Assembly (NCBI GenBank): GCA_976551045.1
Contig: CDPCPM010000026.1
Span: forward strand, 10,540,001-10,604,000
From: Glaucostegus cemiculus
Taxonomy: Eukaryota
DNA length: 64,000 bases
Direction: 5' to 3'
The translations under genes and the position numbers were made by a program. The notes under the pieces are model-generated. The model searched no databases. It had not been told where the DNA came from and saw only the letters and a program-made list of their open reading frames with translations. Shown piece by piece: positions 1-64,000 of this stretch. Every line of letters starts with the position of its first letter. Positions within the stretch are counted from its first letter, which is position 1.

Positions 1-1189
1 CCAAATTCTTTTGCATATTTAACCTTAATAAATGTCAAGCATCTTGGCATATTTAGTTGTTAACATTGGAAACCATCCAACCATGTCTGTGTCATTGAAT
101 GCTTTATACTTCTGCTTTGTCTATATTGTTATGAGTATTTTGCATGTTGAGATAATGTATCTTTAATATTAATCTTTTACAATTTTTCCTTGATATGGTC
201 ATATTTCATATTTGTTGAATGGTTTTTGACAAGATTACTGGTGTAGACTCTATTTGGTGCAGTATAAAGGTTGTTAAAGACTCTTTAACCCATTGCACAT
301 TTCCCTTTCCATAGAGCTGAGTGCATCAAGGAAAATAAGGTGGTCTGGACCCTTTGGGTTGGAAGAGAGAGAAGTCAGACTGACTAAGTACTTGGGCAAA
401 GAAATTGGGGCTTTCATGGGAAGCGGGTTCCCAGAGAGTGGGCCTTCATTGGTTTCTTCATTTTTAAAAATGAAAGAAAGGAGCCTATTTTGTGCTCCAT
501 TCATTGAACTGGTACCCAGTACAAGGGACCTCTACGAACATAAAACAGTGCTGTATGTGATGGGACAAATGTAGAAGACACAGCACAGGTGTTTTGCAAC
601 TCCATTTGTCTAAATGAATTCCAGGAGTGACACAATTTGACCTAGAATCATTTGCAACCAGGTTTTTTTAAGGAGACATTTGTGATTTTTCAGGTACAAT
701 TTGATTTCAAGGCAAATATCCCTTCCTTTTACACTCTGCTTTCCAAAACCCAGATTGCTGGCCTTGAATTTTCTTTTCAATAACTTTCCTTCACCTAAAG
801 CTCAAAGCCCTAGTCACACAATTTAGCAGGGCATTGGTCCCAAGGGCCAGCTCCCTCTTTTTCTGGTACAGGTGAAATAAAATGAAATATCTGTATCTTA
901 CATGATTCTTTGAGCCATACATTCAATTCTTTAATCTGCTGGAGCAAACTCTTAAGGTTCTGTATTGAATTTTAGACCCAGCTGCTCAAATTTAGCAGGG
1001 CCTAATTTCTGGTTTCACCAAAGTTGTTAGTTTCCACATGGGCCAGGTGATGGGATAATTTTCACCCTGAAGTTAATTTTTCTTAAATGTTTTAAAATAT
1101 TTGAGCACTTGATTGGGCATGGCGGATATTTTTAGATTTGTAGACTGTATGAGCTAATTGTTAGAAACAAGTAGTGTAAAACTTAGACA

Positions 1190-1340
1190 GGAGACACAAC
1201 AGACTGTAGATGCAGGAATCTGGAGCAACAAACGAGGCTGGAGGAACTCAAGAGGTCAGGCACATCTGTGGAGAAAAATGGACAGTTGACATCCATTTCC
1301 CTCCAGAGATGCTGCCTGGCCTGCTGAGTTCCTCCAGCAT
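1190..1340. mobile_element. Short fold-back element derived from a Penelope-like element terminus (family A)
   Basis: Arms GCTGGAGGAACTCA..GGTCAGGCA..CATCTGTGGAG..AAATGGA (1237-1283) and TCCATTTCCCTCCAGAGATGCTGCCTGGCCTGCTGAGTTCCTCCAGC (1292-1338) are inverted complements. The same sequence ends the PLE at 33400-33470. Confidence 0.8.
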
Positions 1341-4300
1341 GTAAAACGTACATAGATATTTTATTTGGTGTAACAGCCACCATGTGTAATAATTTTACTA
1401 ATGTAAAATTATAAATGTTGACAAAACTGAAATCTCAATCAGGATTTTTAATCTTTAATATTTTAAAATATATTGTTGTTAATAAAACTAACAAAGGGCT
1501 AACACAACAGGAACCACAACTTTCAGAAAAACCATATATCACTGGCTCCCAGTTGAAGTTGCTGTGCCATTTACCTATGAATAGCAGTGGGCTCTACTGG
1601 CTTCGTCATCATTTTTACTGCCTCTTTAGCAAGCATTGTAATTGTGAATGTGTATATGTAACAGGGTCCTCCAAATTGCTTCATCTTGCTGAAAGGACTC
1701 AGTTTGTTCAATAAAGATGAAGTTAGCATCAAGTTCATTTTGTTCTGTCTACATACTCAATGTTGGGCCCCACGGTGTGGGGGAAAAACACATATCTGTG
1801 AGCCACATGCATGCTCTGGATTAGCATTTGTTGAAAATAATTTGTTTCGAGTTCTAATAATTCTTAAAGGTGCTATTTACAAAAATGTCATTTTTAAATC
1901 ACGTTATTTTATATGTTTTGATTTTGAACAATAATTGTTAAGAAAATGAGCAAATGAGTTTAATTAAGATTGTGCATTATTATAGATTCTGAGAATAAAA
2001 AAATAAAAATCATAAATATTCTGAAGTCAAAAGCAGTGGTCAGTAAGAGATGCGGATCTTTTTTTTATTGTATAAGTGAAGTTCCAAATGTACCATTGTG
2101 AGACCATCTCCTTCGAAGTTGGATTAATAGAAAAGGAAGTAATTCAGATTTAAAAATGCAAGCAGTTGGTAAATATCAGCAAACCTGCCTCGTTTGTTGA
2201 ATTATAATCTTTTTCCAGTATTTATTTCCTTATTTGCAAAATATTAATCTGTCTAAGATATTGCTTTTGCATTGCTATTGTTTTGTAAAACTGAGAGCCC
2301 CAAACTCATCTGCTACTTCACAGTACTGGTGGTTTAAAATAAAATGCTACTGCTTGCTGGCTGCCCGTAATGAGAGTGTAATAAACTTTCATGAGAATTA
2401 AACAATATCTAATCAAGTCCTGAAAGGGATTGTATATTTCTATAAAAGACTTGGACAGTTATCTTGCAGAAATGCTGCAAAAGATTAAATTTGGTATTCA
2501 CTTGTCAGGAGTGCATTTCCCTTCCAATATCCTCTACTAATTTCCTCATTTCCCATTAAGGATTGAATTCTTTACTGTACAAATTCCTTCGACAACAGGT
2601 GGCTGCTAACATCTCACTCAAATCACCATTGTTCATGCTTGACACTTGACAGAAAAGTATTTTTACTCTGAACCTGTTTCATTGTCCTTCCTTTTGTGTT
2701 TTGCAAAAGCTTAACTGGATATCAATCAAGAGGAATGCTCTGGCTGATAAAGTCCGTCAAAGCACTTCCACTGTCATTTGGGCTAAGAGTGTACTGAGCA
2801 CTGATATAAGATCAGACTTGAAGCTTCTCTCTCCACAATTCATCTCTGAAATAGCATTATTTTGTCATTGATAACCTCTTGCTAACCTGTTCTACACCTA
2901 ATTTGTCCAGTGTTGATAAGGTAACTGCAAATAATGACATTTATTTTCAAATATTTGTCATTTTTCTTGATGACATCTGTTTAGTTATAAATATATAACA
3001 TAGTATGAACATGTATCTTCTGATTCAGTTGCGAAAAATCAGTTTCAGTCTTGTAATCATATTTGATGGCTAGCAAAGGAACTACTTGCATTTTTTGTAT
3101 TTTTTTATTTTTGTCAATGTTACAGTATTATAACAGTTTATAATTTTCTTGGTACCTTTTGTGTTAAGTTGTGATCTCAGTTTCAAGATTTTTCCTTATA
3201 AATGGTGATAAGAGTTTTGAAGTTTCTGACAGCATTCTTATATGTGGCTGTGATTACACTTGTTTAATTTACAGTCTAATATATTGTATTTATATGTGTA
3301 CAAGAACATTGACACAACACCTTTTCTGTAACACTAGTTTGAGCTGTGACAGTGGCTGTCAAGGTGTGATGTTTCTAGTTGTCATTAGCACTGGACTGAC
3401 AGCATGCCTCAATCAATTCACAGCCTTAAAACATCTGTTAGCTCATGCATCAGAGAAAACACTTCATACTAACGCTTAGTTCATTTACTGTGCGTTGAAG
3501 CTTACAATACTGTATCATTTTTGTCACATAATTAACCTTGAAAATTTTTGTGTTATAATTATGATTTACATACATGAAGATTAATTCTGACTTCAAACAT
3601 TATGGTCATGATTGCATTCAGTCAGTTGTGCGACAAATGTTTATCTAAACAGAACTGACTGAGATAGTGGTATTTTGCTTTGCTGTCATACTGTACGTGT
3701 TGGAGTTTGGGCTGAAAATTAAATATTTGTTCATGTTATTTGCAGTTCTCTTTACACAAAGCATGAAAATAATGGTATGTACAATATTGTGTACATTTTA
3801 TATTTTGTATTTTCCGATATTAATTAATTTACACTAACATGTTTGTCACATTTAATCCTTACACCTGGTTTTCTAAGATTGTGTTTAGAATTAGAGTACA
3901 ATGCTGTTGACATCCGTTTAGTTTTTCCTTGGCTTCAAATGCCATTTTGTGAGCTTAATTTTATGCAGCAAGAAAGGCACCATTTAATAAAAGTGCAGAT
4001 AGAGATATAATCAGCAGATCAATTAAATAGTTTGAAGAGCTTCTGAAGTATTTCTGAAAAATAATAATATCGGAATATAATTTGTACAAAGAATATTGTG
4101 AAGTTGAAAGAATGTCGTTGTATATTTCTCTAATTTTAGATTGTAATATGTTTCATTGGAAGGACTAAAGATGTGAACAAATAAATGTTTATTTTTTGAT
4201 GTAACTGTCAAACATAGCAGCTTGCTGAAAAAAAATTGTCCTATTATGATTGTTTGCATAGTCATAAGGTGCAATAAATGAGTTAATTGAATGTAAAAGT

Positions 4301-6012
4301 GTTAAGAATTATCCGTAACATATAGATGTTAATGTACCTATTTCAAGCTGGTGAATTTTGTTTTTGCGTTCAGCTCCACTTAGAATATATTTGGTATTTT
4401 GTTTCCTGTGTAAAAACAGTGCTGGAATTTAGTGCTTACATTCCAGTTTGCGCAGCAATAGCTAACATAGTCTCACATTAGTCTGCCAAACTAGCAGCAC
4501 AGGGGAGAACTTCCTGTGCAGATGATGTGAAAGTGTTTCTGTGATTTCTTCCTCTGTAGCTTTGGGAGATAAAAAGACAAGCCTTTGGGGATTACTCAGG
4601 GGGACTATATTGTATTTATAAAATTGAACTAAGGTATGCAAGTGTATTTGTATTTTGTTGCACTCTGGAGAGTTGTACATGTAGAGAAACATGAATTAGC
4701 ATTTTCCATTTCCATACACTGCATTTAGTGGAGGGACTGCTATTAAGCTTCGAGTTTTCTTTACATTACATTTTAATGGTGCACAAAACAGATGAAGTTC
4801 ATGCCATTTCTTGAGAGCCGCCTTTGCCACCAATTTTATTATAGCAATTTCTTTTAAAAGCATACCACTTCACATTTCACTTTGCCAATGTTATGTGCTC
4901 TAGTGTTCCCATACAGATATAACAAAAGGTTATATTCTTATTCATAATTATGACTGAAAAATCTGTTTGTCATTTATGGGACAAATTTATGACTTGTTAA
5001 TTGCTGTCTAATATTATTGATCCTCTAATAATACATTTGTCTGTTCAACAATGGTTAGGAATAATTTTGACTTGATAATATTAACTTCTACTCTGCTTTA
5101 CATATTGGTACAAAAGTAGAAATTTAGCTTTTCAATCTTGCACCTTTCCATCAGAAAGAAACTCAGTTATATTGGGGGCAAATTTCAGAAGCACATGAGT
5201 GTAAATCTAGTGCTGCAGATATGAGCATTCAATTGTTCAACAATTCTTTTCACTTAAATCAATTGATGAGATTATTGGGTGTTTTTAGCTGACCCAAGAT
5301 AGTGATTTTAAATTCTGGCATAAGATGTATTGATAATTACTCCACTATTAATAAGAAACTCACTCAATAACATTTTCATAACATGCAAAACATGCAATTT
5401 ATTCTTGCTTAACTTCTGCCATTGACATTTGAGGTGGATCTGCACTCAGAGAAACCAATAAAACAAACTGTATTTCTTATTTTATCAGATGTTCATTTAT
5501 TTCAACAATAAAATGTCTAAAGATTTCTGGGAAATAGATAAGATCAATACAGTAATTTGTAGTACAAAATTAAAACTAGATGCAGAAAATTTGATTAATG
5601 CGGTTTATTTAAAATGTGATTGTCAGGGAGAGAATGAGCTATCATGTTTACAAAATTGGCTTATGTAATAACATATTTTAAATGTAGTCTTATAATACAG
5701 AGCTTATATAGCATGAAGAGATGTGGGTTGACAAGTCATGAAGATTTTCTTTGCTGTTCATTGAAGTACAAAACCTCCCATGGCACAGAGGTAATGCAGC
5801 TCTTTGCTAGCAGCAAGAAAGTCCACTTATAAGCTGGACCAAAGCACAGCCGTCCCTGCAACAAACATGGTTAAAATGTCTACAGCACATGTGACGGTTG
5901 GAACAGGTGTTAAATGACCTCTTGAAAGAAATGATGAAATGCCATACACCACTGCCTTCAAAGCCTACAATAGCACCCTCAACACCTTTATTCTCTTTTT
6001 CTTTGAATGCAG

Positions 6013-6146
6013 ATTTATTTCAATAGTAGATCTTAACAGCGAGGCCCTATTTAACAATGAAATACAGTAGGCAGCAGAAACTTGGTACTTGCCATGTTCT
6101 GCATCCGAAATTACTGGGAGTGAAAACAAGGATAACGCTGCTCATG
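6013..6146 (+). other. Candidate exon, possibly non-coding/5' UTR
   Basis: Long polypyrimidine tract plus GCAG acceptor (CCTTTATTCTCTTTTTCTTTGAATGCAG) and donor ATG|GTAAGA. All three frames contain a stop in the 5' part and no protein is recognisable. Confidence 0.3.
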
Positions 6147-7154
6147 GTAAGAAATGAATTTGATGATACTGTTGAAACCTGCTTGGTTATTGAAACGGGA
6201 GTGTTTAATAACTCTCAAAGCAATGTATTATCTGCAGCAGTAAAATTAATCACGTTTCCAACAAATAGTACTAGCTACAATATTCATGTTCCATTTGCTC
6301 AATGTTCTTGTTTTGTTTGTAAAATGGGTGCTAGGCTTGTTATGTTTACTGCACTTACTTTACCATTGTAGAATATATTATTCTATGATATTAAGCTTAT
6401 TAATACATTTCCATTGTTACTTATTACACACAAAAATTGATATTTGCTATTTTTTTGGATTTGTGGCTGTTTCTGTCACATATCCCCTGTAAGAATTAAG
6501 GGTATGCTGTACTTTTCCCTTTGCATTATCTTCTATGAAGTGCAGTTGGCCTTAATTGCCTCTTTCAGTGCAGTTAAAGATACTGAAATAGATCTCTGGA
6601 CTAATTCCACCTCTGGAGAAAAGTGTCCCATTTGATTTGGTCATATCTGTTGATTGAATATTTATAGTATTGGCTACAAGGAATACAAATGTTTTTAATT
6701 TCTCTGCACAAGCTGCCAGTATGGCCATTAAAGAACGAGGGAGTAATCGCAAAATTGAACTCTTAGAATTTGAGATTGACCAAAAATTACAAGTGGATTC
6801 AGACTTGTAGAAAAGGAAGGAGAAATATGCAGAATTAGGTGGTGAATGCATGGAATTTGTTTACTGGCAAGGTAGTGCAGGTGGATTGTGGTAGTGCATT
6901 GTATGGTTATTTGATGAGAGAAGCAAATGATGGATAAGAAAAAATAATATGATTTTTTTTTAAATTTGCAATAACATCTGAAGGCTTTTTTCTTGAGGAT
7001 TTCGGTGTTCCTATTTTTGTAGGATTATCAGTGAAGACTCTCTTCAATCTCTGAATCTGCTTCAGCACATACAGCAGTGCTCTAGATTGCTAATTTTGAG
7101 AATCAGATTGTTTTTTAACAATCCAAAGAGTATAAGTAACGTGCATACCAACTC

Positions 7155-7530
7155 CTTATGCTCAGTAGAATTCAGAAGAGTGAGAGATGATCTCATTGAA
7201 ATATATAAAGCTGTGAGAGGAATTTTCAGAGAGATGCTAAGGCACTTTTTCCTCTGGTGAGTTTAGAACTGGAATGCATTTTCTCAGAATTTGAGCCTGG
7301 TCATTTGGAGAGGGATGAAGAGAAACTTCATTACTCAAGGGGTTATGGTTCCTTGTAATGGTGTACCCCAGAAGTTTTAGGTCCCTTGTCATTGATATAT
7401 TCAAGGCAGTGATCCATAGAATTTTGGGCAAAGTAGACGGGAATTAGATGGGAAAATGAATGACGCAAAGGATCAACAGCAAGCAATCTCCGTGAACTAT
7501 GTGGCTATCATTGCAACTAGCTTTTTGTTC
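7155..7530 (+). mobile_element. Old CR1 LINE 3' fragment
   Basis: GAATTCAGAAGAGTGAGAGATGATCTCATTGAAATATATAAA reads EFRRVRDDLIEIYK, matching the CR1 C-terminus LERRRMRGDLIEVFK seen in the 46.7 kb copy. Confidence 0.75.
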
Positions 7531-8367
7531 TTTTGCTAGCTCTTCATGTTTTTGAGTCCAATATTGATTTGTCTGTATATGTGGTTTAAACAAAATTAGA
7601 GAAATCACTCATAAGGCACTCTTTTTCTCAATCCGCATTTCTCTCTGTGCACGTACCAACACTGTTTCTGCTGCGATTGTGAATTGTAGAAGGGGATTTA
7701 CTGAACAGCTGCCAGTCAGCCGAACATCGGTTGTTTTCCACCTCAGAATCCTCGGAACCAGAGAGGATGCAAGTCATCCTCTCCTGAGGGACTGCCCACA
7801 AGAGAGGAAAAAAATCATCAATGACACAGACTGTGATAGAAGCAGAACTTTAAGCAATCAAACTGAAATTTAATTGTATTTTGTCTTAGCTGTTTTACCA
7901 CCAAAGTTTTGTCAAATCCAACCAAGTCTAGCACAGCAGAGAAAGAACCAAGTGGGAGGTGGAAGATTGAAATTGATAAATCCCATTCTTAACCAGAGAA
8001 ATAAATTAGCATAATAGAATTTTACACAAATCTAATCCAAGCAGAGCCCAACACTGGCTACTCATGAAATGTACAGAAGCATACCTTATGACAAGTAAAC
8101 AATGTTCTGAAAAGATGAAGTTTCTACAATCTTGGCTATGTGTTGCAAGGCAATGGACTGTAATCTAATTGTATACTTTTGTGGTCCAACAGAGCTGTGA
8201 TGGGTCTCTTTGTGGCTGGGATTGACGAGATTCCCACCTGGAGCATCCTGTGATTTGGAAACAATAGAGTTAGGCAGCCACGAATAAAATGCAACAGCAA
8301 GATGCAATTTGTTACTTCAATGGGAGGAATGTAGGGTTGCTGTCCTAATTAGTGCAAACTTAAAAAC

Positions 8368-9090
8368 AAGGAGCAGGAGTGGGCTCTTTATCCCATCACA
8401 CTTGCTCTGTCATTCATAAAGATCACAGCTGATTTTTTCTGTCAGTGTTTTCTTGCACTAATCCCTTTTCCCTAAAACATAAAAATGTATTGATCTCTAT
8501 CTTGAATATATCAGCAGCTAACCATCTACAACCCTTTTGGGCAATGAATTCCAAAGATCAAGACTATCCAGAGGAACAAACTATGTCCTGGAAAGCAGAT
8601 CCTTGGTTCTAGACTCCTGGTTCTTGTCAGGGAATACATCAGTTCTGCATTCTATCTTAATTTGTCAGAATTTCTAATGATATCATACTCAAGAGGATAC
8701 AGGCCAGGTCTGGTTAATTTCACTTTATATAAGAAATTTTCCATCCTAATATCCATGGTAAGTATTTGTTACACTCCTTTTACAAGGACATCCTTCCTGA
8801 GAGAGGGAGAGATAGAGAAGACCAATACACAATATTCTAGATGCAGTCCCAGGGTCAATATATTTGTATTTCTAAATGCTTGTGCTGCTTGCAGACCAAC
8901 TTTTAGTGATTTGTGTAAACCCAGGTCCCCTGGATGCAAATACCATTCATTTTCTCAAAACATAAAAATGCTCTGCTTTGCCATTCTTTCTACCAAGGCA
9001 GATGACCTCATATTTTTCCACATTATATTCCACCTGCAATATTCTTGCCCATTTACTTGGCTGCGATGTCTTTTACGTTTTGCCAGTCCT
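8368..9090 (-). mobile_element. Old CR1 LINE 3' fragment
   Basis: Begins with reverse-complemented CR1 3' tail (AGGAGCAGGAGTGGGC...), followed by decayed antisense RT C-terminal sequence. Confidence 0.7.
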
Positions 9091-9444
9091 TATCTAACGG
9101 GAATATCTATTCCCTCAATGACCAATTAGACTATTGCTGTAACATTCCTGCATTGTGCCAGATAATACCATGCTATACCATGCCAGCCAGTAATGTCCTA
9201 TCTTGATAGTTTCCAAGATTCCTGATTGCACTATTTCATCAATCTCATTACAGGTTAGGACTAATTTAGTTTTGATTTAGTTTTCCAGTGTTTGTTTTAT
9301 CTCTAATCTCTTTTTTTTTAAATAATCTTTGTAGAAAGATCTCAGCTTTGTGGCGAGAGTTGATGGGAATGTGAGGAGAATAAAGTAACATTATATTCTT
9401 GACAGTGGCTTCTCTTCCCATTCCTGAATTCCATCTGCTTCCAT

Positions 9445-10915
9445 CATAAAAATATAGGAATAATTTCAGAAGCAGGAATCCCTGATGCGAACTCCAAATT
9501 CAATAAGATTATAGCCAATGCTGTACCTCAGGTCCACTTTTCCACCTAGTTCCATTTGCATCCATTTCCTTAGTGTGTAAAATCTGTTGTTCTCAGCCTT
9601 AAATATCCTTGCAAATATTGGGGTGGAAAATTCCTTGGGATTACAGTTTTCTGAGTAAAGGCATTTCCATTTGTCTCAATCCTGCATGGCCGATCTCTTA
9701 AAATGATACCATGTTCTCTCATTACGGTTGTCCAGCCAGAAGAAATTGTTCCTTAATATCTATCTTGTCAATCCTTCTTAGAATTTTGTTTCAATGTGAT
9801 TGCCTCTCTTCCTTCTAACTCAATAAAATCTCATTGCAGGAACCTGAGGCAGTATTGATGTACAGGGGGACCTTGGGGTGCAGGTCCATAGCTCCCTGAA
9901 AGTGGCAACACAAATAGAAAGGGTGGTAAAGAAAGCATACGGTATACTTGCCTTCATCAGTCTCAGGGTATTGAGTACAAAAGTCAGGAAATCATGTTGC
10001 AACAGTAAAAAACTTTGATTAGGCTATATTTGGAATATTGTGTGAAGTTCTGCTTGTCACATTACAGGAAGGATGTGGAGGTTTTGGAGAAGGTGCAGAA
10101 GAGGTTCACTGGGATGTTGGTGTGGATTAGAGAGCATTAGCTATAAAGAGAGATTGGACAAACTTAGATTGTTTTCTGTGGAGTGTTGGACTCTGTAAGG
10201 GGCAACCTGATAGAAGTATATAAAATTAAGGGAGGTATAAGGGTACCCTCTCTTTCCCAGGGTGGAAATATCAAATACTAGAGGAAGTAGAGTTGAGAAA
10301 GGGAAAGTTTAAAGGAGATGTCCAGGGCAAATTCTTTTTTTTTTTACAAAGATAGTGCTGGATGAGTGGAGTGCACCACTGGGGGAGGTGGTGGAAGCAG
10401 ATACATTAGTGACATTTAAGGGGCATTTAGACAGTCACATGAAGCGGCAGGGATTGAAGGGATTAGTTTAATTTGGCATCATGGTTGGCACAGACAAGGA
10501 CCTATTCCTTTGCTGAACTGTTCTGTAGAATGCTATCTCCTTATGTTCCATATGTCCTCATGTTCCCACAGAACAATACCCTGTTCTCAGGAATTAATCC
10601 AATAATTCTATTCTGTGTCATCAAGACAAAATTATCCTTCCTTTTTTATGGAGACCAAAATCCAGGTGTAGTCTTATTAAGCAATACACAATTACAACAA
10701 GATTTTTACTTAGATGCTTGTGGTGAAGGGCAAAATATCATTCACCTATTAAACTGCTTGCTGTAGCTCAGTGTTAATTTACTGTATTTCTTGAAACAGC
10801 ACATTAAAGTTCAGCATTAGTTACTCAACATTTAAAACAAAAACTGTTTTTGTTTTCTTACCAAAATTCAATACCTAACATATAACATTATACTCCAGCT
10901 ACCACCTTATTGCCT
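9445..10915 (-). mobile_element. Old CR1 LINE (about 9445-9825 and 10530-10915) interrupted by a younger CR1
   Basis: Antisense CR1 sequence breaks at CCTTCTAACTCAA (~9823) and resumes collinearly at ~10530 (ATCTCCTT...CAGGAATTAATCC...GGAGACCAAAA). Confidence 0.65.
9833..10525 (+). mobile_element. CR1 LINE 3' fragment nested in an older CR1
   Basis: Reads SIDVQGDLGVQVHSSLKVATQIERVVKKAYGILAFISLRVLS..., YRKDVEVLEKVQKRFT, then a CR1 3' UTR. Clearly homologous to the 46.7 kb ORF. Confidence 0.92.
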
Positions 10916-11419
10916 ATTGACAGGGCATGGCATGGGCAGTCACCAGTGATTTTTGGGGCAATGGAAGATCTGTACCTTAACCCTCAACACTGTATGTCAT
11001 TATTTTATGTAACAAGACTACCATTTTCCATTTTTGTAACAATGCCCAATTAACTCATCTCATCGCAGTTTTTAATGTCTATGTTTATTAACTTTGACTG
11101 TCAATATGCTCTTCTCACCAACTTTTATTTCATAGAGTGCATTCATATGTTATCAACAATTTGGTAATTCAACTATGTTTTGTTTTAACAAAGAGATCCA
11201 AGAATCAAACAGTTGTGTACATTCAGGTCCTTTCTTTGGACCAAACATCAGTACTTAATCAGCTTAATAAAGTGCGAAGTACCAACTTAGTCAACAAAGC
11301 TGACGTTTTCATGTCTGTAATTATCTAGACAGCTAGTTCATTGGCATTATCCCTTAATGCAATCTGTTTGTCCTTATTTTATTTGGAAGGTAGAGCTTTG
11401 AAGTAAATAAAAAAATTAC

Positions 11420-11895
11420 CAGTGGTGAATTGTAGATTCACTTGATTGATTCAGAGGATTGCAAGATTATCTGATGAGGAAAGACATAGTAAGATTTGCT
11501 TATATCATTAGGCTTCAGAAAAATGATCTCTTTTGAAACATAAGAGATTCAGAGAATGATTGATAGGCTACATGCATAATCTGCTGTTTCCTCTGGCTGG
11601 AGAGTCTCAGGGTTAGGACATTGAATGGCAGTAAGTATTTTAGCTATTTAGGACTGAGATGTGAAGAAATTCATTTACTCAATGGCATGCAATTCTTTGG
11701 ATTTCTCTAATCAAGGAGGGTAGTGGGTGCTCAGTCACTGAGTATGTTCAAGGCTGACATTGATATATTTGAGGGTGCCATGGGAATTGAGAGGATGTGG
11801 ATGTGAGCTAAAGGAACTGCCGTAAACTTACTGAATGGCAGCACAAGTTTGAGGAGCACAGATGGCTTTTCCTAACCTCTTAATTCTTGTGTTTT
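11420..11895 (+). mobile_element. Old CR1 LINE 3' fragment
   Basis: TTTAGGACTGAGATGTGAAGAAATTCATTTACTCAA (FRTEM-RN-FTQ motif) and GCTCAGTCACTGAGTATGTTCAAGGCTGACATTGAT, typical of the CR1 3' end. Confidence 0.75.
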
Positions 11896-13261
11896 TATAC
11901 ATTAAATACATGATATGAACTCCATAGAGACCTCTGACTAGGCAGCATAGAGGAAAACCTCTCATATGTGATTCTACTGCACAACTCGTAGGTTATTTTT
12001 CCTGAAGAAGGCAGAGATTTGAGATGTATTATACTTAATGGAACAAGCGAGTGATAACTATCCCCTTAATATGTTAGTCTGAAGAGACATTTATGTGGAT
12101 TTATGCTGACCTAGAGACTGGTGTAGCTTAGAATGTAAGGGCTAGAATTTGCCTTGGGCAGTATTTTAAATTGACCATGTGTCACCCATTGTTCTCGAGG
12201 TATGCTCAGATATAGAAATGAAACCTGACATCACCATGAGCAATTAGAACCCAACCTGAATACTTATAGTCCTTCCCATACCCAACCCAGGTTGTCCTAG
12301 GGCATTTGCAGAAAGCTGGAAAAAAGGTATTCCTTTGCTGCACATACTGTACATTATTATTGATCAGGAACAGATGACACAAGTGGTAATACTAAGTAAA
12401 TCATCTCGGTAAAGGTCTGAACCAGGCCTGTACAAATGACCCAAGCTGACCCAAACCTGAAATGTTTTGACAGAAAACTTACCTGTCCTAGGCAGGCTCT
12501 CTATTCATATACTACTTCCAATATTTTGTTCCAATCCTGCATCATCCCAGTGTTTATCCACAGTCTTGTGTATCTGATTTTTTTTTGATAATTCATATAG
12601 TTCTTCAGTGTATTCAAACTTGATATTGAAAAATCTGCAACTCAGGTCTCATCGCTCAACAATAGTGATTACTCCATCATCTGCAGGACTGTTCCGATAT
12701 TAGTTTTGTTTTCTATATAACTTGCTTTTCATATGAAAAGTTTCCTCTGCACCTGCATCTTTTTGCTTTCTGTCTCAACTGGACCCAACTTGGATCATTC
12801 TCTCCACCATGCTTACTTTCTTTGTTATAGTAATGTGATGCTGTCCTTTTGGAAAAGAACAAAAGAATTATTTCAAAAAGGACCTGTGAGATTACAGAGC
12901 GTCGTGGTACTATATAATGTGAAGCTTGCAGGAATAACTTTTTCTTGTACACTTTGTATTCATATTTCTGACATCAATATATTGGAGTTTCTTTATCTGG
13001 ACAAAGGACCATTTTTTGTAATCAGAAGGGTCAGATTGCCTTTGATTGCCTTTGCTCCCAGCTTCTTTTTGACATTGAACAATGTTTTTTCGAACACTGA
13101 GTCACTTCTAGGATATGTAGTTTCTGATAGCCAGGTGCCTCTGCTGTAAAAATTCAGACCAAGAAAATGGTTTCACCTCCATCGTTTTTTGTATTAGTTA
13201 TCATACTGCTTTATACTTTTCAAATTATCACAGATTAGTTAGCCAGGAAATAGACCATTAT

Positions 13262-13400
13262 GAAAGACTTGCATCCATAGGTGCCTTTTTTCAATTGCAA
13301 GGTGCTTTAAATTCCTTGGAAGTGAAGTCTCTGCTGTACCTTAGGAAATTTCCACAAATTAAGGTCTTACAGGTAGAAATGTGGTAATGACCAGATAATA
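13262..13400 (-). mobile_element. DeuSINE (SacSINE1-like) 3' fragment
   Basis: GAAAGACTTGCAT...GGTAATGACCAGATAAT resembles the reverse complement of the DeuSINE 3' tail seen at 54685-54850 and 63170-63285. Confidence 0.5.
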
Positions 13401-13554
13401 GAATGGAATAAATGTATGTGGTAGTCTTTGAGTGGATCACTCCAGATAGATAAGCCAGGTTAGTACATCTTATCTTGGTGTATTTTATCTTGGCATGCAT
13501 TACCGTGCATGGTCAATTGAGGAAACATGGTTTAAAAAGTTAAAATTTAAAGCA

Positions 13555-13657
13555 TCATGTCTTACTGGGTCTCAAGGCTCCTGTACCCCTTCCCTGATGG
13601 TAGTAACGAGAGGAGGGCATGTCCCACATGGTGAGGGTCCTTCGTGATGGATGAACA
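13555..13657 (-). mobile_element. Rex1/Babar-like LINE C-terminal fragment
   Basis: Minus strand encodes ITKDPHHVGHALLSLLPSGKGYRSL, homologous to IIKDSSHPAHHLFSLLPSKKRFRTF in the 60.4 kb element. Confidence 0.75.
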
Positions 13658-13689
13658 AAGAGAGCTGCATTGTTTTCACTTAATAAGCA

Positions 13690-14872
13690 TAGCCAAGATG
13701 TGGTTATGTGGTGGCTGAGCCTGGAAATTAAACATTCCAAGGTACTTGAACTTAGAAAGGACAACTAAATACTAGACTTGATAATAAAGGATGACTAATG
13801 GCAGAAATAGGGAATGATCTTTGATTGGAAGAGCAGGAAGATCAGGAAGGCTTGAAAAAAAATGTAAAAAGCGATAAAAGGACACCAATGAGCGTTCCTC
13901 CCTTATAGAACAGCACACTTTGAGAGAGGATTAATCAAGAAATAACAAGAGATGTATAAAAGCTTGAAATACCAGTGAGGAACTTTATCTTTGTTTACAT
14001 AGAGTAGTTCAGAGAATGAGTTCCTTTAATGCATTCAAGACAATTTAATGGAGCAAATGTCCAGAAACAACTCGGGAACAGGCTATTACAAACATTGTGC
14101 AATTCAAAAGTTTAATTAGTAAGGAAAAAGTAAACATATTTTGAATGAATTTTATATCCTGTTCAAGAGCACATATTTTAATCAGAACATAGAGCCCTGA
14201 ACTTAAGGCTGTCGCTGAGGTAAAAGGGTTGAACTGGCAAAGGTACAATGTGAAATCAGATTAAAAATTTGCCAGTGGATCAGCACCTGCAAACATTTCA
14301 AGAAATAATTGTGAATTCACAACGAATGGGATTAGCTCAGACAGACGTCTTGGTCAGCATGAACAGGTTGGGCCGAAGGGAACTATTTCCATTTTGTACA
14401 ATTCTGTGAATCTATGTGTATATTCCATTGGGATATAAAAACACCAGCAACAAATGAATCAAACTTGAATTGGGAATAAACTCGAAATGATTTTAAGAGC
14501 TTCCGCAGGTATATAGAAAGGAGAATGACCAAAGTAAATGTGGGCCCCTTAGGGGCAGGTGAAGAAAAAATTTGTATGGGAAAATAAAGATGGATGAGAT
14601 ATTTAACACCAACATTTTGAATTTGCCTTCCCTTCAGAAGATATAATAAATGTACGAGAAATGGAGAACGAACTATCCAATGATAGTGAGGAATTTGAAG
14701 TAATTTGTTTTAGTACACAGAAATTAACAGGAGAATTGGGGGGTGAGGGGAGCAGGCAAAAGCCCTCTATCGGAATACCTAAATCCTAAGGTTCTAAAGA
14801 GTATGATGGTAGAGATAGTGGATGCAAGAGTGATCTTGTGATGAGTCTTGATACCAGAATAATCCTAACCAA
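13690..14872 (+). mobile_element. Heavily decayed CR1 ORF2 (endonuclease to linker region)
   Basis: Fragments resembling W-LNIPGY..RKD (~13720), EFL*CIQDNLMEQ..TREQAI (~14020) and KSFRRYI...KVNVGPL (~14500). Confidence 0.65.
14326..14416 (+). mobile_element. CR1 3' tip
   Basis: TGGGATTAG...TTGGTCAGCATGAACAGGTTGGGCCGAAGGG...TTTCC...TGTACAATTCTGTGAATCTATG, the CR1/HER1 3' stem-loop and repeat tail. Confidence 0.85.
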
Positions 14873-14875
14873 TCA

Positions 14876-15945
14876 AAGTCATAGACTCGTGCAGCACAGA
14901 AGCAGGCCCCACAGCCCACCATGTCCATGAGGATCGCAGAATGCTATCCGTACTAATCCCATTTACCAGCACCAGCTTTCTATGCATTCAAGTGCTCATC
15001 AAGGTACTTATTAAATGTTGCAGGAGTACCTACCTCCACCACCTAGTCAGGCAGTGCATTCCAGATTCCAACTACCCTCTGGTTGGAAATGTTCTTCCTC
15101 AGATCCCCTCCAAGCATCTTACACCTCATCCTAAACCTATGCCCTCTAGTCGTCTTCTATTGAGAAAAATTTCCTACTGTTAACTCCACTGATGCCCCTC
15201 ATAATATTGTGTACCTCTATCAAGTCTCAGCTTGCCTTCCTCTGCTCCAGGGTAAACAAACACTGCCTATCCAGTCTCTCTTCATAACTGAAGCACTCCA
15301 TTCCAGGCAATATCACGAGATTGTTTCCAGGGCTGGAAGGAGAGATTGGGCACACTAGGTCTTTATTCATTGGAGTGTATGATACTGAGGGGTGACCTTA
15401 TAGAGGTGTATAAAATCATGAGGAGCGTTAAGAGGATGAATGCATATAGTCTTTTTTTTGGGGAAAGGGAAATCATAAACTATAGGGCACAGGTTTACAT
15501 GAGAGGGGAAAGATTTAAAAGGAATCCAAGGGATAACTCCCATGGTGTGTGTATTGAATAAGCTGCCAGAGGAAGTGGTCAAGGCAGGTACAATAACAAC
15601 ATTTAAAAGGCACTTGCGCAGGTAGGTGGATAGGAAGGGTTTAGAGGGATATGGGCCAAATGCGGGCAAATGGGACTAGCTTAGGTCTTGGTTGGCATGG
15701 GCAAGTTGGGCCAAAAGACCCGTTTCCATGCTGTATTCTATGACTTTAATATCCTGGTGAATCCTATGATGTTGCCACCAGAAATGTGTAACACAGCTCG
15801 AGCCTAACCAATATTGTATAAAGTTGCATATAACTTCCCTGCTTTCATGTTCTATGCTCCAGTTAATGAAGGCAAGTATTTGATATGCCTCCTTTGCCAC
15901 CTTATCTGCTGTGCTACCACCCTCAAGGATTCTTGGACTTGTACC
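14876..15945 (-). mobile_element. CR1 LINE 3' part (14876-15314 and 15748-15945) interrupted by an antisense CR1
   Basis: Tail GTCATAGACTCGTGCAGCACAGAAGCAGGCCC; sequence continues across the insertion as TCCAGGCAATATC|CTGGTGAATC. ORF track 15676-15900 gives AKEAYQILAFINWSIEHESREV. Confidence 0.88.
15315..15747 (+). mobile_element. CR1 3' fragment flanked by a probable 6-bp target-site duplication (AATATC)
   Basis: ORF track LGLYSLECMILRGDLIEVYKIMRS, CR1 3' tail, and AATATC at both 15309-15314 and 15748-15753. Confidence 0.9.
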
Positions 15946-16184
15946 TTAGTGAATACAAATGGGAAGTATTGATTTAAGATCTCACCTGAATCTCCATGCA
16001 CAGATTGCCATTTTATTCCGTAATTGGCCTCAGGGTTTCCCTGTGGTTACCCGCTAAATATGTAACATGTTTTGGGACTTTCCTGAATCTTATCTGCCAG
16101 TAATGCCCCCTCTTTCTAAACAAAATGGCTTACTACAATACAGTAAGAACAATACACTATACTATAATAAGGATTCACTTTGCT

Positions 16185-16520
16185 GAGGTCATATGTTACC
16201 CTGGATAAGACTGTCAATGTTGTAAGGCTGATCCTTTGGCTGGAAGCCTTAAGCTAGGGAGCACAGTCTCACTGTAAATGGTTAGCCACTTAGGATTAAG
16301 GTGAGGAGAATTTTTTAAATCAGATATCTTAAATCTCATGGATAGTGGTATGTGGATGCTCAGTCACTGAGTGGATTCAAGGCTGAGATTGATAGTTTAT
16401 GGATATTAATGGGAATCAAGTGGAAAAGTGGACACGTGTTAGAGAATCATCTATGATCTCATTACATGGTGTAAGCTCAAGTCACCTTGTGACCTACATC
16501 TAGACCTGTTTCTTATATTC
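16185..16520 (+). mobile_element. Old CR1 3' fragment
   Basis: TTAGGATTAAGGTGAGGAGAATTTTTT...GCTCAGTCACTGAGTGGATTCAAGGCTGAGATTGATAG, near-identical motif to 11730-11765. Confidence 0.75.
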
Positions 16521-16729
16521 TGATAAAAATAGAATTCTGACATATATGTCAGGAAATGACCATGTCCACTACAAGAGTGTAATCTGCATTACATTTGTCA
16601 AATCCTCTGTCATCTGCAGTTTGGAGGCTATCTTTGACCAGAAGCATAATTGGACTAGCCACATAAATACTGCAACCACAAGGGCAGTTCAATGGCAGAG
16701 TATTCTTTGAGAAGCAACTCACCTTCTGA

Positions 16730-17345
16730 CTCCATTGTCCACAAGGCACAAGCCAAAAGTGTGATGAAATACTCTCCACTTGCCTGGATGAGTGCACGTT
16801 CCTAACACTTAAAAACCCATGACATTTAACACCATCCAGGTTAAAACAGTCAGTTTGATTGGTTCTCAGTCCACTGCCTGGAACATTCAGTCACATTGGC
16901 ACCATTTTTCTGTGGCTGTGACATGTACATTACAGTTACTCATTGGTTTTCCTTTGGTGGTATCTCCCAAATTCATGACTTCTACCACCCAAAAAGAGCC
17001 AGGTAGCAGAAGTTTGGGAACACCATTGCCTCCAAGTTCCCCTCCTGGATACACACCATTCTAGCATGGAAAAATATTGCCATCACTTCACTGTTGTTGG
17101 GTATAAAGTCTGGAACTTCCTATTCAACAGTATTGTGCGAATAAAAATAGAAACTGTTGGAGAAGCATGTTGGACTGCACCTGAGGAGAGAGAACCAGAG
17201 GTGATGCTTCAGAGCATCTGCAGATTTTTGCTACTTGGACATGTGGGACCACTTTTTCCAGAAAGATTGCTGGTTCAAGAAGATGGTTACCACCGCCTTC
17301 TTGAAGACAGTTAATATGAGGGAAGAAATGTTTACCTGGCCTTAT
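16730..17345 (+). mobile_element. Non-LTR retrotransposon 3' fragment (CR1/L2-clade, distinct family) with a small PLE-terminus-like insert at about 17140-17240
   Basis: Reads IVHKAQAKSVMKYSPLAWMSA...NTIQVKTVSLIG, resembling the RT thumb motif YKAQVRSVMEYSPLAW...LDTIQ-KA-RLIG. Confidence 0.7.
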
Positions 17346-20300
17346 CTGGCCTGGACCATTGCATTATGCTTGAAAACCAGAATAGGTGAAGCCGAGACAT
17401 AGCAAATTACATGAAAATGTTTTATCTTTTATCAACTATTTTAAAGCTATGCTCTAATTGAGAGGCAGAAAGGTGAACAGAAAATATTGCTTGATACCAA
17501 TACTGTTCCTAGTTCCAAAATCTGTAATGACTATAAAAATCTGTGAATGTATTGCTCCCAATAACCTGACAACCAAGTATTTCTTTGAATACCTCTTGGT
17601 AAAACAGCTGTGATATAAATGACCATTTACGTCGTATAACTGAGGTGGTGCAGAAAAATAGATTGGGGTGGCAACACAGCCTTCTTAAGTCTGATTTGTA
17701 TTCTGCCTTAAAATAACTGATTTTGTGCTCCCATGTTGATTGATATATTGATTGATGGATCTACAGCTGGTGTCTGAAATGCTGGAGTGTTAACTCCATT
17801 GTGGTTAATTTTCAATTGTTTATATGATTAGACAGCTGTATTTTTGTCCAACAGCTTTGGGAATAAGGACCCTTCAAGTAAAATCTCCCCCATTCCTGCC
17901 CATAATGGACAGCTGAAGAAGAGTTACTGAGAGCAAGAATCCTCTGCAGGTTCCTGCTGCATGAATTTCTCAGGAAACTTTCACCTTGCGGAGTAGCATC
18001 TGGAGAGTAGGTTCCACTGAATTAGACACATCTGCACTTCGATGCTGGTGACTATACATCATTACATCTAGAAAGCAACGATAGTCTTAATTTTGCTGCA
18101 AACGACTCTCCTGCATGTGTAATCACCCTTTGGCAAATCTGTCACCTATATAAGTCTTGTCAGGAACAGTATTATGTGGAACTTGTCAGCATGTCTGGAA
18201 GTAGTACCATGTGTAAAGTTATCCCATGTTTTCAGTGTTTATCAAAGTATGCAAACATCCCATACTGAACTTTTTATTATCTTCTATATTCATATAGGTG
18301 GGAAGGGAATCACAGTTTAGCTGTTCATTTACTCAAAGGAACCTATTCATTTGTTCCATTTTTATGAAACCTGTCATAAATTGCATGCTGAAATCTGTTT
18401 CCAAAAGATTATTTATACATGAATGGTGTAGGATTCATGTGTGCCAGATATGCAATTGATTTGAAATTTCATGAATCCACTTTTACAAGGAATTAGAAAT
18501 GTTAGGTTAAACTCTCATGTCAATGAATAAGTGTGTTTGGTTGCTCTTAGCTGCTTTAACCATAAGCTAATTCTTTGAGTCATTAATAGATTGGAACAGG
18601 ATAAAATTGGAGCATAGTACCAGATTGCTGACTAGAAAAATTTTGACTGCCCTTTTTTTGTTCCTTTACTTATGAATTTATACTACTTTTGTCAGTGAAA
18701 AAATACCATGATCGATTTTGATGTCACCTTACTGTCAGTGCAAACTAATAGTACAGTTTTTAAGAAGAATATTCTGCAGTATATTCTCAAAGTGGAGCAT
18801 GTTCCAAATGCTCCTAGCAAAATACCTTCAGTGAAATGTCAGGAAATGATGGCATGAAGTCAGTAAAATTCAGGTTCTCCAAACTTCGAAGCTTGACCAC
18901 TGGGAGATATAGTTTGACTTACCAAGTATATAGCTACTTCACAGAACCTGCTTGTATAGTACTGTGCCTACTTACATGACAGAGTCTGAAAATAGCTTAC
19001 AGATGTCAAAAAGAGTTATCACCAAAACGTCAGTAAATATGATACTGCCACTCTCAACATCAGGGAAATGTTAGCAGTGGCATTTATTATTAGCCAGCTG
19101 ACATAAATCACACACATATTAAAGTTTATGGAGCTGGTCAGTGACTCGCATCAAATTGTGGCATGTGTGGTGACCACCACTTCTTGGTGACATTGCAGTG
19201 GGCTCATGCCAGTCAGAGGTATGCATGCTAAAGCAGCTGTCCTGAGGTCACAATAAAACAAATAACGTAGCAATGTAATTTATGGAGGCTTCAATAAGAG
19301 TGTGATTTCAAGAGTGAAAGTGGAACAAGGAGCTCTGATTTCTCCACTCACCTTGCTCAGGTTTGAGTTGTGTGATGGTGAAAGGAGTAAATAACCATTT
19401 GTGTGAAGGAGGCGGTTTGATTAGAGTAATGGTTGTATGGCAGGATTAATTTGGGTGCATTCTATCGCAATGATTGGTTTTACAGGAAAATTTGTTGTGA
19501 ACCTGTGCTGTCAGCGATGAATTTGCAATTTTAAACAAACATGAGAATATTTAGCATTTGTGTCATTGTACATGTGGATTTAAGTGAGCTTTTTTGATAA
19601 TTTATAATCAGTTGTTTTTTAAGAGGGCAAGTACAAAAAGGAATGATTTGTTAATTGTTGTCATACATTTCATATTGAGCACCTGAATGGATGAAAGTAG
19701 TTCCAAAGGTCTACTTTCCTTTCTATTGTTACTCAAAGGAAAAATGCAGTTGAAGGTGGGTTAATCATCCATACTACCTCGTTGCAATTGATCAGGATAA
19801 GTCTGTTTAATTTAATTATGCTTCAGAAAAGGCAATCTGATCATTGGGAGCTATTTTTTTGGCAATAGAAACATTCCCATTAAAAGGCGTCTGAAATAAT
19901 GAACAGAAAAGGGACTAATTATTGTTCAGTAGGAATTAAACAGTAACACTCATTTCCAGCATAGAAGTCAGGAAAAGTAAAGCTGTATGATTGAAGATAG
20001 CTTCCTATTTTATTGTTTTATATTACTCTCTATTTTTTTAAAATGCCACAATTAAATCTCCATAGATTGTCAATTCAAATTAGTGATGGAAATCAATTCA
20101 ATGTAGGTTTTCACAGAGATTGGCATTTCTTCAGCCAGCCATCACGGCAGCTGGACTTCATTAACCACTGGTGTTAATTACTGGGAGGCTGTTAGTTCAG
20201 TCCACATGTACAGGCACTTGGGGTAACACAAAAGAGTCACCTTGAAAATGAACATTCTCTCCAGACTGACTACCAGTAAATAAGTGAAAAGAGCTTTATT

Positions 20301-20893
20301 TTTCATTCCTAGAAATTTAGAACCTTTTATTTTAAATAATGAGAACTCCTGTTAATCTATTAACTGCACAGCAAAGAAAAATGAAGTGGTAAACATCGAG
20401 TAAATTGAAAGGTTGTCAATTATTTTATTATGAGGTAGAGATAATTATAGAGTTGTAAGACAAAGAAAAATGTGCTGTTTCTTTTAGTCTTTAATTCTCC
20501 ATCAGGACCAGTGTCTGTATTTTCTGCAGAAAATCAATGCATTCTGATTCTGTAATTTCCCATGGTGCATCACTCAAGAGTGCGCTGTGTTGAGAGCTGA
20601 CATATCCGGTCATGGTAGTCTGAACTTTTCTGTAAAGAATTCATTGGAATTTCACAACCTTTGCTGGATTTTGTGAAAACACTTATTTGTGTTTGTGTAA
20701 ACCTGCTAATGGCGGATGCCTGCATTGTGAATCCCACCTACAATCCACGCTCGTTATGGCGTGGAAAGCACTGTTAATAATGCATCTGTGAAACTCAGCT
20801 GCAAGGGAGCCAAGTAATTATCCCACTGTAGCAATCCCTGCCTCAGTGTCATCACAACTGGGGCTTCATTAAAAGTCCTAACAGTAAAGACTT

Positions 20894-20956
20894 TGTGTAT
20901 CTGTCTGTATGTGTATGTGTGTATGTATGTATGTGTGTGTGTGTGTCTGTCTGTAT
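20894..20956. repeat. Compound (GT)/(GTAT)/(GTCT) microsatellite
   Basis: TGTGTATCTGTCTGTATGTGTATGTGTGTATGTATGTATGTGTGTGTGTGTGTCTGTCTGTAT. Confidence 0.95.
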
Positions 20957-22149
20957 TTTTTCTCATTTAAATTATCAACCATGCCATGGCGCAGAGGTAA
21001 TTTGACTTTTTGAAACCCAAGCAGCCCTGGTGTATTTCCTTCCAGCTTCACCTTCAGTGCAGTACCAGCTGATCAGCCTCAACAGAACAAAGGGTTTATC
21101 TGAAGCTATGAAGCATGTATGAACCAGCTTCCACCCAAGAAAAAAAAATCAAAGGACACAAGTAAATGTGTTAATTCAGAGCAAAATACACACAGCTAGA
21201 CACTAAATCTTTACAGGGATTTTAGCTTTTGAAAGTGATTCTTTGATCATTGCTCGAAACAAATTCCCTTCCTGCACAATAAAGTAAGCTATGGGATACA
21301 CACATCCACAATAAAGGCAGGACCTAGATTTAAAGCTCCAAGGGCCTTTTACATTTTCCTCAACCAGATATTTTTCTGAAGGAACAACTTAGAGTTTGTA
21401 TTTTACTTTAACTCAGCAGCCAGGTTTGCAGTTGGAATGGTGAGAAAAGAAGTGTTTGAGTATTGTGCTATGAAGGGAACAATCCTGCAGTGAAGCAGTT
21501 GTGATATTAGAGCGGCTCTCCTAAGAGATCCCATGGCTCCTGTGTACTGATCGTAGTGGCACATTCCCAGACAGCTGGTCGCTCAGCATGGGCTGTGCAT
21601 GCAGCTAGGAAGCTAGCGCGCTGGCGGAGAACAGGTAATGCTCTAATTTCCCCTGTGCAGATGCGGCCAGGAATATCTTAATTTATTGGTGTGCTGGCAT
21701 GCAAGTGGGATGCCGGCTGTGCAGTCTTGCATATCTGTTAGCAAAATGAACTGGTGGGTGCTATCTTTCATGAAGCTAAGTTTGAAATATTCATTTTTTC
21801 CTATTGCCCATAAATTGATTCAGTAATTGTTATATAAGAACATGCAAATATTGATCAGGAAACAAATTAAAACTTGAAGTTTTGGTGGTTTGTGAATAAA
21901 ACAAAAACAAATCTTGATGATTTCACAGTTTAGCTTACATTGATAAGATTTTTTTAAATGGAAGGAACTCATCAATCACAATTAGTGACAAATTCAGTAA
22001 CATATTTGACTGTATTTCAAGACTATTATTGGACACTTACCTCCTTTTAAGATGATTCTTAAAGTTACATTATTTCTATATTAGTGTTTCCTTCACCTTT
22101 GCGTCCAACAAAAAGTATGAAGAATTTTTTTGGAGATGAGTGTGTCACT

Positions 22150-24000
22150 GAGATTGAGACCATCAAATCAGTTGTCTCTACTGCTTTCTTTCCCTTCCTG
22201 CAGCCCCCTGGATCAAACTTCCAAGGTTTCCCAACCAATTCAGCCTTGAACCCATATCTTTATCTAGATATTCCCCACATGTTCTCTCCAAATTTCTTTT
22301 GATCATGAAACCCATCTCCTGCTCCCTCAACCACATTTAGCTAAATGGCTGAACATCCAAGTTCCCTCTTTGACTACAATGTTAACTAATGGCACAGTTT
22401 GTCACCTGAATTGCTAGCCTTTCTCACATGGTTGATATTGTTGCCACACTGAAAAAAAAATCATGGACTCTTTTAACTTTGCAAATTATTAATCCATTTC
22501 CAATTTCCCTTTTTCTCCTTGAATGTGTCTCTTCCTAAGTTCATTCTCTTCTTTCCCAATCACCATGTTGTAATCTCTCAAACCATGTTTCTGCCTTGCC
22601 ATGATAACAGAACTGTTCTTATCAAAGTCATAAATTTCATATGTGCAATCCCCAGGTTCCATAAGGGTTCCATTCCTGAGAACTGTCTGTAACAGATTTC
22701 TACGCAAGTCAGAACTGTTTATTTTCTATAGCTACCCTCATCATATCACTCCACATGCACTTGCTATAATCCTTCCAATTCATTGAATAATCACCCAAAT
22801 GCGATCCATAACTTAACTAATGGAATGTATTATGTACTCAGTCATTAATGAAAACTGTGAAGCATTTTTTAGTTTTTACTAGCTTGAAAACTAATGTATG
22901 GGAGAATTTGCAAAAAGTCATATTTTTATAATACGGTCATTTGTAACCTGGGGAGTCCTTGGATTACATGAACATGACTAAAGAAAGATTTATTCATTCC
23001 TTTCCATTTTGCACAGTGTACAGACTTTGGCATAGTTAGCCATCCATCCACCTCCAACATCCCTCCACTGTCACCCAGTTGATTTGGACCACTCTTCTGC
23101 TTCCATTCTGATCTAACTAGTCATAGCCAAAGAATATCTTCTTCTTCCCACTGTTTCTTCTGTTGTCCATCCCTTCTTTGTCTTCTAATATTTCTCACCA
23201 ATGCCCCATCTGCACCGTCATCACCTGTAAACCCATGCACTGCTTTTTTAACCAACAAAGAGTTTAATTGGTGTAACAGCTTGTCCAACATCCAATACTA
23301 GATGAACAGTAGTCTCCTCCAAGGAGATATTGGGAAGGTCAAAGCCATTGTCTTCATTCCCCATCAGAAACATTGTTACCTACCAAATACTCCATTTGTT
23401 TCCCTCATTCTAGGAAGAACTGATTGCAGATTTGTTGTCATGGTTGGTCCCTTTGATGAACTTCTTCACTATCAGTAAATCTGGCTGCTTCTACCTCAGG
23501 TGAAATTACCAACCACAGCCTCTGCTCATCTGCTATTGAAATCCTCATTCATGCCTTTGTTACCTCCAGGTTTGGCTCTTCCAAGACACTCCTGGCCAAT
23601 CTCCCACATTCATCCCTGTAAATGAGGATGCTTGAAATCCTGCTGCGTCATAATTTACACCAAGTCTTTTTCACCCACCATTCCTATGCTTCCCGTTGAC
23701 ATTGGCTCCTCGTTAAGCAATACTTTGATTTTAAAATTCTCACTTCTTGCTTTCAAATCCCTCCGTGATCTCACCCTTCTTCTCTATAATCTCCTTCACT
23801 CCTTCCAAGGTATTTGTGCTCCTCCATATTTGGTCTCTTGAATATTCCCAGTTTTAATTGGTCATTGGCTGCCATACTTCAGTTGGCAACATCCATGGGT
23901 CTAGAAATTTCTCCCTTAATTTACTGCCTTACAATTTCTTTCCATCACTGCACCTCTTTCCACCACTTTCCTCCTTTAAGAAATTCCTTAAAACCTGTCC
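22150..24000 (+). mobile_element. Ancient L2 LINE relic (RT domain to 3' end), interrupted by a DNA-transposon-like insert
   Basis: TVLIKVIN (~22612, cf. ETALIKVTND) and GCTATTGAAATCCTCATTCATGCCTTTGTTACCTCCAGG (AIEILIHAFVTSR, cf. L2 AETLIHAFVTSRLDY). C/T-rich strand typical of L2. Confidence 0.8.
22641..22962. mobile_element. Tigger/pogo-like non-autonomous DNA transposon (MITE) relic
   Basis: Terminal inverted repeats TCCCCAGGTT (22649-22658) and AACCTGGGGA (22945-22954), AT-rich interior, and L2 homology stops and resumes at its ends. Confidence 0.65.
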
Positions 24001-27000
24001 GTTTATTCAGTTCAAACATCTGATTTTGTCTGATAATACTCTTCTAAAGTACAGAAGGAGTAATACATTGAATGTGTTTTTTTCTTGAAAATTTCTATTT
24101 GAATATTTCATTTTCTGAAATGGCAGTGACTCAAGCACATCATAAGATGATTATTTTCCATTGTTTTCAGCAGCTATGATCACTTTCTGTCAGTCAGTTG
24201 AAAACTTCTGCCAGTATTATCTCTACATTTCCCTTCCCCTTTCTGTTGCATTGTTTGCACTGGTACAAATACTTTGTTAAGATGGACATTTCTAAGAAGT
24301 GCGATTGTAATTGTTGTACAGTTGATCGAAAAACTGTGAAAGGAAAACTTCCTATATTTGAGCTACAAGGTTAGGTGTAAGAGAACAGGGCATGTTCAGT
24401 CAACTTGTTACTCTACAAATAATCATTTATAGGGAACCAATCATGTGAGATTAAGATGCATGTAGAAATGGAATAAGATTTTATTGCTTTAAGAAATTTT
24501 ATATAATTGTTAAGTAATTTAGAAATATTTTCTTTCAACTCTTGACGACATCAGCTAACAATCAATAACATACTTTTTGAAATCCTTTTAACATTATGTG
24601 TTGTACTGCAGTTTGTGTAAGGTCAACTTTTAATACAAAACAAAGTCTGCTACAGCTACAAGTAAGTATCTTTTATGGACTTGAAAAATACTGGCAAGTA
24701 GTTAACATGACTGCTTTATTCTCTGGAAATTAACTGATGAGGAAGGAAGTATTAAAACTACCCACATCTTCACTTCTCTCTTACTCTTTTCTTAACTAAT
24801 CGCTTAGTGGGCAAATTCACAGTGGCATTGCACTGTGCTAATAAGACAGTGAAGCAACTAGATCCAGTTGCTGATCTATAATTAGCCAGGGCAGCAGTTA
24901 TTCCTGGGATATGAAGGGTTCTTGTTTCTGATTATGATGTTTCCTGCTAGTTAGTCGGGCATATATGGGACTGAGTTAGTTTCTGTGGGATTCATGGTCA
25001 AATGGTCCATTGGTACCACCAGGATTCTTGAATGACAAATAGTCACAGTCATATTACTGAAAAAGCTGCAACCACATGATGAACCTTAACTTGAACCTTA
25101 TGATGAACCTTAACAGTATGTCCTATTTAGGGCATAGAAAACTGGAGGCAGCAAAAGATATCTGTACATTTCAAAATGCCTTTGGTTAATGTGCTGGCTT
25201 TGTACTTTTAGTGTTCACACAAGAAAGCTGTTTTGTGTTCAGCTGAGTTTTATGCCAGGCGTTGTATTTGTTTTTTAATCTATTTCATTACAAACTTATC
25301 ACAATGTAGTTTAAATTAGGCAAAATAATTATAGTGACTCCATTTGCATCAACTCTGTCAGTGAACTTTTATCTACAAGTATAATCAGATAATCAGATTT
25401 TATATGGTTGAAAGTTTACTTGGTCTTTAATTTTGTTGCAAGTAAAGTGCTTTTATTACTGTTTAAAATGTTAAAATGTTTTTATTACTATTTACAAATG
25501 TTAGTGTTCATTGTCTTCTTATATCTAAGATTAAGTAACCTCTTGATAAAATTGCAATTATGATGTCAGTCATGAATTTTGTATGAATGTTAACATGCAT
25601 CAAGCATGAAATACATGGACTATCAGTGTGTCAGATCCAAATTGCCCTCATTTAAAAAATGAAATACAGAATGACATTCTCTCATAAAATTTAAACCATG
25701 CACAGTGTGTAATAACTTACTATGAAGTGCTCCATTACAACTTGAACTTTTAATTCTTATGGACTTCATAAGTTAATTCTATTCTTGTTTATAATGTCAT
25801 TTAGATCCATTATTTGATAGTGTATAACATGTTAAGAGTAAAACAAGCAGAATGCTTCTACGAAGAGGCAGCTGAATATTTAGTTGTATTTTAAGAGGCA
25901 TTCTCCAAGGGAAGCTATATTTAGTACTGTAGTTTTATAGCAGGATGCCAATTCTCAGGGTAATTATATACTTCAGTATAGTGTAACAAGATTCTGATTA
26001 TAACTTGCACAGTGATACAATGCACACTTCTTTCTTAAGAGATCTTTATAGTAAAAGAGAAACCTATCAAATTTGACAATTATTTTACTGGAGGAAATGT
26101 AGCTGGAAACACATTGTGTCATTAGAAGGTGTGAGTACCTTATTCACAAATGTTAAACAGATGACCTATGTAACATATTTCTTCTATTGTAGAAAATTGT
26201 AATATTTAGTGTTTGGTTTGCCGTATACAATTTGGCATTACTGTATAACTAATCCTAATTAATAGCACAGTTTGCAGTTGTTTAGCAGTACTTGCGGTGT
26301 TAAGTGATTTCACAAGAATATTCAGTCCCAGTATTCCTGAAGTTGGCAAACACATTATATAATGATTAATGTAGAGCTGCATTAGTATAGACTTCATAAG
26401 GGATTTTGCATATCAAATGTAATTGTACAAATGTTCTGAAACAAAATGCAGTGCTTTGAAGATAAAGAACATTATTGCCAGCTGAAGACTAAATGTGCTT
26501 TCAATAGCTTGATAAGGTTTTCATTCCACTATTTTACATTTGGAAACAGTGGAAGAAAATGCACTATTTTTGCAAGAGGAGAAGTAAATAATTACCGCTG
26601 AACTTTGATAGTTTATATCATAATGCCTAATCTCTACTGGTTTCGTGCACTGATGTGTTGTCATCAACAACAGAAAAATGTAATTATTATAAAACACTAG
26701 ATGTATTTAGCAGCTTGTATTGCTCTTAGGAGGTTTTTGGTTGTTGAAAGGGGAATCAGAACAGTTGTGGAGGATCCAATTAGGTAAAGAGTTAATGAAT
26801 GAGAAATTGCGATTTTGTACACAGAGGTAATATAATTAATGGTCCACATACCATTCTGCTGGGGACTTAAAATGATGACAGGTTACTGAAATACATATAC
26901 TACCACACTAGATTATTTTAGAAGTGGGTGTGGGGGTTGGGGTCATTTCATAATGCCTATCTTTTTGCCTGACACATGTATTTTTGAAAAATAGGTGCTA

Positions 27001-28529
27001 TGTACATCTGAGTTCCAAATCATAAATGTTTTCCTAGTACATGATATATACAGGAAACATATTCTGCACATTGTTAATGTGTTACACAAATATAAATGAA
27101 CTGAGTAGCAGAAATTGCTTTGCTTTGGTTTTTTTGAAAAAAAATTCTGAAAAACAGAGGAGCAGCAGCCTTGAGAGTAAATCTTAGTCAATTTGCTAAA
27201 AGACTTGCAGGTCTGTTAGACATCTGGGGTTCTCAAATTGCTAGCTTACTAGCTTGGATGGTGCTGAGAATGTGCACACATCCTGGCTGGGAGGAGTACA
27301 CAGTCAAACTTCAAAATACCCCAAGTGCAGATAAGAGTGCCCATGCTTTCAAAACAATTAAGTGAGTTCTCCTTAAGCATATAAAATGAAAATGATTCGA
27401 TGAAAATTTCTTCTGCTAGATATATAACTGCAGAGTTATATATCATAATGTGAAGGGATATGTGGGTGGTGATGGAAACCTTGTTTGATTTCAATCCACT
27501 CAGATTAGGAGGTGATTCTGGAGTTAAACTCTCACAGTCCAACCCCACAAAGTGAAGACTGCTTTGAAGCAATATTAAAATGGCATCATAACTCATTATG
27601 CCATTTGGTATTAATTATCCTACCTCAACAGTTTACCTTACCTATAATTTGTTTTAGTTATGGACCAAAAAAAAGTCGAGATTTATCTAATAGTAGTTTG
27701 TGCAGAATTGGAGAGTGTTAAATTTTATTTGTACTTACTTCTCTATATTCATAACATGAGATTTAATAGAATTTTAAAATGTAGTAATTTAGCTCTCACA
27801 AGAAGCAACAAAGAAACAGGAAATTAAATATTATTTTGTTTGAAAGAATTATGGATAGACTCACTGGGCCATTTTCAAATAACTTATGAAGAGAAGGAAA
27901 GACATTTCATTAAATCAAATTTTATTTTTCAGCAGTAATATATATGAAGCAAAAATGCATAGAGGACACAAAAACCGATTAGTGATCACTGAAGAAACAT
28001 CGTAAAGGGCTTACAAATTTAAACCAAGTGTTTGGTGCCTCCAAAGGTTTTCAAATTATCCATATAATTTCTCACAGGAATCCAGATATCACAATTCGGA
28101 AAAATATATTTTGGTTATTTCAATTCTGTACCTCTCTGGACTCAATTATGATATTTTCAGAGATACAGAGTCCTTTTTTGTTTAAATAAAGCACTTAAGG
28201 AGGATATGTCTGACTATAATTTTGAAATCCTAAAGCTCAAAATTTATGGATCCATTAAAGTGCTTTAATATAAGTTAGAAAATGTATCATTTTAGATTCA
28301 ACTTGTATCAACCTGCCTTTAAGATAAAAACCCAAAAACAAGGTGGAAATCTGCAGTTTCAAACTTCCTTGATGATATATCTTCTTCAAGCAGCCACAAG
28401 TTAAGCTTTTCAGATGAGGCATGTTGATGGCTGTATTTGTGACCTTTTCTGAATGTCCAAATCTCAACTGAGATGGTTATTTGGTTATGTCATTTGGGCT
28501 TCGCGCCTCCAAGTTACAATAGTGAGACT

Positions 28530-28680
28530 TGGTGTGAGTTTCTGCGCTTGATTGTATCCAGCCTCTCTGCTGGAAATGACTGTGTGGATGTTGGATAAGA
28601 ACAAGCTTTGGCTCAGCAGCATTTCCCCCCATGACTGAATAACCTGGCGATGCTCATCGTCTAGGCAGACCCATTGGAAA
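28530..28680 (+). mobile_element. Probable ancient SINE-like fragment (a weaker related copy may lie at about 24800-25030)
   Basis: TGATTGTATCCAG..CTGCTGGAAA..TGTGTGGATGTTGG..GAATAACCTG..GTCTAGGC resembles a dispersed elasmobranch repeat recalled from memory; not verified. Confidence 0.3.
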
Positions 28681-29669
28681 AATCTACAGTGCACAAGAAA
28701 TGCATTCTATTGAGACAAAAAAAGAATGGAGATTGAAACAGAAGAACAAATAGCTAGGAATTTATAATCTTACACACATACAAGGGTAAACTCTCTAGGA
28801 AAATATATGTAATATTTGTTGCATTTTAAATGTGTAATATTATACATAGTGGATGCAACCTGGCTGGCTTTGTTAATGTACATTTAGGGGAATGGAAATT
28901 GTGCAACCATCAGACAATTCGTCAAAGTCTGGAAAATCCAGGAGGAGAAAATTCTCCAGCTCAATCCATGAAATGCATTAGCTATACTTCTTATGCCTGC
29001 ATTGAGTTCACTGAAAAATGCACAGAAAAATAATCCACTGTTGGAATCTGAATATTTGTGGATCAAGTGAGAAATACCATCTTCTTGAAGAGTTATTTTT
29101 AGTGAATATTTCCAATCCGAGAAATATTAAGAAAATAGCTGGCTGCAGAGTATATATTGTTGCAAAATGAAACGGACCTACATTTATGTAGTTTAGGGAG
29201 GTGGTTTGCAAACTGTTAATTTTGTAAGCTAGATAGCAAAACTTTAAAATTTTTAATTTTCACTTTTTAATTGTTTTTTTTAGTTTTGAAATGTTTTTGA
29301 ACTTTATGTCAGAAACTATCAAAAACATACATGGTGTTTTGTCAGCTTAAACACTAGCGAGTAAAGGTGCGCCTTAACCAGCTGTCAGGCTTTTCTGATT
29401 TTCTTTGGATGGGTTTTGGGGGTTGGCTTTGTCCACGTGCCAGTATTTACACTTGGAAGACCTCACCACCCTGCAGAACCTCACTGTTGAGGACGGAGCC
29501 AGGTTTATGAGGTGTTGTCCTCAAGAGAGCTGCATGAGGGAAGAATGAACTTTTTGCATAGGTCAATATGGAGTGTAAATTTACTTTTCTTGAGCCATAT
29601 TGTGGCTCTAATTGTCCATTCCAGACCAACAGTTTTGCAAAGATAATTCAACATCTGTAAGTAAGGAAT

Positions 29670-30415
29670 GTAAAATAAAAGTAGGAAATGCTGGAAACAA
29701 TCAGCAGCTCAGGCAGCATTTGTTCAGAGAGAGAGAGAGTGTCCTGGACATGTTGAATTTATTGTTGAGTCCTGAGGGCTGAAACATGTAGTCAGAAGGT
29801 GCAATGCATTGGGTTTTGTTTGTTTAAGAGGCTAAAGGTGGAGAGGTCAGAGTGGGAGCAGGATGGAGAATTAAAATGACAGGCAAATGGAAGTTCAGGG
29901 TTACCCTTGCAGACTGAACAGAGGTGTTCTGAAAAGCAGCAACCCAGTCTGTGCTTGGTGCAGAGGAGACCATATCATGTGCACCGAATGCACAGCACTA
30001 AATTATAAGAGATGCAAGTGAACTGCTGTTTCACCTGGAATGAGTGTTTGGGTACCTGGGTAGTGGGAGAGGGAAAAGGTGAAAGGGCAGTAAAACTGGC
30101 TTTGAGGAAAGGAATAAGTGTCAGTGAAGGTGGATTATTGAACCAGAACAGCATAAAGGGAGTGGTTCCTATCGAATGTTAAAGGTAGAGGGGTGATCTA
30201 GTAGTGGGATCATTTTGAAGCTGGTAGAAATTGAGAGCTTGGCAGATTAGAGCCCTGTGGACTTAACATTGAATTCAACAATTTCAGAAAGCCAAACTTT
30301 CATATCAGCACAGGCTAGTTCATCTGAAGTACCAATACCACTCATGCTGCTTGACCTGCTGAGTGTTAAGAGTATTCTCTGTATTTATTTCAGATTTCTA
30401 GCAATTGCAGTTTAA
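29670..30415 (-). mobile_element. Penelope-like element relic (GIY-YIG endonuclease region) with termini in opposite orientations
   Basis: Minus strand ~30058-29825 reads QVPKHSFQVKQQFTCISYNLVLCIRCT*YGLLCTKHRLGCCFSEHLCSVCKGNPELPFACHFNSPSCSHSDL (PLE GIY-YIG, IGE apparently deleted). Antisense terminus at 29670-29730; sense PCGLNIEFNNF plus terminus at 30250-30415. Confidence 0.85.
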
Positions 30416-30569
30416 CTTCTCCACTGCACATATTACTGTTTCAGCATTGGTTTCTTTTCTCTATCTTCCTCTGTTTTCATTTGTTGAATTCTATTTACAC
30501 CTTCTCCAGGCTGATCCGCTGTGATTAACAAATCGTCACCATACTCTCTCAATGCACACCACTACCGAT

Positions 30570-30813
30570 TGTGTCATTCAGTCTCTCTTGGTCTCCACTG
30601 AATCACAGACATTCCCTTTGTTCTCAACATCCCTTCTGCTTCGTTGCAACTTACAACATGTTTGATTTCTGAGTTTTCTCAGTTTTGATGAAAGGTGGTG
30701 ACCTGAAATGTAACTGTTTTCTTTCCCTGCATATGCTACATGACCTGCTGAGTATTTTGAACATTTCCTGTTTCTGTTTCTGATTTCCAACATCTGCAGC
30801 TTTCCTGCTTTTG
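30570..30813 (+). mobile_element. PLE 3' UTR/terminal repeat (family B) with degenerate hammerhead motif at 30681-30715
   Basis: AGTT-TTGATGA-A-AGGT-GGTG-ACCT-GAAA-TGT-AACT followed by the conserved terminus TGACCTGCTGAGTATTT...TTCCAACATCTGCAG. Collinear with 48760-49030. Confidence 0.8.
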
Positions 30814-31289
30814 CATAAGAAATTTGTCTGTGCACATTAGGATGAATTTCTTTGGATTTCTTGGCAGGGGTTCCAATATTCAGAAATCATAGATTTAACA
30901 TGCCAGCGCGGTAAACCTAACTAACCTGCCCTTAGATAATCAATTAGAACATCTGATGCAGACAATGATCTTTGAAAAAAGTTAAACTTAGTCAAGGACC
31001 ACCTGATTTGCATTAAAGCATTATTTCATCGAAGATGTTGGATTAGTGCCCTTTATCAGTTTCCACAATCTAAAACTCAAAGATGCAAATATGTTAATAA
31101 TAGTGATATGAGGCAAGAAGAACGCCATCATACTGAGATATTCTGTAGGCCACAACTAATGAGGGAAACCGAGGAATAAACCTACATTGAAAATACTAGA
31201 TATGCAAACCTGTATGTCGATTGGTAATACTGGGGAACTTCAGTTACCATAGTAATTATTGAGATAATAGTAGAGCAAAGGGCTAAGAA

Positions 31290-31440
31290 GATCAGGCAGC
31301 ACCTGCAGAGAAAGAAGCAGCTAATATTTCAGTTCACTGATCTGAAGTGTTCTGATCATTGGCTTGAAATATTAACTCTATTTTTTCTTCCACAAAAGCT
31401 GCCTGACCTGCTGAATATTTCAAGTATTTTCCTTTTTATG
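31290..31440. mobile_element. Fold-back element from PLE termini (family B, old)
   Basis: TCAGGCAGC...CTAATATTTCAG on the left and TTGAAATATTAA...GCTGCCTGACCTGCTGAATATTT on the right are inverted complements. Confidence 0.7.
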
Positions 31441-31467
31441 TAATTAAAATAAGCACCTGGAGAAGTT

Positions 31468-31545
31468 TGGATTTTTTAAAGGCAAATGGTTTTTGAATAA
31501 TTTGACTGAATTTTTTTGATGAGATAACAGAGAAGTTGACGAAGT
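31468..31545 (+). mobile_element. CR1 RT fragment
   Basis: GF-KGKWFLNNLTEFF-DEITEKLT resembles GF-KGKSCLTNLIEFFDEVT of CR1 RT. Confidence 0.6.
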
Positions 31546-32584
31546 GAAAATATGATAAAATTCATAGTGTTGAAACTGTGAATCTAACATGTCCTACTGA
31601 TATGACTCATAGTCATATTTTCATGGTAATTAAATAAAATTATACAACCAATCCAAAGCATCATGTTTTACTTGAATCATAAACACATATTCAGAGAAAT
31701 GTCTTTTTACACATATAATCAACTTGATTTGTTACATAAGAAGTTAACTTTACAGCAGAAAATGTTCCCCATGGAAAGGAGGTTGGGCAAGTAATCCACA
31801 AGGATGCCAAACTGTCAAAAATGTCTCTATTTCTCTGATATTGGTATTTTTCCCTCTATGCAAATAACATTTCTTGTACTAGAGAATGTACAGTACTGTA
31901 GAACAACTTTTCCAAATTTGTTCTTTTATTATATAGTGGTAAATGCACAGCTTACAGTTTTATTGAAAATTTATTTTGGAAAATTGAAAGCTTATTCTGG
32001 TGTTTATGATAAATTTAGAAATCTCAATCCACATGGAATGCACCTGAAGTATTCCGTCTCTACTCGTTTTGTAGGCACTGGTTACCATTGTTGCTCCGAC
32101 TTGTTCTCGGCACTCATTCAGCACCCTTGGGGCCAGTGCCCAAGCCTGCAGAATATATTGCCAATGTTGGAATCCAGCAGAAGTGCTAAAGGCTGCTGGT
32201 TATGGGACTCTACAGCAAACAGAGAACTGATTTCCCAACCTAGAAGAAGAAATGAAGCACTTGGTAACAAAACATTTGGCTTACCTTTTCAGACCTTTGA
32301 ACTTACTGCTGGAGTCACTTGAATCACACTGTCTTCAACCTTACGGCAGCTGGAGTGGCTGGTGTTGGCAGCTACAGGGCTGTCGCCGGCCTCTTAATGC
32401 AGGGCTCTACATGAGCACTGATTGTCATTGATAGTCATAGAAACTGGCAGCCATTTACCAGAATCAACTACTGAGGAATTCACATAGATAGAATCTTAAA
32501 ACAGTCATTACCTAAACTGACTATAATGGCATTTGTTCGGGAAATGCCTTGCACAGCTCCAGTGGTAGAATGTTAATGAAAAAT

Positions 32585-32800
32585 AATCATGCAGCACAGA
32601 AGGAGGGCATTCGGTCCACTGTCCCTATGCCAGTCTTTGAAGGGCTCTCTGATTACTCCCACTCCACTGCTCTTTTTCCATAGCTCTTTAACTGTCTTGT
32701 TTTCAATTAAACCCAATAGCCCCTGGAAAGTTACTGTTGAATCTGCTTCCTTCCACACTATACATTGCAGATCACAAGTTACTACTTTTCAGAAAAAAAA
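32585..32800 (-). mobile_element. CR1 3' end
   Basis: AATCATGCAGCACAGAAGGAGGGCATTCGGTCCA tail; ORF track gives WKEADSTVTFQG (cf. VVEADT..TFK). Confidence 0.8.
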
Positions 32801-32954
32801 TTCCCCTCTGATAATTTAGTTGTTAATGAACGCAACTGCATTCGTGAGAAAAAGAGCACTGGTAGTCAGTGACAGCTTTTCTACCATTTCTCTGATGTTA
32901 GGATAACAATCCAAGCAATCTGTGGACTGTTGTAAAATGAGTACTAAGGATGTG

Positions 32955-33470
32955 TACAACCTGATGGTGTGAACATTGAATTCTCCAATTTCAGGTAAAC
33001 TACTCCTTCTCTATCCCTTTTCTCTCTCCTCCTGATCTACCCAGTTCCTCCTACGCCCAGCCCAGCCCCCCAATACCCTTTTTTCTTTGCTTCCCCCCAC
33101 CCATTCCACCTGCCCATCACCTACACTGGGTCCCCTCCCCCCCCCCCCCCCCCCCCCCCCGTTCCCATCTCTTACGGACCAAATTCCATCATCTTCAGCC
33201 CTTTGTTGCCTCCACCTTTCGCCTCCTTAGCCTCTATCACTATTTCCTCTCTTTTCCTCCTCCATCTGCCTAACACCATTCCTCACTTGCATCCACCTGT
33301 GTCTTGCCAGCTCTTGCTCCACCCCTTCCCTTTGCATCTTTATACTGTTTACCTCCCCTCGATCTTTCAGTCCAGATTCAGGGTCTCCACCCAGAACATT
33401 GACTGTCCATTTCTCTCCACAGATGCTGCCTGGCCCGCTGAGTTCCTCCAGCATCTTGTTTGTGCTACAG
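32955..33470 (+). mobile_element. PLE 3' end (family A): ORF terminus, pyrimidine-rich UTR with C24 run, degenerate hammerhead (33368-33405) and terminal repeat
   Basis: CAACCTGATGGTGTGAACATTGAATTCTCCAATTTCAGGTAA reads QPDGVNIEFSNFR*. Motif CAGTC-CAGATTC-A-GGGT-CTCC-ACCC-AGAA-CATT-GACTG precedes the terminus shared with the fold-back elements. Poly-C at 33137-33160. Confidence 0.88.
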
Positions 33471-33591
33471 AGGTGGCAACCTGCTCCTCCATTCCTTTAC
33501 ATCTGAAAGCTGAATATTTGCCAAGGATGTGAAATTTAATGGCCATAAAATCTTTGCAAACTAAGTCAAAATACACTGTTGGCAAACAAGT

Positions 33592-33895
33592 GTGTGGCAC
33601 GGTGATGCAGCTAGTAGAGCTGCTGTCTCTGAGCTCCAGAAACCCAGGTTCAATCCCGACCTCGGGTGCTCTCTGTGTGGAGTTTGCATGTTCTCCCTGT
33701 AACAGCATGGGTTTCCGTCAGGTGCTCCAATTTTCTCTCTCATTGTAAAGATGTAGGTTAATTAACCACTGTAAATTACCTGTTGTGCTCAAATAATAGA
33801 GAGGAGCTGGTGGATGTTGATGGGAGACTTAATGGGATTGCTCTGAGAGCCAGCCAAAGACTCAATGAGCCAAAAGGGCCTCCTTTGTTGTGTGG
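33592..33895 (+). mobile_element. tRNA-derived V-SINE (HE1-like)
   Basis: A-box-like GGTGATGCAGCTAGTAG, B box GGTTCAATCCC, V-domain CTGTGTGGAGTTTGCATGTTCTCCCTGT..GCATGGGTTTCC..GGTGCTCC, and CR1-like 3' tail. Confidence 0.92.
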
Positions 33896-34883
33896 AAAAT
33901 GGCAAGTTGGATTTATTGCAAGTGGTCAGGAATAAATTACAAGTGACCAACTTAAAATTTCTGTTCTTTGAAATAAAATAACATTTTATTTAAGGACCCC
34001 AACTTGCCTTTATTTATAAACCATTGTTATTTGAAACTTCTCAATGAGGGAGGTTGCAAAATCTGAGAGCTGCAGCATCTGTAAAAGCATTTAAACATTT
34101 TATTCTTCTTGAAGCTTCTTGGTATTTACCAGGACCCGTAGAGCATGCAGCCACAAATGCTGGATATTGACAAAAAAGAGGTAGTAGTTGGAGGAAAAAA
34201 GCTGCGACCCTAGTGCAGCAGTTAAATGTTCATTAATGTCCTTGCTTCTTTGTGTTTTTCACTGATTGTAGATCTGGTATTGGTGTTCTGTGGAAAGGGA
34301 ATTTGCTGCCTATTTTTGTTGTTTAACTGAATCATCTTGATGCCCTTGTAAACTCTCCATGAAGCTTGTGTGCATTGCACTCTGGATTTATTGATTACCA
34401 ATTTATCTTTATACACTGTGATATTAATCAATATAATTTAAATTGTTGAACTTGCATCACAGAGCAATGCTACATGGATTAGTTCAAAGATATATTGCAT
34501 TAAATGTTACATTGGGTCAAATCATGATGGTTTTGTCTTGCACTTACCTGGGACAGCTGAGTAGGTCCAAAGGACATGACCCTCTGCATCCGGAAGGCAT
34601 CAGCAAGGTGTAGCCAGTCTAGGATGGTGTACTTCTGAGGCCTTGCCCCTCAATCATCCTGCCAGGAGGCAAGGCAGGAGGTGGAGTTTTGTTTCCAGTC
34701 GACCTGTCACAGATTTTAATGTCTGACTATAAAGGTTACTTTAAATCATTAAACAAAAACAAATAAAGTAAAATAAAGAAAATAAAGTTACTGAACCTAT
34801 ATACTTCTCCCACATTCTGCAGGGCTGAGAATCACCATTCAAATCGATGAGTTGTTAGCCCTTCACCAAGAAGGCTTAAGATT

Positions 34884-35077
34884 GCACAACAAACAAAATG
34901 TTGGAGGAACTCAGTGGGTCAAGCAGCATCCGTGAAGGGAAATGGACAGTCAAAGTTTCAGGTCTCAGTCCAAATCATTGACTGCCCATTGCTGTCTACA
35001 GATGCTGCCTGACCCACTGAATTTCTGTAGCATTTTATTCGTTGCTCCAGACTCCAGTATCTGCAGTCTCTTGAATC
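34884..35077. mobile_element. Fold-back element from PLE termini (family A)
   Basis: Left arm CAAAATGTTGGAGGAACTCAGTGGGTCAAGCAGCATC..AATGGACAGTCAA pairs with TTGACTGCCCATT..GATGCTGCCTGACCCACTGAATTTCTGTAGCATTTT; extra 3' tail ACTCCAGTATCTGCAGTCTCTTG. Confidence 0.85.
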
Positions 35078-37184
35078 AGTTAGGATTGCACAGGCAGATT
35101 CTCCAGTGTAATCAGTTTTTGCCACTGGACTTCGGATAGAGTCCAGCGATGGAGCAGAGTGACAGCTGTGCTGGCGTCTGTCACTCAGTTTGTCTTGGAC
35201 CTTCAGTGGGTTTGAATATGCCCAGGACTTACCTGGGAGTGACTGAAAGCTGGCAGTTCCCTTCAGTACTGCCAGCCAGGGCTAGCTCTTTTCAACCCAC
35301 TGGGTTTTCTTTCCCTCCTTTAGTTATGTAATTTTTCTTTTAATCTGTATTGTTGCTTTGTCCTAAACAAGTTTCATGTAGAAATGAAGTTCAATTTCAC
35401 CATTCAAAAAAAACATTTTCCTAAACTGCAGATTTGATCTGTGTGAATTATCTTACCTCCCTCCACAAAAACATTAATTTGGGAGCACTAACTTTGTTTA
35501 AGAGCTGTTCTTTTTGATAGTGCACAATTTCCCTTTTCACCTTCAATGCACTCTAGTGAGCTGAAATGACCTTGCACCTCATTGTTCTGCACACCGCGCC
35601 ATTCATCAAACAGTAATGGTTTGGTCACATTACAAAGACTCAATGTGTTCATAGGTTAACTTGAAGGTTTGAAGAGTGATGGGGAACAAACCTTTCCAGA
35701 AAGAATTCAGATCAAAGATTATCTGATATGCTGGAGTGTTTATAAGAAGATGCACATATGTCATTGAAGTGGTACAAATTAATTGGTTGTCCTGAAACTT
35801 TGGCTTATGCTTTGAAAGTTCCTATTTAAGATTCTGCCCCTAATTTTAAAATTTTGAAGTATTTATTGCAAAATGTAAATTATTTTTTTGCAATATACTG
35901 TTTTCTAAAAAACCTTTTCATAAAGCAGACTGTTACATGTAAGGAAAACTTGTATTGTTTCATTTAATACTATTTTCATTGTTAGCTTAACTCCCTCAGC
36001 TCTGAAATAAGAAAGATGAAAGTGATGTCAAATACACTTCTGCTAAAGTGCAAAATGGATGGCACAAAATTGGCAGTGCATTTTATAAAACCTCAATTTC
36101 TTTTTCCACTGAAAGTGGTGTAAAACAGGCTGTCATTTCGCCAGAACACATTACACTCTTTTGCTAGATGCCAATATTACCACCTCAAGTTCAACAACAT
36201 AAAATTAGGTTTAAGGTTCAGTAACTGTCTCACAATATTTTATAATAGAAAAATCATAATAAGAATTGATTCAAAGCTATATGTCACATGTTATACCATG
36301 GTTCAGCTCATGAAACCTTAGGATTAAAATACTGCATGTATTTTATTTGGATTGTCTAGGTTATATGCAATAATGATCAACAGGAACAATACAGTATGAC
36401 TTCCACAAGTCACTATAACCTATTATGTCACACAGTCCATGTTTCACAATTAAATAATACCGTTTCCCCAACGGTGCCTTCTTACCGGCTGCCACATTAA
36501 GACATCCTTGCTCCTTCCCCTATATTTATGTAATTAACAGCATTGAAGTGCCATTGAATCTTTAATAAATAATTATTTAATATAATTTCCCTATCTCTAT
36601 ATGCATATTATAGTGTAGGAGTATTTGAAAATACCTAAAAATTATTTGTAAATCAGTTCAATAGAGAGAAATGTACATAGAAAAATGATTGCACTGGGCC
36701 TCTTTAAAACTGGTTTAGCAGCATATTTTTCAAATAATATATTAATTTGCTACATGTATGTATTTGATTATTACAATGTACTTCATTTTTTGTATTATTG
36801 GAAGTTTATTCTGTTAGCATCAGTGTCATTGAGAATATTTTCAGTGTGTGTGAGTTAACAGATTTGTCTCAGTAAAAGTCTGAATAGTAGATTATACCAT
36901 GTGTCTTAATTATTCTTAGTAAACGGGTTGTTAATATCTCAGAACAATAAAAGCTACACTGAGGGATGTTTTATTACCTCAGTGCTATATTTGAGTTTCT
37001 TAAAAATATTAAGGTTTTTTACCCCAACTGTCTCAGTGTCTCAGCTGTGAGAACAGGGCTGAAATACTGCCGCCAGTCAAGGTTGACATGCCAAATGGCC
37101 CACTATAAAATCACCAGGGAGACTTATCAGAGCAGCTTAATTGTAACTTTCTTTTTCTGACTTCTATTTCTGCAGGTGGAGGGA

Positions 37185-38340
37185 GAATCATATAAAGTGA
37201 TATGGGGCAGAAACCGGCCATTCACCCCATCTCTCCTATATCCACACCTTCAAATACCTGTTAAATTAGTATTAGTCCATTGCTGTGACACTGTAACCAC
37301 CTTAACTGCTTTTTGTTTCTTCAAGTACTTCCCCAATTCCCTTTGAAAAAGTACCATTGAAGCTTCCAAAAACACTTTCAGACCAAGTAGTTCAGAAGAC
37401 AATAAATTACTGAAATTATTTTTCTCCTGAAGTCATTTTTAGTCCCACAATCGCCATTGCCTCAGTGACTATAAACAGTTTCTCTTTATTTCCTGTATCA
37501 GAGCTGTTTATAATTTTGATACCATTACATTTCTTAATTTTCTCTGTTTTAAGGTGAACAATCTGATGCTTTCTAGTTACAGCACAGAGCAGACGATCCT
37601 CATTCCCAGATACCATTTTAGTAAATTTCTGCATTTCTGCAAACTTCCTAAAATATAGATTTCAGGGTTTGCCATAAAACTCTGGTAAAGACCAAAACAT
37701 GCTGTAAAATTTGATATACCTTTGTTATCTTTATTCTCAATGCCTACTTTAATAAAACCAAGGATCCCATGCAGATTTTGGCATCATTTTCAACTTGCTC
37801 TTTCATCGTCAAAGATTTGGTTCATAGGTTTATCTGTTTTTTCCATTGCGCCATTTACGTTATACTGTCTTTCCTCATTCTTCCTAACAAAAGGTATAAT
37901 TTCACTGGGTTCAATTTCATGGTGATGTGACTGCCCGTTTCACCAGTCCATCTAAGCATTTCTAATACTGATCTTTAAAAACACACCACTGTATTCTTCA
38001 ATCTGAAAAATAGCCATTTACCAGTAATCTATGCCTTTTTTTTAAGCCTCGGATAACTTCTTATCTCTCTGGCATTGTTCCCACATCCCCGCCCTCCCCC
38101 CGGACTCTAAGTTTACTCATAAATCTGTGTGGTACATCGTAAAACTCATTTTAATAGTCAAAAACACACAATATCAACTGCACTTCCTAGTATTACTTAT
38201 CACGGAATATAATCAAGATAAATGTCAATTGACTTCAATAAATCTACACTAGATCTCATTCATTGCCGCATACTTTTCCAAGTGCCAGTTAATTTTGCCC
38301 TGTAACATTGTCTTTAAACTTTTCCTCAGCAGATGGCTAG
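37185..38340 (-). mobile_element. Heavily decayed CR1 relic
   Basis: Tail GGCAGAAACCGGCCATTCACCCCATC; ORF track 37416-37634 starts QKFTKMVSG (cf. QRRFTRMIPG). Confidence 0.65.
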
Positions 38341-39111
38341 CTGGCCAGTAGTTGCAGAGTTCTTATTTCTTTTATTATTGGTATAACATTTGCAATGACT
38401 GCAATTTCTAAAAATGATTGAAAATTCCTTATTCAGAAATGTAAAGTTAATTGCTGAGAAGGGGGCAGGAGTAGGGCTTCTGCCACTGTGATCATCAGTT
38501 CCCCCATCTCTTGCCCCATACATTCCTTGTAGCACAGCTATGAACAAGTGGAAAATTCTAGCTAATATTTTCTTCTTGTGCAAACCTGCTTGAGGGAATT
38601 ATACATTCCTGTGCTGAATTTTGTAGTTAAGTTACATGGTCTAAAGTGATAATTAAATAATTACCTGTTTAATGCAAGAGAAGTGATGACAGTCTGTTTC
38701 TGAAGTGTCAGTTGTAGTTTGAGTTGCACTTCATTTCTAAGAACGTAATTTTATTGAACAGTTGCATTGCTTTTTTAAATATTGACTTCATGTTCATGAA
38801 AATTAGCAAGAAAATTAAGTTTCGTGACCAGAATTACTGTTTAAAATAATCATAATTACACTGCAATTTTGCACCTCCCATTTAATACAAAGAATTTTCA
38901 ATATGACTTTTGGAAAATACTCACTTTTCAAAATTACTGGAAAAAATGTGCAATATTTAGATAAAAGGGAATGTTACTAGTTTCATATCAATAGAAAATG
39001 CTACATTTCTACAAAAACCCATAAAAGATTGTCAGTAGCTTCGTCATGTTATTTTGTGAATTCATGAGCAATGTATTGTTACTCTTGCTCCATAACTGCT
39101 GCATTGTTGTA

Positions 39112-39290
39112 ACCCGGCCAATATTCCTCCTTCAAATAAAACATGCAGTTATTCATTTATTTGCTGTTTGTTAGATATTGCAATGTGCAAATTGTTTATT
39201 TTATATTCCTTTCTACAACTCTAAAAGATAATACAATGGTTATAAAATGTTTTTGGACACCTTGAGAACAATATGAATCTTTTTCAACAA
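39112..39290 (+). mobile_element. DeuSINE 3' half
   Basis: CCGGCCAATATTCCTCCTTCAA...TTGCTGTTTGT...TTGCAATGTGCAAATTG matches the Deu-domain 3' region and tail. Confidence 0.6.
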
Positions 39291-41067
39291 ATGTTACAAC
39301 AGTGCAATTGTGTAAAGAATGATTTAATACAATTGTCCTTTTGAAACAATAAATCCTCTGATTTGCCAAATACAGTGCCATTTTAAAATGGCTACTAAAC
39401 ATTGCACAACTGAAATTAGAGGAACTAAAATTTATTTCAAAATTTCTGAAAGATCAGTATGGGGTTTTGATACTCAAAATTCTAATGTCATGATCTTAAA
39501 TATGGACCTACTTGCTCGGAGTTAAAAATCAGTGTATTTTGAGACATAAAATATAGCGCCCATTAGATGCTTACTAAGACATAACAATGTGCAAAAGGAA
39601 TATATTTATAAAGTTGACATTAAGAGTTATAGGTTCCGTTTATGTCAGTGATTCTAGCCATTTTCAGATTAACATCACTGTAGGTCCAAAGCTGAAATAG
39701 ATGCATGAATGTATTTGCATTAAAATTTGAAAGTCATGAAACTTCTTGGAGAAATAAAGCTCTTTTTTTTTTGCCCTGCACTTCATTCTTGAGAGAGGAG
39801 GTCTGGCCATGAAAGAGTTATTGACATTATCTTAACTAATAAAGAAACAAATACATTAGACTTTTCTAATGATACTCTGATAATGCAGTACCTACTGAGA
39901 TTTTGTGCGTAGGAACCTTGACCATTTAAATGTACATGGATCTGATAGTCTTTTGAATAAAAACAGTATACATAGAATTAATGGCGGTGGGGGAGGATGC
40001 TTTTATTAGTAAATAGTAATTATACAGATCGCTCTACTTATGCATATCTTATTAGTAAATTTGGGGAAAGGTGTAAAAGAAATCTGTGTAGCATCTCCAT
40101 TAGTGTGTTGTGAAGTGAGTTCAGTTATGAGACTATTAAACTGCTATTTTGATAATTAAGCCCACAGCTGTTGTGAGGGCGTTGGGGGCAGTAGCTGATG
40201 AAGTAACAGACTGTGCCATGAATTGACTAAATAGAGAAACAAGGGAAATTTAAGAGGTTTTCAAGATGAAGTTGTTATGAACATAAAGTCTGCTCATTCC
40301 CCAAGAACTTACCATAGATTCCATATATGACCTGCATAGTGTGAAGGCAGAGTGCTGGAACTCAGTGCTATGAAATTTGAGGCAATGGGTTTTTGTACAT
40401 ACCCATATAGCTTGGGGTTTCATTTGAAAACAGCTGGAGGCTAAGGACCGACAGTTGCTTTATAAACAAAGCCCCCTGTTAATTCTTTTTTTTTCCTTCC
40501 CCCTTTGGAATCTAGTGGTTAGTCTTCCAGTATGTGACCATTAATTACTTTTACCTCAGGCATTACTAGTTCAAAAATTCTAGTGCACTTCAACAGTATA
40601 CTTTAGAATGGAATAAAATAAAACAACTTGGCCTCAACCAATATTAGCCTGGAATACAGAAATATTCAATGCATAATGAATCCTGAATTAGTGTAGAGAT
40701 AGCTTTTGGATTTCATTAAAGTGGCATAGAGGAAAATAAAAAAAACATAATTTTAGTTTTGTCATATCCACTTACCATGCAAGTACTTTACCTCCTACTG
40801 TGGAGTCTTGCTAACTAGCTCAGTCGTTTGGATGTTGCAAAGTGGAAAATATGGGATCTGAATAGAGTCTGCTAATTCATGCTCATTGAATTATTTTGCA
40901 CAAAATAATACTCAGTTATTAGTAACAGTCTAATGAAAATGAAAACAGTATGTGTTCTAAATGAGCAATTTTGATAAGTTTCTAGTAAATTAATCTCTGC
41001 ATAATTTTTAACAGAAAATGAGTAGTTATTTTAAGATTGTAAACTACGAAATAGGTGGAAAGTAAGC

Positions 41068-41119
41068 TGGAGTCAGGAATATTTTGAATACATTGGAATC
41101 AGGAATATTTTGAATGCAT
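41068..41119. repeat. 26-bp tandem duplication
   Basis: TGGAGTCAGGAATATTTTGAATACAT followed by TGGAATCAGGAATATTTTGAATGCAT (2 mismatches). Confidence 0.9.
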
Positions 41120-43499
41120 AAGTTATCAGTGCGAAGTGCGTAGAAAGAAATTACTTCAGCTGTTCTCTATTCAACATGTTCTCAAATGAAATAAACTCCA
41201 ATTATCTGTCAATAATATAATGAATTTTATGGTACTTCAGTTGTCTGTGGAACATACGTTATAAATTATTTTTACATGAGGACTGTCCTATGATTGACAC
41301 TGTGCAATTATTAACGAAGACATAACAGAATTGTAAAGCAATGGTTAGTGAATGAAAGGAGGGAAACTGTTTCATCAAATAGAACAGTGTTAGTTTACTG
41401 TGATATTATTAAATATGCCATTATGGCAGTGTGACAGTTGTGTTTATATTGAGTTCATCATGATTTTCTTTCTTATCATTTACATTTTCATATATGCGAT
41501 TGAAGCTCAACACAAAACTTAAGTGAATTCATGATCTGCAAACCCTGGGGCAGGAGTTTGTGCAAAGAAATTACAAGATGCTGCTTTTTGACAGTTCTTT
41601 TTGTCAGATGACTGTTCAGGGAAACCAAGAAAAAGGTTGGAAGTCTGTAGGCAGTGATGGTTAAAAAGGGAAAGAAAGTGGCGAACAAGCAAAAGCCATT
41701 AAAGAGATGAATTGGTTAGAGACTGGAAGCTTGCTTTCTTTTGTTGCTACCAGTGTTGGTTTGTGGAAAAATGATGCATTGGTCCTTAGACCAGTTATGA
41801 TTACATCAGCTGACACTACTTGCAGTGGTGGGTCTCTGCCAGAACTATCTGTTTAATAATAACAGCAGCTGTTATTCCTAAAATTCTTTATTTATCACCT
41901 CAGTATGCATAGGTAGGTTATCCAGTGGAGAAATCGCTAGGGGTGCATTCTCTTAAGAGATGATGCTTTACATACCATATGACTATTCTACAAAACTTCC
42001 ATACATGATCTGTGTTTTCATTCTCTCTGTCTCTCTCTCTTTCTAGAATATTGTTCATTTGCTGCTATACATCAAAGTTATATCTAATAAATTAATATAA
42101 ACCAGTATTTGCTTAAAATTTCCCCATTTTTAGCCAGCTCTTGCAAGGAGGCCTTTCCATCAAAAGACTGACCAATGGTTGATATTCACAGTGCCTTTTG
42201 AATTGTTTAAGGTTATTCTCCCAAAGATTCCAGGGGATCCAAGGAGAAGTAAAACAGTTGTTGGTTGGAATCCAACTGGACCAAGAATTATCGCCTGTGG
42301 AACCTACCCACATATACTTACCTGGCCTGGATCAGAGGGATGATCTCGGGTGGCTGGGTGCAGAGAGACTGCCCTTGGAACCAACCCACTCGTGAAAGGC
42401 AAAGATTTGATTTTGGTCAAAGTTGTGAACCATTAAAATAGCCTCCAACATTGAGATACATTTAAAAGCTAATAAAATTGAAGTAAATAAAATTTATTAT
42501 TATAAAAGTTAATTAAAATATACAAACACTTCAAAATAATTAAATACATGTTATGCTGACATTTAACAGACATAACATAAAAATAAATTGCCTTCTTCAT
42601 TGCCTCCCAATCAGCAGCCCTGGAATCACCAACGAAAAGGGGGTCTCTGATCACAAGCACTACCTAGTGCAGGACTGGAAAGGCATTTCCCCAGTAAAAC
42701 TGGGCCCTGCTCTTGGAGCTTAGTGACAGATGTGACACCACCTGGATTTCTGCACTCAGCAGCACATGCATGGAAGTCCAAGATTTTCTGAAGGTTCAAC
42801 AGCTGAAAATTGGTTAATATAATTGGAACCATCGGCTCCAACCAGCAATATTTCCCCAGTGAAATGCAGAATAATGCTTTTGGTCATTGTTAGTTAATGC
42901 CCTTATTATTCTTACTGTAAAGTGCAAAAAGAAATGAGGACTATGATGATTTTGTTGCATTGACATGATTCTTTTTGCTTGGCATAGCACTTATATTTTT
43001 GGGGGGCATTGAAATGTATTAAATATAAGTGGACAGAGACTAAAATGAGAAAATGAATAGATGTAATGATTTTTATTGTGTTTCCTGATCTAGTAAAGTG
43101 AATTAATAGTAAAATAAGGAAATGGTGAGATGGTTCTGTACACTATTCTGGATGAGGTAGGATCAACTGATAAATGGCAACTAATGTTGTTGAACCTGAA
43201 GCATCTACTCACCAAGAAGCCAAACCACATAAGGAATGTGTGCAAGTTCAAAATTGCCCTAATGAGAAGGACAGCGATGATAGCACTGAAATAAAATAAA
43301 ATGTACAAAAAGTAAATCTAAGTCCTTCGCGCACCACCTTCTAAATGGGATTTGATCTGATTTCAAAAGTGCATTCATAAAACATTTAAATTAGTACTTT
43401 CCAGTTAAAAGATGTGTAAAAAATATTTTGAGTCAGTTTTCATACAAGTTAACAGTTGATCTAGTGGAAGATTACTGCAGCATAAATATATACAAAGGT

Positions 43500-43566
43500 T
43501 AGAACAACATGGAACAGTACAGCACTGGACAGGTTATTCAGCCCAAGATGTTGTGCTGATCTTGAT
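43500..43566 (-). mobile_element. CR1 3' tip
   Basis: AGAACAACATGGAACAGTACAGCACTGGACAGGTTATTCAGCCCAAGATGTTGTGCTGA, similar to the tail at 46562-46622. Confidence 0.75.
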
Positions 43567-46561
43567 TGTCATGCTGTACCTATTTTCAGATGCAAACCAA
43601 CTTCCTTAGCCTTCAACTCTGAGGGTGTGAAACAGACATTCATCATTTTTGACCAGAAATTCATTCTCCTCCACACTGGTAAATACCAAAAAATTGCATT
43701 GCAAAACTATAACCCCTTCAAGACTAGTTTAGCCTGAGGCACCCAGCAATGGTTGCCTTAAGGGAAAGCTGCCCTACATACAACTGATCAGATTTTCCTT
43801 AAAGTATTGCTCCAAAGAAGATTAGTCTTTAAACATATTCATCTGAATCTGGAGTCAGGAGAATGCTGGGAGCATGGCAGCTGAATTGGTTAAGACCTGC
43901 ACACCCGAACTAGATAATGTTATGTCAAGTCACAACCCATTTTTGGAATAAGAAATATTTACAGAAGCCATTAAAAGGCAGAAAAGACAAACTACTTAAA
44001 AATGTAAGCATAGTATTTTGATTAAACCATTATTTAGAGGCAATAGGCAGACAAGGTACTGAGGTGAGGTGGGAAAAGTTGAATGAGGAGAAGTCGCCAT
44101 AAATTTCTTTAAGAGAGCTCAGTGCCTCATTTGTGGAATCACAGGGTAATAAATGTATTATGAAACAGCCATTGTACGATGTAACACACATAACACTGAA
44201 ATTAGTTAAACACAGCATCGTCTACTGGAATATTGGACACCGACAAAGAAGTTACAGTGAAGCGCATAGTTCATATGTGGAATGTATACCTGACTCAGAA
44301 AATAGAAAGGTACAGGTAGAGAAAAATAACCACACCCTATTTATCCAATTTCACCCTAATTTTTAACAGTTGATGTATTTAAGTAATATTTCATCTCTTC
44401 TGTAAATTTTGGTGCTTGTTTATTCATAATCTTCTATTAAAATTGGTTGCAGTCTAAATCTCCTGCAGTTCCAGTACAGATTAAATTAAATATGCACGAA
44501 TGAGTTTTAATTGTTTATAAATGCTTTACAAAGAGAACCACTGAGTTTCATATATGGTAAGATTTCTCTGAACAGTGGGATTTCTGCAAGTACATTTTGT
44601 AAAATTATACAGCTTAAAGTACAGATTTCTTGGCTCTTTGTTCTCTTGATACGTAATTGTCTACATGTGTTTGTAGGCCTTGTTTTGGCAGAGCAGGAGA
44701 TGTTAGTTAAAGGTCCGATTACAAGCCTCACATCATTTCCATTGCGCATTGGGTGGGATTTAGGCCTCTGCTAGTAGTTGAGTAATTGATTAGGTCTGCA
44801 GTGCACTGGAAAAAAAAGTTTAATACTTTCAAGCAAAAATATTGGCTACAGAGAAGCAGAGCATATTGTAGAAGCTGGAGCGGTAAGCTTGCATTTTTAT
44901 TGTTACATTTTAAAGGTGCAGTATAAGGCATTGTCATTCCTGGTTGGCCAAATAAGCACATGCTGGTAATTTTTTGTAAGAGAAGAAATGCAAAGCACTT
45001 TCTAAATGCTCTTTGCCTTTGATGTAATTATGTTTTTGAAAAGACAATTTAACTTTTAAATATCTAAATGAAATTAAAATGTAGATTGAAAAGTTAACTG
45101 CAACCTTTCCAGTTCCTCCATGAAGATCTTGCACAATATTTCTATTAATTCAGTTGTTTTGCACTTCCTTGATATCACCATCTTAAAAATCTTGATTTTT
45201 CAATATTGAATGCCTTTTTTGGATAGAATGTTGATTGCCCATGAGCTAATGTAGTTTTCAGTCTCAGAACTACAAGCATTAAATATTTTAATGGTATGCT
45301 TTGGCTCTCTCACAAATCATGCACTTAATTATCTGATAATTACTCAAATAAAAAATGTGCAGATGGTACTATATACCCTGTCTTGGGGATCAGAGGTTTT
45401 TTCCTGGTTGTTGTTTGGTTTTCTTAGTATTTCTTTAACCCTTCACTATGAAACTGTTGTAAATCAACCCCTCCATTTCTAATGAAAATGTTGGAAATTC
45501 CTGAGATTCTTTGAAGTAAAAGAGTTAACTCATTTTTTTTTATGTATCTGACAAAGATGGATTCTGGTTACGGTTATCAAACTCGTGCCTTTTGTCAGAG
45601 TGTATAATGTATTTGGCAGCTGCAGGCCTGAGCCCAGCATTGGTTGTTTTAAAGCTCCTTAAGGATTATACTCATTAAAGCACAGGAATGAGGTAAGGCC
45701 CCCAAAGCGCGGGACCCCGTTACTTCATCAACATTCTACTGAAGAGGGTAATTAAAACAAAAATTACTTTTTTTAATGCAAGTGGAAAAATCAGAGCAAA
45801 ATTATACCAGAGACTAATGATAAATGTCTGGTTGCGGCAGAGTATCTTCCTAAGAGAAAGAAAATGGATCAGAACTGAGCCTGCTGGAGTGCAGCACTAA
45901 AAACAGAATGAGCTATGGGCATTACAGCACATCTGCAAGGATTTTGTCAGAAAACATTTTCTGACAGTGTATTAAGTTTTTGTTACTTTTACTGTTGAGA
46001 CTGAAGCTCACATATAACTTAATTTTTGCTCTAGCAATATAAATCGTGCACATACTTTTTATTGCTGTAGAAAATGTCTCATATCCTAAAGTCCTGCTGC
46101 TTCTTCCTCCTATCTGTTGTGGGATAGTGTTAAACTTGCAGTGAATGGAAAGGTCTACCTTCCAACCATGTGGTTAAAATTATGATATTAAACAAACTTC
46201 ATACTAAGTTATTAATTATGGAGAATAAAATGCAAAAAAATTGCTCATAATTATTTGGAAGCAGAGCCTAACATACTAACTTAACAGATATATTGCTTTA
46301 CCACCTATAATTCAACTACATGGTTACAGAAATTTAATTCATAGCATACATTCAATAAGCATTTAATTCACTTAAGAAGGTTAAATGTTTTTGTATATCC
46401 TCAAAATTTCATGTAGCAACATTCAGATAAAGGAATACAGAGCTGATGAACAGTTTATTTGTGGTACCTTTTACTTGGGTTTAATGGATTTGAAATTCTT
46501 TGCACTTCAGACCTCTGACATTTCAGGGCTACTAAGAACTACAGTCTAAACTTCAGATAAT

Positions 46562-47727
46562 AGAACATAGAACATAGAACAATACAGCACAGAACAGGCC
46601 CTTCGGCCCATCAAGCTGTGCCCTCCTACAAACATCTCCCAAACTAACTCTTTCCACCCTCATATCCTACTATTCCACATTCTTCCATGTGCTTATCTAA
46701 CAATCCCTTAAACCTGTCCAATGTATCTGCCTCCACTACCACCCCAGGTAGTGCGTTCCATGCACCAACCACTCTCTGGGTGAAAAACTTCATCTCCCCT
46801 ATACTTTCCACCTATTATCTTAAAGGCATGCCCTCTCGTCTTGAGCATCTGCGCTCTGGGAAAGAGGCGCTGACTATTAACTCTATCTATTCCTCTCAAT
46901 ATCTTAAACACCTCTATCAAGTCCCCTCTCATCCTCCTCCTCTCTAATGAGTAGAGCCCTACCACCTTAAGCCTCTCTTTATATTCCATACCCTCCAATC
47001 CAGGCATCATCCTGGTAAAACGTCTCTGCACCCTCTCCAACGCCTCCACATCCTTCCTATAATGCGGCGACCAAAACTGAACACAATATTCCAAGTGCGG
47101 CCTAACTAGAGTTTTGTAAAGCAGCATCATCACCTCTCTGCTCTTGAACTCAATCCCTTTATTTATAAAAGCCAACATCCCATAAGCCTTCTTAACAGCC
47201 CTATCCACCTGCGAGGCAACTTTGAGTGAACTGTGGATATGAACCCCCAGATCCCTCTGCTCCTCTACACTGCCAAGAACCTTACCATTTACCTTATACT
47301 CTGTCCTGGAGTTTGTCCTCCCAAAGTGCACCACCTCACACTTCTCTGGATTAAACTCCATCTGCCACCTGTCAGCCCATTTCTGCATCCTATCAATATC
47401 CCCCTGTAAGCTCCTACAGTCCTCCACACTATCTACCACACCACCGATCTTGGTGTCATCTGCAAACTTACCAACCCATCCCTCCACTCCTTCATCCAAA
47501 TCATCTATGAATATAACAAAGAGTAGAGGCCCCAGAACCGATCCCTGCGGGACTCCACTAGTCACAGCCCTCCAATCCGAGGGCACTCCCTCCACCATAA
47601 CCCTCTGCCTTCTACAGGAAAGCCAATTTCCTATCCACACAGCCAACCTCCCCTGGATACCTCGACCTCTGACCTTCTGAAGAAGCCTGCCATGAGGAAC
47701 CTTATCGAACGCCTTACTAAAATCCAT
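46562..47727 (-). mobile_element. Young 5'-truncated CR1 (HER1-like) LINE, about 1.17 kb
   Basis: (AGAACAT)n tail at 46562-46580, 3' UTR, long RT ORF, retained CpGs, and candidate TSD ATAATA at 46557-46562 and 47726-47731. Confidence 0.97.
46708..47727 (-). pseudogene. CR1 ORF2 reverse transcriptase C-terminal half (339 aa, truncated, frameshifted near the end)
   Basis: Motifs DFSKAFDKVPH, GVPQGSVLGPLLF, FADD, LYKTLVRPHLEYCVQFWSP. After GKYRGD (~46790) the homologous FFTQRVVGAWNALP continues in another frame. Confidence 0.95.
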
Positions 47728-47950
47728 AATAAATTACTTTTCTCACAGACATTTAAAATAGTTTTAGCAGTGGCTTGCTTTTCATGCCACAATATTAGGG
47801 ACTGAAATAATGATCAATATTTATCTTAACTGTTAGAAATTTCCAACAGAAATCTTTTGAGGATTTCCACAGCCTCCATGATGGTTCTGTTGCACACTTT
47901 GTAAACAGGCCTTATACAATTACTTTAATTACTTGAAAGGTAACTAGAGT

Positions 47951-48024
47951 TATGGATTGCAGAAGAATCCTAAGCTGTATTGACATCAGTTGTAATACAG
48001 TTTAGGATACTTCTACAATCCATA
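47951..48024. repeat. Isolated 74-nt near-perfect inverted repeat
   Basis: TATGGATTGCAGAAGAATCCTAAGCTGTATT versus AATACAGTTTAGGATACTTCTACAATCCATA: 28 of 31 positions complementary around a 12-nt spacer. Confidence 0.9.
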
Positions 48025-48451
48025 TATTACAACAAAATCTTAAAAACTAGAGTTTGTAATTGAACTCATGCTTAAATAAAAATAGAAGCGTTCTGTAATT
48101 AATAGCTTCCTTTTTAATTGTATGAGATAGTTATCCCGCGGAAAGTATTTTAGTGTTAAGACTTTTATTAACTTCTATTAACTAGTAATTTTTATTACTT
48201 TTAAAAGAAGTGGTAAATTAAAGCATAAACACTTAATGCCATAGAGTGGTATCACATGTTTGCAATGCCTTGCCTTACTGAATTCCTTGCATTTTCTGTA
48301 AAATTGTGTGGGAAATGAGTAATTTTCTACAGGAGGACAAAATCAGAAATAAAGCAGTCACTAGGTGGTCTTAGCATTTGGTTTAAAGTTGTAATAGTGG
48401 GGATCTAAGTTGATGTTTCTTGATTTCAGTGAACATGTACCACAGAGAAAA

Positions 48452-49030
48452 GAGGAGATCAAATGCAGAATGGGTGACAGCTTTGCATAACACCTCTGTT
48501 CAATCTTCTAGCATGACCACAAGCTTCCCGTTGCCTGTCACTTTAATTCTGTCTCACTTAAACTCCCATCTTTCTGTCCTTGGCCTCCTACAGTGTTTCA
48601 ACAAAAGCTTGAGGAACAACACCTCATTTTCAGATGAGGTACTTAATGTTCAGTTCAGCAGTTTCAGATGGTCTGCTTTCCAATACTTTTATTCCAGATT
48701 TACAATACCCTTTGTAAATTCCTTCAGTAATTTCTGTTAATGGCTATGCATTTTTGTTACATTGTACCATCATCCTTTTTGGTTGTTCAATCTGTTTTGC
48801 ATTCCACCCTATCAAGGACTTAGCATTTTGTTCTCTCCTTTACATCCCCACCTCTTCCCCTACCCCTTTCTCTGCAATTTACAAGTATTTATCTCTAACT
48901 TAATCCCAGGTTTGATGAAAAGTCATTGACCTGAAATGTTAACTCTGTTTCTCTCTCCGCAGATGTTGTCTGCTAATTTCCAGCAGTTTCTGTTTTTATT
49001 TCAGTTTTCCAACATCCTCGACTCTTTTCA
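48452..49030 (+). mobile_element. PLE relic (family B): GIY-YIG C-terminal region, 3' UTR, degenerate hammerhead (48908-48944) and terminus
   Basis: EIKCRMGDSFA*HLCSIF*HDHKLPVACHFNS...LSVLGLLQC...KLEEQHLIFR; motif AGGT-TTGATGA-A-AAGT-CATTG-ACCT-GAAA-TGTT-AACT. Confidence 0.85.
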
Positions 49031-49279
49031 CTTGTATGATATATTCCTTAAAGTTCAACTCCCCATGATGGGTTTGTATGTTTGCAATCTTGACTACTGT
49101 CACAATGCTTCCTGCAACAAGTGAAAGGATTGTTCCGTGATACATATTGGCTTGTTTGACAATTTATCCATTCTGGTTTGCCCTGGCAGGCTTTTGTCTG
49201 TCCTGATTCTTCACTGCCATATAGTGTTTTATCACAGGTCCTGCCAAGAATCGGCAATACTCTCAGTAAGATCAGGCAA

Positions 49280-49675
49280 AGAAGGAGCTTGGATTTATAT
49301 AAGCACCCTATGTTCTCAGGAGATCCTTAGAGCACTGAATTACTTTATATAAAACTAATCAGTATAATGAAGGTAAAAATAGGTTCATTTTTATGAATAG
49401 CATGGATCCATAAAAATAATCAAAGTAAATAATTAATTCATTTTATCTTGGCCGTGTTGCTGTCAGAGAGCAGCAGATTTTCCTGCCCTTATTTGGATCG
49501 TTCCATGTGACCATGAAGAATTGAAAGGGACCATGGCGCCTTCAACAATTCTTCCCCTATTTAGAATTACACTGAAATGCCAGTCCAGACCATGTCAAAG
49601 TGTTCAAGCCTTAAGCTGAGGCTTGAACCCATGACCTATTGAGATGGAAATGCTACTATTAAACGGAACTGACAT
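49280..49675 (-). mobile_element. DeuSINE (SacSINE1-like), decayed
   Basis: Antisense tail CTTGGATTTATATAAGCACC, GGCGCCTTCAACAAT, and antisense B box CTTGAACCCATGACC. Confidence 0.65.
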
Positions 49676-49988
49676 TTAGTACATTTAGGTGTCAGTCAGT
49701 GTAAGTAGTGGTGCTGGGAAAATGTATTTTTCTAATATAATAATGTAAGTAAAAATCAAATGTACTCGTTTCCCTTTCTTCCCTTCTGCCCTATCCCCTT
49801 TATAGAGTTGCTGAGTGAGGTAACTTTACCTATTCCCAAATAATCCAGTCTTTATTACTATTTTTATTTTTCATCTCCCAAAGGTAATTTAGAAGGGGTG
49901 TTGTGTGATTCAGTGGTAATTCAGTATATTTATTGCATTGAAAGCATTTCTGACATTTATGGTAAGATTTGTATTCTTCCTTTTCTCT

Positions 49989-50009
49989 CCCCCCCCCCCC
50001 CCCCCCCCC
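49989..50009. repeat. C21 homopolymer (G-quadruplex-capable on - strand)
   Basis: Run of 21 C in AT-rich context. Confidence 0.9.
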
Positions 50010-50356
50010 AAAGCTTTGGCAAAGCCACTTGTACATACATTGTGATTATATGTTGGATTTCACAGTAAGATAGCAGTTTACTTACTGGGAATAATAGCTG
50101 TATGCTGTTCATTTAGGGATCTTTCACAGTAGTCTGAATTTACTCATTTTTGATTAGTTCTGGAATATTGTATGCAACCTCTTTTTATCCATTTATCAGA
50201 GGGGCAACCTTCATTTTGCACCTGCAATGTCCTGTCTATAGGCCAAGGAGCAGCATGATGACTGTTTATCTCCAGTCTTTGGAAGACTCCAAATATTACT
50301 CTTATTCCAGACACAACCCCTACAAAATTATGAGAGAGAGGAAGTTTTTAATTATT

Positions 50357-51050
50357 TAATTGGAGTTTAATTTGGACAAGTGTGAGGTGTTGCATTTTGG
50401 GAGGTCAAATGCAAGAGGAAAGTATACAGTAAATAGCAGGAGCCTTAAGAGCAGTGATGTACAAAGGGACCTTGGGGTGCAAGTGCACTGCTCCCTGAAA
50501 GTGGCAACATAAGTAGATAAATTGGGAAAGAAGACAAATACCATGCTTACCTTCATTGGTCAGGGTATTGAGTATAAAAGTTGGGAGATCATGTAACAAT
50601 TGTATAAAAATTTGATTTGGCCACATTGTGTAGTTCTGGAAGGATGTGGAGGCTTTGGAGAGGATTCACCAGATTGTTGCTTGGATTGGTATGTATTAGC
50701 AATAAGGAGAGGTTGGACAAACTTGGAATGTTTTCTCCAGAGTGTTGGAGGCTGAGAGACATATAAAATTATGAGAGGCATAGATAGGATGGGTAGAGGA
50801 CATAGGTTTAAGATGAGAGGGGTAAAGCTTAAAGGAGATTTGCAAGGTAAGGTTTTTTTTTACACAGTGGTAGGTGCCTGGGCAGGTGGTAGAGCAGATA
50901 TGATAGCGATGTTTAAGAGGCATTTAGACAGAAAAATGAACCAGCAGGGAAGAGAGGCATATGGACCATGGGTTGGGCAGATGGAATGAGTTTAATTCAG
51001 CATTGTGGTTGGCACAGACATGGTGGGCTGAAGGTCATGCTCCTGTCCTG
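50357..51050 (+). mobile_element. CR1 3' fragment
   Basis: Reads LEFNLDKCEVLHFGRSNARGKYTVNSRSLKSSDVQRDLGVQVHCSLKVAT, homologous to the 46.7 kb ORF, followed by 3' UTR. Confidence 0.92.
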
Positions 51051-51064
51051 TGATGTGTCCTATA

Positions 51065-51200
51065 CAGGCATAGACTTGTACAGCATGAAAGCAGGTGCTT
51101 TGACCCAACTTTGCAAACCAAGTTGCCTAGCTGAGCTGGTCCCATTTCCCTGCATTTGGCCCATTTCCCTCTCTTCCTATCCATATACCTGTCTAAATGT
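51065..51200 (-). mobile_element. CR1 3' tip, tail-to-tail with the previous copy
   Basis: CATAGACTTGTACAGCATGAAAGCAGG...CCCATTTCCCTGCATTTGGCCCAT is the reverse complement of the tail type at 15640-15747. Confidence 0.85.
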
Positions 51201-52711
51201 CTACGTTACCTGTCTATGTTACACTTATTTCATAACAATTAATTAACTGCTTCTCCTTGATTCCTTCAGTGGAATTTTGTTAAAACCAACTTCTAGAGAC
51301 AACAGTTTTTGTTTCATTAATCGAGCAAAGTTAGTCATTTTGGGTATCAAACCCATTGTTTCCATTAAGAAAGTCATACCCCTGTAATTTTAACAGACCT
51401 AGTACACTCAAACTTCTCAGGATTTCCATTTGGAAATTGTTGCATCAGTAATGTCTCCACCGTGAACCTTTTTCTTTATTCAAAGAAAGGTACCTTTTCC
51501 CTTTTACCCCAAGGCACTGCCTTGACCTTGATACAATCAAGATATTCCATTTTAGCCTTTACAGATGGATATGAGAATTGTCCCGGTTGTTTTTTTTTCC
51601 CCTTTTCTATTCGATCATTGCAACATCGAATCAACCAGTGTAGTGGGCCCAAGACCAAGTGAAAATTCCAAGGTTAGATTAGTGTTCAAAAGGAGTAATT
51701 CTGCTCAGTGCTGACATGCTGTGCAAATCTGGAGTCAAGGCGCAATTTGACTGATGTCATGATGAAGTAAAGTGAAACTCTCTGGAGACAGGAGTCTAAA
51801 CACTTCAGTTTGACACTGAACTAAATGTACATCACGTAAGATGTCAGGCTTGGATCACAGTTTGCCTTGGATTTCTGAACATTTTTTAAAAACCTGCCTG
51901 ACCTTTCAAACATTGAAAGAGCTGGGATTCTCCTCTTAATGCTATTAAGTATTAACATTTCTAACAGTTGTGAAAGAGCTCTGGGCATGCATTAGCAAAT
52001 CATTTGGAGAGTTCTCTGCTGGGCAGTGTTATAATTCCAGCCAGGCAGGAGCCACCAAATGTTTAAAAAAAACATTTTACCAGCCTGGAACCTAGACCGT
52101 AGCCATCACCAGTCTCTGTGGGTGCAGTACAGGAGGACTTTAAAGAGAAACTTAGGACGTGATCGTAGGGTTTTTGCCTAGAATCAAGCGATCCTGCTTC
52201 CTTCATCCCCTCATCCCCACACAACACACAGAGACAAACATGCACACAAATTGCTGAGGTCTTGGTGATGTTTGAATATCGAAAGGAATGAGAGGAAATG
52301 CAATCCTACCTGACTAGTCCCAAGAGGAATGGTTGGGATTTTCTCCTCTGGCCATCACATCCTTGATCAATTACATCCAATACATACAGTATTTATTTTT
52401 AACGTTTCTCTGGTGGTTGAAAATCACCGAGAATTCAAATCTTTGGTATTAGTGCGGTCAGGAGTGTTGACTTCACAGTTCCAATATCTTAACCTCCAGA
52501 TCTGTAGAGGACCACATTTCTATTAGGGAGGGAAAATCTCAATGAAAATATTCCTCAGTATGAGTTGCCTCTTCAACTCAGCCTATTTATCAGTTTAATT
52601 TGTTCAGTGAAAATCCACCAACCCCATTTGGAAGTGTTATCCCTTGTAGGCAGTATCCAGATTTGTTACTACTTCTACCATGTTCCCTCGAAAGGCTTTA
52701 CTGATTTAATG

Positions 52712-52945
52712 CCAGTGTTGGCTCACTGACAGATCTCTTGTTTTTAAATGAGAATGTTGTGATTCTAAGCTGCACTCATGGACCTGAACATATAATCAAG
52801 GCTGATGGTGCTGCATTGTTGGTGGAGCTTACTTTTGAATGAAATGTTAATCAAAGGTTAAAATGTTGCCTCAGTGAGATGAAAGGGATCCCATGGACTT
52901 GAACAACAGCAGAGTATGCCCAATGTCCTGGCCAACATTTAACAG
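52712..52945 (+). mobile_element. DeuSINE (SacSINE1-like), head plus Deu domain
   Basis: GTGCTGCATTGTTGGTGG..CTTTTGAATGAAATGTTAA..GATCCCATGG..AGCAGAG..TGTCCTGGCCAACATTTA. Confidence 0.75.
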
Positions 52946-54684
52946 CAAATGCCCCTCATCATTTGGGCAGATACTACCTCAATGGGAGACAGAGTTGGCT
53001 CCGTTTACTAAGCCATAATACAGCTGGAACTTGGCCCAGTGAATATTTCTTTCTATCTTTGATCTGATAACTGTGAATAATTTTTCTTCTCATGGGTTCA
53101 TGATTAACCACCAGTGATTGCAAAAATATACTGAAAGTCAGGGTGGCTGAGGATTGATATATTCTGGAATAGGAAGTACTTCTTCTGAGCATATTCCATC
53201 TTGCCATTGAAGGACAATATGGTCCAGCCCTGTCAAATACTCCTGGCCATAAACTTGAGCACTGATTCTTTAAACCCAGTTGGTGTGACCTGTTGCCTCA
53301 GTGAAATCGCATACTAAGGCAGCAAATTCAGATCTGTTATGCTGCATTGATTGCTATTATGTTTTAGTGTTAGATTTAAAGGGTTTTCACAGATCAAAGG
53401 GGGAACAGCTATCCACCCAATTTTCCAGCTTTGTTGGTAAATGCATTATATTTTGTGGTATTGAGGCAGATAGATCAGTAAAGTACTCATTAAGGATGTT
53501 GAACTTGCTGCTTTCAGTAGCAGCCGCAGTAAAAATGGAAGAGAAAACTTTAAAAATTGACAATAGTTGTGCCTTTCTCAGTAGCTGTCTATACTTTGAT
53601 CCAATTGTAAACTTTACAACATGTCTACTTTATTCCATTATAACATTTTAATTTTTAAAAATTTATCTGCACTTGATGAAGTGAGTTCCTTTAATACCCT
53701 CTTATAAAAAAAAAAGCCTGTTTAAAAAAAAATTGTGTAATGGGACCAAAATCTGTTACAATTCATCATCAGAGGATTAGAAGCAATATTTTATCTCGGC
53801 AATATCTTAAAGTGACTTTATCTTTCCAAAGCTTTAGTTTCAATAGAAAATAATCAAACTGGAAAATACATAAATACGTGTTCAGAAACAAGTCATCTTG
53901 TCAAATCTGATAATCTTCTATAATAATTTATGCATTTTCCTCGGATTGATTCCCCAAAAAATTGTACAGCTGAGCTCAACACTGAATAATTACTAGAATA
54001 TTATCTACAACTGAAACAGCTACAAGTAGTATACAGCCAAGTAGTTCAGAGGGCTTCCATCACCTATATTTAATTGGCCTCTTCTGTGATTTTGATTAGT
54101 GAAGCTTTAGTGAACAAAAGCAAACTAACAATGAAACTGATGGGTAGCAAAGAACCAAACTATTGTGATGAAAAAATATGAAATGAACAAAGCGGAAGAA
54201 AAGACAATGGGTTTGATGACAACTAAAGGGTTGATGGCTAAGAATACAGTTACACCATCATATATTTAATGCTCTTCATTGATTGCATAATTGAAGGGAA
54301 GACTCTGAACTCTGATCCAAATCTGGAGTTCAGAATTGCAAGCAAACTAACTTGCACAATTTGGGAGGAAAATGGTAATCTATTAGGCAACTTACAAACT
54401 AAAACAGACCTTTTAATGATCTGAGATTGCCCACTGGTCCTTAACAGAGAAATCCTCTGCATATATATGGAAACAAAAATGGATAGAGTACTGTCATTGC
54501 ATGTGTCAATGTTTTTTAATGCTTTCTGTAGTATGAATTTCATAATATCTGAATAATGTGGATCATTTGTTCAAGCATTTGACTTTATAGACATTAAATA
54601 CTTCTCAATTATAGCACAGCCGTTATTGTTAAATTTCTTTAGTATGGGCTAAAGAACTTCATTTGGAAAAATAAAAGGAAGTTT

Positions 54685-55057
54685 TGCAATTATATAATTC
54701 CTTTCTTGACCTTGGTACATGCTAAGGCAGTGTACAACCGTTGATGTACTTTTGAAATGGAATCACTCTTGTCACATGGGAAACCGTGAAGAATTTGCAC
54801 ACAACAAGCTTCAACAGTAAAGTAATATTAATCAAGTAATAAGTTTTAGTGAGTGTGGTTAATAGATAAATATTTTTCAGCGCAGCTGGTATAACCATTC
54901 AGTCAAGAGGAAAGCCATAGCCACTGTGCAACAATTTAGTCAAAAGATGGCACCTCTAGCACTGCAGTACTACTTTGGCAATGTACTTCAGCTTCAATCT
55001 TGTATTCACTCTTCTGACTGACAAGCAAGAATGCAAACAAATGAGCCACAAGTCAAG
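54685..55057 (-). mobile_element. DeuSINE (SacSINE1-like)
   Basis: GTACTTTTGAAATGGAATCACTCTTGT..AATTTGCACACAACAAG..AAAAGATGGCACCTCTAGCACTGCAGTACT..CTTCTGACT..TGAGCCACA. Confidence 0.75.
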
Positions 55058-55221
55058 TTTAGTATGCAGGAATGCCAGAGTAATTCATTATATGAAAATG
55101 TGACTGTAGAACTTCATTATATTCAAAGCATTTGCTCTCCTTTCATTTTGAGGAAGTTGTTGCGGTAAATTGAACATTCTTCCTCTCCAGGCATCTAGTG
55201 TCTGCATCAAGAGCTCCTAGG

Positions 55222-55410
55222 TCCAGCAAAAAAAAAGCAAGCTGCTGGCAGAACTCATTGGGTCAGGCAGCATCTGTGGAGGGAAATGGACAGTCATCAT
55301 TTCAGGTTGTGACCCTTCATCAGCCCAGATGCTGCCTAACCCACTGAGTTCCTCCAGCAGCTCTTTTTTTTTGCTCCAGATTCCGGCATTTGCAGTCTCT
55401 TGTGTCTCCA
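55222..55410. mobile_element. Fold-back element from PLE termini (family A) retaining a hammerhead core on - strand at 55291-55323
   Basis: Inverted arms CTGCTGGCAGAACTCATTGGGTCAGGCAGCATCTG / CAGATGCTGCCTAACCCACTGAGTTCCTCCAGCAG. Minus strand of the spacer reads CTGATGA-A-GGGT-CACA-ACCT-GAAA-TGAT-GACTG. Confidence 0.88.
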
Positions 55411-57166
55411 TAGCTCAGGAAAAATATTGGCCAGTGTATGGTAGATTCTCTTTTGTCTTCCCTAGTGATGCACCATTCAACTAAAAAATCTGCTGCTGTG
55501 CCTTTGTTGTGCAACCTTTATGTTCCAGTTTAGGACTGACTTGGTGCTGTCAACCCACAAAATTACAGGTGGAGACATTCCAACTGAATTTCACTGTAAA
55601 ATCTTTTAATGGGAGGAGCCATTCATCACTTCAATTCTGCACTGGATTTGAACCAAATATGATCCTACCACTGAAAGACAGTGTGCCAACCAGTCTTCCC
55701 TATTGTTGTTTATGGGCAGTGCTTATTTCACCTGTACAATCAGCTTACATTGACATGACACAAGTCATTTTTCACAAGCAGAAATGAAGAGAGAGGGAAT
55801 AACCTGTATGCATTATACAGTACAGCAGATGGCCAGGGACAAATTACAACCCTGTGTGTGGTCTCAGTTGTTTTTGGGCTTGCATGTACATTCATGACTG
55901 TGTGCTCATGTACGTACTGGCTGGAGAACAACTCAGGACTGCACACACATCTATAATTTGTTTGTAATCAGCAGTTATGTTATAGGTGAGTTTCTAGGCA
56001 GTTCATAACAATTCATCTGATAAAATATAGGTGTATTAAAAAGATAGCAATTTTTTTTATTGTTGTACATCTTTATTTGTTTTCACAGTATCCTGAAGTA
56101 TTTTTCCAAAGCTTTTTGCTGTTTTGATATATTTTTGAACATGTGTTGTACATAAAGGGTTACAAAAGTTAAGCCCCAAGTGCAGACCATTTTCAGCTAG
56201 CTTACAGCAGCTGCGGAGTCATGCTGATAGATTAAAAGCAGCTCCCAGCCCCTGAATGAAGTACATTAGAGCTCCTGCAGGGCTGAGCTGGGGAGAGGCC
56301 TTCACAGCTGTCGTTTAGGCCATGCTTCAAACTACAGGCTAAAAAAAGATATTCCAAAAACTCAACAGAAAACTACTTTTATATTTCAAAATAATTACAT
56401 TATTTAAGTTTGGAAAATGAGTTCTGCATTATTTTTGCAATGATAAAACCAGAATGTAATCTTGAGCATACATCTTTTTTAGTACTTAACATTATATTTA
56501 TTTTGTTACCAATGCAAGTAAAGTACAAAAATTAATAAGAACAGCAACATAATAAAATGTAATTTCAGTTTGGATAATTTATGCAATGTTATACAGCCAT
56601 ATATTAAACAAATAAAAAAGCAAGCAATGAAAAATCAGTTTTATATACATTTCCAGCATGTCTTTAGAATTGAGCAATTGATTATTATAGTGGGTTATGA
56701 AAAATGTATAACAACATGCGATACTTATAAGGCAAAACAATGGTATACTGGAATGTCTACATCCAGCCCTTCAGATACCAGGAAGCTTCAAAGATACTGG
56801 ATGCTAAATACTAACATTCATAAAATACCATAGAAGAGCTTGTCAACAAAACTATCAACTGCAGTTTTAATTCACTGTGTCTCAAATAGTTTCATTAGTC
56901 ATTGTGCTTATGTGTTTTCTTTTTCTTCTGAAATATATTGGCTCTTGGGTAACGAAAATCAAAAATACAACATAAGACTGAATCTTTGTATTGAAAGATT
57001 TCTGTTTCCTGAAGCTTTCATTCAACTGCATGAGCTCTCTCTTGGCCCAGAAAAGCTGTTTGGCAGTTTGAATACTTTAAATACTGATGCTAAAAAAGAT
57101 TGGCAATATGTAAACAGGATAACAACATAGATTATCGCTTGACTGTGTTGAGGCCCGTACGTCCAA

Positions 57167-57180
57167 ACAGTAGGTGGAGC
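57167..57180 (+). promoter_or_regulatory. Candidate CTCF site
   Basis: ACAGTAGGTGGAGC versus core CCASYAGRKGGCRS (2 mismatches), with several CpGs retained nearby in a CpG-poor background. Confidence 0.35.
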
Positions 57181-58089
57181 TTAAGTATGTCTGAACAGTG
57201 TTTATTTCAGTAGTATTGTCTTAGTGGGTTTGAAATGACTTTAAATTCATAGCTTAAAATTTTAAAACACCGTAAATCTCTCTGATGTCGGAGAACAGTT
57301 ACAGATGTTTCCGAAAATTGACAAAACCTATAAACTCATAATTTAGATTATTATATAGTTAGAAAGAAAACACCACATGTCAATACACTACCTTCAATTT
57401 CAGACTAAACATATATATTAAATAACAAAATACATTTTTGTTCTTCTGAGAAGTATATGAATTACAACTAGGATATTTTAGGGAACCATCAAATGGTTTT
57501 TAATTTTCAGAATAAACATAAGTTATTGTAGCGTGTTATATTTTACAGTATTGACTGAACAAAGATATTTCTACAAGTTAAATATTGTAAAGATTTTTCT
57601 GTTTCTGTGTCTAGACTATCTGAACCCATTGAATAGATGAAAATCAGACTTGCCAAGAGTATAAAAACCGAATGAGAGGACAATTTGTTTTCCATTGATT
57701 TAAATTGAGTGGTGGGGATATATACTCCTTTCCTTTTATTTTCTTTATAATATGCAAAGTTGATTCAATTTAAAATTCACTCATGGAATTTATGGGGGGA
57801 GAAATGGTAAATAAAGAAATGCAATTTTTTATCAACCTGTGTTTTTTGACACATGCTTGGACGTGGCTTTGTGTTTGAGAAAAATTGTGATACGGATGGT
57901 TTTCTGGGAATGCAAACTCCCTCATAACATGGGTCCCTTGTATTTCAATACCAATAGCTTTTTAAGTTTGAATAATTGCAAAGAATTATTATTTCCTATT
58001 TAAACCAGTAGCACTCTTGACTTGGTATGTAGTTACCATGTTGCACCCCACACCCATATCCTTGCCCATTTTCCTCACAGTTTTCTCTA

Positions 58090-58925
58090 TGAATCTCGCA
58101 TCAAGTTCTACTCTCATTATGGCACAGAAGCTGTTCTATATTTCATAAATGACACCCACAGTGTCTGTGATAGTGGCCCACTATCTCCATTTTGATCCTA
58201 CCATCTGCTAACACTTTTTCACTCTTGTCCAGCTTGATGGGCTTGGTCCCAATGTTACTAAATGCATTTTGGCAAGATCACACAGCAGCTACTTCTGTGG
58301 TCTTCCCCAAGCCTTTAGTTCCAGTGTTCCCCAAGGATTTATTCTCAGTCCCTTTTTCTCTTGAGAACGTTGCTCTCAACAATAACGTTAGAAGCCATGG
58401 CTTCAACTTTCACATATTGGTGACGACACCCAATTCTATTCCCTCAGCTTCTATACTACTACAATGTCAATATCAAATTTGTTGTATTGTCATGTTCTTT
58501 GACAGTCAAGCATCTACCTTTTTTTGACCTTTAGTTTCCTCTAGCCAAAACTATCAAACATGTCTCTCCTTCATCAGTGCCATTCATTCTCCATGGTCAT
58601 GTAAACATAGTTTCATCCACATTCTGTTGCTCATTCCACTATCCTGTAGCATTTCCCACTACATAGACATGGCTGTCTACCAAAGCTTACTGTTTAAAAT
58701 TGACACCCTTACACTTAAGTCACTTTGTGGCCTTGGTCTGTTGCATTCCCAGTTGCCTTATCCATCCCCACAACCCTCCAGAGTTCCCCATTCTTCCGAT
58801 CCTGCATTCTGTCCATTTTCCATAGCCTTTGCCACACTGTACATACAAGTAGGCTCTGGAATTTAAATCTCTTGTAAAATCATGACTACATATTTTGGTC
58901 ATCCTTCCTAAATCCTTTTTGGTCT
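58090..58925 (+). mobile_element. Ancient L2 LINE relic
   Basis: GTEAVLYFIND..VCDSG (cf. STETAL..VTND..CD-G), GTGGTCTTCCCCAAG (GVPQG-like), TGGTGACGACACCCAA (YADDTQ-like), LLFKI motif. Confidence 0.7.
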
Positions 58926-59109
58926 CATCTGTGAAGTAGCATGGGTTGTTGTGCTACATTAAATGGACTGCATAAATCCAGCTCGAGATAATTTTGAGAA
59001 ATGCCTTGAAGGAAAGAGCCATTAATCTTGACAGTGCAAGAACATGAATAAGCAATGTGTTCATGTCATTTGGCATAGTTGTCTTTTGTGTTGTGGACTT
59101 GGCTTTGGA

Positions 59110-59985
59110 CCTGAAGTTAAAGGTTGGAACCATGATTAAAAGGTTTCCAGGTGATATTAAAATTTGCATTATAATTGATAGTGAGAAAGAAAGTGTGGCT
59201 ACGGGGAGACATCAATGGATCAGTCAGGTGGGCAGAAAATTGGCAAATAGAATTCCCCCTGGTGATGTGTGAGATAAACATTTGGGAAAAGTAAACAAGT
59301 AAAGAACATGCACAATAAATAACAAGGTACTGAAAAATGAATGGGAACAGGGAGGTCTCATAGATCATTGAAGACTGTAGGACAAGTGAATAAGGTGGTT
59401 TAGAAGCCAAGGAAAAAAGCAAGGAGGTCATGCTGGAATTATACAAAGCATTAGTTCGCCAACAGATCAAATAATGTGTACAGTTCTGGTCATCACATCA
59501 CAAGTAGAATGTGATAACTTGGGAGAGGTGCGGAGCAGATTTGAGATAGGTTGTGAGTACTGAAGAATGTTAGTGATGAGGAGATATTGACTAGGCTCAG
59601 ATTGTTTTATTTGGAGGCTAAGAGGAGATTTAATTGAGATCGAAAAATTATGAGAGACTATTCAGGCTGAATGGGAAAGACCTATTTAGCTTTACAGAAT
59701 GCTCAGTAACTAGGGGCATATATTTGAGTTAATTGGTTAATTAGAGGGGACTTGAGGGAAAAAAGATTCCCCCAAGGATGTTGGTAGTATGAAACACTGC
59801 CTGAAAGCGTGTTGAAAGCAAAAACCCTCACCATGTTTAAAAAGCATCCAGGTGAGCTCATGATGTCCTGCAACCTGCAGAGGTGTAGGCAGGGAGCTGG
59901 GAAGTGGGATTCACCTAAAGAAACTCTTTTGTCGTCAGTGTTGATAGATGAACTGAAAATCCATCCTTTATGATTACCTTGGTCT
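59110..59985 (+). mobile_element. Decayed CR1 RT to 3' end
   Basis: IKRFPGDIKI (cf. ISKFADDTKI), EVMLELYKALVRQQIK*CVQFWSSH, GGCTAAGAGGAGATTTAATTGAG (LRGDLIE). Confidence 0.85.
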
Positions 59986-60166
59986 GATTACAGACCTAAT
60001 GTTTATGCATCAATATGTCATTTGGGCATAATGTTAATGTAATTTGAGCATTCATGATAAGATATGTATTTTGTTGAATCTGCAGCAAAAACTTTAGTCA
60101 AAAACTGAAACCTAAAGCCTTATCCCTTTAAAACTCCTATTGCCAATATGATCTATGAAGGATCCC

Positions 60167-60673
60167 CAAGATTCAAGATTCAAGATTGCTTTATTGTCAT
60201 TGAGCCGTTGAGACAACAGAACAACGAGATTTCATTGGCACTCCCATGTCAGACAATAGGCACAATACTTAACTATTAAATAAATAGAGAATAAATTAAG
60301 TTAGAGTTTACACTGTAGGGTTTACTTGATGTATTAGAGGGAGAGAGAGAAGAAGCGAGAAAGAACTAGTGCAATCTGTGAAATTTAAAGTCCTTGCTTA
60401 AGATTTTCACGGCATTGGGAAAGAAGCTATTCCTCAATCTGGCCGTGGATGTGTGGAATGTCCTGAAGCGTTTCTTTGAGGGGAGCAGACTGAAGAGGTG
60501 ATGGGCTGGGTGGGAAGAGTCCTTAATGATGTTTGTAGTCTTGTTCAGAAACCGGGACTCATAAATGTCCGCCAATGCAGGTAGGCGCACCCCTGTGATC
60601 TTCCGTGCCGTGTCAATCGCCCGCTGTAGGCCTTTCCTTTCTTTGTTGGTACAGCTGGCATATCAGGCAGTAT
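60167..60673 (-). mobile_element. Rex1/Babar-like LINE 3' fragment, relatively young
   Basis: Minus strand reads A*YASCTNKERKGLQRAIDTARKITGVRLPALADIYESRFLNKTTNIIKDSSHPAHHLFSLLPSKKRFRTFHTSTARLRNSFFPNAVKIL, then AATAAA and an (AATCTTG)3 tail (+ strand (CAAGATT)3 at 60167-60187). Confidence 0.88.
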
Positions 60674-61081
60674 TCTTGATCACATTAAGTTGGCTAAGCA
60701 GCTAATCACCTTGAATTCTCACAGATGCATTGTGCAGTATGCAGGATAAAGACGGGAACACGTATAGAATCTGAAATGTATAAATAATCTTTCTGAACAA
60801 TAAAAACTTAGTAATATGAATTCTGTTGTTATTTTGAAATGTTTACATTGGGGAATGAAAATCCACACACATATATTAGATTTTTTGTGGCCAAAGAGGT
60901 TGGGAAGCAATAATAAGGGCTTAGTACGCCACAGAAAATTCACTTCCACCTCATGCTTAATATTTTTTAAAGAATTTTACAGCAAAAATTAGCTTGTGAA
61001 TACCTCAAAAGTTTCCACAATATAATGACCTTTCTTCATTACAATAGAGAAGGTTGCAAAACTCTGGAAGAGTGTTGAATC

Positions 61082-61218
61082 ACTGACAGCAGCTTTGGGA
61101 TTTCTGTGTTAAACTACGCATGTGCAAGAAATCCCAAAGTTTCTGTCAGTTTCACAGCATAATGACAGTGAATGCTAATAGTTTTGCTGTCATTACAACT
61201 GCAAAATGTGGGCCATAT
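61082..61218. repeat. Double-hairpin element, probably an ancient palindromic dispersed repeat
   Basis: 61082-61105 versus 61127-61150 are complementary at 22 of 24 positions; second stem TAATGACAG (61160-61168) / CTGTCATTA (61187-61195). Confidence 0.75.
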
Positions 61219-62313
61219 GTGATCTTCCCCATGCTGCCAACTTCAGAGCAGCTTCCAAGCTAGTTCCTGCATGAAGTCATCACTGGTTGACCTTTCAGGA
61301 AATGGGAACGAATACTTGACGGTCTAGGAACTTACTTGAATAGTTTCTCCTTTGGCAAGGTAATGGATAGTGCCTTTGGAATCATTCCTTTGAAGGTTTC
61401 GGTGCCTCTAGGAAAGGAGGGAAGAAGATTGACAGAGAGGAAAGTCAAAAAAGCAATAGAATGCTATAATAATAGTGCTGATCTAACTCCTTTTAAAAAA
61501 AATCTCTGATATGGAAGGTCATTCTCATAGTTTGAAAAAAAAGTCCATGCACTCTTTCAGCGCACCACTGATAAAAAGAAAATGTCAAAGCTTTGGTGCA
61601 TTGGCTGAAGCCTGGATTTAGAGTTAAAGATCAGAACAATCCAAGTGAAGCAGTAAAGTTGACTTGCCACCAGCTGTATCATATATGTAGTACTACTGTG
61701 AATATATTCCTAAATAGTGTAAATAAAGAACCATTATTACTAAAAGGAACTAGCACTTTTTGATTCTTCAGTGTGCTATAACTAAAATTTTCCAGATCCA
61801 TGCATGTGGAAACATCTTGGTTCCTTTATAATAAAAATGTTTCTGGTGTCATTGCCTCAACTCAAACAAGTGTATAGAAAATTTCATCCTATCACATGGG
61901 CTGGTGGTTTTGGAAATAGTCTTTTGTTCCATGACGTTTTATTTTGAGATTTTGTTCTGTTTCATATTTTGCAGTCTTACTGCATGTCCAATGCTCTGCT
62001 CAACTGTGCATGACAGCTACCTAACATGACAGTTCTGCAGTGGGCTGAATGAGTGATGTTTGTGTCAGCATTGTGCTTCTTTCAAGGGAAAAGTGCATAT
62101 TGTGAAACAAGCATTAGTGAACTAGACCAGCAATGAATGGCAGAATTCTCACTGACTGTTGCATGGTGAAGTAACAGAGCATATTGACCACTGGTTACAG
62201 AATCTACAAGACTTTCATTTCCTTTGAAATAAATGGAGAGAAAATTTTGAGTCCAAAAGCATATGACCATTCACTTTTTGAAAATTTACTTCATTGTCTG
62301 TCCAATAAAGCAG

Positions 62314-62376
62314 GCGAGAATGGACAAAGGGGCTGAGGACCCTTGCGAAGTAGAGAACGTAGAAATAGCAGAGCAG
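62314..62376 (+). other. Candidate 63-nt exon (ARMDKGAEDPCEVENVEIAEQ)
   Basis: GCAG| acceptor, CAG|GTAGCC donor, purine-rich with 3 CpGs, length divisible by 3, only one frame open. Splice signals are moderate and the protein is not recognised. Confidence 0.3.
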
Positions 62377-62565
62377 GTAGCCTTTCTTCTTAGCTTTGAT
62401 TTTAGATGTGACGTTATGGTGGGTGGGTTGGTTCGAAAACTTGGTTGCAGAGGCACTTGGTGTTGATTTTTTAACATCAGCACATTTGTTGTATGGAAAG
62501 TAATCATCGAACTTTCATTGACCGATGTAAGCTGGAAGGAATTCCATAAGTGATCATATATATTG

Positions 62566-63285
62566 TGTCAGCTGTGGCTCAGTTGGTAGCACTGTTGCCA
62601 TTAGTCCATTCTATCCACCACCCACACCCCCCTCCCTGCCACAAAAGCACAAAAAAGAACAACTACTGGATGAACTCAGCAGGTCAGGCAGCATCTGTGG
62701 AGGGAAATGGACACCCTGAGTTCCTCCAGCAATGTGTTTTTGCTCCAGATTCCAATATCTGCATTCTCTTGTGTCTCCTCTCTCAGAGATTGAGCACAAA
62801 AAAATAGACAGTGGAACTTGAACCAGTGACAGGATCCAGGGAGTACCTACTTTTGGATGCAGTTTTAAATGAAGACCCTGTCTTCTTTCTTGGGTGGATG
62901 CAAAAGGACTTTTGAAGAGCAGGGGAGTCATCCCCAGTATCCCACCAATATTTATGTCATGACTAACATCACTGAAGCAGATTACCACATAACTTTTTAT
63001 GGAATCTTAATGTGGACTAATTTACAAGTACTTAGATATATGCTTTAAGAGAATCTGCAGATCTGTGGACCATGTCCAGGAAAATGGCATTAGCCTAGAT
63101 TTCTCTTTTTTTGTCTGGCACAGACATGAAGGGACAAATGCCTCTTTTGCGTCATACGTTTTCTATGATCGCTGCACTTCTTACAACCGTGCCTACACTA
63201 CGTTAGTAATTCATTATCTCTGATTGCCTTAGATTGTCCTGAAGTAGCTGTGGAAGCTATTATATAAATACAATTCTGTCTTTTT
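62566..63285 (+). mobile_element. DeuSINE (SacSINE1-like) carrying two nested insertions
   Basis: tRNA-like head GTCAGCTGTGGCTCAGTTGGTAGCAC, Deu domain CTTTTGGATG..GGTGGATGCAAAAG..GAAGAGCAGGGGAGT..CCAATATTTAT..AACATCACT, and tail TATATAAATACAA. A CR1 3' tip lies at about 63035-63170. Confidence 0.85.
62645..62778. mobile_element. Fold-back element from PLE termini (family A) nested in the DeuSINE
   Basis: CTGGATGAACTCAGCAGGTCAGGCAGCATCTGTGGAGGGAAATGGACA joined to CTGAGTTCCTCCAGC..TTGCTCCAGATTCCAATATCTGCATTCTCTTGTGTCTCC. Confidence 0.85.
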
Positions 63286-63336
63286 GCCAATGAGCTGGAT
63301 GATGATGTTTTTATGTTTGTTTTACTAATTTCTCAG

Positions 63337-63360
63337 CCAGAATTGAAACCGTGGTCCACA
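63337..63360 (+). other. Candidate 24-nt microexon (PELKPWST in phase 0)
   Basis: U-rich tract TTTTTATGTTTGTTTTACTAATTTCTCAG| then CCAGAATTGAAACCGTGGTCCACA then |GTTAGT; frame-preserving. Confidence 0.35.
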
Positions 63361-64000
63361 GTTAGTGCTTTAGCTAATAAAAGTATACTTTGAAACATTT
63401 TGATACCATATATTTCAAGCACTGTTTTGCATCTTGTTTTATTTTTTCTTTTGTATTTATGCTGAAAGTTTCACTGTTTACATTGTGAAAAAATTGGAAG
63501 TTGTCAGTACGAGTTAAATGTTGTTATGCTGTTTTAGCTTTCTGGTATTGAAAATAGTGATGTCAAAATTCTGTTTCTATAATCATTAAAATTCTAAGGT
63601 TGTATTACAGTTGCAGAATGTTTTGTGGGTGCCACTTATTTTTGAATTGTTTATGTGCAATAAAGCTTTCTCTATCTATGTTTGCCACTTTGAGTTGCCA
63701 TCTTATGTTTGTTATCACTTTTTTTTCCCTGTTACTGTCACCGCCTGCCATCTTGGCAGCCAGGATTTGTTATTTTTATCGTGGTGTGACAGGAGGTATG
63801 GGTTTACAGGAAAATAAACTAGTCTTTTTATGTATTGGGAGGGATTGTTTTACTGGAAGATAAAACACCATGCTTTACCAAGATGTTCACTGTGCTGCCC
63901 ATATTTTATGCAGAATTGCTAGAATGTTAACAATAAACAACCAGCAAAACACTTTAACATTGCTTTCCAGGTCTTCCCTTGGGAACAATTCCATTTTCAT

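What the first reader, a model, noticed from the sequence alone, without database searches (positions are those of the whole stretch)
1190..62778. Family of about 150-200 bp fold-back elements made only of Penelope termini, with axes in or beside the hammerhead ribozyme
Seen: five elements (1190-1340, 31290-31440, 34884-35077, 55222-55410, 62645-62778) consist of two inverted copies of the terminus that ends the longer PLE relics here. They have no coding sequence and one arm is longer than the other. The junction differs in each copy but always lies in or just beside the hammerhead motif. Established: PLEs carry minimal hammerheads in their pseudo-LTRs and often show an inverted 5' terminus. 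Inference: each copy arose independently from a very short ribozyme-delimited RNA, or they form a non-autonomous retrozyme/MITE-like family mobilised by PLE RT. Five copies in 64 kb would imply a very high genome copy number.
Basis: partly seen in the sequence, partly recalled or inferred. Interest (0 to 1): 0.7.

Follow-up and report, generated by a model that had tools for sequence, protein, structure and literature searches.

The report
Penelope fold-back stubs mark RNA start
These hairpins are real, separately made stubs of a known kind of jumping gene (Penelope-like) in a shark- or ray-like genome, and across the genome their copying stops most often about 32 bases upstream of the ribozyme's cut site, likely at the capped start of the RNA, so the ribozyme cut probably does not set their ends.

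Summary
All five fold-backs are real. Each is two head-to-head copies of a Penelope-like (PLE) pseudo-LTR end; in four, one arm carries the known ~34-nt tail. This layout is published. They are not a MITE or retrozyme family: 31 of 31 sampled junctions differ, and 0 of 27 closest relatives share the 55222 junction. Estimated ~100,000 short fold-backs genome-wide. In a 1.4-Mb unbiased sample, arm 5' ends pile up at the 5' edge of the hammerhead (0.079 per nt) and not at its cut site (0.005; background 0.003), replicated in a second set. Genome-wide, ~32% of subfamily-A1 copies begin there versus 2-3% at the cut, with excess G just before the start (90 G, 48 A, 31 T; p~1e-11) and a TATA-like island ~30 nt upstream. 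Best reading: reverse transcription started ~100-132 nt from a capped RNA end and ran off it; two such cDNAs were joined. Against: the pile-up is weak in the subfamily with the best TATA (3 of 28), and bulk RNA-seq shows no start there. This scan noted such stubs before in this genome, without this 5'-end result.

The parts
1190..1291 (-). Element 1, tailed arm (model +29..+132), subfamily A1
   Evidence: 87 of 96 aligned bases match the subfamily profile consensus
1292..1340 (+). Element 1, short arm (+38..+86); junction within 5 nt of the HHR cut site
1175..1189 (.). Left copy of likely TSD of element 1 (right copy 1340-1354)
   Evidence: called 11 bp with 1 mismatch; 12 of 15 by eye
31286..31343 (-). 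Element 2 (older subfamily B), minus arm +13..+72
31349..31437 (+). Element 2, plus arm +2..+97; starts at the 5' pile-up site; no tail, no TSD called
34887..34960 (-). Element 3, minus arm +24..+97
34961..35073 (+). Element 3, tailed plus arm +14..+126; junction lies in HHR stem II
34876..34888 (.). Left copy of 13-bp TSD of element 3 (right copy 35080-35092, 1 mismatch)
55232..55323 (-). Element 4, minus arm +5..+96 with intact CTGATGA...GAAA core, lacking the 5' strand of stem I
55326..55410 (+). Element 4, tailed plus arm +52..+132
62650..62713 (-). Element 5, minus arm +36..+97
62716..62778 (+). Element 5, tailed plus arm +70..+132
32948..33471 (+). Longer solo PLE relic of subfamily A1 (-454..+104): pyrimidine-rich 3' UTR, TATA-like island, HHR, terminus
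48455..49016 (+). Longer PLE relic: broken GIY-YIG C-terminal region, 3' UTR and subfamily-B terminus
29667..30413 (.).

Best explanation
Each fold-back is a separate, non-coding insertion of two head-to-head Penelope-like pseudo-LTR ends, likely made when the element's reverse transcriptase primed from both nicked target strands, started about 100 or 132 nt from the likely capped 5' end of the RNA, and ran to or near that end before the two cDNAs were joined. Shown: two 3' end points (+96-102 and +130-134), a TSD around the whole unit, a different junction in every copy, a pile-up of 5' ends at -2..+3 with a shoulder to +30, no comparable peak at the HHR cut, and excess G just before +1. Inferred: that +1 is a Pol II start (TATA-like island at -28 to -31, initiator-like TCAGT), that the G copies the cap, two-strand priming, and that the stubs cannot be copied again because they lack the upstream promoter and the RNA beyond the tail that a related protein needs in vitro.
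For: Hazard of a 5' end among 144 arms of the younger subfamilies in 1.4 Mb: -2..+3 0.079 per nt (25 events), +4..+10 0.025, +11..+30 0.011, cut +31..+35 0.005 (3 events), -100..-13 0.003; peak p=5e-18, cut p=0.64. Replication in 77 arms from flanks of other loci: 0.103 versus 0.007. Simulation with 276 uniformly truncated real copies: 9 true and 9 called in the peak, median error 0. Sequence upstream of 17 solo copies starting at -3..+6 is 46% C+T versus 77-87% in the element. Genome-wide, 443 of 5,037 exact +1..+18 matches have two purines at -3/-2, about 32% after dividing by P(RR)=0.271; 2 of 60 inspected were longer copies with a deletion. At the cut: 41 of 8,442, about 3%, of which 9 of 30 inspected were deletions or stem-I switches; a +29 control gave 40, about 1.5%. 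Base at -1: G 90, A 48, T 31 (A/T split counted by hand) versus 48/67/53 expected, p=9e-12; p=5e-7 after removing 18 G for short duplications. TSDs: fold-backs 11 of 30, solos 5 of 121, p=8e-6. Literature: the anole PLE protein nicks and extends both strands, starts at two internal sites that define the tail, and does not need HHR cleavage (PMC11167929); full-length L1 insertions carry an extra G from the cap and 5'-inverted ones keep clean TSDs (PMC11702581).
Against: The pile-up varies by subfamily: A1 17 of 37 arms that reach +3, D 11 of 19, E 2 of 5, B 31 of 93, A2 6 of 21, and C, which has the best TATA box, only 3 of 28 (0 of 21 in the random set). More copies start at C(-1) (274) than at A(+1), and about 750 start at +3, so the wall is several bases wide. 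The site is also a pyrimidine tract plus CAG, like a splice acceptor; in D. virilis the start lies upstream of an intron that ends at helix I (PMC2377424, PMC4209133). RNA-seq runs X11-X13 (not shown to be this species) show family RNA but no pile-up of read ends at +1. No 5' pLTR-ORF junction was found among 341 tail ends or 3 extra stretches, so the cap-proximal geometry is by analogy. The genome-wide cut-site test covers only A1, whose consensus core has U4A. In the unbiased sets only 5 of 10 exact +1 starts have G. Junction microhomology is not enriched (4 of 28 with 3 nt or more, p=0.12).
Confidence: 0.6

Rival explanations
1. Same independent PLE insertions, but the 5' wall is a roadblock or trimmed end and not a cap: reverse transcriptase stalls at factors bound to a retained 3' splice site (pyrimidine tract + CAG), or a 5' exonuclease trims the RNA to the protein-bound hammerhead.
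For: Pyrimidine tract plus CAG at this spot in all six subfamilies; the D. virilis intron ends at helix I (PMC4209133); the wall is several bases wide with a shoulder; weak wall in TATA-rich subfamily C.
Against: A stall does not predict excess G at -1. TSDs abut -1/+1 with no shared upstream exon in the inspected loci. Starts at -1/+1 (about 1,630) exceed starts at +3 (about 750), the reverse of a cut at the acceptor.
Confidence: 0.2
2. Short fold-backs are remnants of longer inverted PLE insertions whose unstable centres were deleted later.
For: Long head-to-head copies exist (6 of 31 sampled pairs reach beyond -100; window 29667-30413). The nearer arm's end is widely spread.
Against: Solo copies show the same wall (14 of 82 at -3..+3). 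No farther arm ends between -100 and -4 (0 of 31). 89 of 117 junctions carry inserted bases and microhomology is not enriched.
Confidence: 0.1
3. One reading: the template RNA is cut by the hammerhead, so arms end at the cut site.
For: Element 1 folds within 5 nt of the cut. Starts at +33 may be up to about twice the +29 control. Intact-core subfamilies C and A2 have 3 of 68 ends at the cut versus 1 of 100 (not significant).
Against: No peak at +31..+35 in two samples. Most short arms keep sequence 5' of the cut. HHR mutants insert normally in vitro (PMC11167929).
Confidence: 0.06
4. The fold-backs are a self-propagating non-autonomous family (MITE- or retrozyme-like) mobilised by the PLE enzyme.
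For: Very high copy number and TSDs around whole units.
Against: 31 of 31 junction pairs differ. 0 of 27 resolved top relatives of element 4 share its junction and the tail side varies. No tandem units.
Confidence: 0.03

Closest known systems
EN+ Penelope-like element insertions with inverted 5'-truncated pLTR and 30-40 bp tail (PMC3846280, PMC8557442 Fig. 2 legend; passages read)
   Same: Head-to-head inverted pLTRs, tail on one end, TSD of about 8-15 bp around the unit, heavy 5' truncation.
   Different: Here the whole unit is often only 100-250 bp with no ORF, at about 1e5 copies, and 5' ends pile up at one site; the passages read do not report such a pile-up.
PAc, Poseidon element of Anolis carolinensis (PMC11167929; main text and start of methods read)
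   Same: HHR about 100 nt before two RT start sites that define the tail; both strands nicked and extended; HHR cut not needed.
   Different: That work is in vitro and reports no fold-back junction map or 5'-end distribution. Clade identity with PAc was not tested by phylogeny.
Minimal type I hammerheads of metazoan PLE pLTRs (PMC4209133; results and discussion read)
   Same: Short helix I, extra base before helix II, palindromic 15.2-16.2; pairs on opposite strands 100-700 bp apart were noted in Schistosoma.
   Different: Subfamily consensus cores here include U4A (A1) and a C at position 9 (D, E); the proposed cleavage role leaves no clear mark on insertion ends.
LINE-1 full-length insertions with extra G and twin-primed 5' inversions (PMC11702581; passages read)
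   Same: Extra G at the template's 5' end; inverted insertions keep clean TSDs.
   Different: L1 inverted segments are adjacent and barely overlap; here both arms copy the same terminus. L1 inversions show microhomology, which was not enriched here.
Non-LTR retrozymes (bioRxiv 10.64898/2026.07.22.740005; abstract, introduction and start of methods read)
   Same: Non-coding, PLE pLTR-derived, HHR-bearing.
   Different: Retrozymes are head-to-tail tandem units each with an HHR; these are head-to-head, mostly with partial HHRs, and show no master lineages.

Membership tests
EN+ Penelope-like elements | Parent ORF with RT followed by GIY-YIG endonuclease | tested here: met
   525-aa frame upstream of the same terminus in L143: weak RVT_1 (E=0.011, below cut-off), GIY-YIG motif visible; 78 homologs, full-length ones with RVT_1 and GIY-YIG.
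EN+ Penelope-like elements | Minimal type I HHR in the pLTR | tested here: met
   Core and stems I/II in all subfamily profiles. Rfam gave no hammerhead hit in the window. Activity untested.
EN+ Penelope-like elements | 30-40 nt tail on one end | tested here: met
   3' ends bimodal at +96-102 and +130-134; exactly one tailed arm in 26 of 31 sampled pairs.
EN+ Penelope-like elements | Inverted 5'-truncated copy head-to-head, unit flanked by a TSD | tested here: met
   TSDs of 10-15 bp on 11 of 30 versus 0 of 90 controls.
EN+ Penelope-like elements | Partial tandem with pLTR directly upstream of the ORF | tested here: inconclusive
   No shared ORF continuation after 341 tail ends or in 3 extra stretches; no full-length copy was held.
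Penelope/Poseidon clade | Placement in RT phylogeny | not tested
   No tree built; assignment rests on HHR/tail geometry resembling PAc.
Non-LTR retrozymes | Head-to-tail tandem units each with a complete HHR | tested here: not met
   Arms are head-to-head; 1 of 5 window elements keeps the core motif.
Non-LTR retrozymes | Ends set by HHR cleavage | tested here: not met
Non-LTR retrozymes | Abundant circular RNA | not testable with these tools
   Bulk RNA-seq of uncertain species only.
MITE-like non-autonomous family | Copies share one internal structure descended from master copies | tested here: not met
   31 of 31 distinct junction pairs; 0 of 27 top relatives share the junction.
MITE-like non-autonomous family | Fixed short TSD | tested here: not met
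   TSDs vary from 10 to 17 bp.

The most novel reading that the evidence does not exclude
The genome holds a fossil map of the Penelope cycle: hundreds of thousands of stubs record reverse transcription begun about 100-132 nt from the cap of a pLTR-started RNA and run off the cap, with fold-backs made by two-strand priming; and an intact hammerhead suppresses these cap-ended stubs by clipping the first 32 nt, which would give the ribozyme a function. Subfamilies with altered cores (A1, D, E) stop at the wall in 30 of 61 arms versus 9 of 49 for intact-core C and A2 (p=0.001), but this is only five lineages and intact-core B (31 of 93) is intermediate.
Probability: 0.2. Interest if true: 0.7.

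Novelty: new member of a known kind. Interest (0 to 1): 0.42.

Why it matters
The role of the PLE hammerhead and the origin of inverted pLTRs are open questions (PMC8557442, PMC11167929). The very large number of stubs gives a genome-scale readout that agrees with the in vitro result that cleavage is not needed, points to a specific RNA 5' end, and yields direct tests in the existing anole system. The elements themselves are dead debris with a published layout; the value is in the end distribution.

Tried and rejected
Rfam: no hammerhead family hit; weak miRNA-hairpin hits are chance. HHR stems as general microhomology for the junction: not enriched, although single cases exist. Tail preferentially on the shorter-reaching arm: 28:10 raw fell to 15:7, p=0.13, after a detectability control. 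Splice-acceptor cut at +3 as sole cause: fewer starts at +3 than at -1/+1. The look-up of sequencing runs: no RNA holder listed. Search for a full-length 5' pLTR-ORF junction failed. Orthologous test not possible: contigs of run X9 cover both flanks of element 4 into the arms but none spans the junction. Filters before counts: solos kept if score 40 or more, reaching +80 and 40 nt or more from an edge (176 of 586 raw calls); pairs kept if both arms scored 28 or more and together 80 or more (59 of 70); hazard statistics use the younger subfamilies only (82 solos, 31 pairs) because the B profile is poor upstream. Literature: searches found no paper reporting a pile-up of PLE 5' ends at the HHR edge; the library lacks most subscription journals and Repbase/Dfam entries. 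The three supplement files of PMC11167929 held as text had no hits; its supplementary figures and bioRxiv supplements were not seen and may bear on this.
Full report
Observation. The five elements exist at the stated places. The window lies in a 2.85-Gb genome. Protein relatives of the parent ORF come from sharks and rays, so the host is likely an elasmobranch. I number positions from the A of the CAGTC motif that opens hammerhead stem I (+1); the cut falls between +32 and +33. A profile aligner split each element into two head-to-head arms: +29|+38, +13|+2, +24|+14, +5|+52 and +36|+70. Four of five carry the tail on one arm. A 200-kb reversed decoy gave no pairs. For elements of this size a breakpoint inside the hammerhead is nearly forced by geometry, so a genome-wide test was needed.

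Parent element. Longer copies continue upstream through a pyrimidine-rich 3' UTR into a GIY-YIG region and an RT. Full-length homologs carry RVT_1 and GIY-YIG. Six subfamily profiles were built (A1, A2, C, D, E and older B). All have a minimal type I hammerhead like those in PMC4209133 (results and discussion read). The A1 consensus core has U4A, and D and E have C at position 9; reduced activity is inferred from general knowledge, not tested. 3' ends are bimodal at +96-102 and +130-134, which is the PLE tail. Inverted 5'-truncated copies, a one-sided tail and TSDs are described in PMC3846280 and PMC8557442 (passages read). No full-length copy with a 5' pLTR-ORF junction was found.

Abundance and independence. 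In 140 stretches of 10 kb taken at fixed positions on large contigs there were 176 solo ends and 59 fold-backs after filtering. 52 fold-backs were under 300 bp, or 37 per Mb, about 1e5 genome-wide if the sample is typical. The window has about twice that density. All 31 junction pairs of the younger subfamilies differ. Among the 29 best BLAST relatives of element 4, 27 were resolved and none shares its junction. TSDs of 10-15 bp flank 11 of 30 fold-backs against 0 of 90 shuffled controls and 5 of 121 solos. So fold-backs insert as units but do not propagate as a family.

Where the 5' ends fall. Among 144 arms the chance of ending per base was 0.079 at -2..+3, 0.025 at +4..+10, 0.011 at +11..+30, 0.005 at the cut and 0.003 elsewhere. 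A second set of 77 arms gave 0.103 versus 0.007. Uniformly truncated real copies did not create the peak, and flanks of copies starting there are not element-like. In fold-backs the farther arm ended at -3..+10 in 17 of 31 and never between -100 and -4. Exact-pattern counts for A1 over the whole genome agree: 443 of 5,037 copies have foreign sequence at -3/-2, about 32% after correction. At the cut the count is 41 of 8,442, about 3%, with 9 of 30 inspected being deletions or stem-I switches. A +29 control gave 40, about 1.5%, so a small excess at the cut is not excluded. Starts at +3 were 333, about 750 after correction (my arithmetic from base frequencies).

What the wall is. A1, C and D have a TATA-like island 28-31 nt upstream, A2 and B an A/T-rich island at a similar place, and the site reads like an initiator (motif labels from recalled knowledge). 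Among copies with foreign sequence at -3/-2, the base at -1 is C in 274, G in 90, A in 48 and T in 31 (A/T counted by hand). G is about twice expectation (p=9e-12). 5-6 of 30 inspected G cases are short duplications of +5..+13; removing 18 leaves p=5e-7. Full-length L1 insertions show such a G from the cap (PMC11702581, passages read). The anole PLE protein nicks and extends both strands, starts at two internal sites about 110 nt past the hammerhead's ATG, needs RNA to +172 of the ORF, and ignores hammerhead mutations (PMC11167929, main text read). I therefore infer cap-proximal initiation, run-off at the cap and joining of two cDNAs.

Evidence against. The wall is weak in subfamily C, which has the best TATA (3 of 28 arms; A1 17 of 37, D 11 of 19, E 2 of 5, A2 6 of 21, B 31 of 93). 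The site also looks like a splice acceptor, and the D. virilis start lies 46 nt before a 75-nt intron (PMC2377424, passages read) that ends at helix I. Three RNA-seq runs of a species not shown to be this one hold abundant family RNA but no pile-up of read ends; fragmented bulk libraries and old copies make this a weak test. Microhomology is not enriched. The genome-wide cut-site count covers only A1.

Side result. Subfamilies with altered cores stop at the wall more often than intact-core C and A2 (30 of 61 versus 9 of 49, p=0.001). This could mean an active ribozyme removes the capped end, but it rests on five lineages.

Earlier notes of this scan filed similar stubs in this genome as ordinary PLE debris; I agree on identity. 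A word search for the transcription-start idea found nothing.

Verdict. Real, PLE-derived, independent insertions with a published layout: new member of a known kind. The 5'-end wall with a G excess was not found in the papers searched and is testable. Interest 0.42.

Noticed in passing
window 46708-47733 (-): 341-aa open frame of a CR1-like LINE RT C-terminal region (label recalled); a copy in the random sample is 97% identical over 751 bp, so this family is young. Related older fragments at 9833-10453, 15300-15800 and 50300-51200.
   Followed up: partly
window 47951-48024: Isolated hairpin, 31-nt arms 90% complementary with a 12-nt loop, unrelated to the PLE terminus; no match in the 1.4-Mb sample. 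Unexplained.
   Followed up: partly
window 29667-30803: Longer head-to-head subfamily-B structure with a GIY-YIG fragment, followed by a second direct terminus at 30579-30803.
   Followed up: partly
window 17140-17229: Possible sixth, weak fold-back (61 and 23 bits), below my threshold.
   Followed up: no
window 11719-11765 and 16347-16394: 47-bp direct repeat, 87% identical, absent from the random sample.
   Followed up: no
L230, L238, L248, L249, L252 around 1500: A short copy of +5..+13 sits directly before +1, as if RT jumped back after reaching the template end.
   Followed up: partly
genome-wide pattern: Many starts at +3 are preceded by GA or CA; some look like perfect fold-backs or switches between CAGATG motifs. 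Loci not inspected.
   Followed up: no
L212:6990-7180: In runs X11-X13, first mates on the minus strand outnumber plus about 2-4 fold over the subfamily-C 3' UTR, suggesting sense transcription if the libraries are stranded.
   Followed up: no
L064:1048-1520: Fold-back followed by a near-identical second copy of one arm, a local duplication.
   Followed up: no
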